In this document: one piece after another, positions 1 to 64,000 of the stretch
How the letters are laid out: each line of letters opens with the position of its first letter
Numbering within the stretch: the stretch's first letter is position 1
Source of the DNA: a virus
IMG/VR virus record: IMGVR_UViG_3300019764_000005
Coordinates: 8,155-72,154 of that record
Length of the DNA stretch: 64,000 bases
Reading direction: 5' to 3' (one strand)
The notes under the pieces: model-generated
Told to the model about the DNA's origin: nothing
Databases searched by the model: none
The model's input: the letters and a program-made list of their open reading frames with translations, nothing else
Made by a program: the position numbers and the translations under genes

Positions 1-260
1 CCTCCAAGAACACCTTTATTATCTCTAACTCTTCTCCTAACAACATAGCGCGATTCCTCAAGCTCTTTAATTGATGATCTTATGGCATCTCTGCCCTCTT
101 TAAGCACCGATTCGAGTCCTCGTATGGTATAGTCCCAATTTTCTGGCAAGGATAGCATAAAGGCTAATAATCCCTTTGATCGCAATGACAGTTTCTTATC
201 TCTTAGTGGAATATTTGATAAGACTGTAAAATTTGTTTTCTGAACATGTATCTTTCCCAT
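1..260 (-). CDS. Helix-turn-helix replication initiator-like protein, N-terminal part (runs off window start)
   Basis: Hand translation MGKIHVQKTNFTVLSNIPLRDKKLSLRSKGLLAFMLSLPENWDY...IRSSIKELEESRYV matches the typical phage replication-organiser HTH N-terminus. Confidence 0.6.
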   Translation of the reverse strand, partial: MGKIHVQKTNFTVLSNIPLRDKKLSLRSKGLLAFMLSLPENWDYTIRGLESVLKEGRDAIRSSIKELEESRYVVRRRVRDNKGVLG

Positions 261-472
261 ATCTAATCATTCTTTTGTTTATTTTTCAGATCTTTTCGTG
301 TTCATTTCTTCAGTGTGTTAATTGTCGCTGAACACAGTTTTTAAGTGAACACACATAACATGTGCGCCGTAGCTACTATAATAGCGATAATAAGCCCGAT
401 AAGGTATAAATAGACACTATGGTAGCTGTTTTATACCCGATCGGTATCATGTTTATACCATAACACATTCAA

Positions 473-1321
473 TTAGAGTAATTCGTATTTTGGCATCATA
501 CATTCCATGCCAGTCCGACTAATTTCAAAATCTAATATAACTACACCTATTGGTGTGGCTGGATATGTTTTTGCATGCACATAGCCTCTTTTTTTACCCG
601 AAAATTCTTCCTTGAGTGTTGGAGCTTGAATGTACCACTTGTTCTGATACTTTACAGAACCATTATCTACGAATCTCTCTATTTTTAATGGCAGTATCCA
701 TGATGTGTGAATGTGTTCGCAAATCCAAATATCGGCATCAGGATAGCGACCTATTAGTAAATCAACAGACAATACACCTTTCGATCTGGTACCTCCCGAG
801 ATGGGCTGATGGGAAAAGTAGATGTTTTTAGTTGCTTTACCATTCCCTCTACTATGTCTAATCTTAATCCAGCCAGCCAGGTCTCCACAGATAATTTCAT
901 GCTTTGTGGTTTCATTTAACCGGTCTACCATCATTTTGATCATATCGATTCCGTGACGCCTTATTTGCACCTCCTCGTGGTTACCGAGATTGAAAGCCAG
1001 TATTTTATCTTTAAATGGTTTATAGAAATCGCAAGATTCTTCAATTACAGCATTTATATAGTCATCTCTTTTAAGGGAATCTTTTAATGCTGATTTGGCG
1101 GCTCTTGGATCTGCGAAATTTTGCATCACATCAAATGAATCACCCCCAAAAATTAAATAAGCTTTCGGATATTTTTTAACTATCTTTTTCAAGAAATTCA
1201 ATCTCGATTTCTTTGAGTCATTGTGCATGTCAGCAACCCAAATAATCTTCAGTTCATTGCCTTCTTTTTTAAAATCAATAACTTGACATGAATCATCTGT
1301 TTTTTTATTCTCTAAAATCAT
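473..1321 (-). CDS. Calcineurin-like metallophosphoesterase
   Basis: Motifs DMH, GGDSFD, GNHE, SH, EHIH in the expected order. Confidence 0.85.
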   Translation of the reverse strand: MILENKKTDDSCQVIDFKKEGNELKIIWVADMHNDSKKSRLNFLKKIVKKYPKAYLIFGGDSFDVMQNFADPRAAKSALKDSLKRDDYINAVIEESCDFYKPFKDKILAFNLGNHEEVQIRRHGIDMIKMMVDRLNETTKHEIICGDLAGWIKIRHSRGNGKATKNIYFSHQPISGGTRSKGVLSVDLLIGRYPDADIWICEHIHTSWILPLKIERFVDNGSVKYQNKWYIQAPTLKEEFSGKKRGYVHAKTYPATPIGVVILDFEISRTGMECMMPKYELL

Positions 1322-1345
1322 AGCTGTTGTTTTTGATTTAATTAA

Positions 1346-1772
1346 TTTCGTCCATTAAAACGGACGATAACAGTCGATGAAAGCACATGAAAAAACGTGC
1401 TTTATCTTGGTGTTACCCACCATAATGTGAGTTAAGCACCTCTGTTATCTTATGGTCGGTTGGTTCATACCAAAAATCGGCAACTGGAATAGTTTCATTA
1501 TCATCAGACCAGTTGGTTAAATAAACACCATCACTCTTTTTAACAACATCGCAAGTTGCCTCGAGCAGTTCTCCCTTTTGGTACACTATCTTGTGTCCTG
1601 GCATTATTTTCACACCGTTCATATCTGTCATTAAAATATTACGGTGGGTAACATTGTATAAACCCAATTGCTTTTCGTAGGCTTCAACAATGTTTTTTGC
1701 TTCTAAGTATTGTCCCTCTGTTATCATATCTTTGTTCTTTTAATTACGCAACTGTGTTTATACTTACCGTTA
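1346..1772 (-). mobile_element. Hairpin-cassette element E1 (A module 1649-1772, B module 1412-1652, type I end 1346-1415)
   Basis: A arms TAACGGTAAGTATAAACACAGTTGC / GCAATTGGGTTTATACAATGTTA; B arms GTTACCCACCGTAAT / ATTATGGTGGGTAAC (14/15 complementary); 70-bp end shared with E2. Confidence 0.7.
1413..1727 (-). CDS. Hypothetical protein spanning the A/B junction of E1
   Basis: 104-aa ORF; junction reads L-Y-N-V(GTT)-T-H; stop codon is the TAA of TAAC. Confidence 0.75.
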   Translation of the reverse strand: MITEGQYLEAKNIVEAYEKQLGLYNVTHRNILMTDMNGVKIMPGHKIVYQKGELLEATCDVVKKSDGVYLTNWSDDNETIPVADFWYEPTDHKITEVLNSHYGG

Positions 1773-2042
1773 TAGATCCAATTCCTCACCTATTCGTTTT
1801 ATCAAGTCGAAATGCTTGTTAGATTTGTCAATTAGAGGATATAGTGAAAGTAAATTTCTTGCCTCACGTAAAAGATTGTCTGAATTCAAAAGGACCTTGT
1901 AAATATCTCTTTTGACCTCATCAGGCATCTTTCTCTTATTATTTAGCCATTGAGATAATTGATGCACAGACTTGCCAATTTTTTCTGCTACAAAGGTGTT
2001 TTTTAAACCCTTTTCTTTAATTAAATTTTGAATATTTTCCAT
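1770..2042 (-). CDS. XRE-type HTH DNA-binding protein
   Basis: IKEKGLKNTFVAEKIGKSVHQLSQWLNNKR HTH pattern. Confidence 0.75.
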   Translation of the reverse strand: MENIQNLIKEKGLKNTFVAEKIGKSVHQLSQWLNNKRKMPDEVKRDIYKVLLNSDNLLREARNLLSLYPLIDKSNKHFDLIKRIGEELDL

Positions 2043-2064
2043 TGTTCTAATTTTAAGTACTCTG

Positions 2065-2072
2065 CAAATGTA
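2065..2072 (-). promoter_or_regulatory. Bacteroidota -7 promoter box (TACATTTG)
   Basis: Matches TAnnTTTG just upstream of the leftward gene in a divergent intergenic region. Confidence 0.6.
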
Positions 2073-2167
2073 GGTTAAATTTCATTAACAAAAAACACTT
2101 AAACCTTATTTTAAATTAGTCTAAATATGAATTGTATAGTTTTATTGACATTGTAGATTATTCTTTT

Positions 2168-2175
2168 TAGATTTG
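2168..2175 (+). promoter_or_regulatory. Bacteroidota -7 promoter box (TAGATTTG), probably a leaderless transcript
   Basis: TAnnTTTG ends 4 nt before the ATG at 2180. Confidence 0.55.
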
Positions 2176-2179
2176 CCAT

Positions 2180-2848
2180 ATGATTAAAAAGAAATTGAAA
2201 GTCTGTAGAGGAATTGGGAAAGCTAAAGATTACGGCTGTGGAGATGATAAGCTTATTCATAAATATGGCTTATGCACTGGATGTTTTGCTAAATGGCTTT
2301 ATAATTCAGAAGAAGGACAGCAGGTTCTTAAAAAGAGTGTTTTGCGAGCGAAAGGGAAAGTTCGCACAGATAATAAGATTAAGCACAATCAAGCCAGGCA
2401 AGATATTAAAAAGAAGGCTGAATTTGAAAAAGATCTTCAGACCGAAGTAAATACTATCGTTAGACTTATTGATGTAGATAAAGGATGTATTAGTTGTGGG
2501 CATGGATGGAAAGAAGGTTGGACAAGACAAGCACATGCAGGACATTACTATTCTGTAGGATCAGACCCTACTTTACGCTTTAATTTTTTTAATATTTGGA
2601 AACAGTGCAGTATTTGTAATAATTTTAAAGGTGGCAACGAAAGAGCTTATGCTGACGGAATTATAGAGCGTTACGGGAAGATGACTCTTCTGAGGATGAA
2701 TGGTCTTAAAGCTAAGTATAAAGAAATTCACCTGGCAAAACATGAGCTTATCGAAAAGATTAAGATTGCCAGGAAGATTAAAAGAGCTATAAAATCTGGT
2801 AAAGATTACACCAGAGATGAGTTGAATGACCAATTAGGTATTTATTAA
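2180..2848 (+). CDS. ninG: NinG/Rap-like HNH recombination endonuclease
   Basis: CISC...AHAGHYYS...LRFN..NIWKQCSICN motifs. Confidence 0.8.
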   Translation: MIKKKLKVCRGIGKAKDYGCGDDKLIHKYGLCTGCFAKWLYNSEEGQQVLKKSVLRAKGKVRTDNKIKHNQARQDIKKKAEFEKDLQTEVNTIVRLIDVDKGCISCGHGWKEGWTRQAHAGHYYSVGSDPTLRFNFFNIWKQCSICNNFKGGNERAYADGIIERYGKMTLLRMNGLKAKYKEIHLAKHELIEKIKIARKIKRAIKSGKDYTRDELNDQLGIY

Positions 2849-2863
2849 TTTAAAATTTGTAAA

Positions 2864-3160
2864 ATGAAAGACAAAATTCAGCCAGCAGGAAGACCTTTAA
2901 ATGAAGGCGAAATCGAACAATTAAGAATACAAGAGGTGTGCGCAAACAAGCAATACCGAAAAGATCTGGATGTTATTCTTCAGGAAATAAAAGCTTGTCC
3001 AGGTTCCAGAGAAAGATCCTTAGCTATCACAAAACTTCAGGAGTGTATTATGTGGCTTGGTATGGATCTTAAGCGTTTAAACGAACCTAATCCGTATCCT
3101 GAGAGTTATAATCCTAAAAGCTCGGTAATTGAGCCTACTTCGGATGATTTAAAACTTTAA
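2864..3160 (+). CDS. Acb2/Tad1-hairpin-like protein (candidate nucleotide-signal sponge)
   Basis: SRERSLAITKLQECIMWL helix-hairpin motif in a 98-aa protein. Confidence 0.55.
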   Translation: MKDKIQPAGRPLNEGEIEQLRIQEVCANKQYRKDLDVILQEIKACPGSRERSLAITKLQECIMWLGMDLKRLNEPNPYPESYNPKSSVIEPTSDDLKL

Positions 3161-3192
3161 TCTTTTTTTTAACAAACATTTAATTTTATATT

Positions 3193-3474
3193 ATGCAAGA
3201 TCAACCAAGTTGCCCAACACCAATAACTGAGGCAGAATCTTTAAAAAATGGATTCTTAGATGTAATTGTAGGAATAAGAGAAGCTAAGGAAAGACTGACT
3301 GCTTTCTCTGAAAGATTTTGTGGCGAAGGTCTTCCAGAACTAAAAGATAAACCAAGCGATCATGATAAGCAAACACCAAGCGTTATGCATGATCTTAAAA
3401 GTATGAAAAATACAATCAATGATAATTTGAGTGCGATTCATGCATTGATTTGCCGCTTGGAGAATTTCGTTTAG
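3193..3474 (+). CDS. Hypothetical protein
   Basis: 93-aa ORF co-oriented with neighbours. Confidence 0.6.
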   Translation: MQDQPSCPTPITEAESLKNGFLDVIVGIREAKERLTAFSERFCGEGLPELKDKPSDHDKQTPSVMHDLKSMKNTINDNLSAIHALICRLENFV

Positions 3475-3540
3475 ATTTTTATTCCCACGAAAATTGACAT
3501 AAGTGCAAAGCCTGATATCTCCAAATATCAGGCTTTTTTT

Positions 3541-3840
3541 TTATTTCTTCTTCCCTCTGGCACGTTTATCGCCTTGAGTATCTTTACTACTCCCCCTATT
3601 TTTCGAGCTATCCTTATATATGGTTCCGTTTGAGGTATGTGACAAGTCTTTCCCTGAACGGTTAACTCCTTTCTTATCCGCAGCATAGTTTTTTCTTCCA
3701 AGCTCTCTTCGTTTCGACTTTTGCTCGGATCTCGCATTTACCTTCTTGTCGGTAGCTGCTTTTTTCTTTCTAGCAGTTGGATTGTCCCGGTAATATTTAG
3801 CAGACTTACATACTGCTCCTTTTTTCTTTGGAGGTGCCAT
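3541..3840 (-). CDS. Small basic protein, possibly degenerate HNH-like
   Basis: K/R-rich 99 aa with GKDLSH...SSKNR, downstream of portal. Confidence 0.55.
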   Translation of the reverse strand: MAPPKKKGAVCKSAKYYRDNPTARKKKAATDKKVNARSEQKSKRRELGRKNYAADKKGVNRSGKDLSHTSNGTIYKDSSKNRGSSKDTQGDKRARGKKK

Positions 3841-3850
3841 TGGTTTTATT

Positions 3851-6265
3851 TTAAATTGGTAATTGAGTTTCTTGATTTAAATTTAACGGTTGGTTCTCGA
3901 TCGGTGCATTCTTAGCAAATTGTTTTAATTCCTGCTCAGTTTCGAAATCCTGTGAACCGGTATTTTTCTGTCTTTGATCGATCATTCTAGACTGCTGAGA
4001 AGCTTGTATGCCAGTTCTCTTGTCCTTGCGATCTTCTTTCATTCTATCAGATCTAACAAGGTAATTATTCTTCTTATTCTCGATATCCGATTCATACATG
4101 TACTTCATTTTAAGAAGTAGAGCATCACCTTCAGTTTTCTTAGATATAAGCAAGGCTTCTTTTCTTCCTTCGAAAGTAATCTTAGCCTGATCAGCTTGCA
4201 TTTGCATTTGGAAGGTTCTTTGCTTTTCCTTTTCAACAAAAATGGCAGTTTGCCTTCTACCATCTTCAGTAGCTTTGATTTGTTGAAGTTTTTCTTCTTG
4301 TATTTGTCTTCTCCTCTTTTTAATCCTGATCTTAAGATCCTTATTGGCTAGTTTAAGATTACGAGTATTTAAGAGATCAATTCTATCTGGAATATCGATA
4401 TCACCTTTCTGAATGGCAAGATCAAGCGTAGCTTTAAAATTAGCTCTCTCTTGAGCATCTGGAGCTACATCAATTGTAATAGAATATTCATACATGTGAA
4501 GCTGACTTCCTTCCTGAAGAACCTTCACGTTATTCTCACCAAGTAAATTCATTATTGCACGATTGTACTTTTCACCGTACATGCTCATATTTTGAATTCG
4601 TGAAACTATAAATTCAGAACTTCTCTGAAGGATAGACATTGTTCCGTCAAGAATCCTTTTAGTTGCAGTATTACTTGCATTTATAGCTAACTGTTGGGCT
4701 CCTACCAATGTGTTGTCGAGCGATTGAGATCCATCCCTTGCCGGATTTACTCCTGTCACATCATAAAGCATCTTTACATTGTGATTGTAATAAACAATCA
4801 ATTGCTGAAGTTCAGAAGATATCCCACCAGGGATAGGCTTGATTGGTTCCCCATTTATGTACTCTCCCTCTAAATTTCGACTTGAATACAATAAGTCTCC
4901 TCGTTGATTATAAATGTCAATAAGGTCAGGTACTCTCAAAACATCTCCATTCCCTAAATCAACTTCAGCTAACGCATCGATGTCGATAGATACACCAGAC
5001 GGTTTGGCTGTTGATATTAATTGCTGTATTTTCAGTTTCGTTATCTGAAGATCATCGGCAATACTTACCATTCTTTTAACCATGGATGGTGTGCTCAATT
5101 CGAATACAGAATACGGTGGCATTACGTTATTAATGTCAGAATTTGGACGAACCATATCATGCATTAATTGGTAGTTGTAGACGAATTGTGTCCCGGTAAT
5201 ATAAAAACCTTCAAACCACACATCGTAGGTTCCTTGTAGTTTTTCACTCCTTGAATTTTCATGGACCTCAAATGTGTCTTTTTGTTTACTAATCTTACCG
5301 TACTTCTTCTTCTTGTAAGTTTCGTTCAATGTTGTCTCGAAGCAGAATTCCATCACCTCAACATTGTAATTGTATAATTCTTCCTGACGGAAATCTTTTG
5401 GATTACCAAGTATGCCCAGAGAGCCATTAATCATGCTCTTTAATTGTTCGTCAGAGAATTTATTTCCACTGGCTTTCTTAATCTCCTCAATCTTCATTAT
5501 TCGGACTTCTCCAAAATAATAACAACCACGCTTATCCTCTGTGCGTTCTGGATCAAATGAATATATGAAGTTTTGCGGATCTATTCGTCTTTGCAATATA
5601 CCCACTGATGGATCAACTATATTTCTGGCAATACCGATACCATAAGTAATAAGATCCTCGATTATTAATCTGTAAAGATTTTCCCAATGGTTTATGTCGA
5701 ATATTTTAGCAAGGCATATCTCAATGGCTATTTCTTGTGGCTGCACAAACTCATCCATATGAACATCAAGTTCTTCTTCGGTTTCCGGAACAAATCCCAT
5801 GGGGGAGAAATCCATTCCAGTTGCCTGAGTAAACGCATCGGTAAATGGCTTGGCGAGCATTTCCGTTTCCAGATTGTTTCTATACCTTTCTTTCCTGCTC
5901 ATGGATTGCTTATCAATGCCATTTGCTTGAATTTCAAATATATCAATTGGATACCCATCTCGTATAATATCGATAAATTTCGGAATGATTTGAAAATAAG
6001 TCCAATCGAACGCTGTCCATGCCTTATCCTGACTCACATTGAGGATATCTTTAAATTTAGATGTATCCACATCTCCTGTTCTGAAAGAATCTAGGTATTG
6101 AAGCTCACTTCTTCTTTGAATCAATTTCTGATCCTGTCTTGCTCCGTATAGCCATTCAGTTTCAATGAATCGTGCATAAGCCAATCCATAAGCATCGGAT
6201 TTCTTAGTATCATTATCAGATAAAGGATCTGGATAATTCTGAAATAACGTGTTAACTGCTCCCAT
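3851..6265 (-). CDS. Portal protein (crAss-like)
   Basis: 804 aa, IIPKFIDI, DLITYGIG, DVTGVNPARDGS motifs, coiled-coil C-terminus, directly after terminase. Confidence 0.85.
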   Translation of the reverse strand: MGAVNTLFQNYPDPLSDNDTKKSDAYGLAYARFIETEWLYGARQDQKLIQRRSELQYLDSFRTGDVDTSKFKDILNVSQDKAWTAFDWTYFQIIPKFIDIIRDGYPIDIFEIQANGIDKQSMSRKERYRNNLETEMLAKPFTDAFTQATGMDFSPMGFVPETEEELDVHMDEFVQPQEIAIEICLAKIFDINHWENLYRLIIEDLITYGIGIARNIVDPSVGILQRRIDPQNFIYSFDPERTEDKRGCYYFGEVRIMKIEEIKKASGNKFSDEQLKSMINGSLGILGNPKDFRQEELYNYNVEVMEFCFETTLNETYKKKKYGKISKQKDTFEVHENSRSEKLQGTYDVWFEGFYITGTQFVYNYQLMHDMVRPNSDINNVMPPYSVFELSTPSMVKRMVSIADDLQITKLKIQQLISTAKPSGVSIDIDALAEVDLGNGDVLRVPDLIDIYNQRGDLLYSSRNLEGEYINGEPIKPIPGGISSELQQLIVYYNHNVKMLYDVTGVNPARDGSQSLDNTLVGAQQLAINASNTATKRILDGTMSILQRSSEFIVSRIQNMSMYGEKYNRAIMNLLGENNVKVLQEGSQLHMYEYSITIDVAPDAQERANFKATLDLAIQKGDIDIPDRIDLLNTRNLKLANKDLKIRIKKRRRQIQEEKLQQIKATEDGRRQTAIFVEKEKQRTFQMQMQADQAKITFEGRKEALLISKKTEGDALLLKMKYMYESDIENKKNNYLVRSDRMKEDRKDKRTGIQASQQSRMIDQRQKNTGSQDFETEQELKQFAKNAPIENQPLNLNQETQLPI

Positions 6266-6271
6266 GGTATA

Positions 6272-8947
6272 TTAATTTAATCTGGTTCCAACTTTTCCTG
6301 TATTATCAAATCTTTTAAATAATGATTGTACTGCCTCTTTCTTAACTTCGTTATTTGCTGCAGGTCTTCTCGTTTTAATATTGCAAGCCATTAATGCCAA
6401 TGATGACGAGATAGAAGCATCTCTCTTGGTTCTATTTTTCGAATCATACGAAAGCCAATCAAGTAGAGTATCATTAAACATCATATCACCATACGTGTCA
6501 TCATCTTTTTCGCCCACATGATGCTCTACATAGCTCTCAATTGCTGATGTTTGCATCTGGATTACATTCTCACTTGTAGAAGGTATTCCCCCATACTTCT
6601 TTTCATCCTCTGTTAACTTATCTGGTAATTTATCAGGTCTGTTTAACGAGAATTTACGATACCCACGCTCCCTAAGGGCTTCAACTAAATTACGAACATT
6701 ATTTTCAATCAAAGCAGGCATTCCGAAAAACACCATTGCCATAATAACATCCTCGGTAAATATTTTTTTCTCTTCCGGTCTGTGAATATATTCCAGAAAG
6801 AAGAAATTACTCGGAGCCTTCACGTTTTCTTTGGTGAAACCATGCATAGACCCCTTCGAGCCATCCTTGCTTTTATCAGTACGATATGGGTCAATACCGA
6901 AAGCACCCACATCTGAATTGCCTGGCATTAGAATATTTCCTCTTCTTATCACATTATTCCTAAGCTCAACAGGAGGCATCCAGCTTATAAGGAATCTTCC
7001 ATTTGGATCATCTCTCCACTCAACCACCCCACAATCTCTAACCCCTTTTTGCCATCTGAAATTACCTCTTCTTAATTTCGAATTAAGACCAAGTTTGTTC
7101 TTTGGCAATAAGTTATTGTAGGCAACCTGAGTAATAATATTGCCCTGGTTAAACATACACATTCCTTCAGATACTGCAAACCCATCAGCTTCTTCAATCG
7201 GGGTTTTCCTTAAATATTCTACCCTGGCACGTATGTTATTGCCTAAATGATCAAGTTCACGTTGAATATGAGTCTTTATTCCGATGTCTACAATCTCCCC
7301 ATCCATCGTTTTGGTGGGTTTTAATGGATCTTCTAGTATAGCGTAGCCATATCTGTCAATATAACCTTCATAGTGCTCATACACCGAAATAAATATCTTA
7401 TACAGATACGATTTTGTTTGACCGTTCTCGTTCCTGTCGTTTACATCTGAATCGTAATAGATTTTTTTGTATCTATCCCCGGCTAATGCTAATTCATCTT
7501 CAGCATCTTTGCCAGTTACATTTTCAACTGTAGAGAATAGGAATATTTTTCCTGTTATCCTGGCACCCTTGGTGGCAGATTTACGGACCATCTCAAAGTG
7601 AGATATGGTATTACCATTTTGCTTCTTCCATTTACTGAACTCATCCCCTAAATAGAGTCTTGTCGCGTCACCATCGTAACTGTCCTCCGATGTAGATTCA
7701 TAATTACAGTATGTGTTTAGGGAATTATCAACTCTGTCCTTGCTTTTGTTATTTTTGGATAACATTTGCGAAGGCGAACGGAAATCAAGTTTGGATGCAG
7801 CAGTTTCATTTATACAGATTGGCTTAAAGTAAAATGGCAAGTTAGCAAACATATATGTCTGTCTGCGGAAGTTCTTTGAGGCATCTGAGTCTTTTTTAGA
7901 TGTCATTCCAAAAATCTTATCTCTTTCAAATGTTGATTTACAAAGAGAAAATGACATAAACATATCAGTTGCACCAAGACGACGAATCTTCTCAAGGATC
8001 AGTCCTGCACTTCTTTGATCACACCATACAGCCTCCATGAATATGAAGAGCTTTTGTTGTGCTTTTGTGAAATAATAAAACCCTCCATCTGCACCGGTCC
8101 GACACCGTGACATATGAAACCAATGGGCGCCACTGATGTATTCAGCAGTGCCATTGTTTAGAAACCAATAGCCATTTCTTTTATGATTAAACTCCTCCTC
8201 TATAAAATCTTCGAAACCTTTAGAGGAACGTTCATTTAATGCCTTTGGTGGATCGATCCTTCTCCAATATTGCTCTGCTTTAACTCTATTGTTATTTGCA
8301 ATATTGAGTCGCTTGGGTTTCTTTGGTAGTGCAATTCGTAGATCAGAAATGGTAATTATATCTCCAACTGTTCCTTCTGGATCAATTATTACAGCATCTA
8401 TTCCTGGGGCGTATTTTGCTTTGCTTCCCTTTTTTGCGAATTTATCAGCATAGATCTCCGCATATCCCTGGTTATAATCAACTTCTTTCAGCACGATCTC
8501 GTCCTCAGAAACAACTTTTCTAAGCTCATCTATGTGCTCGTAGATTTCCATCGCGTCTTCAAATGCCACAGATTTAGATTCCATGGCTTGCAAGACATTA
8601 TTCCCATTGTCTGATATCTTATCCACCTTGATTGGAGCATCAAGTGAAGCTATAAGGTGCTCAACTGATTCGGTTCCTGCTGTTATTAAACTATCAATAA
8701 CAGTTCTAGCCCAATCCTGTTGTCTGTAATCCATCTCAAGTACACCTGAGATTATTTTTTTTGCCCGGACAAATGCTTGTTTTTTAACTTGAAGATCTTT
8801 TTTCCCGTGCAATACTCTTGTTTCCAACTTGGTTTTATCATCAACTCTTGTCTGCGTTGGCTCAATGGACAAAATCTTTATAATTTCGCCCACGGCTTTT
8901 TTAGACTGATTTATGAGTTGTTTTTTAATGTCCATCCCAAGTACCAA
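6272..8947 (-). CDS. terL: Terminase large subunit with N-terminal helical extension
   Basis: KIRRLGAT Walker A-like, LYLGDE Walker B, nuclease motifs FGIDPY, IENN, RDASISS. Confidence 0.9.
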   Translation of the reverse strand: MVLGMDIKKQLINQSKKAVGEIIKILSIEPTQTRVDDKTKLETRVLHGKKDLQVKKQAFVRAKKIISGVLEMDYRQQDWARTVIDSLITAGTESVEHLIASLDAPIKVDKISDNGNNVLQAMESKSVAFEDAMEIYEHIDELRKVVSEDEIVLKEVDYNQGYAEIYADKFAKKGSKAKYAPGIDAVIIDPEGTVGDIITISDLRIALPKKPKRLNIANNNRVKAEQYWRRIDPPKALNERSSKGFEDFIEEEFNHKRNGYWFLNNGTAEYISGAHWFHMSRCRTGADGGFYYFTKAQQKLFIFMEAVWCDQRSAGLILEKIRRLGATDMFMSFSLCKSTFERDKIFGMTSKKDSDASKNFRRQTYMFANLPFYFKPICINETAASKLDFRSPSQMLSKNNKSKDRVDNSLNTYCNYESTSEDSYDGDATRLYLGDEFSKWKKQNGNTISHFEMVRKSATKGARITGKIFLFSTVENVTGKDAEDELALAGDRYKKIYYDSDVNDRNENGQTKSYLYKIFISVYEHYEGYIDRYGYAILEDPLKPTKTMDGEIVDIGIKTHIQRELDHLGNNIRARVEYLRKTPIEEADGFAVSEGMCMFNQGNIITQVAYNNLLPKNKLGLNSKLRRGNFRWQKGVRDCGVVEWRDDPNGRFLISWMPPVELRNNVIRRGNILMPGNSDVGAFGIDPYRTDKSKDGSKGSMHGFTKENVKAPSNFFFLEYIHRPEEKKIFTEDVIMAMVFFGMPALIENNVRNLVEALRERGYRKFSLNRPDKLPDKLTEDEKKYGGIPSTSENVIQMQTSAIESYVEHHVGEKDDDTYGDMMFNDTLLDWLSYDSKNRTKRDASISSSLALMACNIKTRRPAANNEVKKEAVQSLFKRFDNTGKVGTRLN

Positions 8948-9530
8948 TTATTTGTCTTGTTCTCATGCGGTACAATTTTTCACCTTTGATTTTGAATTCA
9001 TATTCAGCATCGTTCTTGAATACTACATTATCACCTTCATTGTATCCTTTTGCTGCCAATTCCTTATTTCCGTATTTAATGGTGCCAAGATTAGGTTTTT
9101 CTGTGTATTGATTTACCGTCAACACCTCACCTTTTTTCTGAACAATCTCATTCTTTACCGGCTTTACGAAGCAGAAGGGTTCAAGGCAGAAAAACTCATC
9201 TCCTCTTTGAATGCCGTAAATTTGATCAAGTGGACAGCCATATAATCCTTCCTGACGATTGATCTCGTAGGTACCATGCATATCCTTGCCATCCATTGAC
9301 TTTTTCCTTTTGACAATGTTGTGATGGAAATAAACGATATCTCCAACCTCAAGGACAGTATCATACAGATCAGGCTTCGAAACAACTGTCCCGTATCTAA
9401 TCGTCTTGTCGATATCATTAAAGCACATTACGAAATGAATCATAGTGTCTCCAACTTCCTTTCCCCTCACGTACATGTCAGGAACATGAATAAGCACTTC
9501 TTGCAGTAATACTATTTCTTTTTTATGCAT
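8925..9530 (-). CDS. Tandem GroES-like domain protein
   Basis: Two GroES-like halves (GTVVSKP..VGDIVYFHH; GTIKYG..GDNVVF..EFKIKGEKLY); sits next to terminase as in crAss-like phages. Confidence 0.65.
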   Translation of the reverse strand: MHKKEIVLLQEVLIHVPDMYVRGKEVGDTMIHFVMCFNDIDKTIRYGTVVSKPDLYDTVLEVGDIVYFHHNIVKRKKSMDGKDMHGTYEINRQEGLYGCPLDQIYGIQRGDEFFCLEPFCFVKPVKNEIVQKKGEVLTVNQYTEKPNLGTIKYGNKELAAKGYNEGDNVVFKNDAEYEFKIKGEKLYRMRTRQIIGTWDGH

Positions 9531-9792
9531 GCGATTCGATTATCTTTTTCCAATCATATTCAGTAACCACGATATTATTCTGAGTCACCATTATTTTTTT
9601 CCATAAGGCAACCGAGTTGTGTTTATCATTGACATACACTTTCGCAATAAGAAATCCATCTTTAAACTCCTCTTCAATAGAGCTCACGTTGGTTTCCCCG
9701 TTGCAAACCGAAGATCCAATCTTAAATCCTACTTTTCTTTCGTTCTCACCATATGAGATTTGTCTAACTTGCATAGTAAGTAATTTATACAT
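9523..9792 (-). CDS. Hypothetical protein
   Basis: ORF overlapping the next gene in the operon. Confidence 0.6.
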   Translation of the reverse strand: MYKLLTMQVRQISYGENERKVGFKIGSSVCNGETNVSSIEEEFKDGFLIAKVYVNDKHNSVALWKKIMVTQNNIVVTEYDWKKIIESHA

Positions 9793-9868
9793 CCTTTGAT
9801 AGAGCTAAATCAAACGACACGAATCGGAATCATTAGCTCTATCGGTGAACAAGGATGTGTGTTTAATA

Positions 9869-10147
9869 TTATTCGTAGTATCCTTTTACATCTTTAAGAT
9901 CTAAGAATACAAACTTTTTACCATCTTCAACGATCTCGGTACCAGCGCTACTAAGATGAAACACCTCGACCCCAGGTTTGATGTTTTTTGTAAGTCCTGG
10001 AACATCATTACCGACATGAACGACCAATCCCTTTCGCATTCCACCAGACTTCCCGTTGGAGTTTGGAATATGAATTCCACCGGATGTCATTTCCGGTTTT
10101 TCTATTGGAGTTATAATCACTCCGCGTCCTTCTGCTTTTATTGCCAT
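9869..10147 (-). CDS. groES: Co-chaperonin GroES
   Basis: TSGGIHIP mobile loop, G.VVHVG, GTEI..DGKKFV; adjacent to groEL. Confidence 0.85.
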   Translation of the reverse strand: MAIKAEGRGVIITPIEKPEMTSGGIHIPNSNGKSGGMRKGLVVHVGNDVPGLTKNIKPGVEVFHLSSAGTEIVEDGKKFVFLDLKDVKGYYE

Positions 10148-10149
10148 AA

Positions 10150-11796
10150 TTAATCCAAGCTATCTACGATTATACATTCTGTTGTAAGTAACATTCCTGC
10201 TGCAGATGCAGCATTCTCGATTGCAACTCGCGCAACCTTCACAGGATCAATAATGCCTGCAGCGTTCAAATCTTCAACCTCTTCAGTTAAAGCGTTCCAT
10301 CCGAAAGAATGATTTTTTTTCTTAACTTCAGATATAATATCAGATACAATCACTCTTTTATTAAAAAAAGATTCAAAGAATCCGATTTTATCACAAGACA
10401 CGCCAGCATTCATTGCAATCTGTGTAATTGGTTTTTCAATCGCTTTTCTGACGATATTAATACCCATTTGCTCATCTTTAGTGCCTCCGATGATATTATC
10501 AAGTAAGTGTTGAACATGAATGAATGCCGATCCACCACCTGTTATAATTCCTTCTTCAATAGCTGATCTAGTCGCCCATAAAGCATCATCAATACGATCA
10601 AGCTTTTCCTCAGCTTCAGTTTCCGACATGGCACCCACTGTAATTACTGCAGCTTTACCAAGGAGACAACCGATTCTTTTTTCTATCTTATTACGATCAT
10701 TCTTAGATAGCTCTGGATTAAGTTGAGAACGTAACTCCTTAGTTCTATCCCCTATGATATCCTCGTCACCATAGCCAGAAATGATTGTGGTTTTGTCTTT
10801 TTTCACAATCACCTTTTCAGCAGAACCAAGCATTTCAACCGTGACATCCTCGATGTTTATAGCTTTGCTGTCTGAAATTACAATCCCTCCAACAAGGGTT
10901 GCTATGTCTTCAAGTACATCTTTTTTAATTTCTCCTGAAAATGGAGCTTTAATGGCGGCACAGCGAATAGACTTTTTGAAATTATTGAAAGTCATGGTCG
11001 CTAAAGCCTCATCAACTATATCGTCGGCTATGATAATTAATGGTCGTGCTAATTGTGCAGCAATTGTCATAGCAGGTGTTATCTGACTTAATTGAGATAG
11101 AGTGATGTCACAAATCAAAATGATAGGATTCTCAAGAACAGACTGCATTTTACTCATGTCAGTAAGAAAATACTTGTTGCATGCTCCTGATTGAATGTCA
11201 AATCCATCTACAATTTCAACCTTAGTTTCTTCGCCAATCACCCCTTTTGCGTTAACTATCCCCTCTCTTCCGACAGCTTTAATAGCTTCTGAGATAACAT
11301 CACCAATTTCAGGATCATTATTTGCAGATACATTGGCAATAAAGTCAAGGTCTGATAAATCTTCTTTTATTGGTCGAGCTATTTCTTTTAACCCAGATAC
11401 GATAACCCTTGTGGCTTCATCGATACCTCTTTTCAGTAAAATCGGATTAATCCCTGAGTCTACAACCTTAAAACCTAAATTCAGAATAGCTGCTGCTAAA
11501 ATAGTTGCGGTAGATGTTCCGTCACCCGCAGCATTTCTAGTCTTTGAAGCTGCTTCCTTTATAGCCTGTGCGCCTAAATCCTTATAAAGGTTTTTGAAGA
11601 AAATGCTCTCAGCTACACTTACACCATCCTTAGTGATTTGATGTTGTCTGAGATGGTTGTGAATGGCTACGTTTCTACCCTTTGCTCCAAGTGTCACAGC
11701 TACAGCCTGGGCAACTTCATTTGCACCGTCAAGAATCAAAGCTTTAGCATTTTTGCCAAATTTCAACTCCTTGTTCATTTTATTGTCCTCGTTCAT
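10150..11796 (-). CDS. groEL: Chaperonin GroEL
   Basis: TLGAKGRN, ITKDGVSVA, AGDGTSTAT, EEGIITGGG, GIIDPVKV; 548 aa; no GGM tail. Confidence 0.97.
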   Translation of the reverse strand: MNEDNKMNKELKFGKNAKALILDGANEVAQAVAVTLGAKGRNVAIHNHLRQHQITKDGVSVAESIFFKNLYKDLGAQAIKEAASKTRNAAGDGTSTATILAAAILNLGFKVVDSGINPILLKRGIDEATRVIVSGLKEIARPIKEDLSDLDFIANVSANNDPEIGDVISEAIKAVGREGIVNAKGVIGEETKVEIVDGFDIQSGACNKYFLTDMSKMQSVLENPIILICDITLSQLSQITPAMTIAAQLARPLIIIADDIVDEALATMTFNNFKKSIRCAAIKAPFSGEIKKDVLEDIATLVGGIVISDSKAINIEDVTVEMLGSAEKVIVKKDKTTIISGYGDEDIIGDRTKELRSQLNPELSKNDRNKIEKRIGCLLGKAAVITVGAMSETEAEEKLDRIDDALWATRSAIEEGIITGGGSAFIHVQHLLDNIIGGTKDEQMGINIVRKAIEKPITQIAMNAGVSCDKIGFFESFFNKRVIVSDIISEVKKKNHSFGWNALTEEVEDLNAAGIIDPVKVARVAIENAASAAGMLLTTECIIVDSLD

Positions 11797-11840
11797 AATT
11801 CAATTTAATTTGGTAAAAGTTATTCTTATTTAGTATAAAT

Positions 11841-11848
11841 CAAAATTA
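11841..11848 (-). promoter_or_regulatory. -7 promoter box (TAATTTTG) for the groEL-terL-portal operon
   Basis: TAnnTTTG about 45 nt upstream of groEL. Confidence 0.55.
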
Positions 11849-11876
11849 ACTATTTTTAATGGATATATGAAATACA

Positions 11877-11914
11877 ATTTATATTCATTCTAAAAATAGG
11901 TGTTGTTATCTTTG
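11877..11914 (+). promoter_or_regulatory. Composite promoter: ATTTATATTCATTCTAAAA-N11-TATCTTTG
   Basis: Same motif and spacing recur at several promoters; it points into element E2. Confidence 0.65.
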
Positions 11915-11981
11915 TGTAAATGTTATTTTATAACGGATAGTAATATGACCTGTGCGACAATTACGCACGAACCTACAATAA

Positions 11982-12782
11982 ATGAACGAATGTAAAATTT
12001 TTAAAAGCGAAGCGATGGCAAAAAAAATATTATGGTTTAGTTGTGGAGTAACTTCTGCGGTAGCCTGTAAATTAGCCTTAGAAAAATACGGCAAAGAAAA
12101 CTGTTTACTTGCCTATATAAAAATTGATAGTGCACACCCAGACAATAAAAGATTTATTGCAGATTGTGAAAAGTGGTACGATGCACCAATTGAAATATTT
12201 AGAAGTGAAAAATACACCGACCAATACGATGTAATAAAGAAAACAAAGTACGTTAATGGCGTTGGCGGTGCAAGGTGTACTCTTGAATTAAAAAAGAAAG
12301 TGCGTTACGATATTGAAGAAAAATACGACTTTGACGGACAAATATTTGGTTTTGAGTTTACAAAGAAAGAAATAAACCGAGCGATAAGATTTGAAGAACA
12401 ATACCCACACACAAAACCTATTTACCCACTAATTGAAAGCAAACTAAGTAAAGCTGAATGTTTAGGTATATTAACAAAAGCAGGGATTAAACAGCCAGCA
12501 ATGTATGAATTAGGCTACCATAACAATAATTGCATTGGTTGTGTAAAAGGTGGTATGGGGTATTGGAATAAAATACGTGTAGATTTTCCAGAGCATTTTG
12601 AAAGAATGGTTGAAATGGAAGCGCATGCAAATAGAAGCTGTGTAAAAGGTGTATTTCTAAAAGATTTAGACCCAGAAAGAGGCAGACACGAACCGCCAAT
12701 ACTGCCCGATTGCGGTACATTTTGTGAGATTGAATTTGAACATATAATAGATAATAAAGTAGAACAAATTTTAAAAGGTTAA
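11982..12782 (+). CDS. PAPS reductase-like (adenine nucleotide alpha hydrolase fold) protein
   Basis: WFSCGVTSAVA PP-loop, CTLELKK, YELGYHNNNCIGCVKGG; true start may be MAKK. Confidence 0.8.
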   Translation: MNECKIFKSEAMAKKILWFSCGVTSAVACKLALEKYGKENCLLAYIKIDSAHPDNKRFIADCEKWYDAPIEIFRSEKYTDQYDVIKKTKYVNGVGGARCTLELKKKVRYDIEEKYDFDGQIFGFEFTKKEINRAIRFEEQYPHTKPIYPLIESKLSKAECLGILTKAGIKQPAMYELGYHNNNCIGCVKGGMGYWNKIRVDFPEHFERMVEMEAHANRSCVKGVFLKDLDPERGRHEPPILPDCGTFCEIEFEHIIDNKVEQILKG

Positions 12783-12784
12783 AA

Positions 12785-13163
12785 ATGAAAAAACAAACAG
12801 TTTATTTAGCAGGAGGTTTTAATTCTGATTGGAGAGAAAAAGTAAAAGAATGCACCAACGTTGAATTTAAAGACCCGAAAGAAAAAGAACTTAAAAAAGA
12901 GTTTGAATGGCATGAGTATGCTTGTTGGGATTTACACTACATAAAGCATACAGATATTTGCTTGGGTTTACATGGAAAGAACAAACCCAAGCGGATATGG
13001 GTTGAGTGCTGAAATTGGATATGCAAAAGCTTTAGGTAAAACTGTTGTTTTGGTTTTAGAAACTGGGCATGAAAAAGACAGATACTTGAAGTTTTTGAAA
13101 GGGTGTGCCGATGTGGTATATGATAATTTAGAAGATGGAATTGCGTTTTTATCTTCTTTTTAA
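12785..13163 (+). pseudogene. Nucleoside 2-deoxyribosyltransferase-like gene split by a +1 frameshift
   Basis: VYLAGG...D...DI in the first ORF and SGYGLSAEIGYAKALGK in the second; removing one G at 12964-12966 restores ...DICLVYMERTNPSG... Confidence 0.7.
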
Positions 13164-13420
13164 CTCTAATAGCTTTGAAAAAGCTAAAGTGCGGTGGGGC
13201 TTTTAAAAATTTGGCAATTACACACTACCGCTGATTAAATGAACCGAACTAAGCATGGGTTATATTACGTGTTAGGCACTGTGCCTTATTTGATTAGAAG
13301 TACAGACCTACACTAACCCACTTAGTTTTAAACTTGAAAGGCATTGTGCCTAACACTAAGATAAAGCACGTTTTTTCATGTGCTTTCATCGACTGTTATC
13401 GTCCGTTTTAATGGACGAAA

Positions 13421-13449
13421 AAAAAGAGGAGCATTAAACTCCTCTTTTT
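13421..13449. terminator. Bidirectional intrinsic terminator
   Basis: AAAAAGAGGAG-cattaaa-CTCCTCTTTTT between convergent units. Confidence 0.75.
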
Positions 13450-13457
13450 CTATTCGG

Positions 13458-13598
13458 TTATTTATTACCTGCTTTCTTTAACATTGGCAACCCTTTTCTA
13501 CATTTGGACTTTTTACCTATCCCTGCCGATGGACCATGCGTAGAGCTTTTCTTTTTAGTGGCTGTTTTCTTTCCACCATAACCCGCGATTCCTTTCAT
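13458..13598 (-). CDS. Small basic protein (46 aa)
   Basis: Hand translation MKGIAGYGGKKTATKKKSSTHG...; follows the holin in the same orientation. Confidence 0.5.
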   Translation of the reverse strand: MKGIAGYGGKKTATKKKSSTHGPSAGIGKKSKCRKGLPMLKKAGNK

Positions 13599-13625
13599 GT
13601 TATTGATTTTAGATTAATGATTAAT

Positions 13626-14114
13626 TTATTTACCTGACAAAACATTTGTTTTATCTTTACTCCCCTGAGAAGATCCGAAATAAAACGTTATGGATGCAAT
13701 CCATGCTGTCATTAATGAACCCATAACCATATACACGGTCGCCTTGTTCGCTTCAGGTATCGACACATAGAATAAAGCAACTATGGCTAATGCTACCATT
13801 AAGGTAAGAACTATAGCCAGCATTGGAACAATATTTTTAGACAGCCATGATGCATTTTTGGATTTCTGAATTTCCACGTTCATATTCCTTGAATCTTTTC
13901 TGTCAGCTACGTCAAGTTTTAACATTTCGAATAGAGCTCTTTTTTGCTCTCCCTTTATGTCAGACGATGATTTTATTCCATCAGCAATAGCATTTAGCCA
14001 TGGCTGTCCTGTGAGCTTTCCTGCGGCAGCCAAAATAGGTTTCCCGACATCACCCATACCTCTTAGAATGTCACCAATCCTTGTGGTGCCTTTTTCATCT
14101 TTATATTTACCCAT
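13626..14114 (-). CDS. Holin-like membrane protein
   Basis: DRKDSR motif followed by two TM helices and FYFGSS. Confidence 0.65.
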   Translation of the reverse strand: MGKYKDEKGTTRIGDILRGMGDVGKPILAAAGKLTGQPWLNAIADGIKSSSDIKGEQKRALFEMLKLDVADRKDSRNMNVEIQKSKNASWLSKNIVPMLAIVLTLMVALAIVALFYVSIPEANKATVYMVMGSLMTAWIASITFYFGSSQGSKDKTNVLSGK

Positions 14115-14160
14115 AATGTAATTTTAATGATTCTGAAAGATACAATTTTTAAATATAGAA

Positions 14161-15450
14161 TCAATTTACTTTAACAAGTTCTACTTGAATATAATTATCA
14201 TGTCCTCCTAGCATATCTGCATATGGAGCTCCATTTTCCCATTTCCCGTAGAAATAATCTCCAGCAGTATAATTTGATAAAGATAATTTTGCGGTAGTTA
14301 GATTTAAAAGATTATACACAGATTCCCCAGCTTTCATCTTTGAGTGACCATCTCTCATGTATAAAGTGTCTGAACCATTATTATAATACATACTTAACTG
14401 AGTCATCTTTGTATCTGTACCATTCCAACCAGCACAAACTGACATTGTGATAGTCATATAGTCATAATTATCGATCCATGTCTGTGGGATAGTTAAGATT
14501 CCAGTTAATGCATTATAAGCTCCATCTGGATCTATTTCATTATCATCCCATACTACAGTTGTGTCGCTTGAAATACCTGTTACAGTTGTCAGTTGGTATG
14601 CTTGTACTGCTAATTTGATAGATGAACCACCACCACTAACATCAGCCTTAATAGTTTTTACACCTGCTGTATCTACGACTGTAAACGTAACATTACCATC
14701 ATTAACTAATTTATCAGCCAAATGACCAGCCTCTGTATCATCAGCATCAACCCTTACATACTCATCGGTATTATAGGCTGGTGCATTCCTTGTATCTGTA
14801 ATATCCTTCTTCCCTATATCTTTAGGAATAGCACTATTGTCTACCTTGACTTCAATTAAAGCAATTGGTACTGAATCAACAGGAGTAATTGGAAGGTCAG
14901 GAACTTCTTTCTTGTCTGCTGCTGGTCCTTGTACTGATTTTACAACCTGATCAGTGCCCACGTATAGTGTCACAAATCGATGCTGGTAGCTTGTAAGTCC
15001 AGTATAATGATCTACTGCCCCAAAGCCATTTTCAAGGTCGTAAACCCCACCTGATGTAATAGTTTTTGTCATACCATTTATTAGGTATGTTCCAGACGTA
15101 TAATCTACAGTTTGATTTTTTGGGTCATGCTCAGTTACTTCAAGTCCAGTGGACCATCCATCACCAGCTCCATTGCCAGACATATTATCAAGCTTCAATT
15201 TATCTTCAGCTATCATTGCACCATCTGTAGTTTGAGTAACAACATCTACGGACAATTCCTGGTTCGATAAATTAAGTGTTTCCTGAGTAGTATCATTAGA
15301 AGCTAACGTAACATCTCCTGTGTTTATTCCGGACTGATTACCTAATTTCTCTCTCTCTGGTGCTGTAATTATTGCACCAGAGCCTACATCCGTAATGGAT
15401 GCAAGCTTTGATTTCTCCTCGTCGAGGAATGCATTTAATATTTTAGTCAT
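14161..15450 (-). CDS. Virion/tail-fibre-associated protein
   Basis: 429 aa, G/T/D-rich with EREKL/DKLKLD fibre repeats, in the late operon. Confidence 0.55.
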   Translation of the reverse strand: MTKILNAFLDEEKSKLASITDVGSGAIITAPEREKLGNQSGINTGDVTLASNDTTQETLNLSNQELSVDVVTQTTDGAMIAEDKLKLDNMSGNGAGDGWSTGLEVTEHDPKNQTVDYTSGTYLINGMTKTITSGGVYDLENGFGAVDHYTGLTSYQHRFVTLYVGTDQVVKSVQGPAADKKEVPDLPITPVDSVPIALIEVKVDNSAIPKDIGKKDITDTRNAPAYNTDEYVRVDADDTEAGHLADKLVNDGNVTFTVVDTAGVKTIKADVSGGGSSIKLAVQAYQLTTVTGISSDTTVVWDDNEIDPDGAYNALTGILTIPQTWIDNYDYMTITMSVCAGWNGTDTKMTQLSMYYNNGSDTLYMRDGHSKMKAGESVYNLLNLTTAKLSLSNYTAGDYFYGKWENGAPYADMLGGHDNYIQVELVKVN

Positions 15451-15461
15451 AATTTCAAGTT

Positions 15462-18400
15462 TTAAATTACACCCATAAATTTAATTTCAACTCTAGGAGA
15501 TTTCATGGCTAGCGAATCTCCAACGCCAAACCCAGCAGTCTTAACTATCGTAAAGCTTTCACCAGCATTGTAATATCCAGACCACTTCATATTTAAAGGT
15601 ATAGGGTTAGCAATACCTATTTCATACCCCTGAACTGTTTTAATTACTTCATTGCTTGAATTCAGTTGAACTATAGCATATGCTGCATCGGGACTATCAC
15701 CATTAAGAATTGTCGCCTCAACGGAAAACTCATAATAACCAGTCTTGTCAAGAATATATTGATGTGAATTTCCTGTTTCTGTAATAGAAATTACTTTCTG
15801 ACTATTTACAACATTTCCTACCTCTATTAATTCACCACCATCAGAAGTATTCAACCACTCGACTAGTCCACTTTGATTAAGTATTGTATTCGTGTAAACT
15901 GTGCCAGGCACAACAGAAGCATTTGCACTTTTAGTAGTACCTAATGGTCCTTGATTTACAACTACCAAAGCCCATGGAATATTGTTTGCACTAGCTCTCA
16001 TTATATGGCCCTGAGATCCACCATAATTCAAGAATCCAGACTTATTTATTGAAAATGCATCATTTGCATCAAACATCTTGTTCGCTACAGATATTGACTT
16101 AGAAACCCTTGCAGGGGGTGTCGTAGTTGTATCTACCCGTATTAAGTTCGCAGGTAACTGATTGTCGTTAACAGCTCTATTACCTATAGCAACTGAAGCT
16201 GTAGCTGTGTTACCGGAAGTATTGTCAATCCTAATCTCGACATGATATTGTCCAATGAAGGACGATGACTGCTCTGCAACAACTCGAATACCAGATACAT
16301 TTATAAAATTACCCTCAGTATGTGAACTCAACACATTAATAGATGGCAGCTCTGTATCGTCACGAGCGATCATAGACACGCTAAACATCATTGTTTCACG
16401 ACCTCTATTTATTGTAGACTCTGTATCCATGTCTACTGTATAAATAGCATTGATAATACCTAACTGGTCATTTTCACCACCTTCTCCAAGTGGTGTAGAT
16501 GTTACTCTGTACCAGAACTCACCAGCGAAAATAGAAGCTGTCTCGGTAAAAGACTCTATAATAGGCTTATTATCTAAGTCGTTGTAGTCACCTGTTCTAG
16601 CAACTTCTGCAAGAGAGTCAAGATCAGACCGAAGGTCAGATACAAAGTCATATAGAGTGTCAGTAACACGCCATTCCGTACCATCAAAAGATGCCTCAAT
16701 AACTGAGTTGTCTTGCAATGCAGAGATATTAACACCACCGCCAAGATTTTCAGTTTTTACAGTGTTAATCTCAACATCAGACAGCCACTTGTTCCAAATC
16801 CTGACATCATATAAGCACCCATCAATTAGCCTCTCAGTTGCCGAAAAAGAAGTACCAATCGTAACGTCTGCACCAGGTTGAGTATTCATGCTCGGAAACG
16901 TATCTTGCGAACTCGCCCCAACAATAACACCGTCTATTAATAATTGAAAAGTACTTGTACTCGGACCATTTTGTCTAATTGTAATATGATGAGGGTTTCC
17001 ATCCCATAATACTGCTACATCTGGTTTGGTATAATTCCATTTTTTGTTTGCTGCATATATGCCCGCTACAAAACTATTTACCTGAAATCCAACCGTCCAC
17101 CACTGCCCCTCTGCTGCAACTCCCCAACTAATAAGGTCTTGAATGCTTGTTGGCTCTGTCAATTGGTTAGCACAATACCAACAAGTAAATGTTCTTTGGG
17201 TTGTACCCAAAATACCCTTGTATCCTGTAGATTGAAACCATTGTGTTCCTTCTGTGTCGTACATATTAACGCTACGACCATTGATAATCTTTGGTGTAAA
17301 CTGCCCTCCAGTTCCCTGTTGCGCCAAGTCTCTGTCATTTCCAGAAGTATCTTCAAAATCAGAACTTAATACCCATTGCCCCTGCAAGAAAGTTGGTTGA
17401 ACCTGAACAGGATTCCCAATAGGTGCCCCCGGGTCATTTGATACCAAGTCTATCGCATTTGTGTTGTCCTTTACAAAGAATATATGCCTTTGACCCTCTG
17501 TGGGGTTATCAGGAAGAACAAGCTCGATAGCCTGTGTGCTGGCATCAGCCATAATCAACCTGTCTTTCTGCTCCATGTTGTAATCGATATTTTCGATTAT
17601 CTTGTAATCTTTAGGAGAATTAACAACAAGTTCACCTTCTTCTTCGGGGAAATCATAAATATTTGTAGTTCCTGCTGGAACATTACCTGCATCGAATCGT
17701 GCAATCTTACTATTATCAACTCCATTCAATAACTTAAAGTCAACATCAAAGAAGTTAGTTGTTGGAGCAGGAGTTCCACCGCCACTGAAAGTTCCAGGAA
17801 GATTCTTTATTGTAATCTCATCAGTATCACCAGAATCAGTAGCACCGTTTTTAATAACAATTCGTCCAACTTCAACAGCATCAAACAAAACAGGAGGTAG
17901 AAAAAATCTGACATCATCAGCGTTCAGTAATGCCGTATCATAATTGTCAAATACTTGCTGTCCTGGCAAAACAACAAAGTCGTTACCTTCCACTAGAACA
18001 AGTTGTACTGTCGCCTGTATCCCGGTCAGATTTGTAAGAGTTCCTCCATCATCCCACTGAGTAGTATTTAGTGTTGTGTCAACCCCAATCGGAGGTACAT
18101 CTGTTTGTGTCTGTAAAACATAGGTCCATGCCATTGGACTTGCTTCAGGAACATTCCTAATGTGAGGATTGATTTTATCATTTTCCCAGTTTTGACCATT
18201 CCCAATAACATCGAATGCAGTATGAGCCAAGGTTAGATTGTTATCCCCAGTTGATTCAATAATAAGATCATCAATTCGTATTCGATCTGTATCCAATATC
18301 CCTTGAAGTGTTTTATCTGAATAAGTCACGAATGGATCAGCTCTTAACGACTCAGGAACTAACTCCCCATTCTGAGCTATAAACTCGAGCAAATGAATCG

Positions 18401-19913
18401 TGGTTATATTATCACTCGTAGTCTTAGTTGTCCCAATGGCAATCGCCCCACTGTCCGTAACACTGCCGTAATATTTCCGAGCAACAGCATCCACAGGAAC
18501 ATTAAGAACCTGATCAGGAACCTGTATTGAGACACCGTCCAAATTGTCCGTATCTGGATCACCATTAATGAACACTTCAAACGAACCACCAACTGCACTG
18601 ACTGCTATTTCAGTATTACCGGTCTGTGACGCTACAGTAAAATTACCCTTAACACCAGAGCGTATTAGTTGTCTCTGAGTTAAATTCTCTTCCGTTAATA
18701 CATCTAATCTATTTATAGGTATAGATACAGCCTCTAAGTAAGGAAAGAAATTATTGTTAGTAGTATCTCCAAACAGCACAGGTCCGTTAAATCCATTACC
18801 ACCTAATAGGCTTATATCCTGAGATTCTATATAAACTCTAAAACCAGCATCATAAATGTTAGGATTGTTTAATTTTAATTGCCATACTCCACCACCTAAA
18901 TCTGACAGGTTAGGATCTGTTAATTCTACCGTCTCTTCGTATGATGGAGGAGTTGTTAAACTATTTATCCTAATAGTGAATTTAAAAGCCTGTGATATAA
19001 TTCCTCCTTCTGGCTTAAATTGTATAGCCATAAATTGTACATCAGCCTGAACAATCTGGCTGAAATTATTATTTCTAATACCACTTACAACTGAATCATC
19101 TGTATCTTGAACAGGAAATTGAGCTGAAGTCTGGGAAGGATCGAATACGGTTGCTTTCTTGTAGCTCGTATCATCAAACAATTGAATTCCGAACGCACCT
19201 TTATTTCCAGTTGATAAACTTTCAGTTACAACCGCCCTACCACCTGACGATATTTTTGAATCACCTACCTGTGCAGAACCTGGTGGGAATATAAAACTAG
19301 CTGAAGACTTTATATCGCCATTAGGCTCTAATGATAACTTATTCAAGATAGCTAAAGCTTCATCAACAAGAGCATTTGTCTCAGGATTAGACTCATAAAG
19401 AACCTTTATCTGAGCTGCCGTTAATGATGATCCTCCAATTGCAACCCAAAAATCAGCAGGAGTAGCAGGATATGACGGGGGGCTGGATTCGCCTACCCAT
19501 CTTTCGATTATACGATTCCCAGAGCCATCATCTTCTAATAGTATCTCAAGTCCAGTAATTAGCTCGTCTAATCTATCAGGATCGAAATACGCATCCCTTG
19601 CTGCTGCATCAGCGAAAATAAGGTTGTCCGGGATGATACTGACAGAGCCTCCGCTAAAATTTACAATTTCATTTATAGACTGAACAAGTTCAGTTACGGT
19701 TCCACCACTGGTCCCATCAACCAAAATACTTCCATCAGCACTTCGAGTAATAAAATTCTTGTAATACGTCCTGTTGGTTATACTTGGGTTCTTCTCAACA
19801 TCACTAACTATGGAAATATAATCTCCATCTGCAAAAGCTCTAAATGATTTTGATTTCGGATCGGCTTCTAGGAAGAATGTCCTAGCATCGCCTTTTTTAA
19901 TGTTTATTGCCAT
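15462..19913 (-). CDS. Large structural/adhesion protein with LamG (concanavalin-like) domain
   Basis: 1483 aa; DTSGN..., TFTCWY, DGNPHHI, IDG, YDVRIWNKWLSDVEI LamG-like signature. Confidence 0.65.
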   Translation of the reverse strand: MAINIKKGDARTFFLEADPKSKSFRAFADGDYISIVSDVEKNPSITNRTYYKNFITRSADGSILVDGTSGGTVTELVQSINEIVNFSGGSVSIIPDNLIFADAAARDAYFDPDRLDELITGLEILLEDDGSGNRIIERWVGESSPPSYPATPADFWVAIGGSSLTAAQIKVLYESNPETNALVDEALAILNKLSLEPNGDIKSSASFIFPPGSAQVGDSKISSGGRAVVTESLSTGNKGAFGIQLFDDTSYKKATVFDPSQTSAQFPVQDTDDSVVSGIRNNNFSQIVQADVQFMAIQFKPEGGIISQAFKFTIRINSLTTPPSYEETVELTDPNLSDLGGGVWQLKLNNPNIYDAGFRVYIESQDISLLGGNGFNGPVLFGDTTNNNFFPYLEAVSIPINRLDVLTEENLTQRQLIRSGVKGNFTVASQTGNTEIAVSAVGGSFEVFINGDPDTDNLDGVSIQVPDQVLNVPVDAVARKYYGSVTDSGAIAIGTTKTTSDNITTIHLLEFIAQNGELVPESLRADPFVTYSDKTLQGILDTDRIRIDDLIIESTGDNNLTLAHTAFDVIGNGQNWENDKINPHIRNVPEASPMAWTYVLQTQTDVPPIGVDTTLNTTQWDDGGTLTNLTGIQATVQLVLVEGNDFVVLPGQQVFDNYDTALLNADDVRFFLPPVLFDAVEVGRIVIKNGATDSGDTDEITIKNLPGTFSGGGTPAPTTNFFDVDFKLLNGVDNSKIARFDAGNVPAGTTNIYDFPEEEGELVVNSPKDYKIIENIDYNMEQKDRLIMADASTQAIELVLPDNPTEGQRHIFFVKDNTNAIDLVSNDPGAPIGNPVQVQPTFLQGQWVLSSDFEDTSGNDRDLAQQGTGGQFTPKIINGRSVNMYDTEGTQWFQSTGYKGILGTTQRTFTCWYCANQLTEPTSIQDLISWGVAAEGQWWTVGFQVNSFVAGIYAANKKWNYTKPDVAVLWDGNPHHITIRQNGPSTSTFQLLIDGVIVGASSQDTFPSMNTQPGADVTIGTSFSATERLIDGCLYDVRIWNKWLSDVEINTVKTENLGGGVNISALQDNSVIEASFDGTEWRVTDTLYDFVSDLRSDLDSLAEVARTGDYNDLDNKPIIESFTETASIFAGEFWYRVTSTPLGEGGENDQLGIINAIYTVDMDTESTINRGRETMMFSVSMIARDDTELPSINVLSSHTEGNFINVSGIRVVAEQSSSFIGQYHVEIRIDNTSGNTATASVAIGNRAVNDNQLPANLIRVDTTTTPPARVSKSISVANKMFDANDAFSINKSGFLNYGGSQGHIMRASANNIPWALVVVNQGPLGTTKSANASVVPGTVYTNTILNQSGLVEWLNTSDGGELIEVGNVVNSQKVISITETGNSHQYILDKTGYYEFSVEATILNGDSPDAAYAIVQLNSSNEVIKTVQGYEIGIANPIPLNMKWSGYYNAGESFTIVKTAGFGVGDSLAMKSPRVEIKFMGVI

Positions 19914-20012
19914 GATAAGAAATTAAATGTGCGTTTAATGCAGAACAGGATTCTCCTGCTCTTTAATTTCCTTGTTCACAATTAAGACGTAGTGTTCAAG
20001 TACGCCTCAGTA

Positions 20013-20480
20013 TTACAATACCTTATATTTAGATTTGCCATTTTCCTTGTACATTTCAAGGACTTGGTTTCTATTCTTCCCATCTTTCCTTAGGGATACG
20101 TGTATCCAAGAAAAATCACCTTCATCATAATTCCAGTGCTCGAAAATCAATTGATCAAACTCACAGTTATTCATAATCCAATTACCGATAGCGGTATTGC
20201 TGGCTCCTCCGTATATATCTGCATCTACATCCAAGGCTTCTCCCATGGGGTGCTGCGATTTTTTAGATCCATGTATAGCAGAGTTCAAAATAGGGTGCCT
20301 ATACCCAGATGAAACGCCAATTGGAATTCCAAAATGCTCCCTCATTGGATCAAATATATTAGCCCCTATAAATCTTAAGCTATCTAAATGATCTGCTTCA
20401 GGGTTATTGTCGATTCCAAGTCTTATAGCGGTATTGCTCTTTATAACCTCTTTTAGTGATAGATATTTACTTATTTTCAT
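20013..20480 (-). CDS. Endolysin, peptidase M15 family
   Basis: SSGYR, SQH..GEALD, WIHVS zinc-peptidase motifs. Confidence 0.88.
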   Translation of the reverse strand: MKISKYLSLKEVIKSNTAIRLGIDNNPEADHLDSLRFIGANIFDPMREHFGIPIGVSSGYRHPILNSAIHGSKKSQHPMGEALDVDADIYGGASNTAIGNWIMNNCEFDQLIFEHWNYDEGDFSWIHVSLRKDGKNRNQVLEMYKENGKSKYKVL

Positions 20481-20809
20481 TTGTCATTGTTTTTATCCAT
20501 ATCCCTAGCTTTCCATATGTCAAGTATCATGTTGTACATTTTCTGATTACGATCTTCATTTCTATTATCATTAGCCTTTATCGTTGCAGAATTATCTTTT
20601 ATATTTTCAGAGTTCTCTTCGATCGACTTTTCAAGATTAGCATCACGATCATCAACATACTTATAAGTGGCTTTGGAATTAATAGTTTCTATAAGCTTAT
20701 CATTAACAGTGTAAGCTCTTGCAGAAAAATGAGTGTACAATCCTAATGTAACAACGCAGGCTATGCTTATTATCGACAACACGTATGTTCTTCGTTCATG
20801 TTTCGTCAT
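20477..20809 (-). CDS. Membrane-anchored coiled-coil protein (lysis accessory candidate)
   Basis: N-terminal TM helix plus coiled coil, overlaps the endolysin start. Confidence 0.5.
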   Translation of the reverse strand: MTKHERRTYVLSIISIACVVTLGLYTHFSARAYTVNDKLIETINSKATYKYVDDRDANLEKSIEENSENIKDNSATIKANDNRNEDRNQKMYNMILDIWKARDMDKNNDK

Positions 20810-21149
20810 GGTCTATGTTTAAATAAATTACTGTTATTGTCAAGAATGTTATCATTGAAATCACATCCCATAAAATGATATTAAGTGTGCTGTCAACTAT
20901 TATTTTGAAGAGCATTGAAATTTCATAAGCAAATCTAATATACAAGTAAATAAATGCTATGTTAAACAATTTATTATATTTATCACTTAGAATTAAACTC
21001 TTTGTCAGCTTTATTAGCATGTATATAAATAATGCTTGGGCTGTGTAAAAAAAGGCAGTCCATAATTGCGGATCTCCAATTTTACACAAGCTCTCAAAGA
21101 TTATAGATGAAAGTATCCAAAACATCATGGATAATACAAATTTTTTCAT
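20796..21149 (-). CDS. Multi-pass membrane protein
   Basis: About four hydrophobic segments in 117 aa. Confidence 0.6.
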   Translation of the reverse strand: MKKFVLSMMFWILSSIIFESLCKIGDPQLWTAFFYTAQALFIYMLIKLTKSLILSDKYNKLFNIAFIYLYIRFAYEISMLFKIIVDSTLNIILWDVISMITFLTITVIYLNIDHDET

Positions 21150-21152
21150 AGG

Positions 21153-21266
21153 TTATCTGTGAGTTCCTGGCGGTCTACCTTCGCTTTCTGTCTCTTCTAT
21201 TCCATTATTATTTATATCATCCTCTTCCTGATCTTGGCACGCGTGTAACTTTTCTTGTACTACCAT
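21153..21266 (-). CDS. Small acidic peptide (37 aa)
   Basis: MVVQEKLHACQDQEEDDINNNGIEETESEGRPPGTHR; stop is 3 nt before the next ATG. Confidence 0.4.
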   Translation of the reverse strand: MVVQEKLHACQDQEEDDINNNGIEETESEGRPPGTHR

Positions 21267-21355
21267 GATAATGATTTTTTTTATTAGTTATTAATTTTAT
21301 TTATAAAGATATGAAAAAACCGACAATTAATCCTATTGAGTATTCAAATAATATA

Positions 21356-22201
21356 TTACGCCAAATCAAACTGATAGACCGTATTTACAGATGAATCTAC
21401 AACCCAATATCGAGTTCCATCAGGTTTGAAAAACAACCCAAAAGAAATGACTATAGGGGTAGATAAATCATATGTATCATCTGATATTGCTAAATTAGAT
21501 ATCTCAAATGGTGTTGTAAAATCAAATTGATCTATGTTAAGAATATTATTATTTATACTGAATAGTTGGAGTCCGTTAGGATTCCATCCAGATGCTGTAG
21601 TACTCCATCCGCTTGCGCGAAATTCGGTAGCTATTAACGTAGCAGAAGATGCATTATATGGTGTGCTCAGGTTGTATTTGCGCACATCACCATTAATCTC
21701 TGTCAAAAACATTAATAAACCATCATTCGTTACAAATGGAGAATATATTACACTAGTTGGTGAAATAAATTGATCTGAATATGTTGCAGATGTTAGCAGC
21801 CACGGAGTACTCATCGTATAATGATCACAAGATACTGTTCCAGTATAGTCAGTAATATACATGTGTATTCCATCAGGAGTTATATAAATACTCCTTCCTC
21901 TAGTTGTATTGGTTAACAAAAATAAATCACTTGATTTGGTGATACCTCCACTTAAATCCCAGTTGGTTGTTAAATCATATTTTATCACAGTGTTTATAAT
22001 GTCATCAATTACATAAAATGCAGATCCATCACTTTTAAACGTTAAACCTTCCATATCTACAGTTCCATCAGTGTAATTTACAGAATTATAGACTGTTGTT
22101 GATATCTGCCATCTATCTCTTCGTTGATTATGTCCGTAAAATAATTGATTCATATTAATTATAGTTTGATCCATAGGTTGTAAATAATGTAGTTCCATCA
22201 T
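21356..22201 (-). CDS. Beta-propeller repeat protein, tail-fibre associated
   Basis: Repeated F.PDG...Y.L.TPW units; probable start at MNQLFYG near 22153. Confidence 0.65.
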   Translation of the reverse strand: MMELHYLQPMDQTIINMNQLFYGHNQRRDRWQISTTVYNSVNYTDGTVDMEGLTFKSDGSAFYVIDDIINTVIKYDLTTNWDLSGGITKSSDLFLLTNTTRGRSIYITPDGIHMYITDYTGTVSCDHYTMSTPWLLTSATYSDQFISPTSVIYSPFVTNDGLLMFLTEINGDVRKYNLSTPYNASSATLIATEFRASGWSTTASGWNPNGLQLFSINNNILNIDQFDFTTPFEISNLAISDDTYDLSTPIVISFGLFFKPDGTRYWVVDSSVNTVYQFDLA

Positions 22202-25200
22202 ACCACCAGGAGAGTATATCTATTGCATTTGCAGTATTGGTTAGTGTTATTGTTCCACTACCACCGTTTATAACTTTTGGTGTCGGAGATAGGGTTAATG
22301 TATAACCATTTCCACCAGAATCTTGTGTGATCTTAAAGTTACCACTCATACCATCAACCAAGTTAGTTAAAGTAACTGTAGTATTCCCAGATAAAGTAAT
22401 TCCTGCATTAACAGAAGTAGAACAATTGTAGGTTGGTGCAGTTCCTGTTAATGTCTGTGTTGCTTTTTTAAATACATCAATACTTTCCCAACTTGAATTC
22501 CCTGATCCATCTGCTGTCAATACATTTCCATCAGCAGCAGGAGTGCCACCAGGAGAAGATGATAATGGTGAATCGTTAGAACTATTGAATGTACCAGATG
22601 AATGAACATCTGTCACTGATGTATTCCCTAATCTAACTGTATTAGACCCAGCACCTTCAGCATTATAACCTATTACAGTTTCATTATCTACACCATTTTC
22701 TGAAACCTTAGTACTTGATCCAATATATGTTGAATTAGTAAAGTCCGTTGCATTATTATTATTATCATTAAGTTTTAATGCAGCAGCAGTACCTATGGCA
22801 ACCCAATTATTACCCGTAGTTATTTTTCCAGCAGCATCACCGCCTACGCTAGTCCAATTTGAACCTGTAATCATACTCCTGGCAGATGATTGACCAACTG
22901 ATGTCCACGACCCGCCAGTAGTCATATTCTCACCAGCTCTAGACCCAATAGCTGTCCATGATCCTCCTGTAATATTAGACGCACCAGCACGATAACCAAT
23001 TGCTGTATACAATTGCCCACTTGTAGTTAGTGTAGCAGCTTCATAACCAAATGCGCTGTTCCATATACCAGTAGTATTAACTCCCGCATTAAAGCCAAAT
23101 CTTTCACTAGCTGTAGCAAATGTACTTGTGATACCACCTGTAAAGTTTGTCACCACAGATGTAGTAGAACCCTCAGTGGTAACTTCTTGTAATGTTGGAG
23201 TACCTGTACTTATTGAAGTCCAACTTGATCCGCCAGAACCATCGGCTATTAAAGCATAACCATTAGTAGCTGGTATTCCTCCTGGCGACGATGCTAATGG
23301 GGAGGCGTTTGAACTATTAAATTCTCCAGTTGTAATAACCTCCAGTACACTTAAGTTACCAAGAGTAACTGTATTAATTCCACCACCTAATGCACCATAT
23401 CCAAATACATTTTCATTTGTCACTCCATTAGCTGATACTTTTGTATCTTTCCCAATATATACCGAATTACTAATAGATGTAGCATTCCCGCCACCATTTA
23501 GTGAATCAGCAGCTTGATGTCCAATTGTAATATAACCACTACTAAGTGCAACGTATTGACCAGATGCAGCACCTATGGAAACAAAGTTATCGCCACTTGT
23601 ATTTGATGTTGCGGATGATCGTCCAACTGCGACCCATGCATCACCAGTAGTATTTGAAGCACCAGCAAAAGAACCAATAGCAGTCCATGAAAAACCATTG
23701 GTACTATCCTCTCCAGCTTTATATCCAAATGCTGTTGTATTACTTCCTGTTCCTACCGATGCAGCATTGAATCCAAATCTTGTCTTAGTACCAGTCGAAC
23801 TACTAATTCCACCATTAAAAACAGTGAATACATCAGTAGTAGCCCCTTCTGTGGTAACTTCTTGCAGTGCAGGAGTACTTATACCAGCATTCACTTGCCA
23901 TGTAGCATTTCCACTTGCATCAGATGTTAGGATATATCCATCAGTAGCACCTGTTATTAGCTGAATTGTCTCTGCAACTAAATCTTTAGCAGTCCAATCT
24001 ACTGTATTTAAATTTGAATTACCAGCATTAAAGACCAAATCTCCTTTATAAGTAACATCTGATATTCCTACTATAAAATCATTGGTTGATCCTGGACTTA
24101 ATGTAATGGAATTATGGTTTGCTACAATTTTTGATGTTCCAGAATCGTTAGTGAAATCCATACCAACAGCTCCTAATGCAGAACCTAAACGTCTTAACGA
24201 TAAAGGCAATTCTGAACTATTATCGAAAGTGTTGTTGTTTAAAAATAGATTACCAACATTAGTTCTAGCAATAAAATTTACATCGAAATTATTAATGCCT
24301 GTACCACCGTTCTCTACAGGAAGAATACCTCTTACATCAGTTGTAAGATCAGTACCATTCAAATTAGGATCAGTTATCATGTTTAATGCAATATCTACTG
24401 CCGAAGCATGAATGGTTGATTCTAAGTCAGGAATATCCGAAGCAATAATATTGTGAGGATTTCGATTGAGAATCTTAACCAAATCATCACTATAAGTAAC
24501 ACTTTCAAATTGCCCATCTTTCTGAACGATAGTTATCAAATCAGCATAAGCAACCTCCACATTCTCGTCAATATAAGCTTGATTCAACTCTGAGTTATGC
24601 CAATCACCCGTGTTAACTGCATCATAAAAATCTGAATCCCTAACTACTTGTTTCCAAATTAAAGCGTTAGACTTATCCCAAATTAGTTGACTTGGATTAG
24701 TATTACCTGTCTCGAACAATCTTTCAATGAAAGTAGTAGTGTTGGTTCCAATTTCTTCTGAACCAGCTATGAACGTATCACCTTCAACTAGAGGAAGTAT
24801 TGCTTGTCCTTCATTGTTGTTTGGAATGTAGTCTGGGGTTGCTAGTTTTACTGATATGTTATCAACTGAACCATTTGCAAAATTTCTAGCAACAATTTTT
24901 GCTCTAGTTGTACTTACAGCTTTTACTATGTCTGTATGGGTTCCTATTGTATCAAATGCAGCTGTATTACCACCCCCGTAAGCTGCGTAAAACTGCCCCG
25001 CACTTAATGATACAATATCAAAACTTATAATATATGACTCACCTATAATAGCATTATCAGGACCTTGATTTATATTTTCGGAAGTAGTACCATCAGCAAT
25101 TGCGACACCATTATCTATTGTCCAATTCGGATTTTTATTCCAATCAGTATCGGTATCAAATCCACCATTAACAACTAACTCAGGATTCCTGGCAATAGCG

Positions 25201-28025
25201 CCTTTATCAAGTAAATGAGTACTTCCATTCTCATCATATCCTTCTGTTACTCCACCACTTACTGTTAATTCTACAGCATCTCCGTTAGAGTCGTAGCCGT
25301 ATCCGAGGTGGGGTAATGGATAGGAATCTCCATTACTTAACAACAATGAATGGACGTTACCAACACCACTTGATATTATGTCATTCCCAGAAATAGATAA
25401 TACCTGATCGCCTGAATAACTAATAATTGTTATGCCAGATAAGTCGGTAAATGAAAATACAGCCGTTGCATCAACCGATGTTATTGGTAGAAGCAATTGT
25501 GCATCCCTATCATTCGCAGCATCTTTCAAAACATTATCTTCACGAGTAGATAATACCCTGTAGTTTTCAGGGTAATCTTCGTTTTCAGTGTGCTCAATTC
25601 TCCTATCGTTAAGAGTTTTTGTTGCAATAGTAGACGCAGCAGTTGTACTAATATTTAATTCAGGATCATCAGATAATGCAAAATTATTAATCCCTGTCCC
25701 TCCGTTTGTATTAGGCAGAATACCTGTAACATTAGAAGTCAAATCTATATCACTAAAAGTAATTTGCTGTCCAGATAATGATACATAGTCTTCTCCTGTA
25801 ATTGTCACTAAATCATGATGAGCATTTGTAGTTGCAGTATGATCAAATGCCCAATTAGAACTTATTGGAATGGTCGTAGCCCCGTCCACAGGCATATCAT
25901 CTACGTCTGCAAATCTAATTAAGTCTACAGTGTCAGTTAAATCTGTGCTAGCCAACGTTATAGTACTAGATGTGTGATTGTGAGAATCGTCACCTACGGT
26001 AGTTACAATAGAAGTTGTTCCTGATCCAGTAACATCTCCTGATAAAGTTATTGTTTCGTTTCCAGTTATATAATCAGATGTATCTAATAACCATGTATTT
26101 ACAGCAGTTTTTCTCAATAGTCCAGAGGTTCCAGCTAGTGCTGCAATAGCATCTAGATCACCATCCCATGCCTGAACATCACTTCCTATGGCTAACCCTA
26201 AATTAATTCTAGCACCAGACGCAGTTGAACTATTGGTTCCTCCATTTAATACTGGAAGGATTCCCGTTACGTGCGATGTCAAATTCACCTGAAGAGCATT
26301 TATGTTTTGCCCAATTAACGACAAATAGCTCTGTCCTGAGATCGTAACAGGATCATGACCTCCTGTTGGCGCCTGCCAAGTCCCATTACCAGCAGCATCC
26401 GTAGTGAGTACATATCCGCTTGTCGGTGATAATGGTATTCTTATGCTATTATTAAATATAGCTTGCTTAATAAACGTCTTTATTCCATCAGCAGATTGAT
26501 TTGTTGTAAGATCCATGGCAGTTCCAGATGTTAAATATCCAGGACCATTTGAGAATGATGATAAGTCAGTAGGACCAGTATAATTTATAACTCCTGTGGT
26601 TGAATTATATGACAGATCACCTGTAGCATCTATAGCTAATCTTGCTCTTTGGTTCGTGAAATACAATACTCCTCCATTCTCAGTTACAAGATCAGTTGTA
26701 TAATCACCTATTGTAGCAATTATTGAGCCTATTCTGCCGAATACCGAATCAACATCTGAGGGGCTTATCAATACATACACACTACCACTCCACCTGTACG
26801 TTAGATTTGAGTCTAGCGCCAAGTATATTATATTGGCAATACCAGTGGTAGGGAATGACGAAAAGCTCGCATACTCCTCAATCTCATCAACAAAAGCAGG
26901 AAGATGTATTGATGGAACTATTCCACTGCCATCAAGAGGAGCTACGCCATTCATGGCAGCTTTCTGAGACAATGGAATATGTCCTACACCTCTATAGTTA
27001 GTATTGGCTAACACATCAGCATTATTACTTACTAATGTGTTAGAATAATATAAATTAGTAAGACCCTGAGTAAGTTCATCTGTGCTATGAATAGATAGAT
27101 TGGTTACATCGGAAGGTTTATTTTGAATGAATGCGCCTGCCAAGGGATCTGTTTCATCCCAATCAGCCTGCACAAAACTAGGTAGTTGAGACACAGGCAC
27201 AAGTCCAGATCCATCCAAAGTAGCAACACCGTTTGGTGTACCCTTTTCTGACAAAGGAACATGTCCTACATTCCTGTACGCTGTATTTAGTACGACATCA
27301 GAATTCAGTGATACCTGGGCTTGGAAATCGCTTATTTGAGTAGCTAAAACATTATGTGGGTTTGATGAATCACCTATGTGATTTTGAATATCTGTATTTA
27401 AAACATTCGTAGCTACTGTACTTGCTGCCGTACCTGAGTCGTTTAATGTAGGTGTATCAGATAATGGATTCTGAGTATCTGTAAATTCGGCATCTGCAGG
27501 AACATCCGACTCTACCGTATGATCATTAACTTTCTTCACAACAAGAACTCCACCTTCGATAACCAAACTATTAGCATCTGGCTCTATGTGCTCATTCTGA
27601 ACAAAGTTCGTAGTTTCGTCATGATTGACATCTGAAGAAGCAAATCCCCTTTCGAAGAAAAGAAGATCTGACTCTGATATTTGCGTGGCTCCACTACCAT
27701 AGGTCCCCTCACCGGATACAAGCAATGCGGATATCTCACCTCTTACTGGATCACTCCTTTTGAAGATTACTATATCACTCCCAGTTACTATTATTGGATC
27801 GGCTAGATTGGTTGAGTCTACAATAGATAAAGATGTGTTACCGTAATCTATGACACGGAAATTAACATCGCCTTCTCCGCCACTAAAGTCAAGATTCTGA
27901 TTAAGAAAATCAACCAATGTAGATAAGGGGTAATTATATGAATTGTCGTCTACCGCAACTCCAAAAAACCTGTCAGTTAATTCAAAAATTAGTTTATTTC
28001 CGTAATTTCTTTGCTCTTCGCTCAT
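22155..28025 (-). CDS. Tail fibre protein (1956 aa)
   Basis: G/S/T/N-rich; NGVA.LDGSG, ILPV.NGGT and TAIG..A..N beta-roll repeats, YVLTSDA.GN..W modules. Confidence 0.85.
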   Translation of the reverse strand: MSEEQRNYGNKLIFELTDRFFGVAVDDNSYNYPLSTLVDFLNQNLDFSGGEGDVNFRVIDYGNTSLSIVDSTNLADPIIVTGSDIVIFKRSDPVRGEISALLVSGEGTYGSGATQISESDLLFFERGFASSDVNHDETTNFVQNEHIEPDANSLVIEGGVLVVKKVNDHTVESDVPADAEFTDTQNPLSDTPTLNDSGTAASTVATNVLNTDIQNHIGDSSNPHNVLATQISDFQAQVSLNSDVVLNTAYRNVGHVPLSEKGTPNGVATLDGSGLVPVSQLPSFVQADWDETDPLAGAFIQNKPSDVTNLSIHSTDELTQGLTNLYYSNTLVSNNADVLANTNYRGVGHIPLSQKAAMNGVAPLDGSGIVPSIHLPAFVDEIEEYASFSSFPTTGIANIIYLALDSNLTYRWSGSVYVLISPSDVDSVFGRIGSIIATIGDYTTDLVTENGGVLYFTNQRARLAIDATGDLSYNSTTGVINYTGPTDLSSFSNGPGYLTSGTAMDLTTNQSADGIKTFIKQAIFNNSIRIPLSPTSGYVLTTDAAGNGTWQAPTGGHDPVTISGQSYLSLIGQNINALQVNLTSHVTGILPVLNGGTNSSTASGARINLGLAIGSDVQAWDGDLDAIAALAGTSGLLRKTAVNTWLLDTSDYITGNETITLSGDVTGSGTTSIVTTVGDDSHNHTSSTITLASTDLTDTVDLIRFADVDDMPVDGATTIPISSNWAFDHTATTNAHHDLVTITGEDYVSLSGQQITFSDIDLTSNVTGILPNTNGGTGINNFALSDDPELNISTTAASTIATKTLNDRRIEHTENEDYPENYRVLSTREDNVLKDAANDRDAQLLLPITSVDATAVFSFTDLSGITIISYSGDQVLSISGNDIISSGVGNVHSLLLSNGDSYPLPHLGYGYDSNGDAVELTVSGGVTEGYDENGSTHLLDKGAIARNPELVVNGGFDTDTDWNKNPNWTIDNGVAIADGTTSENINQGPDNAIIGESYIISFDIVSLSAGQFYAAYGGGNTAAFDTIGTHTDIVKAVSTTRAKIVARNFANGSVDNISVKLATPDYIPNNNEGQAILPLVEGDTFIAGSEEIGTNTTTFIERLFETGNTNPSQLIWDKSNALIWKQVVRDSDFYDAVNTGDWHNSELNQAYIDENVEVAYADLITIVQKDGQFESVTYSDDLVKILNRNPHNIIASDIPDLESTIHASAVDIALNMITDPNLNGTDLTTDVRGILPVENGGTGINNFDVNFIARTNVGNLFLNNNTFDNSSELPLSLRRLGSALGAVGMDFTNDSGTSKIVANHNSITLSPGSTNDFIVGISDVTYKGDLVFNAGNSNLNTVDWTAKDLVAETIQLITGATDGYILTSDASGNATWQVNAGISTPALQEVTTEGATTDVFTVFNGGISSSTGTKTRFGFNAASVGTGSNTTAFGYKAGEDSTNGFSWTAIGSFAGASNTTGDAWVAVGRSSATSNTSGDNFVSIGAASGQYVALSSGYITIGHQAADSLNGGGNATSISNSVYIGKDTKVSANGVTNENVFGYGALGGGINTVTLGNLSVLEVITTGEFNSSNASPLASSPGGIPATNGYALIADGSGGSSWTSISTGTPTLQEVTTEGSTTSVVTNFTGGITSTFATASERFGFNAGVNTTGIWNSAFGYEAATLTTSGQLYTAIGYRAGASNITGGSWTAIGSRAGENMTTGGSWTSVGQSSARSMITGSNWTSVGGDAAGKITTGNNWVAIGTAAALKLNDNNNNATDFTNSTYIGSSTKVSENGVDNETVIGYNAEGAGSNTVRLGNTSVTDVHSSGTFNSSNDSPLSSSPGGTPAADGNVLTADGSGNSSWESIDVFKKATQTLTGTAPTYNCSTSVNAGITLSGNTTVTLTNLVDGMSGNFKITQDSGGNGYTLTLSPTPKVINGGSGTITLTNTANAIDILSWWYDGTTLFTTYGSNYN

Positions 28026-28054
28026 GATCGCTAATTTAGAATAATTCCATATAG

Positions 28055-28062
28055 CAAATATA
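28055..28062 (-). promoter_or_regulatory. -7 promoter box (TATATTTG) for the tail-fibre/lysis operon
   Basis: TAnnTTTG 30 nt upstream of the ATG. Confidence 0.6.
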
Positions 28063-28142
28063 GGGATTTACGTGCATATATTATTGATTATATGGCATAA
28101 AACATTTATCTTTATATCATTTATGAAACAAGAATAACCAAT

Positions 28143-28712
28143 ATGGCGTCAAGTAAACATCAAAAAAGGCACTATTACGCCAAACCAGACACCACTTCTA
28201 AAATGAGAAAGTTTAAATGGTACAAAAAGAAACTTAAGAGACTTGGCAGTAGTAGGAACGATGTTCACATTGCTGCTTACATGCCTGTGATTCAAGAGTA
28301 CATGCTCAGAAAAACAAAGCTAAGCATTATTGATCTAAATACGCTAATGCGACTTGGCAGACTTAATCGAACTTTTGGGAAAGAAGAGTTTTTGGATGCT
28401 CCAAATAAATATGGTCGAAGACTAGTGGCGGCTCAGATGATAAGATTTGAGGATCGTAAGTATATTGAGCGATGGGAGGGGCATAATATGAATTACAGAA
28501 GATGTGTTCAGTACCGCCTTACGGTCAGAGGTCGAAGTATTATTAATGAGATGGATCAATTACTATTGAGAGAGAAAAAGATTCCTCTTGATGCAAGATA
28601 TACGGATCATGAGTTTGTTACTCCAAAAAGCCAGTTGGAGAATAATAAGTATAAAATAAATTGGTATGCTGCGATAATTGAATTTAATGAAGCAGTAGAA
28701 AATAAAAATTAA
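28143..28712 (+). CDS. Winged-helix (MarR-like) DNA-binding protein candidate
   Basis: Basic protein with YRLTVRGR wing motif. Confidence 0.5.
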   Translation: MASSKHQKRHYYAKPDTTSKMRKFKWYKKKLKRLGSSRNDVHIAAYMPVIQEYMLRKTKLSIIDLNTLMRLGRLNRTFGKEEFLDAPNKYGRRLVAAQMIRFEDRKYIERWEGHNMNYRRCVQYRLTVRGRSIINEMDQLLLREKKIPLDARYTDHEFVTPKSQLENNKYKINWYAAIIEFNEAVENKN

Positions 28713-28737
28713 TTTTAATAATCAAAATTCACTAAAA

Positions 28738-29112
28738 ATGAAAAGAACTATCAATTTAATGGATGTTAAAATAACAGACATCAACGAAGTCGAGTACAAT
28801 GAGGAACAGATGAAGACTATTGTTAAGCAAGCAGCTAACATGATCTTCAAAAAGGCTGACTCGTATGAAATGCTTGACTATGGGAAAGGATTTCATAATC
28901 TTGAACCGGTTAAAATAAATGAGGATGAAGCTGCCAAGATTAAGGATATAATCAGAAATCCACAGGAAGGGTTCTTGTTTTTTGTATCTGCTCCAATCTG
29001 TGCATATATAGATGAGGAGTTTAAGAAGCCGCTAAAACCCAGACCTAGCAAAATTGAAAATGATGAGCCAATTGGACCTATGGTTATAAAAGAAAAAGAG
29101 GGAGGCGTTTAA
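28738..29112 (+). CDS. Hypothetical protein
   Basis: 124-aa ORF. Confidence 0.6.
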   Translation: MKRTINLMDVKITDINEVEYNEEQMKTIVKQAANMIFKKADSYEMLDYGKGFHNLEPVKINEDEAAKIKDIIRNPQEGFLFFVSAPICAYIDEEFKKPLKPRPSKIENDEPIGPMVIKEKEGGV

Positions 29113-29125
29113 GCTTCCCTCTTTT
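29094..29125. terminator. Bidirectional terminator; exact inverted copy of 50123-50154
   Basis: AAAAGAGGGAGGCGTTTAAGCTTCCCTCTTTT between convergent genes. Confidence 0.75.
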
Positions 29126-29535
29126 TATTCCTTTACTTCCCGACAGTATATCATATTTGAACACATCAAATATACTTCTTCTGACTCATCAATAGGTTGA
29201 TTTTCAATATTGAAAGGTTTTTGAAAATGAATTATCTCGTCAAAAAAATCAATTATTCCTCCAAGACCTTCTATGTACACATTAATATACTCATAATCAC
29301 CAATACGTTTTTGAATGTATCTGATCTCATCTTTAAAAACACATGGATTAAGAGTGGATCTGTTGCCGACATACACAATGTCACCGCGTCCAGGTATTAC
29401 AATGTATTGTCGTCCTGTAAGTCTGGATTTAATTTCACGAACCTCGTCGCTTTCCTGAAGTTTAACGTATTCCGATTTTTCCATAATCAATCCATTACGA
29501 TTAAGCCCCTCTGTTCTGCCCGGCAGTAGTACCAC
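29125..29535 (-). CDS. Hypothetical protein
   Basis: ORF; probable start at MEKSEY. Confidence 0.55.
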   Translation of the reverse strand: MVLLPGRTEGLNRNGLIMEKSEYVKLQESDEVREIKSRLTGRQYIVIPGRGDIVYVGNRSTLNPCVFKDEIRYIQKRIGDYEYINVYIEGLGGIIDFFDEIIHFQKPFNIENQPIDESEEVYLMCSNMIYCREVKE

Positions 29536-29677
29536 CTCAGCACATTCCCATTTAAGCTATATCTTAGGATCATACCTTTAAATTCATTTCTACTGATGTT
29601 ATCTAAATTAATCTTCTCCATGTTTTGCGACTTTCTGATTTTTGTGTAAAATACTAATTAATTACTTTAGAATGAAT

Positions 29678-30118
29678 TCAAATAACAAGCGGATCTATTT
29701 CGGAATAAAGGAAGTCTTCGAAATCCATTATATTTTTAGCAGTGTAACCATTCTTCTTTCTGTTGATGCCATGTGCATCACAAAACACATTATGCTTGTT
29801 GTACACCCACTTTATATAGTCAGTGTTGGTCCTGGTGTCGAATTCATCAATTGACAACTTAGGATTTAATATGAGGTAAGCAGAAATATAACCGCGACGC
29901 ATTTGAGAATGAACAGCTTCAAGTCTGGCTTTAATATCGTACTCTTTCGTTTCTTCTTCAAAGTCTGGGAGCTCATCCCAATCGTCTTCATTTGCAAAAT
30001 CTGGCAACTCATCGTAATCTGGTTGATGATGCGATCCATCGAACGATTCATCTGGAACCATTGAGAATATATCCATCGTCACCGCATCGGGGGTTCTATT
30101 CCTGTTATTTCTTTCCAT
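29678..30118 (-). CDS. Hypothetical acidic protein
   Basis: 146 aa with a short DELPDF repeat. Confidence 0.6.
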   Translation of the reverse strand: MERNNRNRTPDAVTMDIFSMVPDESFDGSHHQPDYDELPDFANEDDWDELPDFEEETKEYDIKARLEAVHSQMRRGYISAYLILNPKLSIDEFDTRTNTDYIKWVYNKHNVFCDAHGINRKKNGYTAKNIMDFEDFLYSEIDPLVI

Positions 30119-30141
30119 ACTTCACAATATTTTAATATTTC

Positions 30142-30414
30142 CTACTCTGTTTTACTACTATAACAACCCATATTTGAGTTCTTAACTGGCGCAAGCTCTT
30201 TCAGCCTGTTCAATCCTTCAGGCATTATCAGAATCTTAAATTCGAAATTTAACAACTCTCCTGCTGTAAAATTAGTGTATCTGAAATCATCCTCCATATG
30301 ATCCCAATCGTTACGCAGTAATTTATCCTTGTGTTCTTCACACAAATAACCGGCAGATACAAGATAATTTCTACCTATCTGGTCTTTATCGTCTATTAAA
30401 GCAAACTTTTTCAT
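30142..30414 (-). CDS. Hypothetical protein
   Basis: ORF in a tightly packed operon. Confidence 0.6.
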   Translation of the reverse strand: MKKFALIDDKDQIGRNYLVSAGYLCEEHKDKLLRNDWDHMEDDFRYTNFTAGELLNFEFKILIMPEGLNRLKELAPVKNSNMGCYSSKTE

Positions 30415-30419
30415 ATCAA

Positions 30420-30608
30420 TTATTCGTTTAGATAATCACCTTCCTCTTTAATATTACATGCTCTTTCGTACTCATAGTGACCTACGGTTCTCTCTGAGTG
30501 GTTGCATAAGAGACAAACCATATTGGCAATTTCCCTTTTCCACTTACTTCCTTTTTTAATCACAACCTTATCCATTGGATATAGGCACTCTGGACATTCT
30601 TTAGTCAT
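30420..30608 (-). CDS. Small zinc-ribbon protein
   Basis: CPEC...CLLC. Confidence 0.55.
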   Translation of the reverse strand: MTKECPECLYPMDKVVIKKGSKWKREIANMVCLLCNHSERTVGHYEYERACNIKEEGDYLNE

Positions 30609-30610
30609 GG

Positions 30611-31153
30611 CTAGAAAGGTTTATAGATGTCGCAGGTCCATCTCCATACTTTCTGGTAATCATCGTACCAAACATCAATATTTGTGGAAGCGTAGCCTTT
30701 CGAGGCAATGTAGTAAAATACTGAATCCTTGCTTGGCTGCTCAGAGCATAATCCTTCCGCATGCATTTCGTGTGGCTCTGTTCTTACCAGTGAGTTTTCA
30801 TCAAGCAATGATCCGTTTTGGATACCCATAGCAGCCTGTACAATAATTTTTCCACATTTCTCTCTTCTTTCGAGTTCTTTAGTTATTGTATCCACATCTT
30901 CTTTTGCATCTTTAAGGAAAAGCTCTAATGCTTTCGTGTTGAGTTTTTTAAGTCTTTGTTTTCGTTCAGTAATCATATCAGCCTCCTTGTTAAAATTCAT
31001 TTTTAGTTTAAAATTTGGATCATCAGACTTCATATACTCAATGTAGTCTGAGACAGTAATACGCCCTTCGGATAACTCTAAGCCTGGCTTTAGCGTGTGG
31101 CTCAAATTGCATTGTTTAATCGGCAATAGCCATCCATATTCATGGTTTTTCAT
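30611..31153 (-). CDS. Hypothetical protein
   Basis: 180-aa ORF downstream of a promoter. Confidence 0.6.
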   Translation of the reverse strand: MKNHEYGWLLPIKQCNLSHTLKPGLELSEGRITVSDYIEYMKSDDPNFKLKMNFNKEADMITERKQRLKKLNTKALELFLKDAKEDVDTITKELERREKCGKIIVQAAMGIQNGSLLDENSLVRTEPHEMHAEGLCSEQPSKDSVFYYIASKGYASTNIDVWYDDYQKVWRWTCDIYKPF

Positions 31154-31183
31154 ACGTTAGTTCTTTAAATTAATCTTCAGTAA

Positions 31184-31221
31184 CAAAATTAAGACACAAT
31201 TACATTAGAAGCAATATAAAT
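31184..31221 (-). promoter_or_regulatory. Composite promoter ATTTATATTGCTTCTAATG-N11-TAATTTTG
   Basis: Recurrent motif at fixed spacing from the -7 box. Confidence 0.65.
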
Positions 31222-31270
31222 AAAGCCCAACTAAAATAGCAGGGCTTTTATTCGATTGGTGTTAATACAA

Positions 31271-31852
31271 TTAAAGTTTCTTAATTGCAAGCATTACTAA
31301 TTCATCTGAATTTTTCGGTTCTTCTGATTTTAATATTTCATCAACAATTGGCACGATATCTTCAAGTAGAAATCCGAGCTGCACCAATGCATTCATGGCT
31401 ACAGCTTTCATTTCACCAGTATGATTAATATTAGGTACGTCTGATAAATCATCTTCTCCAACCTTCTTTGCAAGCTCCACAACAATACGCTTGGCAGTCT
31501 TGGCACCTATGCCTTTGATTTTTACGAAAGATTTATCGTCACCAGAAGAGATGGCAATCTTGACCTCATTCGTAGTCATTCCGGAGAGTATCGTCATGCC
31601 AGTATTGGCACCTATACCTGATACCGATATTAACAACCTGAAAACACTCCTGCTTTCCTTACCGTAGAATCCGTATAATTTATGAGAGTCTTCCTTTATC
31701 ACTTCATGTAGATAAAGCTTGGCAGCTTTAAAAGTAGATAGAAACTCGGAGGTGTCATTTGAGATGTTTACCAGGTATCCTAATCCACCTGTTTCTACTA
31801 TCACTGAATCTGGCTGTAGGTCCACCAGTTCGCCTTTGATGTATTCTAACAT
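31271..31852 (-). CDS. ruvA: Holliday junction branch migration protein RuvA
   Basis: GGLGYLV, LYGF, FRLLISVSGIGA, IKGIGAKTAKRIVVEL, ALVQLGF. Confidence 0.93.
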   Translation of the reverse strand: MLEYIKGELVDLQPDSVIVETGGLGYLVNISNDTSEFLSTFKAAKLYLHEVIKEDSHKLYGFYGKESRSVFRLLISVSGIGANTGMTILSGMTTNEVKIAISSGDDKSFVKIKGIGAKTAKRIVVELAKKVGEDDLSDVPNINHTGEMKAVAMNALVQLGFLLEDIVPIVDEILKSEEPKNSDELVMLAIKKL

Positions 31853-31862
31853 AGCTTAAGTA

Positions 31863-32204
31863 TTAATCGATTTTTAATATCTTCTTCCATAATGGCTTAT
31901 TTAGCTCAGCTTTAAGTCTGCTTATCTCAGCAGTCAAGATATCAGTCTCTTTAATAAACTCAGTCTCAACTTCGCTGTAAACACACTTCTTTATATCATT
32001 AAGGATATTTTTCTTTCCAACTATCCTAATGTCAGACACTACATCAACAGATCCGTAGCCGACAACATGAACATGATTCCTGACAGATCCATCTATCACA
32101 AGGAATTTGCCGTTGTCAATTAAATTCTCAACAGCTCTTAGCTTTACGTTTTCATTCTCTAGCTTTTGCAGTTTGTCTCTGTCAATTAAAACTTGATCTT
32201 TCAT
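31863..32204 (-). CDS. Hypothetical protein
   Basis: 113-aa ORF with coiled-coil ends. Confidence 0.6.
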   Translation of the reverse strand: MKDQVLIDRDKLQKLENENVKLRAVENLIDNGKFLVIDGSVRNHVHVVGYGSVDVVSDIRIVGKKNILNDIKKCVYSEVETEFIKETDILTAEISRLKAELNKPLWKKILKID

Positions 32205-32227
32205 GTGCTTAAAGTATTTATTTACAA

Positions 32228-32265
32228 CAAATTTACTACACCATTAACTTAGAATCAATATAAAC
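32228..32265 (-). promoter_or_regulatory. Composite promoter GTTTATATTGATTCTAAGT-N11-TAAATTTG
   Basis: Recurrent motif at fixed spacing from the -7 box. Confidence 0.65.
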
Positions 32266-32669
32266 TATACCAAGTTCTTCTTCATCCATGGATGGTCATT
32301 TTCACAAAACCTATAACCTCGCCTTTCGTACCACTTCTGGACCCAGCCATCAACAGCCCATAGCGTTGATCTTTTTGCACCTAAAGCAATGCCCATGGCT
32401 TCCCGAAGCTCTTGAAGCATCAATCCATAGCCTTTACGCCTGAAAGCCTTGGACACATCCAAAGAATCAAGTATCACCTCTTCGTCATCATTGTGATACC
32501 ATGATATTCGACACATACAAACACCGTAGCGATGCATAATAGTAATAGTGTCATATTCATGATTTGTTGTGTAGTAGGCAATAAAACTATCTGGAACGAG
32601 ATTCAATGCTTTATTTATGTTATCGCTAAGACTCATAGTGTTTCTTTGTTTTAAAAAAAAATAATTCAA
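32265..32669 (-). CDS. GNAT acetyltransferase
   Basis: LDVSKAFRRKGYG acetyl-CoA motif and WYERRGY. Confidence 0.8.
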   Translation of the reverse strand: MNYFFLKQRNTMSLSDNINKALNLVPDSFIAYYTTNHEYDTITIMHRYGVCMCRISWYHNDDEEVILDSLDVSKAFRRKGYGLMLQELREAMGIALGAKRSTLWAVDGWVQKWYERRGYRFCENDHPWMKKNLV

Positions 32670-32674
32670 ATAAA

Positions 32675-33055
32675 TTACAATTCTGATCCTGGAATGTATT
32701 TAACTCCACACATCCTATAAGCACTTCGCATCGTAATCCCGAACCTTCCTGCCACAGCAGATGCATTATTAAAATCGAAAACAAGAAGGTCTGCGAACAA
32801 CCATTGAATATCTACACAGTCGATATCGAACCAACCACCGTAGGTACGGTAATGATTCATATTAACTAGCGTATCGGAAATGTACTTTTTGCATTTAGGT
32901 ATGCCAGGCGACTTAAACACCACTTCTAATTCACAACCGGTCTCCAACTGCATTAAATCCAATTGGTCCTCATACTTATCAACGTCAAGCGCAAACACTC
33001 CTGTGAGTTTAGCACGCTCATTCCACAATACAAATACTCCTTTCATTCTATTCAT
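32675..33055 (-). CDS. T5orf172/GIY-YIG-like protein (divergent)
   Basis: LETGCELEV...GGWF pattern. Confidence 0.45.
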   Translation of the reverse strand: MNRMKGVFVLWNERAKLTGVFALDVDKYEDQLDLMQLETGCELEVVFKSPGIPKCKKYISDTLVNMNHYRTYGGWFDIDCVDIQWLFADLLVFDFNNASAVAGRFGITMRSAYRMCGVKYIPGSEL

Positions 33056-33072
33056 AATTATCCTCCTTTTAA

Positions 33073-33414
33073 TTATAACGTTACTTTACCATCCAAAATA
33101 TGCGTAATCTTATCAAGAACAACCTTGTCGTATTTAGATAGATCATCACTACACAGTAGCGCAGAAATACATTCACGTACTTCTATGTATTCATTTTCGC
33201 TCATTACGTGCGCAGCAATACGATACATATGCATATCTGGCATATTAGTTGGCATACTGTGGATTGGGATCTCAGGCATATTAAGCACCGTTTCTCCAAA
33301 ATCAAAACCTAGCTTCCTATCTATTCCCGTTTGATCTACACAATATTTTAGAACCGAAGGCTTTATTCCAGATGGATCAATCTCGCTCAAACAAGTACTC
33401 TGCACTCTTTTCAT
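33073..33414 (-). CDS. Hypothetical protein
   Basis: First gene of the leftward arm. Confidence 0.55.
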   Translation of the reverse strand: MKRVQSTCLSEIDPSGIKPSVLKYCVDQTGIDRKLGFDFGETVLNMPEIPIHSMPTNMPDMHMYRIAAHVMSENEYIEVRECISALLCSDDLSKYDKVVLDKITHILDGKVTL

Positions 33415-33462
33415 ATCTATTCATCCTTTTAATGATAATTTACTTTTAAAATGATAACGTCA

Positions 33463-33500
33463 CAAATATACGGCACCAATAGATTAGATCCAATATAAAT
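33463..33500 (-). promoter_or_regulatory. Composite promoter ATTTATATTGGATCTAATC-N11-TATATTTG
   Basis: Recurrent motif at fixed spacing from the -7 box. Confidence 0.65.
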
Positions 33501-35266
33501 AGTAGTACACTTATCAATAATCGAAAATAACACTCTTTTATCCCACCTCGGGGAACTTTTAATTCAACCCCCATGAATACTCAATTCCTATTCTGAGGAT
33601 TTCACGCTGAATTAAACAATAATCAGGATTAAATGGAGAAATGGAGAGAATAGACCACTTTTAAGGTGGAAAATGGACTTGGAAAGAGTGAAGAAGGAAG
33701 TGTTAGGGAATGGGAAAAATGAAATTTTGAATAGGCTGAGAGTACCCTAATGCGTTTCCCAGCCCTCTCTTCCACTTCCGAAAGTACCCCCACCCCTTTC
33801 CTATCCATCCGCTTTTCCGTTTCATTTCTATACTTTTTTACCTTTTTTCATGGGGTATTGGTGGCGATGGACTACTTACTATCCACCAACTCTGCACATA
33901 TTACCTAATCTGATTGACTGCCTTATTCGCGCGGAAATGATACTCTATCTCGATATTATGTGTAGATATCTAATACTTTTACAAATGGTCTGTATTTTTT
34001 TCACTACTCACCCAAATACTATTGTCTACTTGGTACAATATTGTGTGTTATGCGAGTTTGTGGTGAGAAATTTAGGGAAATTATGGGAGCTACTCTGCTT
34101 AAGGGGATACTGATTAGGGGAATTCCTCCCTTCCCACAGTCTTTTCCTTCTCATCCTTATTAAATCGTGACATATCCCGTCCTCCCTCGTTATCCCGTCA
34201 TCCCTCCCCTTATCCTTATTTTATTATGGTCTTTCGTTGTCTTGTGTCTTCGTTCCTGTTGTGTCGTGGTGCTTTCGTGTTGTACTGGTATGTTGCCCTG
34301 GGTTTGTGTTATACTCTTTAGTGTTATTCTTTGTATTGTATTGTCTTTACTCTCTATTAGTGGATGACTACTTGCTTAACTGTTTGGAGTATTTGAATTG
34401 ATGGTCATTCTTGTTCTATTATATTATAGTGTTATTTGTTTGTTCTCTTATACTTGTGTGATAATTTACAAATTGTGTGATATCTCTGTACGCCCTATTG
34501 TTACTGGGATACTCAAATTAATTGTCAATTATTTTTAAATTATTTTCACATAGCAATTTGTTTTTGTGTTTTACGGCTGTTTTTAGTCTGTCTATTTATC
34601 ATTTTGTAGCTCATTCTACATGTAACTATTTATTAATGTGTTGTTTGTATTTCTTATCTAGATCATGTAAATATGACGTTCGTACGTGTCAACTGTGTAA
34701 TTATTGTTTAGTACCTTTTTGTTACTATCATTAATTATCAATGATTTAAGTAATTTTGCGTATTAAATCTTTTCGTCGCACCTTAGCAACACAGAACAAC
34801 GAAACACCCCACAAAGGGATTTTTACACTTCTGTATCGTTCTTTATTTCTTGTCTGTTTACATTTCATCCGAAAGGAATTATATTTATTCATAGTGTTCT
34901 AAATATCATTTACCGCGGATTTAATCAGGATAATTAATATCGTACGTTCTTTGACATATAGAAAAGGGGTTTTTTGCAATGAAGGCATTGTTTTAAATCG
35001 GTATCGAGTCTATAATGGACTTAAAACAAAACTCTCACACCCTATGAAATAACAATTAAGTTGATTACTCTGGTAGGGGGTAAATGAATTAAGGTTAGAC
35101 CTTACAGGAATTCTAAGAACCAAAAGAACGGTCATGGGTGTAAAATGATTTACGCCCTAACTTTAATTACATGGCTTGAAAGGCTTTGCGTCTACTATCT
35201 ACTGTTTATGCAATGTGATCTTTATACAGTTTGTTACTGTCAAGCCTACTATATTATTTTGGTATT
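33501..35266. other. Long non-coding divergence region (candidate genome end, origin or early promoter leader)
   Basis: No credible ORFs; purine and pyrimidine tracts; genes diverge on either side. Confidence 0.55.
34945..34957 (+). promoter_or_regulatory. boxA-like antitermination motif CGTTCTTTGACAT
   Basis: Resembles rrn boxA; a second partial copy CGTTCTTTA lies at 34837. Confidence 0.4.
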
Positions 35267-35289
35267 GCTCTTTAGAAAAGAGCGCAAAA
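35267..35289 (+). repeat. GCTCTTT-N3-AAAGAGC-RCAAA hairpin, copy 1
   Basis: One of five intergenic copies in the rightward arm. Confidence 0.8.
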
Positions 35290-35299
35290 CTTTATTATC

Positions 35300-35458
35300 A
35301 TGATTACAAAATATGATTTAATATCTATTCTTGTAAAAGAATACGAAAAGGATATGCAGCACGATATTAGAATCATGTTGTCAAGAGAAAAAGATTCTTT
35401 CTTTGAGTCTCAACTGCCTGTTAAGGCTATAAGAAAAGGATATTTCGTAATTGCTTAA
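35300..35458 (+). CDS. Small hypothetical protein (52 aa)
   Basis: Hand-translated ORF right after hairpin copy 1. Confidence 0.45.
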   Translation: MITKYDLISILVKEYEKDMQHDIRIMLSREKDSFFESQLPVKAIRKGYFVIA

Positions 35459-35492
35459 TTAAATTTAATTCTAATCAAATAAATCCAATATC

Positions 35493-35939
35493 ATGAAAAC
35501 TACTGTAAATTTTGAACTATCACAAGAAGACAAAAAAGGTTTAAGAACTATCCAAGCTGTTTCATATGAATATGACGGTAAAGCAGAATTAAACATTGGC
35601 AAAGTAGCGCAAAGCGTGACTAATTCAGTGTTTAGAAAGCTTGCTATCCAAAATAGCAGTTCTGTAAACTTTGGTATCAAAGTCTCAAGACCTTTCAATT
35701 TGGTTGTTACTATTAATAACGAAAAGGTGCTTGATATTGCGCAATGCATGAATCAAGTGACTGATAACTCAAAGCTGAAAATTAAAAACAAGCTTTACAA
35801 GGAAAATGCAGGCGCTGCAATGGAAGCCTTTAAAAACGACATTATTATGGTTATAGGTGAATCTGAAATGTCAGACAATGATTACAAAGACTGTATTGAA
35901 ATTGCCAAGCCTAAGAAATCAAAAACTGAAACTAAATAA
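35493..35939 (+). CDS. Hypothetical early protein
   Basis: 148-aa ORF. Confidence 0.65.
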   Translation: MKTTVNFELSQEDKKGLRTIQAVSYEYDGKAELNIGKVAQSVTNSVFRKLAIQNSSSVNFGIKVSRPFNLVVTINNEKVLDIAQCMNQVTDNSKLKIKNKLYKENAGAAMEAFKNDIIMVIGESEMSDNDYKDCIEIAKPKKSKTETK

Positions 35940-35997
35940 TTCCTTTTTCTCTTACTTACATACTCATTAAGCTACTGTCATACGATAGTAGCTTTTC

Positions 35998-36072
35998 GGC
36001 TTAGTAGCTCAGTTGGTAGAGCGCAAAGATTAAATTGTCTTTGGGTCGCGGGTTCGAGTCCCGCTTAAGCCA
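35998..36072 (+). tRNA. tRNA-like RNA with a non-canonical 10-nt anticodon loop (identity undetermined)
   Basis: GGCTTAG/TTAAGCC acceptor, GCTC-AGTTGGTA-GAGC D arm, CAAAG-ATTAAATTGT-CTTTG anticodon arm, GCGGG-TTCGAGT-CCCGC T arm; no encoded CCA. Confidence 0.8.
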
Positions 36073-36100
36073 CAAAATTATTCACTAAAATTTATATAAA

Positions 36101-36283
36101 ATGAATTCTGAAACTTTAAACCGTATTATTAATGCATTCATTGTAATCGGTCTCGTGCTTATTCTTGCCAGTGCTATATGTTTTTCTCAAGGGTTCCTTA
36201 TGGGATTTAGAAACTGGCTTGCTCCTCTGGGTATTATTGCATGGTTTATACCTGCTCCTTTCTTTATTTTCTTTGATAAATAA
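36101..36283 (+). CDS. Small two-TM membrane protein
   Basis: Two hydrophobic helices in 60 aa. Confidence 0.6.
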   Translation: MNSETLNRIINAFIVIGLVLILASAICFSQGFLMGFRNWLAPLGIIAWFIPAPFFIFFDK

Positions 36284-36292
36284 TATTGTAAC

Positions 36293-36314
36293 GCTCTTTT
36301 AAAAAGAGCACAAA
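36293..36314 (+). repeat. GCTCTTT-N3-AAAGAGC hairpin, copy 2
   Basis: GCTCTTTTAAAAAGAGCACAAA. Confidence 0.8.
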
Positions 36315-36504
36315 TGAAACTATGTTAAAAATCTACTCCTATATTAATAAATACGGGGAAAAGAAATACTATTTCACGTATGATAATAAGCGTTGGACGT
36401 ACACATGAATCTGCTGCTATTTGGGCAGCAAAGCAACTGGAAAAATGATCTGCACCATGTGCGGAAACAAAAGATAATTTTCAATAACTAAAACTTAAAA
36501 TCAA

Positions 36505-36666
36505 ATGTTTACTCTTGTAGATGACTTAGGAAAAGAAATGTATGCACATAAAGTGTATGAGAATGTTTTATCTCACATAGCAGAGAAGTTTGGAACCGAA
36601 TGCGCGGATGCTGCCAGGATTGTAGGCGAGTTCATGCATGATGGGATTTATTACTTCATAAACTAA
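36505..36666 (+). CDS. Small hypothetical protein (53 aa)
   Basis: ORF filling the gap in the operon. Confidence 0.45.
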   Translation: MFTLVDDLGKEMYAHKVYENVLSHIAEKFGTECADAARIVGEFMHDGIYYFIN

Positions 36667-36671
36667 GAATC

Positions 36672-36935
36672 ATGGAAGTTACATATGCAATTCAATGTAC
36701 TTGCGGTGCAGTCACCGTAGACTTTGACAAGGAAAATTATTCAATGACAGAGCAGGAATTTAAAGACAACTTTCCTGACACTAAACTTGAAGAAGCAAAA
36801 TATCAAGCGTGTAACCACTGCACTAATAATTGGGGCATCTCCCTTTGTTATTGCGGTAGCGGTGAGCATGTAAACACATGTAAGTGCGGGTGCAATAAGC
36901 CTGCCCAAGTTATTAGCTGTTATCAACACCCATAG
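36672..36935 (+). CDS. Cys-rich hypothetical protein
   Basis: CTCG, CNHC, CYCGSG, CKCGC. Confidence 0.6.
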   Translation: MEVTYAIQCTCGAVTVDFDKENYSMTEQEFKDNFPDTKLEEAKYQACNHCTNNWGISLCYCGSGEHVNTCKCGCNKPAQVISCYQHP

Positions 36936-36937
36936 TC

Positions 36938-37117
36938 ATGAAACAGGAATCATATTATCAAGATTACATAGTTCAAAACGGAACTATTGAAGGATTCCCT
37001 ACCTACATTACTATATCCGCCTATGAACAAAGAGAAGCCGCTAAACATGGCTTATATCTCAGTGATTTGGTAAGCGAAGCCAAGCGCAATAATAAAGATT
37101 GGCAATCAGATTGTTAG
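36938..37117 (+). CDS. Small hypothetical protein (59 aa)
   Basis: ORF abutting both neighbours. Confidence 0.45.
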   Translation: MKQESYYQDYIVQNGTIEGFPTYITISAYEQREAAKHGLYLSDLVSEAKRNNKDWQSDC

Positions 37118-37136
37118 ATTTTAAAAACTCAAACCA

Positions 37137-38057
37137 ATGACAACCAAAAATAATACCTCGAATAATTTAATCTATAAGGATTCAGTCACAATTGGAAAAG
37201 AAAGGACTACCGTTAAAATTCGATTAAACGATGAATGCAAAACCGGACATCAAGATTTTGCAATCGTCTGCGATATATATGAGCATGGGCGAAACGTTGG
37301 CGGCGGTGCTGCTCATGACCACATAAGTAAAGTATTCAACGGTAAGTATGATGATTTCATAAGACTGCATTTGTGTGACTATGCAGGTATTCCAACATAT
37401 GCTGTCGAGAATGGCTTCTATCATCTGAAAGAAGGCGGCGAGCCTATGAGTAAAGATAAGTTTTGCGCCTACTATAGAGTCTCTTCAAGTAATTACGATA
37501 TCCTAATCAAGAGTGAGCACAAGTTAGAGTTTGCCTTGCTGCTTGAATCGTTAGGTATTTTAAAAGATTGGAAAAATGAAGCTGACGCTGCAATAAAGAG
37601 GCTCGAAGGTCTGACTGGATTAATCTTCCTTAATGACTCAAAGAAAAGTCAATACAATGCTCCTGAAATTGATTTGGTAAGAGATTTTGAATCTAAAGTT
37701 GCTGCCGGATATTATGACGACGACAAAAAGAAAGCGCGATCAATACAAACCAAGGCAGACAATAAGGCTAAAAAAATAGCTGACTTGAAAGCATATGCTG
37801 CCCGTAAAATCGATAAGATTAAAACAGAATTAGCCATAGATCTGTTTATCGTTAAAAAGCTAGGTGTTGATTTTAATAATCATATTTATTACAATCACAA
37901 AAACACTCTCACTTTTAACTGGAAAGACTACGATAAAAACCTAACTGAAAAAGAATTCGATAAGTTTTGCGAGTCTATTACTGAGAATCAATTCAACTCT
38001 CTACCTGAAGGGATTGAGTTTGAATTAAAGGGTGTTAAGATATATACTAAAAATTAA
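37137..38057 (+). CDS. Hypothetical phage protein
   Basis: 306-aa ORF. Confidence 0.7.
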   Translation: MTTKNNTSNNLIYKDSVTIGKERTTVKIRLNDECKTGHQDFAIVCDIYEHGRNVGGGAAHDHISKVFNGKYDDFIRLHLCDYAGIPTYAVENGFYHLKEGGEPMSKDKFCAYYRVSSSNYDILIKSEHKLEFALLLESLGILKDWKNEADAAIKRLEGLTGLIFLNDSKKSQYNAPEIDLVRDFESKVAAGYYDDDKKKARSIQTKADNKAKKIADLKAYAARKIDKIKTELAIDLFIVKKLGVDFNNHIYYNHKNTLTFNWKDYDKNLTEKEFDKFCESITENQFNSLPEGIEFELKGVKIYTKN

Positions 38058-38069
38058 AAAGAATATCAA

Positions 38070-38342
38070 ATGAAAAAGTTTCCGAAGGTGTCAAACATGA
38101 AAAGCAATCAGGGCAACAATGTGCCTTGTCAATTTATAATAACTATCGGTGGTGATGTATTTTTCCAGAGTTACGAAACTGTAATAGCAGCCAAAGTAAA
38201 AGGAAAAACGTATCTCGATAAAAGCAAATGGGATTATTCAGCAACAACTGCAAAGTATCGCAACCAATTTCTTGGAATGACAACCAATGAGACTAAAGAA
38301 GCGATAGCTGATAAAACTATTAAGCTTAAAGACTTAAACTAA
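38070..38342 (+). CDS. Conserved phage early-region hypothetical protein
   Basis: FQSY.T.IA...WDYSATTAKYRNQFL motif. Confidence 0.65.
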   Translation: MKKFPKVSNMKSNQGNNVPCQFIITIGGDVFFQSYETVIAAKVKGKTYLDKSKWDYSATTAKYRNQFLGMTTNETKEAIADKTIKLKDLN

Positions 38343-38399
38343 TCATTCGTTGCCCATGGCTATCCGTGGGTAACTTCACTTATAAACTAATTAGAAATA

Positions 38400-38777
38400 A
38401 TGACTAAACAGGAAATATTAAAAGGAGAAGAATACATTGCTAAGCTGTTAGAAATAAAGTCTTGGTATGATGGAAGATACGGGCTGATGTATACTAGTCC
38501 TGTTGATAAGACTAGCTCATTTACAACAAAATTTCATGACTCATGGGATTGGCTGCATGTTGCTTTGGATAAAATTGAATCTATCTTGCCTGAGTGTACA
38601 GTTATTACTCTCTGGCATAACATGTGCCAAATTCCTGTTATCCCTGCAAGCTTTGAAATTGATTGCGAGGGTACGTCTAAAAAGATGGCAGCTTTTGAAG
38701 CTTGTGCTGACTTTGCCAAGTGGTATTTAGAAGAAGGTGGTAAAGAGATTTTAAATAATACTGTAACCGATGATTAA
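38400..38777 (+). CDS. Hypothetical protein, paralogue of the next gene
   Basis: FHDSWDWLHVALDKIE...F.KWY. Confidence 0.65.
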   Translation: MTKQEILKGEEYIAKLLEIKSWYDGRYGLMYTSPVDKTSSFTTKFHDSWDWLHVALDKIESILPECTVITLWHNMCQIPVIPASFEIDCEGTSKKMAAFEACADFAKWYLEEGGKEILNNTVTDD

Positions 38778-39315
38778 CCGAAGAGCAATATTTGCAGCAA
38801 GTCCTTACCTGAGAGAAGGTGAGCTAAGCGTAGAGGATCAACTAAGACTTATACTTGAGTTCGAAGGTGACGAAGGTACGCTAATCGATTTCGTTAGCCC
38901 TGACATACTGCTGGTTGAAGGCGTGGAGCTTCATTTAACCGTGAAATTATTTAAGGAAATAATATCACTATCAGTTGTCCAGGTGAAAGCTCTTACAGAA
39001 GAGGAGCTTGCCGAGGGCGTTAAATTGATTAATGTCTTTATGGGCTTGGATGAATCCGAAGACATAAAATACTACTCTGATTGGAATTCAATAATGCCTG
39101 TCTTAATTAAGATAGCAAAAGTTCCAGATGAGTTTAAAATACTTGGGTGCTTTGGCATTCATATTTTCAGGCAAGAAGTATGGATAGATAGCCCGATCGG
39201 ATTCAGAATCCATTCGTCTGAAGACTTTACAAGTACGCTTGAAAAACCTTTGGAGGAAAAAGCTTTCGAAGGTGCAATCATATTTATCAAATGGTACAAT
39301 AAAAACTTAAAATAA
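38770..39315 (+). CDS. Hypothetical protein, paralogue of the previous gene
   Basis: YYSDWNSIMPVLIKIA...FIKWYN. Confidence 0.65.
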   Translation: MINRRAIFAASPYLREGELSVEDQLRLILEFEGDEGTLIDFVSPDILLVEGVELHLTVKLFKEIISLSVVQVKALTEEELAEGVKLINVFMGLDESEDIKYYSDWNSIMPVLIKIAKVPDEFKILGCFGIHIFRQEVWIDSPIGFRIHSSEDFTSTLEKPLEEKAFEGAIIFIKWYNKNLK

Positions 39316-39326
39316 TATTCCGTATT

Positions 39327-40343
39327 ATGAAAGCAAAAGAACTTAAAGATATGCTCAATAGAGCTAAGAAAGCAATGTGTCAGAAGAAAGTAGCTCCAAT
39401 CACTGAAAAGGTGATAATATTAGACGGTGCCATGCATACAGTAGCCCTGCAAAGTTTGAATATGGAAGTTTACTGCCTGAAAGATCCGATTTTTGATGGC
39501 ATAAACGGTGGTGTTGATTTTAAAGACCTGCTGAAAATAGCTACGAAGCTTAAAAATTCAGACATCTCCATCGATCAGAACCTCGACAAGCTTAACATTA
39601 GGTCTTCGAAAGGTGTATTCAAGCTTACTATTTGTGAAGGCGATGTGAATAATATGCTGGACGTGCCAAGTGTTTACGAGACCATGTGTACTATTACGCA
39701 AGAAACTGCAGATATAATCCAAAAAGCTTTCCCGTTTGTTGGCGACGACCCATTAAGACCTATCATGTCTCACGTCCTGCTTGATGCTGAAGGTTACGTT
39801 GTAGCTTCAGATGCACACAAAATGCTATTTGAAAAGTGTCAGTCGTTCCCAGAAGACATCTATGTTTCAACCAAATTGATCGACAAAGAGTTTTCATTAT
39901 CGAAAAGTCATTGCGGTAAATGGCTGCAATTTCAATCCGGTCCTGAGACTATATTTCAACATGTGGGAGATGGCACGTATCCCGCATGGAGAAACGTCAT
40001 TCCGAAGAATCTCAACATAGTTTTAAACACCGATCGGAAGGAGTTAATTGAGAAACTTGATTTCTGTTTACTTTCTTGCAATCCTGCTTCTCAGATGGCA
40101 GTTCTCGACCTTGACACAAAGAATAGCGAAATCCATACAAGCGATATAGATTTCGGTAAAGAGTTCTCTGCTGACATTGAAAATGCCAACGCAGAAATTA
40201 AAATAGGTGTCAAAATTCCATACTTGTCCGGGATAGCAAAATCAATCTCATCTGATACGGTTAAGATTGAAATGATGGACCCTACTCGGGCTATGATTAT
40301 CAATGAGCACATACTTTTAATGCCAATGATGGTAAGTGAGTAG
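39327..40343 (+). CDS. dnaN: DNA polymerase III beta sliding-clamp homologue
   Basis: RPIM, VASDAHKM, GTYPAWRNVIP, C-terminal LLMPM; 338 aa. Confidence 0.8.
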   Translation: MKAKELKDMLNRAKKAMCQKKVAPITEKVIILDGAMHTVALQSLNMEVYCLKDPIFDGINGGVDFKDLLKIATKLKNSDISIDQNLDKLNIRSSKGVFKLTICEGDVNNMLDVPSVYETMCTITQETADIIQKAFPFVGDDPLRPIMSHVLLDAEGYVVASDAHKMLFEKCQSFPEDIYVSTKLIDKEFSLSKSHCGKWLQFQSGPETIFQHVGDGTYPAWRNVIPKNLNIVLNTDRKELIEKLDFCLLSCNPASQMAVLDLDTKNSEIHTSDIDFGKEFSADIENANAEIKIGVKIPYLSGIAKSISSDTVKIEMMDPTRAMIINEHILLMPMMVSE

Positions 40344-40436
40344 TCTTATTCAAATTCATTCTAAATACATAAATTAGCAACTTTACAATTAATAAAACTT
40401 TATTCAATTAGTATTAATCAACACCGTTAATTTAAA

Positions 40437-40913
40437 ATGAGTGGATATAAAGAAGAGGTTGACGACGAAGTATGCCGATACTGCGAGGAAAACATTTTAG
40501 AATGCTCCTCAAACTCTATTCACTTTCAATGCGAAGGTTGCAAATGCGATGAAGCATTGGAAGATTACAACGAATCTAATAATTACGAACCAAAACAAAT
40601 TCCAGAAAAAATGAACAACGAATTACAAAGTACAAAGATCGAATCACCTGAGAAATTAGAACTGTTTGTTTTATGTCCAGGGCTTTCAAAAGAAGAAGTA
40701 ACCGTTTCTTTCGACAAAAAAGAGGGTATCCTTGAGATTCAAGGCGTTCCAAACAAAAGCTCACTATCAGAAGCAGTTGAGCTTAACATTAAAGGGAAAG
40801 TCTCTATCTCTCCTAAATACCGGTCGGAAAATATTGATGCTACGGTAGAAGATGGTGTCCTTACAGTTGCTTTTGGTCTTGCAAAAGATGTGAACTTAGT
40901 AGATGTGAAGTAA
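40437..40913 (+). CDS. Hsp20/alpha-crystallin domain protein with Cys-rich N-terminal extension
   Basis: PGLSKEEVTV...IDATVEDGVLTV. Confidence 0.7.
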   Translation: MSGYKEEVDDEVCRYCEENILECSSNSIHFQCEGCKCDEALEDYNESNNYEPKQIPEKMNNELQSTKIESPEKLELFVLCPGLSKEEVTVSFDKKEGILEIQGVPNKSSLSEAVELNIKGKVSISPKYRSENIDATVEDGVLTVAFGLAKDVNLVDVK

Positions 40914-41920
40914 TGATCAAGTTCGGGATATCAGTGAACTACGTTCCAAATTGGGGCGTAGTTCAAGCTATCAGGGAGATATATCAAAACTTCATTGACT
41001 ACGGAGAGTATGATGTCGAGGTAATTGAAATAAACGACACTGTCTCAAGCGTTAGAATAAGTAGTGATTACAAGCCTGAGAGTTGGGAATTTTTAAAGAT
41101 CGGATTCTCTAAGAAAAAAGATGGGGCTATCGGAAAGCATGGGGAAGGACTTAAATTGGCTGGACTAATTTTCAACAGAAACAAGAAAGTATTCCAGATT
41201 AATTCATGTCTTGGTCAAGCTGAAGCTGCCTTTTATGATGATGAGAATCTGGGCAGTTGCTATGGGATTAAGATAGGAGATGTTACTAGTGACAGGTTCG
41301 AAGTTTACTTTGAGGCTGACAATAAGGATATTTCTATATTCAAGGATAGTAGCGTCAAAGATGAAGACATTTTGAACTCTTGTTATGTTGGCGACATTTT
41401 GAGTAAAGATCCTGGAAACATATACGTAGGACGATTATTTGTTTGTAATCTTAAAGGACTCAAGTATTCTTTGAACTTCAATCCAGACTGTGTTGATCTT
41501 GGAAGAGATAGGGATATGCCTTCTACGTTTGACTTAGAGTACTACACAAACAAGATCATTAACTCTTGTAGTCATGAATTGGAATTTAAACCTTCCGACA
41601 TACACAATAGAGAGTTTAATGTAGGGTCATTACCATCCGAACTTACACGGAAGTTCAGTCCAATTCTATCCAATGATGGAGATATTCAAATGAAAGCTGG
41701 CAAAACCGTAGTTACAGATGAATCAAAAATCAGAGAGATATCAAAAGATCCTATAGTTGCCAAGAAGGTCGAGAAACTTAAGTATGCTATTATTTACAAG
41801 CAAAAGAAAGCTCCATCGACCATCCTCACGGAACTTAAAAATAATCTCCATCTTACCCAGCAAGAAATAATCCAGTTCGATTCGATAATTAAACTGTCAA
41901 GAAACTGGAGGATTAAGTAA
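40913..41920 (+). CDS. GHKL (HATPase-like) ATPase domain protein
   Basis: AIREIYQNFID, IGFSKK, IGKHGEGLK. Confidence 0.75.
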   Translation: MIKFGISVNYVPNWGVVQAIREIYQNFIDYGEYDVEVIEINDTVSSVRISSDYKPESWEFLKIGFSKKKDGAIGKHGEGLKLAGLIFNRNKKVFQINSCLGQAEAAFYDDENLGSCYGIKIGDVTSDRFEVYFEADNKDISIFKDSSVKDEDILNSCYVGDILSKDPGNIYVGRLFVCNLKGLKYSLNFNPDCVDLGRDRDMPSTFDLEYYTNKIINSCSHELEFKPSDIHNREFNVGSLPSELTRKFSPILSNDGDIQMKAGKTVVTDESKIREISKDPIVAKKVEKLKYAIIYKQKKAPSTILTELKNNLHLTQQEIIQFDSIIKLSRNWRIK

Positions 41921-42010
41921 TGTTTTATTTGTATTCATTCTAAACACTCGAATACGTAACTTGCAACTGAAATCAACGCAGGTAACGTATTCAATTTAAT
42001 CACTTGACTA

Positions 42011-42268
42011 ATGGAAATTACAGAAAAGCAAGCTCTCAATTGGCTAATCGATTCAGTAAGCGGAAACAAAGCTGTAATAGAACAGTATGATCAGTTTCCA
42101 TTTAATGATTTTGTATGGTTTCCGAAATCGGAACTAGCCGTTTTCTTTAATGTTAGAAAACAGGAATATACTCTCACTTTGGACGGAAATAATGTATGTA
42201 AGTTTTCTGCCGAAGATGATTTATCTTTAATTGAACAGATTCACGACCAAAGACTTGAATACTCATGA
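42011..42268 (+). CDS. Hypothetical protein
   Basis: 85-aa ORF. Confidence 0.6.
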   Translation: MEITEKQALNWLIDSVSGNKAVIEQYDQFPFNDFVWFPKSELAVFFNVRKQEYTLTLDGNNVCKFSAEDDLSLIEQIHDQRLEYS

Positions 42269-42810
42269 AAAAGGTTCGCATAAAAGATCATTTGTATTTT
42301 GAACCAGGGGATTACGTCATGTATGAAACCATAGACGAACTTAAGAAGTACTTCGCGCCAAAACGTAGTTATCAAGCCTTACAAATATGCCTTGAAAAAG
42401 AAGGTTTCAAAGGTTTCGTTCAAGTTATGACTTCTGAAAGACCTTTGTTTTGTCCTGTGTTTGAAAAACATATAGAATCTGAAGATCAGTTTGTATTAAC
42501 CAAAGAATGTGTAGGTAACATGAAACTTTTAAGAACTCACTTTGGACCCAAGAATCCTAATGTGGAAGATCCTTTCACAACATCGGGTTCTACTGGAATC
42601 ACGTTAACCATGGATTCTATTGAGAAAAGAATTGACTTATTGAAGTCTTTATCACTATCCGATTTTTCTAAGGATGATGAATCGGCTATACAGTCTCTAA
42701 TCACATCTATCGAGGATCCTATAAAGGAACTCGATATTACTGAAATGACTCCTGATCTATGTGAAAGGTTGGAAGCCATTAAATTTAAATACAACGTAAT
42801 TGAACTTTAG
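42265..42810 (+). CDS. Hypothetical protein
   Basis: 181-aa ORF with ATGA overlap. Confidence 0.6.
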   Translation: MKKVRIKDHLYFEPGDYVMYETIDELKKYFAPKRSYQALQICLEKEGFKGFVQVMTSERPLFCPVFEKHIESEDQFVLTKECVGNMKLLRTHFGPKNPNVEDPFTTSGSTGITLTMDSIEKRIDLLKSLSLSDFSKDDESAIQSLITSIEDPIKELDITEMTPDLCERLEAIKFKYNVIEL

Positions 42811-42858
42811 AAGCTAAGGCGGTAGCTTTCAATACCGCCATAATCAAATTTTTACACA

Positions 42859-43350
42859 ATGAAGTATTTCGAAGCGTCAATAAGTTTCATGGGTCAAAAC
42901 CCTGCAGGTCGAGATGTTAAAGAAACAGTAACTCTGATTATGCAAACCGAGACATACGGACACACAGAAGAGTTGGCATACAAATGGCTAGAAGTTAATC
43001 CTAAAAGAGCTCCTGACGTTACAATCAAGAAAAGCACTATAGATGAAATCCATACGGATCATACTGAGGCTGATTTCTTCTGCGCTAAAATCCTTGCTGA
43101 TACTGGCGAGAAAAAGCCACTTAAAATGAATGTTTTGGTTGATGGCTACAGTGATGAGAATGACGAACAAATCCTTAAGAATGCCGAGGTCAACGTTAAA
43201 GAATCTACCCGGGATTTCCTTGCTGATATCGAGGTCTTGAAAATTGAAAAGACCAGTATTATAGAGATAGTTCCTCATGACTATGGTGCACTGAAAGTTG
43301 ATTTCGAAACAATTGGTCATGATCCTTCCAGTGACTTGAATAATGACTAA
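42859..43350 (+). CDS. DUF4494-like Bacteroidota protein
   Basis: MKYFE.SI.F...G...KE...E pattern, two-repeat architecture. Confidence 0.45.
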   Translation: MKYFEASISFMGQNPAGRDVKETVTLIMQTETYGHTEELAYKWLEVNPKRAPDVTIKKSTIDEIHTDHTEADFFCAKILADTGEKKPLKMNVLVDGYSDENDEQILKNAEVNVKESTRDFLADIEVLKIEKTSIIEIVPHDYGALKVDFETIGHDPSSDLNND

Positions 43351-43463
43351 CTACACTGAGTGTATCTACGCAGAGCAAATCGTGTTCTGCGTAGTTATGC
43401 TGTTTATCGTATTAATTCAAATATCAATAAAGGAACTGATCCTTTTCATAAAAAGAAAGAGAA

Positions 43464-43961
43464 ATGAAAGTATTAACAAATCAAGAAGAGCGGTTCCTGA
43501 TATTTGCAATGAAAAATATTCCCGCAAAATACTCTAAAGCTGCTATATGTCAATGTTTAGCTATATCGTGCAGGCTTGACCATGAATCTGTCAGAAGAGT
43601 TGTTGGTGTATCCTTAGGGTATGTCAAGAATTCTGTTTCTGGATTAAACGTCATCAAGTGGAGCGATAGACCAGAGCGTATCAGGCTTACCAATTATCTC
43701 AAGCCAAGGGTAAAGGAGGCTACTACTAATGTAAGAATGTTTCTAGTTGCTGAAACTGATAATAATCCTGTATATCTAATTACTACAGATGGTAAAGATC
43801 CTGACGAGGATTCAAAGATGCTTCATACGGGGTACATTAATATTCATAAACGTCAGGATACTAAGTATAAGGTTAGAGCTGGCAATTATTCAGAGGTGGA
43901 TATTCTCTTAACTTCATTTGGAAGTATGAGAGTAAAAGATCTTATTAATAAATCAAGATGA
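43464..43961 (+). CDS. Hypothetical protein
   Basis: 165-aa ORF. Confidence 0.6.
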   Translation: MKVLTNQEERFLIFAMKNIPAKYSKAAICQCLAISCRLDHESVRRVVGVSLGYVKNSVSGLNVIKWSDRPERIRLTNYLKPRVKEATTNVRMFLVAETDNNPVYLITTDGKDPDEDSKMLHTGYINIHKRQDTKYKVRAGNYSEVDILLTSFGSMRVKDLINKSR

Positions 43962-43973
43962 TTTGATTGTTTC

Positions 43974-43996
43974 GCTCTTTAGAAAAGAGCACAAAA
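43974..43996 (+). repeat. GCTCTTT-N3-AAAGAGC hairpin, copy 3 (directly precedes E3)
   Basis: GCTCTTTAGAAAAGAGCACAAAA-TTA-TAACG. Confidence 0.8.
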
Positions 43997-43999
43997 TTA

Positions 44000-44807
44000 T
44001 AACGGACAAGGCTATGTGGCGTGGCTTTTCGCCATGATATATAGGTAGTGTTAGGCATCTGTATTTTTTTAATTTTTTAGGGAGGGATTTTTTTATTTTA
44101 AACCAGAAACAATGATAGTATTAATAACACACGAAGAAAGCCAAACGGTAATGACTGCATTTTTAGAAGCTGGACACGATGCTTATAGTTGTGATTTATT
44201 GCCAGCAAGTGGAAAGTACCCGGAAAGGCATTTACAAATGGATTACCTAAAGGCTATTGAAAAAATACAGCCTGATTTTTTGGGTATGCACCCAGAATGC
44301 ACACGATTAACAGTTGCAGCAAACAAGTATTATAAACCTGAATATGCAGAAAGGTTTCCGACTATACACCAAGATAGATTAGAAGCGGTTGCACACTTTT
44401 TTAACTGCGCTATGGCTTTGGAAAAAATAGGTAAAGGCTATATTGAAAACCCAATTGGAATAATGAGTCGATTGTATAAAAAACCTACCCAAATAATACA
44501 ACCTTATGAATACGGACACACCGAAAGGAAAAGCACTTGTTTATGGCTTGCCGGATTACCAAAGTTAGAGCCAACAAACATAGTTGAGCCTGATATTATA
44601 GTGCATAAGAGCGGAAGAACTGACAGCCGATTACACTACGAAACATTTAAACTACCTAAAGAGGAAAGGAGAAAAGCACGAAGCAAGACATTTAAAGGAA
44701 TTGCTGATGCTATGAGTACACAATGGTTTTGAAAAAACCAAAGCGGGCGGGCAAAAATTAATAAAATATTGTGCCTAACTACTTTATATATTCACTTTCA
44801 CTTCCTA
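44000..44807 (+). mobile_element. Hairpin-cassette element E3 (54-bp A module, B module 44050-44779 with MTase, type II end)
   Basis: TAAC..CTATGTGGCGTGGC-TTTTC-GCCATGATATATAG..GTTA; B arms GTTAGGCA..TATTTTTTTAATTTTT / AAAAATTAATAAAATATTGTGCCTAAC. Confidence 0.7.
44112..44732 (+). CDS. Phage-type DNA cytosine methyltransferase-like protein
   Basis: EESQ..AF..GH.AYSCD, HPECT (catalytic Cys), IENP, QPYEYG, RSKTF.GIA.AM..QW. Confidence 0.75.
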   Translation: MIVLITHEESQTVMTAFLEAGHDAYSCDLLPASGKYPERHLQMDYLKAIEKIQPDFLGMHPECTRLTVAANKYYKPEYAERFPTIHQDRLEAVAHFFNCAMALEKIGKGYIENPIGIMSRLYKKPTQIIQPYEYGHTERKSTCLWLAGLPKLEPTNIVEPDIIVHKSGRTDSRLHYETFKLPKEERRKARSKTFKGIADAMSTQWF

Positions 44808-45107
44808 CTTACGCACTCATTTACAGTAATATGAACGGTAAAATTAATAAAACATCATATGGATAAATTCTTAATAGCCGAACGCCTAATAGTAGGAGCA
44901 TTGCTATTGTATATGATCCTACCAGTATTAGGTATAATTAGTACTAATTTAACAAGAAAAAAAGCTCATGAAAAAGCCGAAGAAAATAAAGGACCATATG
45001 TCTAAAAAGATTTTAGAGCTTGACACATCTAAGATGGATAATGAAGAGTTGTTTTCGTTCACCAAAAATAAAGAGCATTTTTTTAGAAAACTTTTAAAAT
45101 AATATCA

Positions 45108-45821
45108 ATGCAATCATTACACAGATTTTACCTCGATTTAGAGGTCGTAGGGCACAAGCCTACTATTGAAGAATTACAGGCTAAAATTAAGCCTAGTGCT
45201 AATTGCAAGACCGATGATTCCCGTCTTGCCAGTATTCAAAAGCAAACAGATGCTTTACTAAAAAACCCTGAAGCTGCACTCGAAGCTGCTCATCGTAAAA
45301 ACTCTTTGGATATTTTCAAATCCGATATTATATGTGCGGGTTTCAAATTCGATTCCCATAAAACAAGAGGTGTATGTTACATAAAGGAGCGAGATACCGT
45401 TAAGGAGTTAAATAAGATCTGCAAAGATCTTGGCACTGAACAACACTTGGTTGAGTGGGTTACTTGGAATGGTACCGAGTATGACATTCCTATCCTTACT
45501 GCTCGTGCTCTTCTTTATGGATACATGGATTTGTACAACTCTTTACCAAAGAGTAAGAACGATAAAAGGAATATCGATCTAATGCATCATGTAACTCCTA
45601 CTATTTGGAAGGCTTATTATTCACTATCGGATATTTGTAAGTATCTTGGTATTCCGGTTAAAGAAGGTCTTATTACTGGTGCTAATGTCTTTGACCATTA
45701 TTACGATGGCAATATTAAAGGTATTAGAAAGTATTGTATTCAAGATGTCCAGGCGTTAGTAAAGCTTGCTAAACGTTTTAATCTTGATTATACTATAAAG
45801 GGTAGGCATCATCTTGATTAA
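45108..45821 (+). CDS. 3'-5' exonuclease (DEDD/PolB-exo-like)
   Basis: LDLEV, TWNG..YDIP, YC..DV. Confidence 0.8.
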   Translation: MQSLHRFYLDLEVVGHKPTIEELQAKIKPSANCKTDDSRLASIQKQTDALLKNPEAALEAAHRKNSLDIFKSDIICAGFKFDSHKTRGVCYIKERDTVKELNKICKDLGTEQHLVEWVTWNGTEYDIPILTARALLYGYMDLYNSLPKSKNDKRNIDLMHHVTPTIWKAYYSLSDICKYLGIPVKEGLITGANVFDHYYDGNIKGIRKYCIQDVQALVKLAKRFNLDYTIKGRHHLD

Positions 45822-46236
45822 CGGTAAATTGTATGGCAATGTAATTTTACGGATTTGAAACACAAAATAACAATATTATGAAATGGAAATTTGAAAAAGA
45901 ATTTAGGGCAGACCACCCAGAAACAATAGGTGAAACTGATAGAGAGTTTGACATTGACAATTACAAAGATTGGCTTGAACAAAAGTTAGTAAAATTATTT
46001 GCTATACAAGATGTTAGCCAACGAAGTGAACTGTTAGCAATTGCCGCCCTCGACAAAATTGCACACCCTATTAAACACCTACAAGAAGAAGCTGAAAAGG
46101 ATGGGTGTAAACTTGATGGATATATGGCAATACAGCTAACACAAGATGCTAATTTTTACCAAGAAATTGCAGATAAAGCACTAAAGGCAATTGCTAATTG
46201 TGGCTAACTACTTTATATATTCACTTTTACTTCCTA
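45819..46236 (+). mobile_element. Hairpin-cassette element E4 (A module 45819-46016, B module 46013-46208, type II end)
   Basis: A arms TAACGGTAAATTGTATGGCAATGTAATTTTAC / GTAAAATTATTTGCTATACAAGATGTTA; B arms GTTAGCCA / TGGCTAAC plus a perfect 12-bp IR at 46034-46045 and 46186-46197. Confidence 0.72.
45878..46207 (+). CDS. Hypothetical protein spanning the A/B junction of E4
   Basis: Junction reads I-Q-D-V(GTT)-S-Q-R; stop codon is the TAA of TAAC. Confidence 0.75.
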   Translation: MKWKFEKEFRADHPETIGETDREFDIDNYKDWLEQKLVKLFAIQDVSQRSELLAIAALDKIAHPIKHLQEEAEKDGCKLDGYMAIQLTQDANFYQEIADKALKAIANCG

Positions 46237-46291
46237 TAAACGTACTCATACACAGCGGTATAAGCGGTAAATTTATAAAAAAACCAATCTC

Positions 46292-47221
46292 ATGAAACAC
46301 ATCATTTTAAGCAGCTCAATGACTACGGCTCTTGGTTTATTTGTTTGTGATGATGAAATACTCACCGTAGATCATTGTCCGAAGTATGCTAAAGCAAGGC
46401 ACATAGGCGACGAATCCATAGTGGATAAGGATTCTAAAAGTGTTCTTCAGAAAAAATACTTCAGGACGCAATGTCTTGGTACTTACAAGGATGGTGAGTG
46501 TCTTAACGATCTTCCAAGGCTTAGTAATAAATCCAAGGGTGTCGAGCAGAAAAGAATCGATTTGCAAGTTTTGGAATATCATAAGCTTATAGCAGAACGA
46601 AACATCAACGTAAACATCTACAACACCAACATGGCTTTAATAGCTTTTTTTGGACAAATTGAGATTGGGGATGATGATTATTCTGTGTGGCTTAAGGATG
46701 AGATTAGCATCTTCCCTACAGTGGTTGATTATTCTGATTTTGCCATGGTCGATCTTGAACTTACTCGGGATGTTTACAATGACTTCTTTGCTCCTGGGCA
46801 GGTAAGGAAAGTTTCTGGTAGTTGTTGGGGCTCTCCTCAGTACATTGCTAAGAACAAACCTTTATTCTCTCACTACATTGTCCGAAATATGGATAAGGAC
46901 CACATTTTAAGGCTTAATGCAGACAATACTGAGAAGGTTGAAGCTCTTATTACCGATCAAGTTATCAGGCTGTCTAAGGATGCTAAATTCTACTACATTG
47001 TATTTGGTCACACTTCAAGCAAGTCTAACAAGAAGCAAACTCGGGTTGTAAAGTATGAGTGGAACAAGAAAAGATCATCTCTCCTTGACGAACTGGTAAG
47101 TAAGGCTCTTGACATATACATGGAGAATAAAGTTAATGGTTGGGTGGCTAATCCTATCTCAGAAATATGTAATAAGTGTCCTTTAGAATGTGAGTTAAAG
47201 GACAAGGATATTGAAATTTAA
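46292..47221 (+). CDS. Cas4/PD-(D/E)XK-like nuclease, divergent
   Basis: N-terminal CP and C-terminal C..CP..C cysteine cluster; lies near the annealase. Confidence 0.4.
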   Translation: MKHIILSSSMTTALGLFVCDDEILTVDHCPKYAKARHIGDESIVDKDSKSVLQKKYFRTQCLGTYKDGECLNDLPRLSNKSKGVEQKRIDLQVLEYHKLIAERNINVNIYNTNMALIAFFGQIEIGDDDYSVWLKDEISIFPTVVDYSDFAMVDLELTRDVYNDFFAPGQVRKVSGSCWGSPQYIAKNKPLFSHYIVRNMDKDHILRLNADNTEKVEALITDQVIRLSKDAKFYYIVFGHTSSKSNKKQTRVVKYEWNKKRSSLLDELVSKALDIYMENKVNGWVANPISEICNKCPLECELKDKDIEI

Positions 47222-47233
47222 TCTTACAATGTT

Positions 47234-47428
47234 ATGATATTAGAATTTGGCAAATATAAGGGATTGAGCATTTATAGTGTTGCAGATGATGATCCAAGCT
47301 ATGTTATATGGCTTGCTCAAGAAACTAATACTGATGTTCCATTAGATGCTATAGCGTGGGCTAATGATGCTATGATGGAGCCTGATTATGAAGATTTACA
47401 TGGAGATGATTGGGGTTGTAGGGATTGA
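47234..47428 (+). CDS. DUF3820-like small protein
   Basis: FGKYKG..I..V...DPSYV.WL. Confidence 0.65.
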   Translation: MILEFGKYKGLSIYSVADDDPSYVIWLAQETNTDVPLDAIAWANDAMMEPDYEDLHGDDWGCRD

Positions 47429-47470
47429 ATGTGAGTTTAAAAATAAAGATATTGAAATTTAATTGGAACC

Positions 47471-47493
47471 GCTCTTTAAAAAAGAGCACAAAA
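47471..47493 (+). repeat. GCTCTTT-N3-AAAGAGC hairpin, copy 4 (directly precedes E5)
   Basis: GCTCTTTAAAAAAGAGCACAAAA-TTA-TAACG. Confidence 0.8.
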
Positions 47494-47496
47494 TTA

Positions 47497-47853
47497 TAAC
47501 GTTGAGCGTTTTGGTAGTTGGGATTTTGAAAGACTACCCTACCAAATATTGATAACTTTAAATAGAAATACGATGAAACAAAATAACACAGAAACCCAAT
47601 TACCTAAACATATTGTTAGCACCCGTTACTTAGATGACGATGTTGTGCTAACCACAGATGATGAGTTCTTCTTTTATTGGGAGGTTAAAAAGCACAAACT
47701 TACAGTAAAAGAAAAAGCTACAGATAAAGAAGCTGCTGAATATAGAAAGGAATTTGCGTATTGGCAAAAAGAAGAACAGGAAAACCAAACTGCTGCAAAT
47801 TACGGTAGTAGTTATGGGTGCTAACTACTTTATATATTCACTTTTACTTCCTA
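47497..47853 (+). mobile_element. Hairpin-cassette element E5 (A module 47497-47618, B module 47615-47825, type II end)
   Basis: A arms TAACGTTGAGCGTTTTGGTAGTTGGG / CCCAATTACCTAAACATATTGTTA; B arms GTTAGCACCC / GGGTGCTAAC. Confidence 0.72.
47573..47824 (+). CDS. Hypothetical protein spanning the A/B junction of E5
   Basis: ATG at 47573 (track uses TTG at 47549); junction reads K-H-I-V(GTT)-S-T-R; stop codon is the TAA of TAAC. Confidence 0.7.
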   Translation: MKQNNTETQLPKHIVSTRYLDDDVVLTTDDEFFFYWEVKKHKLTVKEKATDKEAAEYRKEFAYWQKEEQENQTAANYGSSYGC

Positions 47854-47879
47854 TTGACATGATTATTAAATAATATTAC

Positions 47880-48203
47880 ATGGCAAAAAATAATAAAAAA
47901 GCAACTACCATAAGAGGTGCCACTCCTGTAGAAGATGATAAAGCTATTAATTTTTTCTTCTACGAGGAATCGATAGATCTCGATGATAATGGCAATATAA
48001 TTGAAGTCGAAGAAGTTGTTGATGTAGAAATTGATGATTTATTATTTGCCATAGTCATAATTGATCCTGATATAAGAATAGGACCCATAACTCTCTGTAA
48101 ATGTAGAGGGATACTGAATAAAATTAGGCGTTATACCAATAAAGTATTTTCGTCTGCAAAAATAAACGTCTTAAAAAAGACCGGTAAAGCAATTTTAAAA
48201 TAA
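47880..48203 (+). CDS. Hypothetical protein
   Basis: 107-aa ORF. Confidence 0.55.
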   Translation: MAKNNKKATTIRGATPVEDDKAINFFFYEESIDLDDNGNIIEVEEVVDVEIDDLLFAIVIIDPDIRIGPITLCKCRGILNKIRRYTNKVFSSAKINVLKKTGKAILK

Positions 48204-48210
48204 ATTTCAA

Positions 48211-49329
48211 ATGGAAAACAAATTAGAAGTATTCAGAAAATTATCTCAGATAGATGTAAGTGGATTCACTAAAGAGAAGAGTGGACTAACTTATTTATCA
48301 TGGGCACATGCTTGGAGGGAAGCGTGCATTCTTTACGGTGTGGATTATACTATCTGGAAAGACGAAATGCACAGACCTTATGTGTTCGATCCAAATCTTG
48401 GGTATATGGTTTTCACTACTGTTACAATCGAATGTGACACTAAAGAAATGTGGCTGTTCGTTATGGATGGTGCAAATAAGGCTATGAAGAATGAGCCTTA
48501 CACATACAAGGTAACTGATTGGGCTGCCACCAACAAGAAAAGGGATGAAGCCAAAAGAGGAGGCATGTCAGATCGCGAAGCTAAAAGCATAACTATTTTC
48601 AAAGACAAGACTTGCGAAGCTGCTTCAATGTTCGATATTAATACCACTATCATGCGTTGCCTGGTAAAAAACTTAGCAATGTTTGGTTTGGGAATAAACA
48701 TATATGCTGGTGAAGATCTTCCAAGGGAAATTCTTCCTTCAGAAGAAGAGGCTGTAGAGGAGGTTAAGGAGTGTAAAACTAAAGAAGAGGTTAATGCTAC
48801 TTGGGGTAAGTATCCAAAATATCAGTCACAAGGTTCTGCTTTTTATATTGCTATTGCTTCAAAAAATAAAGAGCTTGCTGAGCCTAAGGCAGCTCCGGCA
48901 AAGGAGAAGGTTACTGAGGAAAAGCCTGTTAAGAAATCCACTGAGGTTGAGCCAGAAACTAAACCTGAACCCATTAAGCCTAAGACTGAAACCGAAAAGC
49001 CTAATGCTAAGGTGGAAAAACCAGCAGTCAAGGTCACTAAAGCTAAAGCTGAAGAGACAAAGGTTGATAAGAAGCCTGAAAAGAATATCTCATCCAACAC
49101 GGAAACTACACCTGAAACTAAGCCGTCGCCAGTTGATGACACAAAAACTAAGACAGCGACGGACCTCAAGGCTGCTGCAGGGTTAATCAGTCAAGCCTTA
49201 CTAGAAATAAGGGATTGTACTACTCTTAAAGCTCTCACGTCTATTTGGAACAAATATAAGCAGTTTAGAGAAATTGCTCAATTTAAAAATGCTGTTGCTA
49301 ATAAGACCAAGGACCTTAAGAAGAAGTAG
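48211..49329 (+). CDS. Sak3/DUF1071 single-strand annealing protein with a long P/K/E-rich linker
   Basis: LTYLSWAHAW, MWLFVMD..NKAM, DINTTIMRCLVKNLAMFGLGINIYAGEDLP. Confidence 0.85.
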   Translation: MENKLEVFRKLSQIDVSGFTKEKSGLTYLSWAHAWREACILYGVDYTIWKDEMHRPYVFDPNLGYMVFTTVTIECDTKEMWLFVMDGANKAMKNEPYTYKVTDWAATNKKRDEAKRGGMSDREAKSITIFKDKTCEAASMFDINTTIMRCLVKNLAMFGLGINIYAGEDLPREILPSEEEAVEEVKECKTKEEVNATWGKYPKYQSQGSAFYIAIASKNKELAEPKAAPAKEKVTEEKPVKKSTEVEPETKPEPIKPKTETEKPNAKVEKPAVKVTKAKAEETKVDKKPEKNISSNTETTPETKPSPVDDTKTKTATDLKAAAGLISQALLEIRDCTTLKALTSIWNKYKQFREIAQFKNAVANKTKDLKKK

Positions 49330-49336
49330 GATTTAC

Positions 49337-49366
49337 GGAGTCCTGTAATGGGGCTCCATTTTTTTT
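49337..49366 (+). terminator. Intrinsic terminator
   Basis: GGAGTCC-loop-GGGCTCC followed by a T run. Confidence 0.7.
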
Positions 49367-49385
49367 CACTTAAAATATCACTGCT

Positions 49386-49583
49386 ATGAAAAATGGAAAT
49401 TTATTAACTCGGTTTTTAACCAGAGATACAAAATCTAGCATTAGTGATGAAGATAAACTATTTGTAGCATCATGTTTCGCTATGCAAGGGATGTTGCAGA
49501 GTTGTTACGATAGAGGGGTTAGTCCTAAAAGAACAGCTCAAGACTCAGTGATATGTGCTAAAGAACTATTGAAATTAATTTAA
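49386..49583 (+). CDS. Hypothetical protein
   Basis: A..AMQGML...A..LL small phage-protein pattern. Confidence 0.55.
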   Translation: MKNGNLLTRFLTRDTKSSISDEDKLFVASCFAMQGMLQSCYDRGVSPKRTAQDSVICAKELLKLI

Positions 49584-49591
49584 TTGGAAAC

Positions 49592-49613
49592 GCTCTTTAT
49601 AAAAGAGCACAAA
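49592..49613 (+). repeat. GCTCTTT-N3-AAAGAGC hairpin, copy 5
   Basis: GCTCTTTATAAAAGAGCACAAA. Confidence 0.8.
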
Positions 49614-49622
49614 TAAAACAAT

Positions 49623-50114
49623 ATGGATAAGATAAATATTAGCGAAGAAATGAAAGTGCATGAAGAATGGTTTAAAGAAGCGAACATTCAAACACTTGAA
49701 ACATTGCCTGATTTCATGAAAAAACTAACTACAGCATATAGCCACGACTATGGGACTATTTGTCACGCTGTTAGTGCGGCTGCGCTCGGTGCGGCATATG
49801 CTATCAATAATAGTGATTGTGGTGGGATTACTGGATTTCAAGCAAGTGCCGTCATGTGGAGTTTTGTTCGACAATGGAATCACAGCAACAATAAACTTGG
49901 ATTAAAATTAGTGGATTACGACAACTTGCTTTATCCACAATATGAAGATAGGTTTAAAAATAAGATTAGTACTGAACATTGGGAACGCGTTCAAGAGCAT
50001 GCTAAACTTAGATTAAAGGAAAATGATGGTACGGCACACCCCAATGTTATTGCTCATTGGCAAGGAATGGCTGATGGAAATTTACCATTTGATTTCGTGA
50101 TAGGAGATGACTAA
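49623..50114 (+). CDS. Hypothetical phage protein
   Basis: 163-aa ORF, last gene of the rightward arm. Confidence 0.65.
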   Translation: MDKINISEEMKVHEEWFKEANIQTLETLPDFMKKLTTAYSHDYGTICHAVSAAALGAAYAINNSDCGGITGFQASAVMWSFVRQWNHSNNKLGLKLVDYDNLLYPQYEDRFKNKISTEHWERVQEHAKLRLKENDGTAHPNVIAHWQGMADGNLPFDFVIGDD

Positions 50115-50122
50115 TTTATTTT

Positions 50123-50154
50123 AAAAGAGGGAAGCTTAAACGCCTCCCTCTTTT
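50123..50154. terminator. Bidirectional terminator; exact inverted copy of 29094-29125
   Basis: AAAAGAGGGAAGCTTAAACGCCTCCCTCTTTT between convergent arms. Confidence 0.75.
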
Positions 50155-50157
50155 TTT

Positions 50158-53100
50158 TTATATTCCAGATTTTAATCCTCGATGTTTCTTTTTCTCCTTC
50201 TCTCTCACCTTCCTAGTTTTACCTGTAATTCCATATTCCGAATATCCAAGTGTCTTAAGGAAATCATCCAAGTCTCCCGTCTCTATAAGTTCGGTAGCTC
50301 CTTCCACAGTGTTCTCTATGTTTTTTAATGGCATTCTAAATAATGATCCAAGGAAATACATGAGCTCTACATACTCATCCATATGGTCCTTCTCTTTAAA
50401 GAATCCCTTTATGGCTCTCTCCACCTGGTCATACACTCCAACTCCTAAGCTAAGTCCAAATGTTTTGCCCTGGACTTGATCCGCAATGAAATTTATCACA
50501 TCTCCAACAACGAACAATGCATTAAGATTTCCCATTATTGCAGCTCTTCCGAGATCACTCCATGCATCTTCATCATCTCCGCGTATAAATGCTGTTACCC
50601 CGGATGCAACAAGCTGATAAGCCATATTAACAACTGAATGATACATGATTAATCTCTTGATATCTTTCTTGTTCGGTTTCTTACCTGCCTTTATCGACCT
50701 TGAAATCGAATTGACTGATTGAATGGTTTGATTAAGGAATAAAATATTAGAAGATTTAAATGTGGTCACAAGTCTATTACCAAAACTAGCATTCAATTGT
50801 GCCTGAGATAAATGAACTGCAGATCTTGTTTGTTGACTTTCCTCGTAAATATCGAATTCCTCAGAAGCCTTTTTAATCGCATCTGCTTCGCTCATTCCCT
50901 CATTCATGTACTTTGCCTTAGCTTGCATGTAGATCGGGGCATATCCGTACATTATAGCCCCTACGTCACCTGCTAAAGTTGGTGCCATAACAAACCTTTG
51001 CACTCTTTCGTAGAATCCCCTCTGTATTCCTAACTTGGCAGCTCTTTTCGATTCTCTTTTGATAAAGTCAGGATCCAAATTACTTCCCTTGTCTACTCTG
51101 GCTCGTATCTTTGGGTTATTCAAAAGGATTTCAGCAAACACTCTACCAGCTTTCATTGGGTTGGTAGCCAATGATGCGACATCCTTCGCCCACATCACAC
51201 TATTATATCCTGGGAATTTAGATGCGTTTGCATTTTGGTACTCAACTGCTCCAGTAACAATTGATGTTAACTGAACCGGAAGTTGTTTAATCTTGGCGCC
51301 CAATACTCCAATACCATATGCTGAAACTATTGTAGAGCCCACACCGTATTCAGCTTTAAATATATCTTTGTTTATAGAATGTCTCAGTAATTTAGATACA
51401 AGATCAAATCCTTTTTTGCCAAGCTTCTGATTTGCTCTGGTCTTAAACTTATCTGAACTTAAAATAGCACTTGTGCTTTTAGCAACATCTGCCCAAGCCA
51501 TAAAATGCTCCATCTCGGTGATGTGATTACTTATAAGACCAACAAATGACACATCCTTGCCATCTACTGCAGATTTAGTCATCAATTTCCTATCAGTAGA
51601 TGTTCTTTCCTTCAGGGCTGAAGCCATGGTGGATGATAATTTAGTAAATGGATCACTATCAGTACTTATATCAACAGTCCCAGATTTAGCGCGAACTACA
51701 GGATGGTAATCCTGTCTTCCTGAGAAATCAATTCTGAATATCCTGCGGTAGACGTCATTTACCCTATCAGCATACTCAGTACTCAACCAATTCCCAACCT
51801 CATCAACAAATTGAACAAGGTCTGATCCAATTTGATCCTTCATGTTCTCAATCTCCGTAGCAGAAATGCCATTTTTTTCACTCAACTCTCTGGCTAATTC
51901 AGGCGTTCTACTCCAAGCATAAATACTCATAGCCTCACCCTTAGTAACCACATCCACACCTTCCACTCCGTCTTTCTCAGTTCTTATCTCAATAAATTCT
52001 GACATTCTTTTATCGAGGTTTGCAAATTCTTTATCGCTTTTTAACCCAAGTGTCTTCTCAGCTATATCTTTAACTTTCTTGTGCGATTCAGCAATACCTT
52101 TAATCTCACTACTCTCAGCTTTTACAATAGGATCGTAAATCTTTTTAATTACCGTACCTTTACCAACTTCAACCGCCTCAGTGCTCATTAATTCAAGCAT
52201 TGTTTTTACGTGATTTGTTGGGCGTGTAATAAAGTTAAATAAATCGGATGGGGATTCCTTAATCCTTTCCCAGACATTCTGAAGAAGAGTTTTATTTTCC
52301 TTATCCCTCCTATTTTCTGTCTTTTCATCTTTGGGCTCAATAGAGCTTTCAATATCATGGACAAGATCGCGCAATCGATTCGATTCTTTTGCTATTTCTG
52401 ACTTAAGATTCTCTCTACCCGCCTTGTCAATGTCTTTTAATCTGGACGAAAATTCATCTACAGTATCAATGTCTAAAGCATTGAAATTCCTAAAGTCCTC
52501 AATAGCCTGCAGTTCTGCATTGTATTTATTAGCGGTATGCTCTGGACCATTAACAAGCTTATCAAGTGCTTCCTGATATGCGTCATCCATGGCTTTATTA
52601 ACTCTTTCGTTCTCCAATTGAGATTGAGCTGCATTCCTCTCATCCACTTTATCTTTCAGTTTTTTGCCGGTTAAACCTTCAGTAGAATATTTTTTAGACA
52701 GTTCACTCTTAACTTGCTTCGATATATCTTTGATAGATTTTATAACACCGCTTGCTTTCTGAAAATATGGAATGGTAAACACATCGCCTCCTCTGGCTTT
52801 CACCTTCCCGGAAATCTGAGTAGTCCTTGTCTTCCCGACAAATTTAGCGATATCTTTTTTCTTTCTCTTTACGGAACGCTCCTGAACATTAGCAACCACA
52901 CTGTCAACTTTATCAATCTGCTTTGCTAATTGTTGAAACGAAACTGCACTTTTAACCCCAGACAATAATCTGTTAAGATCTGATTTACCGATATCCTTCC
53001 CTTCTGCTGCGTACAGAGAAGTCTTAATATAATCAAGAAGTGAGGATTGTGATTTCCCTATGTCGGTTTTAGCTTCCTTGACTCCCTCTTTGGCTGCTCT

Positions 53101-55458
53101 AGCTTCAAGACGAATCTGATCCTTAAGAGCTGAATATTCGTTAACTGTAACCTTCTTTGTTCTTTTCGGACTAACAAATTTGTCAATTTCAGTTTGAACT
53201 TTACTTTTCACTCTTTTTTCAGGAATGGGAATAAATCGCTCGGTTATTTCATTAAAGTATTTTTCCTTTGCTAATTTCTTCTGGTCTTCCGGTAGAGCTT
53301 CATACCATTCACTGCGCTCTATAGCTTTAAATGATTCGGTAGCTGCATCAGCATCCGTTAGATTTTCCTGAGCCGCAGTAAATGATTTATTTGCCTTAGA
53401 TAAAGTTTCCGCAGGGATAACTACACCTTCCACCTCTGGTTCGATTACTTCTTTCGTTGGCTCTTTGGCTTCCAGCCCGTCTTCCTTAACGTCCCGTATA
53501 CCAGCTTCCCGCACCTCTTCTTCGACTGGTTTTTCTTTTGACACTGCCTCTTCAACTTCTTCTCTAACTTCTTTGGCATCTTCTTTCGGTTTTACTTGTT
53601 TCTCTGGCTCAACTACTTCTTCCGGCTCCAGAATCTCATTAATATCCTTCTGTAGTTTATTCTTATTGTCAATCAAAGCTGTCTTGGTTCCTTCGTCGAT
53701 AAATGGATCCTTAAGCACTTCATCTATCTTGTTAATTTCGTCAGTTTTATCAAGCACTGTCTGCCTGTTCTCAATAGACATGTCATCGATTGTTTTTTTA
53801 GCTTTAGACATTATCTGATTATTCTCCTCAATAAGAGAACTCTTTGCTTTATCAATAACAGTTTTTTGGCTTTCAGAAATAGTTGGATCATTAGCCGATT
53901 TGGTTAAAGACTGAATTTTTAGCGTATTATTCTTGACTACATCTTGTTCTGAAGGAGGAGTGAATTTATTCAATGCTTTACCCATTAAATAAGACCCCAT
54001 CACTGTTTGTCCAGAAATAAATACACCGGTAATTATAGCATCGGCTAATCCGTCAGTTAACTTTACATCTTTTTCAAGCATGTATTTATCGATACTATTC
54101 TGAAGAACCTGGGTAGCACCTTCACCACTACCTTCATAAGTAAAACCTTTTACGAGCGTCTTGGCTAATTCCTTACTGGCTTGTTTAGATGCTTCCTTGC
54201 CTCCAGACTTCATAATTCCTTTAAGAAGATTACCAGATTGCTTAAGCATTCCACCAAGTAAAATATCTCCAACAACTTCAGCACCGCCATAAGCCCATGA
54301 AGAAGCTTGTATTTCTGCCTCAGTATAATCTGCTACACCTTCTTTGATTTCTTTTCTAAGCTCAAGCTCCTTGGTACCCGCAACCCCAATAGATGATGCT
54401 GTAATTCCAGAATAAGGGTTAATGGCAATTGCCGCCATAGTAGGTGCTGTATTAGCAAAAGCATACGATAACTGCTTACCTGCATCAATCACATTACCCG
54501 ATTTAATATTATCCCATATTCCTTGATCGAAAGATTCAAGTTCTGCTTGTATAGAATCTGCCTTGTCTTTAATCTCAAAAGCCTTACTTTCAAACTCATC
54601 AGCCACAGCCTTATTCTCCTCTGGCGTCCTATTTCGTAATTCACCAGTGTCTTCATCTCTTATTTGAGGAAATACCATTGCTCCACCTGGCGCTCTAAAT
54701 GGTGCATGTGCGAAAGCTTTAGATTTCTCTACAACGCCAGCCACGGTATTTAATGCACCAGCTTTAACATTACCCCATAAACTTGACAAAAAACCTTTTT
54801 CTTCAACTTTAGGTGTTTCACTCAAATCCATCTCCGGTAAATCAGTTTTTAATTGCATTGATTCAGGTAATTCCAATTCAGGTAAATCTGATTCGAGCTG
54901 TTTAGTTTTTTTCAGAACCAACATAGCGTCGCTTTTACTTATACCCTCTTCATCCGGATCTTTACCAGTGGCTTCCATATAATCCGATTTCCATCTCGTC
55001 GGATGCGTTTTTGATTTCAGTTCTCTACCTCCGATACCTATACTTCCCCAATGCGGAATCTTATCGCCTTTAATTTTCTCTGGCTTAATACCAGCTTTCC
55101 ATGCACCTCTGTAATCATATTCGGCATCTTCTATACTTGGATCTTCTCCAAACTCTTCAATGAAAGCATTTTTCCATTCGATTACAGAAGGATCGTTTTT
55201 TATAAAATCCTGAAACTTTCTTTCTTCTTCACCACTTAACTTTGTCAATTCTAAATCATGGGTCGTGAGCCCCATGTCAGATTTGAACTGATCAAGTGGC
55301 ACATTAAACCCTTCCCATTTTTCAGTTAAACTTGAATGAAGTTTATTGATATTCTCCTCATTCTGCATGTCAGATTTGAACTGGTCTATAGGAACGTTAA
55401 AACCCTCCCATTTTTCGGAAAGGTTCTTATGTAGTTTAGATAAATTATCCTGAGGCAT
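50158..55458 (-). CDS. Large internal (ejected) virion protein candidate
   Basis: 1766 aa, helical and K/E-rich, N-terminal tandem repeat EKWEGFNVP.DQFKSDM; last gene of the podoviral tail/core operon. Confidence 0.6.
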   Translation of the reverse strand: MPQDNLSKLHKNLSEKWEGFNVPIDQFKSDMQNEENINKLHSSLTEKWEGFNVPLDQFKSDMGLTTHDLELTKLSGEEERKFQDFIKNDPSVIEWKNAFIEEFGEDPSIEDAEYDYRGAWKAGIKPEKIKGDKIPHWGSIGIGGRELKSKTHPTRWKSDYMEATGKDPDEEGISKSDAMLVLKKTKQLESDLPELELPESMQLKTDLPEMDLSETPKVEEKGFLSSLWGNVKAGALNTVAGVVEKSKAFAHAPFRAPGGAMVFPQIRDEDTGELRNRTPEENKAVADEFESKAFEIKDKADSIQAELESFDQGIWDNIKSGNVIDAGKQLSYAFANTAPTMAAIAINPYSGITASSIGVAGTKELELRKEIKEGVADYTEAEIQASSWAYGGAEVVGDILLGGMLKQSGNLLKGIMKSGGKEASKQASKELAKTLVKGFTYEGSGEGATQVLQNSIDKYMLEKDVKLTDGLADAIITGVFISGQTVMGSYLMGKALNKFTPPSEQDVVKNNTLKIQSLTKSANDPTISESQKTVIDKAKSSLIEENNQIMSKAKKTIDDMSIENRQTVLDKTDEINKIDEVLKDPFIDEGTKTALIDNKNKLQKDINEILEPEEVVEPEKQVKPKEDAKEVREEVEEAVSKEKPVEEEVREAGIRDVKEDGLEAKEPTKEVIEPEVEGVVIPAETLSKANKSFTAAQENLTDADAATESFKAIERSEWYEALPEDQKKLAKEKYFNEITERFIPIPEKRVKSKVQTEIDKFVSPKRTKKVTVNEYSALKDQIRLEARAAKEGVKEAKTDIGKSQSSLLDYIKTSLYAAEGKDIGKSDLNRLLSGVKSAVSFQQLAKQIDKVDSVVANVQERSVKRKKKDIAKFVGKTRTTQISGKVKARGGDVFTIPYFQKASGVIKSIKDISKQVKSELSKKYSTEGLTGKKLKDKVDERNAAQSQLENERVNKAMDDAYQEALDKLVNGPEHTANKYNAELQAIEDFRNFNALDIDTVDEFSSRLKDIDKAGRENLKSEIAKESNRLRDLVHDIESSIEPKDEKTENRRDKENKTLLQNVWERIKESPSDLFNFITRPTNHVKTMLELMSTEAVEVGKGTVIKKIYDPIVKAESSEIKGIAESHKKVKDIAEKTLGLKSDKEFANLDKRMSEFIEIRTEKDGVEGVDVVTKGEAMSIYAWSRTPELARELSEKNGISATEIENMKDQIGSDLVQFVDEVGNWLSTEYADRVNDVYRRIFRIDFSGRQDYHPVVRAKSGTVDISTDSDPFTKLSSTMASALKERTSTDRKLMTKSAVDGKDVSFVGLISNHITEMEHFMAWADVAKSTSAILSSDKFKTRANQKLGKKGFDLVSKLLRHSINKDIFKAEYGVGSTIVSAYGIGVLGAKIKQLPVQLTSIVTGAVEYQNANASKFPGYNSVMWAKDVASLATNPMKAGRVFAEILLNNPKIRARVDKGSNLDPDFIKRESKRAAKLGIQRGFYERVQRFVMAPTLAGDVGAIMYGYAPIYMQAKAKYMNEGMSEADAIKKASEEFDIYEESQQTRSAVHLSQAQLNASFGNRLVTTFKSSNILFLNQTIQSVNSISRSIKAGKKPNKKDIKRLIMYHSVVNMAYQLVASGVTAFIRGDDEDAWSDLGRAAIMGNLNALFVVGDVINFIADQVQGKTFGLSLGVGVYDQVERAIKGFFKEKDHMDEYVELMYFLGSLFRMPLKNIENTVEGATELIETGDLDDFLKTLGYSEYGITGKTRKVREKEKKKHRGLKSGI

Positions 55459-55468
55459 ATCTTATATT

Positions 55469-57196
55469 TTAGTAGGCTCCACCGGTACCCGTTGGTTTTT
55501 CAATTTCTTTTTTAGCTGGCTCTTCCTTTTCTTTTTTATCAGAAAGCCTATCCATCATCTTCACAATCTCTTTCTTAAATGACTTATCGGTGTATCCAGT
55601 GGCTCTATCCACTTCTTTACCATCTTTATCTCTCACTATCATCTTATGAGTTGAAAAAATATTTCCAATTGACTCATCTACCACATACCCCTCTCCTTTT
55701 ATAGCTTGAACTGCCGGGAATGCAGCATTTAAAATATCTTTTTCATTGTCAGCCTTATCTAATTGAGTTTTCGATAGTTCAAACGACCCCTCTTTAGTTC
55801 TGGCAAACATACTTCCTTCTTTTGGTGAAAGATCCATCTGCAACACCTTTTCTCTTACTTCATTTACGTTGGCATCCAACACACCAGTGTCCTTAGATAT
55901 TCCTCCATGAACCATATTTATAATCTTACTGGCTTCGGCAGGATTACTTATGTCGTATGATATGCTTTCTGACTCACCCTTAGTATTGGCAATATCCACA
56001 GTGACCGTATTCCCATCTCTGGACACTTTTTTAAGCATAGGACTCTGAATAGTAGCATTAGGATCCTTCCATGGAGTATTTGCTACAACATTACCAACAG
56101 CTTCGTTATCGCCCCTTAAAACTGCTGCTACGGCATCTGAAGCAACCTGAATGTCTGCTTCTTTTTTTCGAGATCTCAATAATGGGTTCGCCTTCAACAT
56201 TTCTGTTGATTCTCGCCTCATCCTAGCCCATGCTGATTTTACAGCCCTTTCTCTAACTTCTTTCTCGGTACTTCCAATAGCTACCTCTTTCTTCATGAAG
56301 TTATTGATGTACTCTCCATTAGCATCTTTCCCGAGATATCTTTCGTCAAACTGAGCTCTTAATCTTTTCTTTGTAGTTTTCTCATTTGTGCCACGGCTTG
56401 TCTCTATGAGCCCGTTATATGGGTCTGCTTCTTGTAAGATATCCGCCAACTGACCTTTGCCAAATTCCTGCGTAAATTCTTTATTTGAATCTACAAAAGG
56501 AACTCTACCTGCAGATACTCTAGCTGTAATATCTTCTAAATTTCCTTTAGTTAATACATTACCGTCTGTATCATAATACGTAACATCCATGTTACCACTA
56601 CCAACATCCTCTATGGTCATATAGTCTCCCCAGCCAAGGCTATTCTCACTCAGCTCAACACCACCCTTACTCACACCACTCTGTATAGCTTTGGTTAGAT
56701 TAACTGTCCAATCTGCCGACAAAACCGGATCATAGATTGTCCCCATCCCCGCAGCCGTCTCCGTCATTAATGTATTGAGAGATGTAGTCATTTTATTCCA
56801 TTGAACACCCCTACCATTCATGGCTCTTATTTCAGTAGATATTTCAGATCTCCTGTCAATATCTGCCGTTGGAAATTCTTTCATCAATGACGCATACTTC
56901 TTTTTTTGCTGACCCATGAATATGGCAGTAACATCCTTGGCACCAACAAGAGGATTTAACGTTAAGGCATCCTTGGATAGCTTATTAAGCTCTTCCATAT
57001 CCTTAAATGTCTTTTCATATTTCTTCTGATTTAGCGCATCCTGTTTCGCCTTCCTCGATAAATCAAGCGCCTTCTCTTTTCTTTGAGCAGTCCTTTGACC
57101 TATGAATCGATCAACTATATCCTCTGACACAGCTCCGAAATCAACTCCACTTGGTCTTACACCTTTATATGCACCTTTGGTTCCTTTGTCTGCCAT
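55469..57196 (-). CDS. Internal virion protein candidate
   Basis: 575 aa; synteny with podoviral core proteins. Confidence 0.55.
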   Translation of the reverse strand: MADKGTKGAYKGVRPSGVDFGAVSEDIVDRFIGQRTAQRKEKALDLSRKAKQDALNQKKYEKTFKDMEELNKLSKDALTLNPLVGAKDVTAIFMGQQKKKYASLMKEFPTADIDRRSEISTEIRAMNGRGVQWNKMTTSLNTLMTETAAGMGTIYDPVLSADWTVNLTKAIQSGVSKGGVELSENSLGWGDYMTIEDVGSGNMDVTYYDTDGNVLTKGNLEDITARVSAGRVPFVDSNKEFTQEFGKGQLADILQEADPYNGLIETSRGTNEKTTKKRLRAQFDERYLGKDANGEYINNFMKKEVAIGSTEKEVRERAVKSAWARMRRESTEMLKANPLLRSRKKEADIQVASDAVAAVLRGDNEAVGNVVANTPWKDPNATIQSPMLKKVSRDGNTVTVDIANTKGESESISYDISNPAEASKIINMVHGGISKDTGVLDANVNEVREKVLQMDLSPKEGSMFARTKEGSFELSKTQLDKADNEKDILNAAFPAVQAIKGEGYVVDESIGNIFSTHKMIVRDKDGKEVDRATGYTDKSFKKEIVKMMDRLSDKKEKEEPAKKEIEKPTGTGGAY

Positions 57197-57201
57197 TTTA
57201 T

Positions 57202-57846
57202 TTAGAGTTGAGTTTTATTATAATCAGCTAGGTTTCCTACATCTAAATCTTTGTATTGCTCTTCAAAAGTTGGCTTAGTTACATCTGGCATAACTGGAAT
57301 TTCAGTCTGGGGAGCATCAGGTTTAGCCACTTCTCCGACAAGTTGACCTGCAGCACCTATACTTCTTGCTAAGGTTTGTCCAAACTGAGCCTGTCCTTGT
57401 CTTCCAGCTTCATACAATGCACCATATCCAGCAAGATCTTCTTCTTCTCTTCTGGCTGTCTCACCTTGAATTCTTTTTTCGTCTTCGGCAATTAATCTCT
57501 GTATATTGAATTTAGATTTCTCAAAGTCTGCACCAATCTGAGCCAAAGCCTGATCGGAAAAATCTTGCACTTGTGGCAATCCACCCACAAGACCTCTTGC
57601 TCCTGCACGAGACAAAGCTTCGACTGAAGATGCAGCAGTCTCACGAACTTCCTCTCTTCTTAATCGAGCTTCTTCAACAGGTAGTGTTAGTCCAGCATAA
57701 ACATTCTTAAACTCCTCTCTCTGATATCCCTCAATAGCTGCCTGAGCTCGTTCAGCTTGCTTTTTGTCCTGTACAGCTTTATTGACGCCAAACCCAACGC
57801 TTGTTGCCAAAGCTGCCCCTGCTATTATTGTAGTCGCTGCTGCCAT
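57202..57846 (-). CDS. Internal virion/ejection protein candidate
   Basis: A/G-rich hydrophobic N-terminus and A/Q-rich helices. Confidence 0.6.
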   Translation of the reverse strand: MAAATTIIAGAALATSVGFGVNKAVQDKKQAERAQAAIEGYQREEFKNVYAGLTLPVEEARLRREEVRETAASSVEALSRAGARGLVGGLPQVQDFSDQALAQIGADFEKSKFNIQRLIAEDEKRIQGETARREEEDLAGYGALYEAGRQGQAQFGQTLARSIGAAGQLVGEVAKPDAPQTEIPVMPDVTKPTFEEQYKDLDVGNLADYNKTQL

Positions 57847-57847
57847 T

Positions 57848-58261
57848 TTATATCTTTTTAACTAATTGATAATTACCAATATCTCCTATTTCAAAACCTT
57901 CTTTAACTAGCGAGTTTTTAAAAGAATCAAGAACGGTGGATGTAAACAGACACTTCACTCCGTTATCTTTAGCCAAGACAGACAGGGCTCTCACTAAGAC
58001 ACCCAATGCTCCCTTTTTAAGACTTACAGTTTTTCTATCTGGATTAGATACTACATATTCAATCCATCCCCATGCAGATCCAGTGTAGTAAATAAATCCA
58101 GCATATAAGTCTACACCATCCTTAGATACCATGACTCCGGTCCGTGGCAAAAAATCAATGCCTGGTGGAGGAAAATTATTCCCTCCCCACCATCCTATAA
58201 GTGTATTATAGTAGTCGTCGTTAGTTAATAATCTGAATTTAAAATCATTGCTTGCTTTCAT
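57848..58261 (-). CDS. GNAT-fold protein between tail and core genes
   Basis: WW....P...LP..G, WIEYVVSNP, GF motif; position typical of podoviral acetyltransferase-like assembly genes. Confidence 0.55.
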   Translation of the reverse strand: MKASNDFKFRLLTNDDYYNTLIGWWGGNNFPPPGIDFLPRTGVMVSKDGVDLYAGFIYYTGSAWGWIEYVVSNPDRKTVSLKKGALGVLVRALSVLAKDNGVKCLFTSTVLDSFKNSLVKEGFEIGDIGNYQLVKKI

Positions 58262-61200
58262 CGACGTCTAATTCTATTGAATTTAATAATCTTCTTGACC
58301 CTGCTGAATATACAACTTTTATTCCAATAACTCTACCTTTAAGAACATCTCCATTTATGGATGACGCCTCTTCTAGTGCTAATAACATATCACCTTCTGA
58401 CAAATTTACAACACTATCAAGAGCAATAATTCCGTCAGAAATTTCTGTACATATACCCAAAGATACTACAGGGGCTCCATTTTTCAAAATAGTATCACCG
58501 ACATGGACCACTTTCTGATCTAGTAAATCAACTGATATTTCATTACTGTTGGTGTTTTCTGAAACTATACCAGCAAATTGATAATCTCTTCCAGATGATC
58601 CAGATGCTAATGGTACCTCTGAGAATAATAACCCCTCAACCTCTTCCATATCCTGACCGTCAATCTGTGAGGTCTGAGACTCGGTTATAACCTGAATACT
58701 AAATGGTATATCACCATTTAACCTTAACGCATTTATAGTTTTAACCACATCAAACGCATCATTAAAATATATTTCAACTGTAGTTTGATAATCTGAGCCG
58801 TAAAATCTGTTCCAATTTTCCGAATCCGCATCATGCTTGTAAAATTTCCTTGAAACACTATCAAAACTATATACATCCAACCCATCATTCACAACCTTAT
58901 CTGGTTTAAAAGACAATCTTGATTCCCAGCCATTTGATCTTTCTGCAAACAATAAATGATCTTCATTACCAATTACTATAGCATAATTATTGTATTTAGG
59001 CTCATAATACCCAAGTATTCTGTTGTTTTTATTTTCACTTAAAATGTCATGAAAGAAATTAAGCATCCCATACGCACTAACTTCCGTATGTCCATCCTCT
59101 CCCTTCCTTAACACGACTCCTCTTTCTGCATCTACATAGTATCGGTTATTGCCCCATTCCGAATAGGATTCAGGATGAGACATTCCATATTCGGAAGTAG
59201 ATCGGATTTGCTCACCCCATATATCCTCTGTTTGAGAAACAGATTTATCGCCAGTGGCTGTAGTAAGAACGTTTTTCTTATAAAGAATTCTACTAACCTT
59301 ATTGTCCTGATACACCTCAACATTAGTATCTTCTGAATTTATCAACTGAATCTGTCCATCTTTTTTCTCAAGATCCTTATACGGTATTAATGAAAGATTA
59401 AATGACGACAAACCATTAAAATTCGTATCATCTACAAATGGTTCAGATACAATTAAAGATGCGAATCTGTCTACCTCGCGAAAGTTGCTTGATACCGCAT
59501 TAGGTCTTCCTAGGTTACTAATATTGGTAGTTAATTCATATTTAAACATCTCGCGCGGTGGGGCTTGCCCCCAAACAATATCAAAATCATCAGTTAAATT
59601 AACTATCGCTGGACTCCCATGCGTCTGGTCCGTATCGCCAGAATGCAAACCGCTAGAATCTATAGTCCACACGCCTGGTATTTCTTGATATAATTTTTGA
59701 TCTTCTATATTTGCGTGAAAGATGATATAAAACAAACTACTTGTATATCTACTAGTATTGTTTACAACGTCCGTATTCGAGTAATTTTCAAGCTCCGTTG
59801 AATTCACAACAATGTATCTTCCTTTTGGAACTGGCGAAGCCGAATCGGTTGACTGAGAGTCAACTCTTGTTGTATTTGTACCGTCGCTTAACTCAACAGA
59901 AACTGACTGAGTTCCAGACTCTAAATCATCCACATACCTTAATATTGGAACAGTCAAATTCCCTTGTGATATTACGTAAGGGTCATCTCCTGAATCTGTA
60001 TTTATTTCAGAAAACAACTCCATTGTGTCACCTTGCCTTGGAACAACACCAGTGAATGAAGTTATTTCAAGATACAATTCATCGTTAACAACGTATGCAT
60101 TATCGAATCCATCAATAATATCATATTCAAGAAGCGTCGGCTTTCGAACAAGCTTGTATCTTGAAGCCCATTCAGGTGCTATATGACTAATACTTATCTG
60201 CATGTGTTTTACTGGATTGTCTTTATCACTAGAAGACGAAGGAATAGACACATCGACACCTTCAAGAACTGCACTGCTCCTTTGGAAATTATCGTAATAT
60301 ACGATCCCATATGTGTTTATGGAATTTGTTTTCAAACCTTTATTGGTTCCTGAAATTAAAGGACTTGATATTACAGAAGCAGTCATTCCTGCAGTTACGG
60401 GCGTACCGTTATCATAGGTTAATGATCTTCCGTCTGTGTAGTTTGCAATAATTAGAGAATTTTGAGTTATCTCTAACGATCTTGCTTTTAATGGTACATT
60501 GTCATATAATTTATCAACATCCTTTTCTGGGACAGCAATATAACTACCATCATTCCTAAATACGATAGTTTTTGTTTCATTATCACCAAGACCTTCTGAT
60601 TCTTTATTTATTGACTTTATTATAAATACCCTGTTAGTTACAGTTTTAACCAACACTTCTATATCAGTAACATGCTTATTCCCGGTATTATAATTAACAT
60701 TGATCTTATTTGCTATATTATCAATACTATTAAGGCTTTTCGTGGAAACTTCATTATTAACTGATGTTATGACAGGATAATCATCGCTATCTGCTGATAT
60801 TGATGTTTGATTTATAGCACTAAATGATTCTCCAAAGTTAACAGACTGGTGTAGCTCAGCATAACTACCGTCACCTCTTCCAATTGCAGTTATAAAACTA
60901 CCAGTTGTCGATACTGTAATATCTGTAAGATAAGTTGGAGTTGAGCTAGAAGACCTAGGAGAAAAAGTGGACCCTTCATTATTAGACACGTATATTCTAG
61001 CGTCACCATTATTGTTACCATCACCGCCAGTCACGAATGCTACCACAAGACCATTTGAAGAACAATCAATATTTGTTGGCATTCGATTCAAGTCTCTGTT
61101 AAAAAACACTTCATCCCAATCTGCTCCGTAATTTCTTGATCTAAAGATAGAAGTATAATTAGAAGCTGTCTTCCCATAACTCTCTACGGCTATAATGTAA

Positions 61201-62531
61201 ACAATTTTACCATCTGAAGAGCAGCATGTAGCGACAGCCTCTCTATTTCCTGTTTCAACAGTACTGATGTCCTTCAGATCAACTACGTCACTCCATGTGC
61301 CTTGATTCCCGAATGACTCTGACTTTGACACCGTTGCACTATGACACGCATAAACCACATTCCCACCAACAGACATACATATCCTATTGCCTATACTATT
61401 TGTTTCATCATCCCCAGATCCTATCGTATAAACCTCTTGAAGCGTAGATGATATGCTTGATGGATTTGAAACCTTATATAATATAAGATCTTTGTTTCCT
61501 CCAGGTTCAGTTTCTGACAGTATTACAGTATTGCCATCACCAGACATTCCAACACCAGACCATCTGCCATCAGCTAAAGTATCATTATCAAAAATTCTTA
61601 TAAACGTAGGTGAATTTATATTAGAATAATCCACTATATTAACATATCTCCTACTTATAGCAACCACTCTTGTGCCTGAATAATTAACGCTAATTCCTGC
61701 TGCATGGTCTGCTCCAGGACCAACTGACAATGTTCTTGCATCTAATGAAGAAAATCTATCTTCAGTGCTAGCTATTTTAAAGCTATTAGATAACGTATTC
61801 ATCATAAACCCTATACGTCCATCTATCGATGCTTTTTCGTCTGGTATGATAACTGGAGTTGTTGAATAAGGACTTATTGCTGATATTTCGCCATCCTCAT
61901 ATATATATCTGGACGCAAACTGGAACGGCTCCCCTTTCATAAAATTAGCATCCGTAACTGTATCATCTACAGCAACTATACTAAGCTCTTTTGGCGGAGC
62001 TTTGATTAATTTAATATCATTAGTTGTATTATAATACCCCTGAGAGTCAAGTAATTTGTTTATGTTAATTTTATAGGGCTCGTTATTTTTATTGTCGCAA
62101 AAAATAAGCAAACCTCCGAACACCTGCATTGATATTATCTGCGTATCCTTATCTAATTGAAGTAGTAAAAGATTAGCATCTTCGCCAACTTCATCTTCCT
62201 GTAAAAGAAATTGATGCTCACCTGTCGTTTTATCATATCTACCAAGCACTGTAGAATACTCAACTCCAGATAAATATGGCTTAGATAAACTTGTAGCAAT
62301 ATAATATAGGTGGTTCTCATGATTACAAAAACCAATTAAATTCTGATCTAGTGACAGCGCTGGTATATTCAGCTCTAAAGTACCTCTAATACTCTCAATA
62401 ACACCAACGTTACTGGCTGTAGATCCAATGGTTCTGCCATTAGCTAGATCTCTATATTCACCTTTTGGAATATATCTCTGATCTAGATCTTTATTCATTT
62501 TATTTTTGGAAAAATCTTGCCTTATTTTCAT
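58245..62531 (-). CDS. Tail stabilisation/muzzle protein (crAss-like) with inserted Asp-box propeller
   Basis: N-terminal F...KMNKDLD.RYIP.GEYRD..N, FASRY.Y.DGE.SA.SP, YGM.HPES; 1428 aa. Confidence 0.75.
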   Translation of the reverse strand: MKIRQDFSKNKMNKDLDQRYIPKGEYRDLANGRTIGSTASNVGVIESIRGTLELNIPALSLDQNLIGFCNHENHLYYIATSLSKPYLSGVEYSTVLGRYDKTTGEHQFLLQEDEVGEDANLLLLQLDKDTQIISMQVFGGLLIFCDNKNNEPYKININKLLDSQGYYNTTNDIKLIKAPPKELSIVAVDDTVTDANFMKGEPFQFASRYIYEDGEISAISPYSTTPVIIPDEKASIDGRIGFMMNTLSNSFKIASTEDRFSSLDARTLSVGPGADHAAGISVNYSGTRVVAISRRYVNIVDYSNINSPTFIRIFDNDTLADGRWSGVGMSGDGNTVILSETEPGGNKDLILYKVSNPSSISSTLQEVYTIGSGDDETNSIGNRICMSVGGNVVYACHSATVSKSESFGNQGTWSDVVDLKDISTVETGNREAVATCCSSDGKIVYIIAVESYGKTASNYTSIFRSRNYGADWDEVFFNRDLNRMPTNIDCSSNGLVVAFVTGGDGNNNGDARIYVSNNEGSTFSPRSSSSTPTYLTDITVSTTGSFITAIGRGDGSYAELHQSVNFGESFSAINQTSISADSDDYPVITSVNNEVSTKSLNSIDNIANKINVNYNTGNKHVTDIEVLVKTVTNRVFIIKSINKESEGLGDNETKTIVFRNDGSYIAVPEKDVDKLYDNVPLKARSLEITQNSLIIANYTDGRSLTYDNGTPVTAGMTASVISSPLISGTNKGLKTNSINTYGIVYYDNFQRSSAVLEGVDVSIPSSSSDKDNPVKHMQISISHIAPEWASRYKLVRKPTLLEYDIIDGFDNAYVVNDELYLEITSFTGVVPRQGDTMELFSEINTDSGDDPYVISQGNLTVPILRYVDDLESGTQSVSVELSDGTNTTRVDSQSTDSASPVPKGRYIVVNSTELENYSNTDVVNNTSRYTSSLFYIIFHANIEDQKLYQEIPGVWTIDSSGLHSGDTDQTHGSPAIVNLTDDFDIVWGQAPPREMFKYELTTNISNLGRPNAVSSNFREVDRFASLIVSEPFVDDTNFNGLSSFNLSLIPYKDLEKKDGQIQLINSEDTNVEVYQDNKVSRILYKKNVLTTATGDKSVSQTEDIWGEQIRSTSEYGMSHPESYSEWGNNRYYVDAERGVVLRKGEDGHTEVSAYGMLNFFHDILSENKNNRILGYYEPKYNNYAIVIGNEDHLLFAERSNGWESRLSFKPDKVVNDGLDVYSFDSVSRKFYKHDADSENWNRFYGSDYQTTVEIYFNDAFDVVKTINALRLNGDIPFSIQVITESQTSQIDGQDMEEVEGLLFSEVPLASGSSGRDYQFAGIVSENTNSNEISVDLLDQKVVHVGDTILKNGAPVVSLGICTEISDGIIALDSVVNLSEGDMLLALEEASSINGDVLKGRVIGIKVVYSAGSRRLLNSIELDVDESKQ

Positions 62532-62533
62532 AC

Positions 62534-64000
62534 CTACAGTGTTTTGTTAAAGCCGATATCTGCTCCAAGCTTCTGAATTATTTCATGAGGTTTAGTATTA
62601 AGTCTTCTCTTGGCTACCCTGAGGTAATTATAATATTCTTTCTTGGCTCTTTCTTTTTCGTATGCCGGAACATCCCTAAAATGCCTTATGAGTCTAAAGT
62701 AAATCCCCGCCTCCATAGCATCTTGGAAATACTTATGGATTCTAAGTCTTTCAGGATTTTTCTCGGCTAGAATTGGATCCGACATATACTCAAGAATAAC
62801 TGTTGTGAAGTTATCAGGAATACTGTCGAGCAAGAATTCGCCTGCATCATGGTCAAATCTATAAGACCCGGTGTAAGATTCCTGCCCACCTGTAATTCCA
62901 GGCAGTGATCTGGCGTAAGTGTCATATCCATACCCATATCCTTCGCCAGGGTAACCGTCATAAAATCGATACGACAATGTGGATGAATTTTCAGTCCTTC
63001 TTGATCCCTGAGTTTTAATCGGGTATCCTTGATCGTCAACCACAATATTTCCTGTGCTATCTTCTACATACTGGAATGATATGTTTAGTTTATTGTTATA
63101 AAACAATGGAAGCAATCTACCTTCGAAATTCACAACAGATAGGCGAATATAGTCAACGAAATCGACGGGTGGAATAAATTTATTAGCTTCTGTTATAACA
63201 CCTTCATAAACTCTCACATCCTGAAGTCCATTATAATTCAACTCCTGCATGAGTCTTTTACCATGCATTATAGCTTGAAATCTCGGGATACCATAGGCAA
63301 AAGATCTTTCGCTTATATTTCCAAGAACGACATTATCTATAATTTCCTTAAACAGCACAGATCTTGAATCCTCATCTGAAGAATCCTGGGTAACAACCAC
63401 ATCTGTGTATATGGTTTCATCCTCAGATAAAGATAAGTTTATTACACCTTTTAGCTCGACATACCTTTCGTTGACGAGAGTTGTCGCAGTCATTGATGTA
63501 GCAAAATTAGCATTGGATACATCCGTTGATACTCCCCAAATTATAGCAGGTAAATCCTCTTTAGATGCTATGTAGATGAGTTTATCTGTAGTATTTATAT
63601 TGAAAACGATTCCATATCCAAGATCATCGCCAACACTATACGGGGGATTTACTTCTGAGTAAGATAATTGTCTTACAGGTCTTGCTGCAATTAATGCCGA
63701 TTTGAGATTTACATTTACTACATTGCCAGAGGTAATAGATTTAGCTGAAGTTCCAATGGTTGTAATATCTTCTGTTGATGACCAATATTCCGGAGCTGAT
63801 AAAGGGAAGCTTGAAAAAAAAGATGAATTAAGAAGTAAATCATCCATCTGGTCAATTGAAGGCAAATACCAATCTACAATGCTTTGAAATCCTGTAGCTC
63901 TATAATCGATACATGCTCTAGCAGCATTACTACCAGCAGGTTCAAAAACATTTATCACGTCAGTGTTTCTCCTACCATCTGAATCACTATCAGCCTTGAA
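62534..64000 (-). CDS. Tail ring/adaptor protein with N-terminal DUF1566-like lectin region (5' end beyond window)
   Basis: Frame is open to position 64000; G.RNT, DWYLPSIDQM, YWSSTE, ARPVR, then ring-like QELNY, PVDFVDYIRLS, LEYMSD. Confidence 0.65.
   Translation of the reverse strand, partial: FKADSDSDGRRNTDVINVFEPAGSNAARACIDYRATGFQSIVDWYLPSIDQMDDLLLNSSFFSSFPLSAPEYWSSTEDITTIGTSAKSITSGNVVNVNLKSALIAARPVRQLSYSEVNPPYSVGDDLGYGIVFNINTTDKLIYIASKEDLPAIIWGVSTDVSNANFATSMTATTLVNERYVELKGVINLSLSEDETIYTDVVVTQDSSDEDSRSVLFKEIIDNVVLGNISERSFAYGIPRFQAIMHGKRLMQELNYNGLQDVRVYEGVITEANKFIPPVDFVDYIRLSVVNFEGRLLPLFYNNKLNISFQYVEDSTGNIVVDDQGYPIKTQGSRRTENSSTLSYRFYDGYPGEGYGYGYDTYARSLPGITGGQESYTGSYRFDHDAGEFLLDSIPDNFTTVILEYMSDPILAEKNPERLRIHKYFQDAMEAGIYFRLIRHFRDVPAYEKERAKKEYYNYLRVAKRRLNTKPHEIIQKLGADIGFNKTL

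Follow-up and report, generated by a model that had tools for sequence, protein, structure and literature searches.

Five hairpin-framed gene units of a phage genome share the layout of cassettes exchanged at TAAC in other phages

Introduction

Five dispersed loci of a virus genome (IMG/VR record IMGVR_UViG_3300019764_000005), here termed E1 to E5, combine genes with paired inverted repeats that are bounded by the tetranucleotides TAAC and GTTA. They lie in a window of 64,000 nt (positions 8,155 to 72,154 of the record), and a sequence-only reading had taken them for an integron-like cassette system. This raises the question whether the five loci are units of one recombination system and, if so, of which kind. 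We consider it probable (about 0.72) that E1-E5 are self-contained mobile gene cassettes belonging to a site-specific recombination system, defined by structure, that serves phages of Flavobacteriia and of other Bacteroidota. This reading builds on the observed architecture, the covariation of the hairpin arms, their strand bias, and the gain, loss and movement of cassettes at TAAC in lillamy-type phages.

Results

Architecture and cargo of the five elements

All five elements are small gene units, each framed by two DNA hairpins joined at TAAC and GTTA. Read in gene direction, every one of them runs from TAAC through stem A, GTTA, stem B and TAAC into one of two constant ends, and the architecture, coordinates and module sizes given by the sequence-only reading hold for all five. 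Stems A and B each comprise about 17-27 bp when gapped arms are allowed. The two constant ends are likewise true repeats.

E1, 1346..1772, minus strand: 5' TAAC 1772-1769; stem-loop (module) A 1772-1649; GTTA 1652-1649; stem-loop (module) B 1652-1412; TAAC 1415-1412, its TAA being a stop codon; constant end I1 with an empty A-type hairpin (1415-1367) and a small hairpin (1366-1349)
E1 cargo, 1413..1727, minus strand: ORF of 104 aa spanning both stems, GTT of the middle core in frame as Val
E2, 11931..13420, plus strand: TAAC 11931-11934; module A 11931-13274 with stem arms at ~11940-11950 and 13256-13266 and a 1.3-kb loop; GTTA 13271-13274; module B, an empty hairpin, 13271-13354; TAAC 13351-13354; I1 to 13420
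E2 cargo, 11982..13163, plus strand: two genes inside loop A
E2 first gene, 11982-12782, plus strand: PAPS-reductase-like (phrog_424, E 8e-49)
E2 second gene, 12785-13012 and 12972-13163, plus strand: nucleoside 2-deoxyribosyltransferase-like, split by a frameshift, with weak Pfam matches below cut-off
E3, 43973..44857, plus strand: upstream hairpin D3 43973-43990; TAAC 44000-44003; module A, a short hairpin, 44000-44053; GTTA 44050-44053; module B (stem B) 44050-44779; TAAC 44776-44779; D1 to ~44857
E3 cargo, 44112..44732, plus strand: DNA methyltransferase (phrog_757, E 1e-55)
E4, 45819..46286, plus strand: TAAC 45819-45822, its TAA being the stop of the upstream exonuclease gene; module A 45819-46016 with stem arms at ~45829-45850 and 45987-46008; GTTA 46013-46016; module B 46013-46208, stem of 8 bp plus 12 bp; TAAC 46205-46208, a stop codon; D1 to 46286
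E4 cargo, 45878..46207, plus strand: ORF of 109 aa
E5, 47470..47853, plus strand: D3 hairpin 47470-47487; TAAC 47497-47500; module A 47497-47618 with stem arms at 47509-47522 and 47596-47609; GTTA 47615-47618; module B 47615-47825, stem of 10 bp perfect, 13 of 15; TAAC 47822-47825, a stop codon; D1 core to 47853
E5 cargo, 47573..47824, plus strand: ORF of 83 aa counted from ATG, GTT of the middle core in frame as Val
Constant end D1, at 44768, 46197 and 47814: direct repeat in three copies (E3, E4, E5)
Constant end I1, 1346-1423 and 13343-13420: 78-nt inverted pair, 95% alike (E1, E2)

The end I1 common to E1 and E2 begins at TAAC. E3 and E5 have the outer flanks D3..TATAAC and CTAAC-D1 in common, but their interiors differ. 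Each window cassette is single and lies ahead of an end sequence of the form TAAC/TAC.. or TAAC/AC.. (the slash marks the border).

The cargo is accessory and comprises DNA methyltransferases, other DNA-modification genes and small ORFs, those of E1 (no match in Pfam, PHROG or phage tblastn) and E5 (no family and no phage match) among them. An ORF may occupy loop A or loop B, or extend over both stems. The gene-bearing loops of the sequence-only reading are real, as loop A of E2 shows; stem B of E3 encloses a whole gene, and a methyltransferase inside a B loop occurs also in the phages lillamy9-1 and P12002L. In all six ORFs that cross the middle core (E1, E4, E5, units 1 and 2 of the phage contig L007, lillamy gp09), GTT is an in-frame Val codon, and in six of the eight units of the window and L007 the 3' core supplies the stop codon through its TAA. 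In-frame reading of the core triplets GTT and TAA makes it possible to exchange halves of small proteins. The E4 ORF is a two-part mosaic: some relatives match residues 1-47 and others residues 48-109, with the junction (Val46-Ser47, GTTAGC) at the middle core.

The methyltransferase gene of E3 is common to other phages, with 81-82% nucleotide identity of the ORF alone to the Cellulophaga phages phi19:1 and phi19:3 and to lillamy-type phages. The E3 arms are not shared along with it, and phi19:1 and phi19:3 carry it outside any such frame; genes therefore also move independently of the frame.

Arm pairing and frequency in shuffled sequence

TAAC and GTTA occur 303 and 306 times per strand of the 72-kb contig. 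Genome-wide, perfect GTTA..TAAC repeats of at least 8 nt within 800 nt show no enrichment (8 against 5.6 in Markov shuffles); all five TAACs abutting a constant end have such a repeat of at least 8 nt. For eight units, the five window elements and three of L007, matched arms pair with mean energies of -22.2 (A) and -26.1 kcal/mol (B), arms from different elements with -11.2 and -11.9. The own partner was the best in both row and column for 8/8 B stems and 7/8 A stems, in agreement with the earlier claim that the arms differ while complementarity is kept. A scan for A plus B on both strands of the whole contig, with thresholds set post hoc to the energies of the weakest real element, returned exactly E1-E5 (four on the plus strand, one on the minus strand) and no further unit. 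Applied to 74 shuffles, the same scan yielded 0.068 units on average and never more than 1; at these thresholds, units of this kind are thus far rarer in shuffled sequence than in the contig. With looser thresholds, 40 shuffles had about 0.8 units on average and up to 5. Plain folding of module A alone as single-stranded DNA is weak (z -0.2 to -2.4) because of the long loops.

The same layout in other phages

The layout recurs in L007, a metagenome phage contig (three tandem units), in Polaribacter phage P12002L (two tandem units around a methyltransferase and a Mom-like gene, with arms similar to those of E3) and in the cultured Flavobacterium phage lillamy9-1. The latter carries a chain of at least 14 units, in which 14 A modules alternate with B stems over 9097..2037. 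At their base the lillamy A modules have TAACG followed by an unpaired stretch, longer on the 5' side, and above it comes a stem, interrupted by a C/A mismatch and by a 1-nt bulge in its 5' arm, that leads to a variable loop. This build is reminiscent of attC sites with their R box, their unpaired spacer, their extrahelical bases and their variable end, as described in the accessible text of Nivina 2016 (PMC5027507). The loop of an A module often contains an A-rich leader and a start codon, and a stop codon falls in the 3' arm of B.

Movement at TAAC

Comparison of six near-identical genomes with lillamy-type chains revealed seven insertion, deletion, replacement or translocation events, and in 7/7 both junctions lie at TAAC/G or at the chain end TAAC/TAC. 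Therefore, the units are mobile cassettes inserted 3' of a TAAC. In one event a 439-nt unit was relocated between two TAACs with flanks otherwise 100% identical; this move is cut-and-paste-like, the empty donor site being a single TAAC. Sequence common at the junctions amounts to TAAC and a few neighbouring bases (BLAST overlaps of 5-16 nt). Presence/absence and exchange at the proposed boundaries are thus real, the evidence coming from phages of this layout and not from relatives of the window phage. The five copies in the window itself gave no sign of mobility: contigs of four further runs, from which rare variants drop out, were identical where covering and held no joint at a core.

Some boundaries lie at GTTA instead, those of the duplicated leader of L007 and of the protein mosaic of E4, and are not explained by a simple TAAC-only model.

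Favoured strand and recombinases

Seventeen of 19 stems are more stable on the sense strand (G·T pairs, 47 versus 12); such a bias is equally compatible with a role in mRNA.

Profiles PF00589, PF01797 and PF00239 had no match in the 72-kb contig (estimated 68% complete), nor had PF00589 and PF01797 in the three complete lillamy-type genomes. The contig thus yielded no tyrosine, serine or Y1 recombinase, consistent with the absence of an integrase noted before, and the co-occurring tyrosine recombinase or HUH transposase suggested earlier was found neither there nor in the lillamy-type genomes. An integron integrase (TIGR02249, 432 bits) is present in one of four host MAGs, but 101 genomes from the genus to which the Flavobacterium MAG belongs gave no match; PF01797 exceeds its cut-off in 45 of these 101 and is missing from 56.

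Discussion

In our reading a cassette has the form G..hairpin A..GTTA..hairpin B..TAAC and sits directly 3' of a TAAC, so that TAAC stands at both borders and an empty site keeps one TAAC. The sense strand would be the folding strand. With the cassette excised as a single-stranded circle, stems B and A may stack through the TAAC:GTTA pair as one rod-like duplex, which would be the recombination site, with exchange within TAAC. Upon integration both stems would stay in the cassette and a new TAAC would arise at its 3' end. This could explain the tandem pile-up in lillamy-type phages, and the same rule the single window cassettes ahead of their end sequences. The enzyme is probably provided by the host: an integron-type tyrosine recombinase and an HUH Y1 enzyme of the IS200/IS605/RAYT kind each have slightly better than one chance in three, and something else slightly less. 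Plating efficiency on one host goes with the methyltransferase content of these phages, according to the accessible part of Nilsson 2020 (PMC7077304), and the units look like an integron-like device by which phages reshuffle accessory genes, those for anti-restriction among them.

It is unlikely, though worth serious attention, that E1-E5 belong to the non-autonomous single-strand transposable units of IS200/IS605 or REP/RAYT type, with a host HUH Y1 enzyme moving them in peel-and-paste mode by cleavage of the folded sense strand 3' of TAAC. Insertion 3' of a fixed outside tetranucleotide that also ends the unit, no other target duplication, precisely sealed empty sites, hairpins adjoining both ends, the strand-specific folding and PF01797 in host-genus genomes agree with this. 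However, the phages carry no Y1 gene in the 72-kb contig or the lillamy-type genomes, and more than half of the host-genus genomes have no PF01797. Known Y1 enzymes read conserved hairpins, whereas the arm sequences of the window cassettes are not conserved, and having a conserved AAC/GTT pair at the base of the hairpin is a trait of attC sites.

That trait, together with the unpaired spacer, bulge, variable loop and many A modules of 54-130 nt, would also fit ordinary attC sites lacking an integrase (CALIN), whose bottom strands are recombined by a host integron integrase such as that of the one MAG. A 2023 publication (PMC9892861) described attC-like site clusters of virulent phages; its accessible text reports 17 phage clusters, one of them in P12002L with two methyltransferase genes and a site on which IntI1 acted as recombinase in E. 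coli. The present layout occurs in P12002L too, a likeness to the published sites at phage level. Nevertheless, we regard this reading as rather improbable, since the sense and not the bottom strand is favoured, all seven events join at the TAAC 5' of the hairpin and not at G/TT on its 3' side, RYYYAAC is matched by 0/5 TAACs opening module A and GTTRRRY by 2/5 middle cores, attC sites have no counterpart of stem B, and TIGR02249 has no match in the 101 genomes of the host genus.

Quite doubtful is a main function of the stems in mRNA, in processing, protection or presentation of the A-rich start region, with the pattern resulting from homologous recombination between repeated regulatory flanks, like the PeSL motifs of T4-type phages. 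G·U-type pairs would favour the transcript strand, the placement of start and stop codons suits such a role, D3, D1 and I1 are repeated flanks, and PeSL shuffling is documented (PMC2839356, PMC4122927, as far as accessible). Against this, the junction overlaps are far too short for homologous exchange, every event has its junctions on TAAC, the variable position of the ORFs argues against one translation role, and the cores are conserved among unrelated phages.

Finally, the reading of E1-E5 as an accidental grouping of frequent tetranucleotides and short inverted repeats is refuted: TAAC and GTTA each occur about once per 240 nt per strand (either one about every 118 nt), short perfect repeats are not enriched genome-wide and loose thresholds give false units in shuffled genomes, but the arm specificity, the scan result, the independent repeats adjoining all five elements and the layout found again in other phages with indels at the cores leave practically no room for it.

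Comparison with known systems

The favoured cassette system works like an integron, but not a canonical one. As in attC and CALIN systems (accessible parts of PMC9892861 and PMC5027507), sites are set by structure and not by sequence, with AAC and GTT at the hairpin base, unpaired spacer, bulged base and variable loop; cassettes lie in tandem in the same orientation, exchange falls in a core of 3-4 nt, G:T pairs mark one functional strand, and a Flavobacteriia phage has methyltransferase cargo. In contrast to integrons, the preferred strand is the opposite one, and exchange occurs 5' of the hairpin, so that a cassette is site plus ORF, not ORF plus site. The remainder of the cassette is enclosed by a second stem, B, of ~20 bp; loops hold start regions or whole genes (up to 1.3 kb), and ORFs may cross the core in frame. 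Given the sense-strand fold, the exchange at the 5' TAAC, a 7-mer consensus mostly absent and no integron integrase in the phages or in 101 genomes of one host genus, the integron-like part of the sequence-only reading stands on structure-defined sites and TAAC junctions, canonical attC traits are partly lacking, and integron membership is a candidate assignment.

Members of the IS200/IS605 family insert 3' of a tetranucleotide with no target duplication, reseal the donor precisely and have hairpins near their ends. These features and short non-autonomous units are found here as well, but the present units carry varied genes, differ in hairpin sequence, have the same tetranucleotide at both ends and form tandem arrays, and the phages encode no Y1 enzyme. 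PeSL exchange depends on homology in a conserved motif of tens of bases, whereas junctions here share TAAC and a few bases and stems are cassette-specific. The ultra-small MPME elements of mycobacteriophages are near-identical copies of ~0.4 kb that contain a small ORF between short terminal inverted repeats. Single-strand, strand-specific action links the present units to IS200/IS605, its palindrome-associated derivatives and REP/RAYT (PMC5027513, accessible part), and accessory ORFs shuffled between repeated stem-loop motifs link them to T4-type PeSL cassettes (PMC2839356, PMC4122927). With MPME they have in common small-ORF units of about this size with short terminal inverted repeats inserted in phage genomes, but here cargo and arms differ from unit to unit and the layout alone is common.

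Anatomy and cargo of the elements

On re-reading of the sequence, all coordinates that the sequence-only reading had given for five cassette elements (E1–E5) held. In the sense direction each element consists of TAAC, a short unpaired stretch, arm A, loop A, arm A' and a shorter unpaired stretch, followed by the middle core GTTA joined to arm B, then loop B and arm B' joined to a second TAAC, and a constant end (D1 or I1). Module A is the hairpin from TAAC to GTTA, module B the part from GTTA to TAAC.

Elements and repeat families in the window

E1, 1346-1772, minus strand: module A of 124 nt; one small ORF through both stems
E2, 11931-13420: module A of 1344 nt; PAPS-reductase-like gene and frameshifted deoxyribosyltransferase-like gene in loop A, hairpin B empty
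E3, 44000-44807: module A of 54 nt, empty; methyltransferase gene in loop B
E4, 45819-46236: module A of 198 nt; one small ORF through both stems
E5, 47497-47853: module A of 122 nt; one small ORF through both stems
D1, 44768, 46197 and 47814: direct repeat, three copies
I1, 1346-1423 and 13343-13420: 78-nt inverted pair, 95% alike
D3, 35266, 36292, 43973, 47470 and 49591, plus strand: hairpin with 7-bp stem, CGCTCTTTnnnAAAGAGC, then ACAAA, five copies

The position of the cargo thus differs between elements. In the ORFs of E1, E4 and E5 the GTT of the middle core encodes Val, and translation ends at the TAA of the 3' core. Judged by its homologues, the E4 ORF is a two-part mosaic with the joint exactly at GTTAGC. 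The nucleoside 2-deoxyribosyltransferase-like gene of E2 consists of two overlapping frames (12785-13012 and 12972-13163, plus strand), a split that may reflect a frameshift, a pseudogene or faulty assembly.

The three repeat families D1, I1 and D3 are independent of each other. TAAC opens every D1 and every I1 copy, and the bases preceding it are complementary to a GTTA-led stretch 84–730 nt upstream, giving B arms of 17–27 bp when gaps are allowed. A second arm pair, stem A, adjoins the 5' TAAC and lies just ahead of GTTA; plain folding, which was uninformative for module A, is insensitive to long-looped modules. I1 combines an empty A-type hairpin with a small hairpin downstream of it, while D1 folded into no structure. 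Each D3 copy lies 10–12 nt past a stop codon and near the next start, two of the five directly upstream of E3 and E5; D3 may serve as an operator, a terminator or a processing site.

TAAC and GTTA are common by themselves (∼300 per strand), and perfect short repeats show no genome-wide enrichment. Arms of the same element pair with −22.2 (A) and −26.1 (B) kcal/mol, compared to −11.2 and −11.9 between different elements. With thresholds chosen after seeing the data and set by the pairing energy of the weakest of the five, a scan for A+B returned exactly the five elements, all gene-oriented, and 74 shuffled genomes contained 0.068 units on average and never more than 1; looser thresholds gave ∼0.8 units per shuffled genome. 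At these post hoc thresholds the elements exceed chance in shuffled sequence, as the sequence-only reading presupposed. For 17 of 19 stems pairing is better on the sense strand, which has 47 G·T pairs compared with 12 on the other strand. A like G:T bias is described for attC sites, but there it favours the bottom strand (PMC5027507).

The same layout in other genomes

A 64-kb metagenome phage contig (L007) with a homologue of the E4 ORF carries three tandem units. Its 132-nt leader, a hairpin that corresponds to module A, occurs in two copies of 93% identity, followed by unlike B modules with arms of their own (10–18 bp each) and then by a D1-like end. In the cultured Flavobacterium phage lillamy9-1 the entire leftward early operon is built from alternating A modules, of which there are 14, and B stems. 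These A modules (64–194 nt, eight of the 14 with 119–130 nt) have in common a base of TAACG and an unpaired stretch with more bases on the 5' than on the 3' side; in predicted folds a C/A mismatch interrupts the stem, its 5' arm carries a 1-nt bulge, and the variable loop (9–130 nt) often holds an A-rich leader with a start codon. Polaribacter phage P12002L has two tandem units around a methyltransferase gene and a Mom-like gene, with arms similar to those of E3. Among 33 bacterial loci with an E3-type methyltransferase (320 kb), units were found in MAG contigs of Flavobacterium, Chitinophagales, Massilibacteroides and Ignavibacterium and in some Firmicutes-labelled contigs.

Mobility in lillamy-type phages

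Six genomes of lillamy-type phages, near-identical cultured Flavobacterium phages with a tandem array of units, are 98–100% identical where aligned and are separated by seven array events.

Array events between lillamy-type genomes

Event 1: 439-nt unit, 6079..5637 in lillamy9-1, core at 2040 in 9-3 and 9-7
Event 2: 342-nt unit absent from snork6-2
Event 3: 439-nt unit absent from snork6-2
Event 4: core at 6601, 1166-nt insertion with a methyltransferase in sniff9-1 and snork6-2
Event 5: 476-nt unit in 9-1 and 9-3 only
Event 6: core at 6079, 794-nt insertion with another methyltransferase in morran9-1
Event 7: 460 nt in morran9-1 and 9-7 in place of a 720-nt stretch between two cores

The flanks in event 1 match at 100% identity, and a single TAAC remains where the donor site is empty. 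Both junctions of all seven events lie between TAAC and G or, at the array end, between TAAC and TAC, with overlaps of 5–16 nt centred on TAAC. Therefore, the mobile unit runs from this G through module A, GTTA and module B to TAAC, and is inserted 3' of a TAAC. This model fits the window, since E3 and E5 have common flanks (..TATAAC and CTAAC-D1) around unlike interiors, E1 and E2 have a common I1 end from TAAC on, and E4 opens with a TAAC in which the upstream exonuclease gene has its stop codon. The proposal of an integron-like cassette system is hence supported by mobility in phages of the same layout, from which we infer that the window's own elements are mobile cassettes as well.

Outside the array, gp01-02, the first two rightward genes, are swapped between lillamy9-1 (positions 1-1400) and sniff9-1, with an SbcD-like exonuclease in one phage and an RNase H-fold exonuclease in the other. 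Because the breakpoints are the start codons and hold no TAAC, this is an ordinary gene replacement beside the cassette system. The paper on the lillamy-type genomes makes no mention of repeats, hairpins or indels (PMC7077304).

Source contig and other features of the window

The window comprises bases 8155-72154 of a linear viral contig of 72,154 bp, estimated to be 68% complete, from microbial-mat metagenomes. The contig codes for a portal protein, a large terminase, a GroEL-like chaperonin, a Sak-like annealing protein and NinG/Rap; the terminase shares ∼35% identity with its counterparts in Maribacter, Flavobacterium and Cellulophaga phages. DNA searches of phage collections matched only the methyltransferase ORF, single-protein searches of viral and metagenome contigs revealed no relative of the window phage, and exact scans of viral contigs for D1, I1 and D3 had no match, so that there was no syntenic relative to align. 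By terminase, the closest cultured relative is Maribacter phage Panino (35% identity), in which no unit reached the thresholds used. Contigs from four further sequencing runs (X4–X7) show no joint at any core of the window elements. One of them (X6) matches the window from 46267 on and differs upstream; therefore, a mosaic variant with its breakpoint in the extended D1 region exists in nature.

The only tRNA gene of the window (35998-36073, plus strand; Rfam 56.8 bits) has a four-base anticodon (aaat) according to ARAGORN. This suggests an anticodon loop of 8 nt, and the tRNA could be frameshift-reading or otherwise unusual. It was also the sole match to known RNA families, which were rejected as an account of the elements. 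A 37-nt direct duplication (47186-47222 and 47427-47463, 86% alike), representing the 3' end of ORF 46292-47221, flanks an ORF of 64 aa (47234-47428) whose C-terminal domain is ExoX-like, and lacks a TAAC frame; together they look like another kind of gene insertion. A 43-nt motif occurs three times upstream of minus-strand genes (31180, 32224 and 33459, minus-strand reading) and ends with TAnnTTTG, which matches the Bacteroidota −7 promoter box. The motif ATTCATTCTAAA recurs at ∼11884, 29660 (reverse strand), 40356 and 41935. Between divergent gene blocks, ∼1.7 kb without convincing genes (∼33420-35140) with G/T-rich runs on the plus strand may hold a genome end or a replication origin. A GC-rich, terminator-like hairpin of 37 nt is present twice in opposite orientation (29089-29125 and 50123-50159, 97% alike), at the two points where gene blocks converge.

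Search for the enzyme

The window contig, at its estimated 68% completeness, has no match to PF00589, PF01797 or PF00239, which for PF00589 agrees with the earlier observation that the window holds no integrase; three complete lillamy-type genomes have none to PF00589 or PF01797. A co-occurring tyrosine recombinase or HUH transposase was found neither in this contig nor in these three genomes, and the 12-kb neighbourhoods of two units in MAG contigs hold no recombinase. The integron integrase TIGR02249 scored over its cut-off in one of four host MAGs and in none of 101 genomes of the Flavobacterium MAG's genus, 45 of which have a Y1 HUH protein (PF01797). The window phage and lillamy9-1 have only NinG/Rap and a methyltransferase in common. 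NinG/Rap, which is also annotated in P12002L, is a weak lead because it is a common phage gene.

Proposed mechanism and significance

Were one unit closed into a single-stranded circle, TAAC would directly follow arm B', and arm B would directly follow GTTA. The TAAC:GTTA pair would then link stem B to stem A in an uninterrupted rod centred on the core, a duplex-like site created by folding, as in attC sites. Exchange would take place within TAAC on the sense strand, leaving hairpin A upstream of the gene, both stems in the unit and a new TAAC at the 3' side. Tandem arrays would result because such an exchange keeps both stems and creates this new TAAC. This model does not explain the GTTA-bounded exchanges (leader of L007, E4 mosaic); the opposite strand may occasionally be used, or homologous exchange may occur in a conserved leader.

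We give a probability of roughly 0.4 to the reading that virulent phages of Bacteroidota, perhaps also of other phyla, possess a platform of their own that is distinct from integrons. Each cassette would combine a gene or gene half with a sense-strand double hairpin, and cutting and joining at TAAC would be performed by an as yet unrecognised enzyme or by a borrowed host enzyme of HUH or Xer type, shuffling anti-restriction genes between and within genomes and swapping protein halves in frame.

The cassettes would explain at the molecular level how lytic phages gain and lose small accessory genes in their well-known mosaic fashion. Breakpoints fall at exact positions that can be predicted, and the mechanism is directly testable in culture, with Flavobacterium sp. 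LMO9 and LMO6 as hosts of lillamy-type phages. The cargo here comprises DNA methyltransferases and other DNA-modification genes, and the methyltransferase content of lillamy-type phages has been linked to plating efficiency and host range (PMC7077304); on these grounds cassette movement may be a fast route out of restriction. Sites defined by structure, on the strand opposite to that of attC and with reading frames through the core, would be of interest as a recombination tool.

Comparison with known systems

The attC site is an imperfect hairpin with a conserved 5'-AAC..GTT-3' base (R box), and likewise TAAC and GTTA bound module A in all five window elements, all three L007 modules and all 14 lillamy modules. 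In their predicted folds the lillamy modules also resemble attC in having an unpaired spacer, extrahelical bases and a variable loop, and the modelled spacers of the window are similar to theirs. In contrast, the seven-base attC consensus RYYYAAC fits the opening TAAC of module A in none of the five window elements, and its counterpart GTTRRRY is absent from most middle cores, being found in two of five (E2, E3). The size of attC sites is 57–141 nt. Integron cassettes consist of an ORF followed by its attC and cross over behind the G of GTT in R', whereas the junction in seven of seven lillamy-type events is the TAAC 5' of hairpin A. In attC sites the strand that folds and recombines is the bottom one, opposite to the coding strand of the cassette ORF; here the sense strand is favoured, and stem B, gene-bearing loops and in-frame cores are present.

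Sizes of 57–70 and 133 bp are named for attC sites (PMC5027507). Clusters of attC sites without integrase were published for virulent phages, including P12002L with two methyltransferase genes, one site of which was recombined by IntI1 in E. coli (PMC9892861); the P12002L sites may be the units described here. These clusters are the closest published case. Our system shares the logic of attC sites, yet departs from them in several defining features.

Insertion 3' of a tetranucleotide, no target duplication and precise excision, as seen at filled and empty sites of lillamy-type phages, are reminiscent of IS200/IS605 elements. The copies of these elements have conserved subterminal hairpins at both ends, with a Y1 HUH transposase in the element or the cell. 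In contrast, the arms differ between the window cassettes, and conservation within lillamy is confined to the base of stem A; the system lacks several defining features of IS200/IS605 as well. PeSL cassettes are exchanged through homology in a repeated promoter-terminator motif. Homologous shuffling of this type was rejected, as the junction overlaps of only 5–16 nt are centred on TAAC; a scan for sigma-70-type promoters and terminators remained at chance level. A shufflon-like inversion switch was discarded, since inversion of B truncates the ORF in E1, E4 and E5.

In the literature searched, there is no description of TAAC-cored double-hairpin cassettes. The differences from attC sites are five: the folded strand, the exchange point, stem B, the gene-bearing loops with in-frame cores, and the consensus, which most cores do not fit.

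Follow-up and report, generated by a model that had tools for sequence, protein, structure and literature searches.

Phage morons are extra transcription units whose definition involves neither complementary flanks nor a common frame, and integron cassettes carry attC, a compact site of about 57–141 nt at the cassette 3' end with the form RYYYAAC ... GTTRRRY that needs IntI. Flanks that pair 5' with 3' around a functional RNA are known from the processing stalks of rRNA precursors and from RNase III sites of phage mRNAs. A literature search for bracketed anti-defence cassettes found nothing equivalent to those described here, the nearest work reportedly being one that uses regulatory sequences to discover anti-defence genes of archaeal viruses (PMC11065993). 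The PeSL cassettes of T4-type phages are short conserved regulatory modules around non-essential genes in variable regions; each is a promoter-plus-terminator unit repeated without inversion to either side of the gene, one module can be found with different cargo, and a dedicated recombinase is not known (PMC2839356, PMC4122927).

We analysed a 64,000-nucleotide stretch of viral DNA (positions 8,155 to 72,154 of IMG/VR record IMGVR_UViG_3300019764_000005, hereafter the window), in which a two-gene cassette lies antisense within a minus-strand block of chaperonin, lysis and tail genes (Table 1). The first-pass annotation had described a nested symmetric layout here, with outer arms, a direct repeat and an inner inverted repeat around the cargo, and had interpreted it as gene insertion into an attC-like loop; the layout is real and recurs in other phages, and the interpretation as a whole is partly supported. 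The inner inverted repeat is present as described, complementary at 14/14 positions with its arms 1190 nt apart, and these are the sole exact copies within the window. The degenerate direct repeat is also present, outside the inner repeat and inside the outer arms (25/34 with one gap; 73% over the ungapped 11958–11987 and 13215–13244), and CAATTACRCAC occurs without mismatch at its two copies only. Hairpin A exists, its solid part being 16 nt, shorter than the arms first assigned to it. We likewise recovered the G-rich tract abutting the right inner arm, the 25-codon reading frame at 13239–13316, for which a family search returned no family, and module B, whose 34-nt arms (13269–13302 and 13323–13356) are 74% complementary and which contains two near-palindromic sites 65 nt apart. 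The hairpin between the convergent genes has the form of a bidirectional terminator and may act as one. Rfam searches gave only a tRNA above gathering score in the whole window, and in 11780–13640 nothing beyond a sub-threshold sraA match (E 0.11); a sigma-70 promoter scan returned 6 sites against 8.2 expected, and alignment of the left flank with the D1 promoter family was unconvincing.

Table 1. Coordinates of the cassette, its brackets and the adjoining elements in the window.
Feature	Position	Strand	Remarks
Outermost left arm, TTATCTTTGTGT	11906..11917	+	11/12 complementary to 13353-13364
Outer left arm (hairpin A)	11940..11955	+	13 Watson-Crick + 3 G.T pairs with 13253-13268
Left loop segment (left direct-repeat copy), CAATTACGCAC ... 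TAAATGAACGAA	11958..11990	+	
Inner left arm, AAATTTTTAAAAGC	11995..12008	+	6 nt from its end to the start codon
Left inner G-rich word, GAAGCGATGG	12009..12018	+	includes ATG at 12015
PptA-like PP-loop ('PAPS reductase-like') gene, 255 aa	12015..12782	+	
Nucleoside deoxyribosyltransferase-family gene, frameshifted	12785..13163	+	
Small hairpin, TAGCTTT-GAA-AAAGCTA	13170..13186	+	right after the stop codon
Right inner G-rich word, GTGCGGTGGGGC	13189..13200	+	immediately 5' of the right inner arm
Inner right arm, GCTTTTAAAAATTT	13199..13212	+	complement of 11995-12008
Right loop segment (right direct-repeat copy)	13215..13248	+	carries the ATG of the 25-codon ORF
Outer right arm	13253..13268	+	partner of 11940-11955
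Module B, 88-nt imperfect hairpin, end arms GTGTTAGGCAC / GTGCCTAACAC	13269..13356	+	
Two-hairpin element, 78 nt	13343..13420	+	inverted copy (95%) of 1346-1423
Hairpin of A-tract, GC stem and T-tract, between convergent genes	13421..13449	.	structure prediction

The same layout was found in ten further cassettes on eight other phage contigs, giving a set of eleven (the window, two in L172, and one each in L175, L232, L234, L239, L243, L248, L249 and L252). In the 5' flank, an outer arm is followed by a loop segment of 30–45 nt in which certain words are shared, then by an inner arm that is AT-rich and ends ...AAAAGC, and last by a G-rich word together with the start codon; in the 3' flank the elements come in mirror order, G-rich word GTGCGGTGGGGC, inner arm, loop segment and outer arm, both arms being complementary to those of the 5' flank, and between the flanks are one or two cargo genes. 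Inner helices are perfect over 13–21 bp, outer helices span 8–23 bp, and loop segments are mostly 29–47 nt, with the first L172 cassette at 13 and 2 nt. In four cassettes (that of the window, the two of L172 and that of L175) the inner left arm ends 0–6 nt before the start codon. The G-rich word GTGCGGTGGG precedes the right arm across cassettes and the right inner word of the window is kept throughout the family; in place of the left word, relatives have GAAGGGATGG, GAAGCGAGGG or GAAGCGTGGGG, and L200 has a counterpart of the small post-stop hairpin in the equivalent place. Arm sequences vary among the eleven cassettes and complementarity is retained in all. On the cargo sense strand, mismatches in the outer helices are G.T in nine instances, A.C in none and other in four, and those in DNA-defined helices are G.T in seven and A.C in none, counts that take in the related copies L232, L239 and L248; the single G.T seen in many outer helices may be one inherited position.

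We also surveyed 22 viral contigs carrying the word GTGCGGTGGGGCTTTT. Eight of these, with GC of 0.27–0.38, have an exact 13–21 nt complement of the following stretch 344–2130 nt upstream; L244 has a 13-nt match on the wrong side, L240 has no upstream sequence, and the other twelve reach only 7–10 nt (7–9 nt in six with GC of at least 0.48, and 8–10 nt in six with GC of 0.29–0.43). A right-flank HMM built with the window excluded matches 13187–13242 (E 6.7e-4), and the left-flank HMM barely detects the window (E 0.66), so the window copy is divergent. Cargo across the cassettes, with methylase, anti-Thoeris and RNA-repair types represented, includes Dam, two N6/N4 methylases, Tad2-like, RtcB and TROVE proteins, two unknown 95-aa proteins, and the gene pair of the window. 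The brackets of L232, L239 and L248 are near-identical, and those of L232, L237, L239 and L248 are 80–89% identical; cargo identity is 98% between L232 and L237 and otherwise at background (61–63%), as are the surroundings. Near-identical brackets hold unrelated cargo, and one cargo occurs in unrelated contexts. The bracket looks like a modular frame, used repeatedly, for accessory or counter-defence genes.

An ordinary moron could show repeats of this sort as by-products of a common regulatory vocabulary, in which A-rich leaders face T-rich terminator tails and promoter words recur. The direct repeat by itself is indeed weak, with its alignment score reached in 100/1000 shuffles, the words CAATTACGCA and TAACTACTTTAT and G-rich-plus-T-rich words are recurrent in intergenic regions of related contigs, and the cargo G+C of 33.8% is no outlier (window 36.8% ± 2.1). 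The arms, however, are mixed A/T words rather than homopolymers and are exact over 13–21 nt, and dinucleotide shuffling of the two intergenic flanks produced an exact inverted match of 14 nt or more in 1/1000 trials. In a matched null that combined leaders and 3' tails from four phage records into about 16,434 mismatched pairs, exact complements of 14 nt or longer turned up twice and none was as long as 16 nt, and the outer helices are independently complementary, with 0/200 shuffles reaching the score in 7/11 cassettes. These observations make the moron explanation quite improbable. Complementarity between a gene's own leader and its own tail is not a general rule, reaching at least 12 nt in 0/78 genes of G000, the record of the window, and 2/49 of G001, a related record; where the PptA-like gene occurs alone (76 loci), no complement between leader and downstream sequence exceeds 11 nt.

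Profile and structure searches bear out the identities first given to the two cargo genes, a PP-loop 'PAPS reductase-like' protein and a member of the nucleoside deoxyribosyltransferase family. The first matches phrog_424 (E 2.6e-48) and, over residues 5–242, PDB 21fy_C 'PptA' (E 3.9e-62); its AF2 model (pLDDT 86.7) has fold matches to PAPS/APS reductase, LarE, NcsA and TtuA, an SspD profile matches weakly (E 1.5e-6), and PF01507 (PAPS reductase domain) scores 19.8 bits, below the Pfam gathering cut-off of 22.5. Conserved cysteines, a CxxC among them, form invariant alignment columns. The protein is like PptA (PDB 21fy chain C) and the SspD/DndC proteins of DNA phosphorothioation in its PP-loop fold and conserved cysteines, but differs from the phosphorothioation systems in that no SspABC or DndDE partners are near the gene. 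We infer that it is a PP-loop enzyme of the kind typical of sulfur-transfer or adenylation enzymes. Literature searches found no paper on PptA of PDB 21fy and nothing on PAPS reductase-like phage genes, and the stand-alone phage family is not covered in the accessible sections of two reviews and one comparative paper.

A single additional base in the G run at 12964–12966 disrupts the second gene, with one frame at 12785–13012 and the +1 frame open from 12944 to 13163, and contigs of runs X1 and X4 are identical in sequence here. The read-through translation scores 34.5 bits against PF15891 (Nuc_deoxyri_tr2), above the cut-off of 30, and the separate fragments score 19.6 and 17.9 bits. The catalytic Glu, in the motif E-x-G-Y-A-K, is conserved in 21/21 sequences, and an N-terminal Y-L-A-G-G is conserved too. 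A 90% cluster contains 8 intact members of 125–128 aa together with the 75-aa and 63-aa pieces from the window. A programmed +1 frameshift was considered and judged unlikely, there being no known slippery motif and intact alleles existing. The proposal that the element delivers whole genes therefore fails for this second gene in the window, with intact alleles found elsewhere. The product shares the fold of nucleoside 2-deoxyribosyltransferases, DNPH1/Rcl and the MilB/BcmB CMP N-glycosidases, its family being a short form of 125 aa with the window copy frameshifted, and is presumably a deoxyribosyltransferase or nucleotide N-glycosidase-family enzyme.

The PptA-like gene adjoins the deoxyribosyltransferase-like gene in 11/20 IMG/VR loci, in both orders and in varied contexts, and some copies have flanking repeats; this is not the pattern of a stable core locus without repeats. 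Outside the window, 7/11 pair-bearing loci have no significant flanking repeat, L173 has a perfect 22-nt direct repeat around the pair and no inverted repeat, and in L172 and L175 the cassette is co-oriented with its neighbours, unlike in the window. In many phages the two genes lie side by side, often near DNA methylases, so their products most likely act jointly on DNA or nucleotides.

The reading we prefer, and hold with about even confidence, takes the region as a rather divergent member of a family of bracketed cassettes that carry accessory genes in AT-rich uncultured phages, whose hosts are probably Bacteroidota, and has the flanks pairing when single-stranded, most plausibly within the sense transcript. 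Pairing would give a two-helix closing stem, with the inner helix over the AU-rich stretch just 5' of the AUG, and the cargo mRNA would then depend on the stem for its processing, stability or translation. Since the brackets are common to several cassettes they might also provide boundaries for recombinational exchange, which would explain the patchy distribution, the two gene orders and the antisense position in a minus-strand block. In thermodynamic cofolding the inner helix pairs with a probability of 0.96–0.998 in the three other cassettes cofolded; against this reading, that of the window reaches only 0.09 on the sense strand, owing to competition from a local GCGGUGG:CUACCGC pairing. Also counting against RNA pairing are the divergence of the window copy, the pair-bearing loci without a significant repeat, the kin copies within the G.T counts, and the G-rich words, which are conserved in sequence and which pairing does not explain. 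Duplex energy was discarded as a statistic, the window value of -38.9 being within controls (mean -29.3, sd 7.5) and only L172 and L175 standing out.

An alternative is that this is a DNA-level mobile cassette, in which a hairpin-forming intergenic module received cargo in its loop and the loop was duplicated. Each arm would then make up half of a recombination or fragile site, folded as a single strand or a cruciform and exploited either in trans by an enzyme of phage or host origin or by way of hairpin cleavage and repair. The topology fits armL-core-arm'R / arm'L-core-armR, and the L173 direct repeat and the position of the window direct repeat, between the inner repeat and the outer arms, fit DNA-level insertion better than RNA pairing. 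The order in L172 (8-bp outer helix, TCTG / TTG, 18-bp inner helix) is similarly accommodated, as are the module-B-type arms (GTTAGGCACA / TGTGCCTAAC), which enclose 66 nt in the window and a 1.3-kb gene pair in L168 and so favour the earlier proposal of insertion into a hairpin loop. The occurrence of one cassette in unrelated contexts and of one bracket with differing cargo, both gene orders, and the antisense position are also consistent with mobility, and a folded DNA strand is compatible with the G.T bias too.

No empty site was found, the closest chaperonin relatives in IMG/VR and metagenomes having at most 44% identity and none having the cargo or neighbouring genes. No locus examined has an uninterrupted copy of the outer hairpins. 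No contig in four runs skips the cargo, although contigs drop rare variants and parts were uncovered in X4–X6. A recombinase search covering the serine and tyrosine families gave no match to PF00589 (tyrosine recombinase) in G000 (rated 68% complete) and the three related records G001–G003, and none to PF00239 (serine recombinase/invertase) in G000–G003, of which G003 is rated complete. With respect to TIR transposons and MITEs, inverted repeats are present and flanking direct repeats take the forms of 25/34 in the window, TCTG / TTG in L172 and 22 nt without an inverted repeat in L173, but the arms differ between cassettes, unlike the common terminal repeats bound by a transposase. Mobility alone, moreover, does not require an inner arm abutting the start codon. 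We consider the mobile cassette possible, though somewhat unlikely.

The inverted repeats also raise the question of an invertible switch, in which the cassette would flip on or off relative to outside promoters, a notion consistent with its being antisense to its neighbours in the window and co-oriented in L172 and L175. However, the invertase search was negative, and in the contigs of the four runs, which cannot reveal minor forms, the arms show no joint between opposite strands, the one joint of this kind being at the separate 78-nt repeat. Promoter-like words and a terminator-like hairpin moreover lie with the cassette and in its orientation, and inversion seems to us very improbable.

More speculatively, the brackets could be recombination sites of an integrase-independent phage cassette system, with folded single-strand sites whose halves lie on both sides of the cargo, that trades counter-defence genes (methylases, Tad2, RtcB, Ro-like, and PptA with deoxyribosyltransferase) within one host group and also controls their expression; we think this doubtful. 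If the bracket is a common frame, flanks alone would suffice to mark accessory and counter-defence genes of uncultured phages. Its known cargo already includes Tad2-like, methylase and RtcB genes, and the two 95-aa proteins and the PptA-like and deoxyribosyltransferase pair would be candidates for new counter-defence functions. Where hosts do not rely on Shine-Dalgarno pairing, a closing stem at the ribosome landing zone would amount to a testable way of controlling mRNAs.

Of the systems compared, integron cassettes resemble the window family in having one or two genes, variable arms with kept complementarity, and a strand bias suggestive of single-strand folding. This much of the attC-like description holds, but we reject identity with attC: the arms are on opposite sides of the cargo about 1.2 kb apart, module B has the reversed order GTTAGGC...GCCTAAC, and PF00589 was not found. 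Like a moron, the window cassette is an opposite-strand unit in a conserved block with its own terminator-like hairpin, and it differs in its complementary flanks and family-wide frame. The two helices with an internal loop recall rRNA processing stalks, except that a protein-coding mRNA is enclosed and cleavage is only hypothetical. The PeSLs are alike in that one flanking module has varied cargo and one cargo varied contexts. Direct flank copies of the PeSL type were not seen, the longest direct matches in L172 and L175 being 8–9 nt, and, set against the mini-circles of the PeSLs, the window family is known from contigs alone. It differs further in 5' and 3' flanks that are mutually complementary over two helices, in its G-rich words, and in an inner arm placed at the start codon. 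If the bracket is indeed a common frame, these cassettes would be a second, structurally distinct example for the proposal, made for PeSLs, that gene shuffling in phages is driven by small regulatory modules.

The cassette of the window, a PptA-like PP-loop gene (gene 1) and a deoxyribosyltransferase-family gene (gene 2), contains the only plus-strand genes in the stretch from the chaperonin gene to the tail genes, and the inverted and direct repeats that the first-pass annotation had described around it are all present. The inverted repeat of 14 bp has no mismatch and no second copy in the window, and the 16-nt outer arms (hairpin A) form 13 Watson-Crick and three G.T pairs. The direct repeat consists of the blocks CAATTACRCAC and TAAATGAAC(C)GAA flanking a variable middle (25/34 positions overall), and is weak by itself, its score being matched in 100 of 1000 flank shuffles. 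Among 1000 shuffles of both flanks, one produced an exact inverted match of 14 nt or more. A stricter matched null, about 16,434 mismatched pairings of 43-nt leaders with 160-nt gene tails taken from four phage records, had 59 cases reaching 12 nt, two reaching 14 nt and none reaching 16 nt. The intergenic region 3' of the genes is highly structured (z = -6.19), and the two near-palindromic sites in module B, the hairpin 3' of the cassette, look by their form like operators for a dimeric regulator. The G+C content of the cargo (33.8%, 9th percentile of the window) is little informative.

Features of the window and of related contigs
Feature	Position	Strand	Observation
78-nt two-hairpin element	1346-1423; 13343-13420		inverted orientation, 95%; delimits a 12-kb segment
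Chaperonin gene	10150-11796	minus	PF00118, E 2.5e-61; one neighbour of cassette
Further 12-nt pair	11906-11917; 13353-13364		surrounds whole cassette including module B
Gene 1	12015-12782	plus	255 aa; phrog_424, E 2.6e-48
Gene 2 frame	12785-13012	plus	remainder in +1 frame from 12944
Module B	13269-13356		88-nt imperfect hairpin
Near-palindromic sites	13275-13285; 13340-13350		TTAGGCACTGTGCCTTA and AAAGGCATTGTGCCTAA, 65 nt apart
46-aa, holin-like and tail protein genes		minus	other-side neighbours of cassette
37-nt terminator-like hairpin	29089-29125; 50123-50159		two copies, inverted orientation, 97%
Hairpin module GCTCTTT-loop-AAAGAGC then ACAAA...	35266; 36292; 43973; 47470; 49591		five intergenic copies
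tRNA gene	35998-36073		Rfam 56.8 bits; ARAGORN: four-base anticodon (aaat), no amino-acid assignment
90-nt promoter-like module	44768-44857; 46197-46286; 47814-47903		each upstream of a plus-strand gene; GTGSCTAAC opens two of three copies
Three-gene unit	48211-50114		first gene Sak-type single-strand annealing protein (PF06378, E 9e-36); 14-nt all-A/T leader-tail complement, no G-rich word, may be chance
L200 (Paludibacteraceae MAG contig)	450-1638		deoxyribosyltransferase-like and DHHA1-like genes, each then G-rich word and T-rich stretch; DHHA1-like gene also then CAATTACGCA, first block of window direct repeat
L224 (record of L172)	590-1672		third bracketed cassette, via both flank HMMs; 298-aa protein, no Pfam match
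L249	8454-10600		bracketed TROVE (Ro60-like) gene; about 600 nt lacking a long ORF ahead

The source record (72,154 bases, IMG/VR) is rated 68% complete, and several microbial-mat runs yield contigs with near-identical sequence. Chaperonin relatives reach identities of only 41-44%, leaving no close relative of the phage for comparison of filled and empty sites. We infer a Bacteroidota host, since the best chaperonin matches are in Bacteroides and Flavobacterium phages and gene 2 has relatives on MAG contigs of Paludibacteraceae and Saprospiraceae. Leaders of the Shine-Dalgarno type seem to be lacking. Contigs of run X1 stop at both copies of the 78-nt element, so that the orientation of the 12-kb segment cannot be fixed by short reads.

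Gene 1 matches PDB 21fy chain C, named PptA (E 3.9e-62), and falls below the Pfam PAPS_reduct cut-off (19.8 vs 22.5 bits). Its predicted structure (pLDDT 86.7) resembles PAPS/APS reductases, LarE, NcsA and TtuA, a PADLOC match to SspD is weak (E 1.5e-6), and 26 family sequences share several invariant cysteines, including C173-x-x-C176. A literature search for PptA found no paper, so any chemistry that we infer for gene 1 is drawn from the predicted fold alone. The read-through translation of gene 2 matches PF15891 (34.5 bits, cut-off 30), and an intact allele, modelled at pLDDT 89.5, has structural matches in deoxyribosyltransferases, YtoQ, MilB/BcmB and DNPH1. The earlier proposal that whole genes are delivered does not hold for gene 2, which is broken in the window; intact alleles read ...HTDICFVYMERTNPSG, which places one surplus base in the G run at 12964-12966. 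Besides the window pieces of 75 and 63 aa (4 contigs), its 90% cluster comprises eight members that are intact, at 125-128 aa. The frameshift site is covered without any difference by contigs of runs X1 and X4, which may not be independent of the window's source; the break therefore belongs to the population rather than to an error in a single assembly.

Is the gene pair found elsewhere? None of the 80 closest gene 1 relatives (54-62% identity) has a deoxyribosyltransferase-like neighbour; they adjoin methylase, DUF551, primase-helicase and polymerase genes. A search based on gene 2 gave 20 IMG/VR loci (L167/L168 and L170/L171 being near-duplicates), and a PptA-like gene directly adjoins the gene 2-like gene in 11, seven recognized by tblastn and four of a more distant type, for which profile comparison gave a probability of 93%. 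Both orders occur, frequently with overlapping stop and start codons, and further neighbours include N6/N4, C5 and Dam methylases, ERF, NinG and a DnaA-C HTH protein. Genes 1 and 2 form a recurrent unit.

The flanks are a conserved bracket. The pair lies within perfect 18-nt inverted repeats at L172 and L175 (0/300 shuffles), within perfect 22-nt direct repeats at L173, and at L168 between GTTAGGCACA and TGTGCCTAAC, which are the arms of module B and enclose only 66 nt in the window. The inner left arm ends 0-6 nt ahead of the start codon, and the right arm is preceded by GTGCGGTGGG or GTGCGATGG; the next gene at L172, a Dam methylase, has a separate perfect 20-nt bracket with AAGCGGTGG ahead of its right arm. 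The 12-mer TAACTACTTTAT of the 90-nt module also directly follows the cassettes at L169 and L172. An IMG/VR scan for the G-rich word GTGCGGTGGGGCTTTT gave 22 contigs, eight of which (GC 0.27-0.38) carry an exact 13-21-nt complement of the stretch after the word, 344-2130 nt upstream. One has a 13-nt match on the wrong side (L244), one lacks upstream sequence (L240), and the other 12 have complements of only 7-10 nt (7-9 nt in six with G+C of at least 0.48, 8-10 nt in six with G+C 0.29-0.43). Genes of these phages do not in general carry such a bracket.

Eleven cassettes follow a common plan. Their outer helix spans 8-23 bp (score reached in 0/200 shuffles for 7/11), the loop segments on each side are mostly 29-47 nt long and have words in common, the inner helix is perfect, and both arms have a G-rich word on the side facing the cargo. 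Flank HMMs built without the window recover its right flank (E 6.7e-4) and barely its left (E 0.66). Bracketed cargo includes, besides the window pair, a Tad2-like protein (PF11195, E 9.7e-21), RtcB (E 1.3e-60), two N6/N4 methylases, Dam, a TROVE protein, and two 95-aa proteins of no known identity. Ro proteins usually operate with small RNAs, and the stretch ahead of the TROVE gene, which lacks a long ORF, may therefore contain an RNA gene. Four brackets (L232, L237, L239, L248) are 80-89% identical to one another; one comparison of their cargo gives 98% identity and the others 61-63%, the level of unrelated sequence, at which the sequence beyond the brackets also lies. Hence one frame holds varied genes, and one cassette occurs in varied places.

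Non-Watson-Crick positions in helices defined by DNA complementarity are eight G.T and no A.C (7:0 once one misplaced pair is left out), and outer-helix mismatches are nine G.T, no A.C and four others, all counted on the cargo sense strand; since some cassettes are related, the nine are not all independent. In cofolding, the inner helix has a pairing probability of 0.96-0.998 in three cassettes but only 0.09 in the window, in which a competing local pairing leaves the outer helix as the only one formed. Complementarity kept despite sequence change, the strand bias, and the inner arm fixed beside the start codon favour flanks that pair as a folded single strand, most simply mRNA, a reading to which we give an even chance. 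The topology and the direct repeats also agree with an origin at the DNA level, in which cargo would have entered hairpin loops and the loop would have been duplicated; the run contigs show no form lacking the cargo, no tyrosine or serine recombinase was found in the window record (68% complete) or three related records, and we consider this origin rather unlikely. Pairing in mRNA and insertion at the DNA level are not mutually exclusive. PeSLs, the mobile regulatory cassettes of T4-type phages, are regulatory and recombinogenic at once (PMC2839356).

Follow-up and report, generated by a model that had tools for sequence, protein, structure and literature searches.

Small phage genes probably split over two DNA modules

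Three short ORFs (E1, E4 and E5) of a marine, Bacteroidota-type phage raise the question of whether small phage proteins can be assembled from separately exchangeable pieces of DNA, and of what defines the joint between such pieces. All three lie in the window, the 64,000-nt stretch of viral DNA analysed here (positions 8,155 to 72,154 of IMG/VR record IMGVR_UViG_3300019764_000005). A preliminary description of the window had placed their start codons in the loop of a hairpin (hairpin A), and this is borne out, as the ATGs of E1, E4 and E5 lie between the arms of long-range hairpins. As it had also stated, each ORF ends at the TAA of a closing TAAC, and the post-Val segments of 241 nt (E1), 196 nt (E4, counted from GTT through TAA) and 211 nt (E5) all have lengths of 3n+1. 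Its further claim that the joint is read as GTT = Val every time is correct within this trio but does not extend to the hairpin family, in which three junction phases are used. The features are as follows.

45819..45822, plus strand: TAAC; its TAA is the stop of the upstream 3'-5' exonuclease gene, and it opens E4 hairpin A
45829..45850, plus strand: 5' arm of E4 hairpin A, TTGTATGGCAA + TGTAATTTTAC, homologous to the family arm GTGTATGGCAAGTAA
45878..46207, plus strand: E4 ORF, 109 aa, reading ...IQD-V-SQ, with its ATG inside the hairpin loop
45989..46009, plus strand: 3' arm of E4 hairpin A, GTAAAATTA..TTGCTATACAA, within the ORF
46013..46020, plus strand: E4 junction GTT(A) and body-module 5' arm, GTTAGCCA; GTT at 46013-46015 is Val46
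46034..46045, plus strand: E4 inner nested 5' arm, TTAGCAATTGCC, at a second GTTA (46033)
46186..46197, plus strand: E4 inner nested 3' arm, GGCAATTGCTAA
46201..46208, plus strand: E4 body-module 3' arm, TGGCTAAC, holding the stop codon (the TAA of TAAC 46205-46208)
46208..46237, plus strand: class I repeat after the E4 TAAC, with further copies at 44779 and 47825
47497..47618, plus strand: E5 hairpin A, TAAC to GTTA, arms 47508-47522 and 47595-47609
47573..47824, plus strand: E5 ORF, 83 aa, reading KHI-V-ST, Val codon GTT at 47615
47615..47624, plus strand: E5 body-module 5' arm, GTTAGCACCC, which also pairs with GTGCTAAC at 47645-47652
47816..47825, plus strand: E5 body-module 3' arm, GGGTGCTAAC, holding the stop
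1643..1772, minus strand: E1 hairpin region, TAAC 1772-1769, arms GTATAAAC at 1763-1756 and GTTTATAC at 1663-1656
1727-1413, minus strand: E1 ORF, 104 aa, reading LYN-V-TH, Val codon GTT at 1652-1650
1652-1643, minus strand: E1 body-module 5' arm, GTTACCCACC
1412..1421, minus strand: E1 body-module 3' arm, GGTGGGTAAC, holding the stop; the class II repeat follows it

The post-Val segments of E4, E5 and E1 are each bracketed by their own terminal inverted repeat (GTTA-var...var'-TAAC), and the arms of E4 hairpin A are present in MFE and centroid folds alike. In the AlphaFold model of E4 the junction falls within a non-helical linker (residues 43–47), and nucleotide differences between relatives of its leader are mostly at third codon positions, which speaks for translation. 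None of the three proteins has a match in Pfam or PHROGs; tblastn against isolated phages gave none for E5 and E1, and for E4 matched an Acinetobacter phage only, over residues 57–103. The class I repeat had no exact match in the viral contigs. From the sequence we infer that E4, E5 and E1 are translated small genes, each probably split over two exchangeable DNA modules.

Chance occurrence of the bracketing arms was estimated from GTTA..TAAC pairs 60–500 nt apart in this genome, compared with 300 shuffles. Two pairs have arms of at least 10 nt against 0.22 expected, a count reached in 6/300 shuffles, and four have arms of at least 9 nt against 0.95 expected (four reached in 3/300); arms of at least 7 nt occur at chance level, the two strands together giving 36 matches where the shuffles averaged 36.6. 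A strict detector of perfect arms found E1 alone in the genome (2 matches when both strands are counted; the shuffles averaged 0.73). Seven of the 18 GTTAGC/GCTAAC hexamers of the 72-kb genome fall inside the E4 and E5 segments of about 200 nt; the genome-wide counts of TAACGG, CGGTAA, GTTAGC and GCTAAC show no enrichment. When GTT..AAC pairs of 9 nt or more are counted over distances of up to 2.5 kb, their number stays at the background of AT-rich sequence, with 42 against 39 in P12002L and 16 against 17.8 in this genome.

Homologues are mosaics broken at the junction valine

The test proposed in the preliminary description, a comparison of the pre-Val (leader) and post-Val (body) halves with phage proteins, had a positive outcome: the homologues are mosaics that break at the junction Val. 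The E4 search returned 32 proteins, many of which cover just 25–78% of the query at 54–96% identity; in the alignment, four leader variants lead, at V, into 12 or more unrelated tails, and the E4 body occurs with at least five different N-termini. The E5 body, 60–90% identical over nine proteins, follows at least seven unrelated N-termini with the break at V|S, and one leader type (..NEEKGN.VL..) is found both on the E4 body (P0010) and on the E5 body (P0037). The 46-aa E4 leader matches 276 representative clusters. Its core is present in 113 of the 151 clusters inspected and is N-terminal in 109 of these 113, and the 104 tails behind it form 101 blastp clusters, unrelated to each other. At the nucleotide level, identity between relatives stops at TAAC, and at GTT or no more than 14 nt past it; two homologues (P0005 and P0012) diverge from E4 at the arm of the second GTTA (46033). 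Scans of viral contigs with alignments A4, A2 and A5 gave only 1, 1 and 2 loci. The mosaics support the view that leader and body can be exchanged independently of each other.

A constant leader with varying C-termini, and inverted repeats inside the ORF, would also be produced by a shufflon-like switch in which the body segment inverts between the repeats and changes the C-terminus within one phage population. The R64 shufflon, in which the Rci recombinase acts on sfx repeats to invert, within one genome, segments with ORFs on both strands, resembles the E-type ORFs in having its sites inside the ORF, a constant N-terminus and alternative C-termini. In contrast to R64, the variation here is between genomes, and inversion of the E4 segment truncates the protein, giving GTT AGC CAC AAT TAG with a stop after four codons. 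Moreover, no invertase was found (PF00589 had 0 matches in the phage's own record), and strand-changing joints were absent from the contigs of the sequencing run over the region, which are DNA only, low-depth fragments of sparse cover. We regard a switch of this kind as exceedingly improbable. An apparent joint in these contigs, 47501 -> 44700, was rejected as a rearrangement since the D2 repeat maps twice; one short low-depth contig has a 120-nt skip, 45867 -> 45988.

Three phase classes restrict in-frame exchange

Among the 26 loop-started ORFs that cross the joint, the junction is in phase 0 (GTT = Val) in 14, phase 2 in 10 and phase 1 in two, and the segment lengths of 34 de-duplicated cassettes split 15, 8 and 11 modulo 3. 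A frame fixed across the joint, as first proposed from E1, E4 and E5, therefore lacks general validity, and the notion that any first module could join any second in frame is contradicted by both distributions. Because three phase classes exist, exchange keeps the frame only inside one class; of the modular shuffling originally suggested, the separate exchangeability of the halves survives and the free in-frame joining of any pair does not. In addition, no ORF crosses the joint at 50 of 76 hairpins. Many cassettes therefore hold whole ORFs, as does the methyltransferase cassette of the window. Further elements in the window are the following.

44000..44053, plus strand: compact family hairpin, TAACGGACAAG...GTGTTA, preceding the methyltransferase cassette
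44050..44779, plus strand: whole-ORF cassette, GTTAGGCA at 44050-44057, DNA methyltransferase ORF at 44112-44732, TGCCTAAC at 44772-44779
13271..13354, plus strand: 84-nt unit without an ORF, GTTAGGCAC...GTGCCTAAC, followed by a class II repeat

The motif TATACA lies 2–4 nt upstream of GTTA in differing codon phases, and the same conserved joint nucleotides are translated in two frames, as ..IH.V or ..LYT.L. The junction is thus a nucleotide-level signal too, as the TATACA spacing is kept across codon phases.

A hairpin family at gene boundaries

The hairpins follow the consensus TAAC-GGACGAG-GTGTATG...TATACAC-ATT-GTTA. In viral contigs, 96 stretches fit a 17-nt pattern; 84 of them are distinct, and for 61 of these 84 the corresponding 3' arm, with GTT after it, is present within 420 nt. 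The family stem comprises 22 pairs, including the L arms, nine of which show compensatory changes; its cells are paired in 98.3% against 30–50% when the partner is slid, and the covariation score of 0.368 against 0.121 was matched by 0/500 shuffles. Four G.U pairs on the sense strand are invariant, the two linkers differ from each other (GGACGA(G) and ATT), and the spans, of 57 to 401 nt, group into discrete classes. The sequence GGACGAGTRTAT is preceded by TAAC in 100/100 occurrences, the loci having been retrieved with a TAAC-initial pattern. With a covariance model (R1) the compact hairpin at 44000-44053 of the window scored 29.5 bits (E 0.0016) and the E5 hairpin at 47497-47618 gave a weak match (19.1 bits, E 0.27); the full long-looped hairpins of E4 and E1 were not recovered by this model, and the E4 arms align to family members L035, L102 and L092.

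Family hairpins nearly always directly follow a stop codon on the coding strand. The motif is on the ORF strand in 73/80 loci, the elements being co-oriented with genes, and no U-run was seen 3' of the family stem. Rfam had no match for the region of the window that was searched or for 10 loci of the family, and no description of it was found in the literature, whether sought by motif or by subject. The family is large and apparently previously undescribed. A scan of genome contigs gave 86 stretches, near chance by a rough estimate, of which only about 22 are distinct with a full hairpin. Homologues of the methyltransferase in Cellulophaga phages phi19:1 (L023) and phi19:3 (L024) had hairpin-motif regex counts of 0, and because the motif is missing there the gene has moved without sites in at least two phages. 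In Flavobacterium phage lillamy9-1 (L025), a TAACG..GTAT motif lies immediately downstream of the homologue, and the covariance model gives a weak match upstream of it.

Cassette stems covary and joints are sharp

Cassette ends are complementary to each other in E1, E4, E5, the methyltransferase cassette and the P12002L genes gp35, gp38, gp53 and gp54. At 34/80 sites a cognate partner of 8 nt or more lies upstream, against a mean of 3.3 for non-cognate partners and 6 for a downstream control. In 50 distinct cassette stems, the position directly after the perfect arm holds a G.T/T.G wobble 31 times and A.C once, and the first four positions hold 47 wobbles against 2 A.C. Hairpin and cassette stems both covary, with G.U/G.T wobbles only on the sense strand.

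These patterns bear on the simplest explanation, that the ORFs are ordinary small genes whose N-terminal domain is conserved while their tails evolve fast, and in which the repeats are due to chance or codon usage. The chance-level frequency of the arms of 7 nt or more agrees with this, as do distant leader homologues (L006, L008, L010, L015 and L017), whose tails vary without a V junction. It does not account for the same bodies behind different leaders, and it is already contradicted by the cognate-arm control, the stem covariation, the sharp joints and the reading of one set of conserved nucleotides in two frames; we consider it highly improbable.

The sharpness of the joints was assessed in 60 pairs of loci whose hairpins are at least 90% identical. 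Flanks are unrelated on both sides in 54 of these pairs, identity upstream of TAAC is lost at 0 nt, and the upstream flank alone is shared in none and the downstream flank alone in five. Hairpins 90–99% identical, loops included, in unrelated contexts would be expected of a selfish MITE-like element that spreads to gene boundaries and leaves split genes as by-products of insertion and of ORF growth in the loop; the discrete span classes and the imperfectly inverted termini (TAAC..TGTAT / ATACA..GTTA) fit such an element as well. Against it, target-site duplications are absent, no transposase was found in the window or the element-bearing records scanned, and nearly all elements sit on the coding strand immediately past a stop codon. 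Insertion also leaves unexplained that the right flank of one hairpin is complementary to the left flank of the next. A MITE-like origin is accordingly judged quite unlikely.

Comparison with integron cassettes

The arrays resemble integron cassettes and their attC sites in having short genes between imperfect hairpins that end in ..AAC and GTT.., with the stop codon often in ..TAAC. An integron-like system would use the hairpins as attC-like ssDNA structures, circular cassettes being re-inserted at G|TT or TAA|C by a structure-specific recombinase of the host or of an unrecognised kind. Its layout, R''(..TAAC)-spacer-L''-loop-L'-spacer-R'(GTTA..), is present, including the second inverted pair L''/L' with spacers and a variable loop, and cassettes begin with bases that pair with their own ..TAAC end, an arrangement known from integrons and seen at the 34/80 sites given above. 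The breakpoints in near-identical hairpin pairs are razor-sharp. CALINs, as integron elements with neither an integrase nor attI are termed, have been reported in phages, and one family member, P12002L_attC1, was classed as attC by HattCI (Qi et al. 2023, PMC9892861).

Several properties depart from this expectation. attC recombines as the bottom strand (PMC9892861), whereas the wobble signature, comprising the four invariant G.U pairs and the 47-to-2 excess in the cassette stems, points to a fold of the top (sense) strand. An attC site travels with its upstream cassette, but the hairpin was linked to the upstream cassette alone in 0/60 pairs and to the downstream one alone in 5/60. Of the inverse core RYYYAAC and the core GTTRRRY, AAC and GTT are invariant in the retrieved loci, and the RYYY/RRRY positions are often not kept (GGCTAAC, TGCTAAC, GGGTAAC). 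Unlike in integrons, the hairpin core is nearly invariant over many phages, spans reach 400 nt, and the ORFs often begin in the hairpin loop and cross the joint. Among the six sites in the account of Qi et al., P12002L_attC1, the sole family member tested, is the one for which no verified IntI1 junction is reported (PMC9892861).

Scans of the window by protein family found no integrase, transposase or reverse transcriptase. The tyrosine recombinase family PF00589, to which integron integrases belong, had 0 matches in the phage's own record and in 0/5 other element-bearing records, two of which are at least 90% complete and one of which is the complete P12002L genome. As the phage's own record is estimated to be 68% complete, a recombinase could lie outside it. 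With no tyrosine recombinase in the six records, a sense-strand fold and no linkage to the upstream cassette, the term recombination junction, as used in the preliminary description, finds no support in the integron sense, and an integron-like system is possible but unlikely.

Gene-boundary structures as candidate joints

We instead favour a reading in which the hairpins and cassette stems would be sense-strand, probably RNA, structures at gene boundaries whose invariant ends serve as recombination joints; we rate it evenly balanced between right and wrong. The first module would be the family hairpin, consisting of TAAC, a GGACGAG-type linker, GTGTATG-NNN-NGT.., a loop, ..AT-NNN-TATACAC, ATT and GTTA. 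In E4, E5 and E1 its loop would have grown to house a ribosome landing region, the ATG and 14–45 codons. The second module would be a cassette with its own closing stem (GTTA-var...var'-TAAC), the TAA of which provides the stop codon. Such stems may act in an early polycistronic RNA as punctuation for processing, stability or start-codon display, by analogy with the intercistronic RNase III hairpins of T7. The invariant ends, ..TATACAC-ATT-GTTA and TAAC-GGACGAG-TGTATG, would then be portable joints between co-infecting phages. Recombination there would probably use short homology, much as with the PeSL cassettes found in T4-like phages, and may be aided by the phage's own annealing protein of Sak type, exonuclease and Rap/NinG nuclease. 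A swap at the GTT joint would fuse the resident leader to an incoming body, in frame if both are of the same phase class. Besides exonucleases, the recombination genes of the window include the following.

48211-49326: Sak-like SSAP
2180-2848: NinG/Rap

Some observations pull against this gene-boundary reading. The common ends, of just about 14–17 nt, are short for homologous recombination, and the 54 of 60 pairs with unrelated flanks would be better explained by a hairpin that moves precisely, in a site-specific or transposon-like way, than by crossovers scattered along it. An RNA role alone would give no obvious need for a closing stem on all the cassettes, which range in length from 84 to about 1400 nt. 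If a cassette were excised as a circle, the same cassette-stem pairs would lengthen the hairpin there, as they do in integrons. The wobble argument is likewise softened, since folded sense-strand DNA would tolerate G.T pairs too. A broader proposal, which we advance only tentatively, is that Bacteroidota phages have a dedicated way of shuffling cassettes without an integrase: proteins would be put together, as in exon shuffling, from separately mobile hairpin-loop leaders and stem-closed bodies, exchanged under the guidance of a sense-strand structure, in RNA or displaced ssDNA, and by the action of an unrecognised enzyme or of the phage's annealing and junction-nuclease set.

Relation to known elements and significance

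The early transcript of T7 is processed at intercistronic RNase III hairpins which, like the family stems, are conserved, irregular, of about 20 bp, on the sense strand and between early genes. To our knowledge, T7 sites enclose no start codons, have no gene-closing partner stems and are not known as swap joints. Rickettsia palindromic elements are in-frame insertions in protein genes, copies of one sequence, and share with the family the property that palindromic nucleotide elements are tolerated in coding sequence and translated; here, in contrast, the hairpin is conserved and the translated cargo differs per unit. A further parallel may be drawn with the PeSLs (promoter-early stem-loops) of T4-like phages, mobile regulatory cassettes whose conserved stem-loops stand between small non-essential genes in plastic regions and mark points of exchange between otherwise unrelated sequences (PMC2839356, PMC4122927), as the family hairpins likewise stand between small genes at points of exchange. 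PeSL units combine a strong sigma-70-like early promoter with a terminator stem-loop, and mini-circles form from them when neighbouring copies recombine. They differ in lying between whole ORFs, in another phage group and with another sequence, and the abstracts of these two reports mention no cassette-closing stems or split ORFs (PMC2839356, PMC4122927).

If the proposed exchange is real, phages would have a sequence-defined way to invent and trade small accessory proteins, in which standard joints let a piece carrying promoter, start and leader be reused with hundreds of bodies. Many Bacteroidota phages from marine and gut sources, not yet cultured, have their gene boundaries and swap points marked by this hairpin family. 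The finding also cautions that shape alone is insufficient for calling such sites integron attC. Compact family sites are also carried by Polaribacter phage P12002L, which is in culture and therefore offers a testable handle.

Architecture of the split genes

Three small ORFs of the window, E4, E5 and E1, are each composed of a leader and a body that meet at a GTT codon for valine. As the preliminary description held, all three are present, each ends at the TAA of a TAAC, and each has its ATG in a hairpin loop, enclosed by the two arms of a long-range inverted repeat.

Split ORFs and related units of the window
45878–46207, plus strand: E4 ORF; IQD-V-SQ at the junction, GTT at 46013, GTT-to-TAA segment of 196 nt
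47573–47824, plus strand: E5 ORF; KHI-V-ST at the junction, GTT at 47615, GTT-to-TAA segment of 211 nt
1727–1413, minus strand: E1 ORF; LYN-V-TH at the junction, GTT at 1652, GTT-to-TAA segment of 241 nt
44050–44057 (GTTAGGCA) to 44772–44779 (TGCCTAAC), plus strand: whole-ORF methyltransferase cassette
13271–13354, plus strand: ORF-less unit of 84 nt

The E4 hairpin (45829–45850 with 45989–46009, ~21 bp) is present in both the MFE and centroid folds; the E5 arms lie at 47508–47522 and 47595–47609, and in E1 GTATAAAC is paired with GTTTATAC. Each post-Val segment is bracketed by an inverted repeat of its own, from the G of GTT to the C of TAAC, with arms GTTAGCCA/TGGCTAAC in E4, GTTAGCACCC/GGGTGCTAAC in E5 and GTTACCCACC/GGTGGGTAAC in E1, the last forming 16 pairs if one G·U is permitted. 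We refer to such a self-closed segment as a cassette. The methyltransferase cassette and the ORF-less unit obey the same arm rule. In this genome, two arm pairs of 10 nt or longer are observed vs 0.22 expected (2 attained in 6/300 shuffles) and four of 9 nt or longer vs 0.95 expected (4 attained in 3/300 shuffles); pairs of 7 nt or longer show no excess over chance genome-wide.

Leaders and bodies have exchanged partners at the valine

A search with the E4 protein returned 32 proteins, the majority of which align with high identity over part of the query only. In their alignment the E4 leader (MKWKFEKEFR..ETIGETD..NYKDWLE..) has four variants, every one of which is fused at a Val to differing, unrelated tails, with junctions such as VSQRSELL.., VSNNEV.. 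(zinc-ribbon-like tails), VSNCA.., VNHST.., VRLAL.. and VSGSF... The E4 body (..LAIAALDKIAHPIKYLQ..ANCG) is preceded by any of five different N-termini, and the E5 body recurs in nine proteins (60–90% identity) whose 9–20 residues preceding V|S are unrelated and of at least seven types. A single leader type is common to the E4 body (P0010) and the E5 body (P0037). The central prediction, that each half would be found beside unrelated partners with the break at that Val, is thus borne out by E4 and E5; E1 has just two full-length relatives, near-identical, and is therefore uninformative on mosaicism. None of the three ORFs matched a Pfam or PHROG family.

Searched against the whole library, the 46-aa leader matched 276 representative clusters at E ≤0.001. 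The leader core was found in 113 of 151 inspected clusters and is N-terminal in 109 of those 113; the 104 attached tails of 20 aa or more form 101 blastp clusters, in a library clustered at 50% identity, which favours tail diversity. Differences between loci fall mainly at third codon positions, which argues that the E4 leader is translated. In the AlphaFold model of E4 (mean pLDDT 72), Val46 lies within a non-helical linker (residues 43–47) between an N-terminal helix and a better-predicted four-helix C-terminal part.

Residues 57–103 of the E4 body (46046–46186) share 49% identity over 47 aa with a hypothetical protein of Acinetobacter phage YMC11/11/R3177, and the body module therefore extends beyond Bacteroidota phages. 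In another phage (locus L021, 2501–2719; also L020) only the final ~40 codons of the E4 body are found; homology stops within the 3′ arm, where ..TGTGGCT is followed by GTTG.. vs AAC in the window, and the ORF continues past the end of the body into unrelated sequence. An 8-residue linker, V-x-x-R-S-E-L/Q-L, recurs after the junction Val (P0005, P0012, P0025, P0065, P0074 and others), and mosaic tails diverge C-terminal of it. In E4 the end of the linker coincides with a second GTTA (46033), suggesting a nested joint.

Reading frame across the joint

Of 76 distinct hairpin-plus-downstream combinations, 26 contain a loop-started ORF that runs at least 20 codons beyond the joint, and the other 50 have no crossing ORF; the split-gene layout is thus common. 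GTT is read as Val in 14 of the 26, the 3′ arm then reading ..IH.V; ten use the next phase (..LYT.L) and two the third. Cassette lengths modulo 3 divide 15, 8 and 11 over 34 de-duplicated pairs, and 14 of 24 short cassettes are of length 3n+1. The frame had been described as fixed: E4, E5 and E1 do all belong to the commonest class, but given the 14/10/2 split and the mixed cassette lengths the family as a whole has no fixed frame. Nor can any leader module join any body module in frame, as had been proposed, because in-frame swaps are confined to one phase class.

A covarying hairpin family marks the joint

Metagenome loci with leader homologues have a common layout, ...var′-TAAC-GGnnnn-arm...arm′-nnT-GTTA-var...var′-TAAC-GG.... 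TATACA stands 2–4 nt 5′ of GTTA in codon phases that differ between loci, so the joint signal is at the nucleotide level. In the isolate Polaribacter phage P12002L, compact 55–75-nt versions separate many early genes; gp35, gp38, gp53 and gp54 are whole genes between cognate GTT..var and var′..AAC arms, and gp55 has such flanks with one mismatch. When a 17-nt pattern derived from such sites (TAACGGACGAGTRTATR) was searched in viral contigs, 96 stretches matched, 84 of them distinct, and 61 of the 84 have a matching 3′ arm and GTT at most 420 nt away. Hairpin spans fall into classes of 57–58, 87–90, 114–126, 141, ~200, 221, ~290, ~325 and ~400 nt.

For 13 sequences of the 87–91-nt class, RNAalifold gives a single stem of 22 pairs with compensatory changes at nine pairs and four invariant G·U pairs. 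Paired cells amount to 98.3% vs 30–50% with partners slid, and the covariation score is 0.368 vs 0.121, attained in 0/500 shuffles. The linker GACGA pairs with UUGUU in the family hairpin, so that the junction GTT has two possible partners, one within the hairpin and the other the AAC that ends its own cassette. A covariance model built from the same 13 sequences matched the window at 44000–44053 (E 0.0016) and at the E5 hairpin (47497–47618, E 0.27); the long-looped E4 and E1 hairpins, whose loops the model cannot bridge, were not recovered, and the E4 arms align to family members nearly base for base. No Rfam family matched the window region or ten family loci. Large chromosomal contigs of Bacteroidota (L132, L136, L188, L193; Bacteroidales bacterium CF, Pukyongia, Joostella, Sunxiuqinia) likewise contain full hairpins of the family, presumably in prophages.

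Cassette stems and the strand of the fold

At 80 sites having at least 300 nt upstream, a cognate GTTA-var partner of at least 8 nt was found at 34 and of at least 9 nt at 27; controls gave a mean of 3.3 for non-cognate arms and 6 with the wrong side searched. Across 50 distinct stems, the first position past the perfect arm is a G·T/T·G wobble in 31 and A·C in one, and pairing usually restarts beyond it; the four positions past the arm comprise 96 Watson-Crick pairs, 47 wobbles, 2 A·C and 55 other. These wobbles, together with the four invariant G·U pairs of the hairpin, place both folds on the sense strand. The hairpin motif is on the same strand as the ORF in 73/80 loci.

How exchange may occur

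When 60 site pairs with hairpins at least 90% identical were compared, neither flank was common in 54, only the downstream flank in five, both in one and only the upstream flank in none. Upstream identity stops at the base preceding TAAC and downstream identity is lost 0–14 nt past GTT. Thus both ends of the hairpin are joints, and the hairpin has no tie to the preceding cassette.

The reading we favour, with roughly even confidence, is that hairpins and closing stems punctuate early transcripts on the sense strand, most likely as RNA, and that their invariant ends would double as recombination joints, exchange at GTT joining an incoming body to a resident leader. An integron-like single-strand recombination system is a serious rival, though a rather unlikely one in our estimate. 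In its favour, each cassette is complementary to its own end and the joints are razor-sharp; against it, no tyrosine recombinase domain was found in the source record (72,154 bp, 68% complete by CheckV estimate) or in five further records bearing the elements, of which two have a completeness of 90% or more and one is the complete P12002L genome. Qi et al. 2023 (PMC9892861) reported CALINs from phages; the P12002L_attC1 oligo of that study belongs to the present family and was the sole site among six without reported verified IntI1 junctions, and their attC2 differs in sequence and is oppositely oriented. A selfish, MITE-like hairpin is less likely and in our view improbable; family scans gave no transposase or reverse transcriptase. 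A chance origin of the pattern and an inversion switch are both effectively excluded.

The PeSL cassettes of T4-like phages are a precedent, with conserved regulatory stem-loops as exchange points. Such stem-loops as shuffling points, and attC-like sites in phages, are already known. New here are the size, covariation and sense-strand signature of the hairpin family, the cassette-specific closing stems supported by controls, and protein genes routinely split over the joint and recombined there. A literature search by motif and topic, with subscription papers and bioRxiv supplements outside its scope, found no description of the family.

Other repeats and neighbouring genes

Repeat D2, the hairpin GCTCTTTAAAAAAGAGC followed by ACAAA, occurs at 43959–43995, 47456–47492 and 49577–49613, with a weaker copy near 36283; two copies precede ..TATAACG and then a hairpin of the family. 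D2 resembles a terminator or boundary element, and it gave rise to an apparent joint, which proved false, in the sparse DNA contigs mapped to the region. A class I repeat, CTACTTTATATATTCACTTTTACTTCC (44779–44808, 46208–46237, 47825–47854), lies directly 3′ of TAAC in place of the hairpin and may be a promoter; no exact copy was found in viral contigs. A class II repeat of ~70 nt, also 3′ of TAAC (1412–1340, minus strand; 13354–13425, plus strand), contains two small hairpins, AAAGCAC..GTGCTTT and CGTCC-GTTTTAAT-GGACG, and its loop motif CGTTTTAATG is also found in P12002L and metagenome hairpins.

Genes for portal, terminase, GroEL/GroES, tail and lysis proteins are present in the window, which spans bases 8155–72154 of its source record; GroEL and two GroES-like proteins are encoded at 8928–11796 (minus strand). 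Its early/replication block (~35,000–50,100, plus strand) carries a DNA methyltransferase, a 3′–5′ exonuclease, a Sak-like single-strand annealing protein, many small ORFans and, at 35998–36072 (plus strand), a tRNA gene (Rfam RF00005, 56.8 bits). The methyltransferase ORF (44112–44732) has 81–82% DNA identity to genes in two Cellulophaga phages, phi19:1 and phi19:3, and in Flavobacterium phages, which makes a host within the Flavobacteriia probable; this homology is restricted to the ORF, the flanks being unlike. The last 37 nt of gene 46292–47221 (..ECELKDKDIEI*; 47186–47222) recur at 86% identity at 47427–47463, just 3′ of the small ExoX-like_C gene 47234–47428, which looks as if it had been inserted with duplication of its target.
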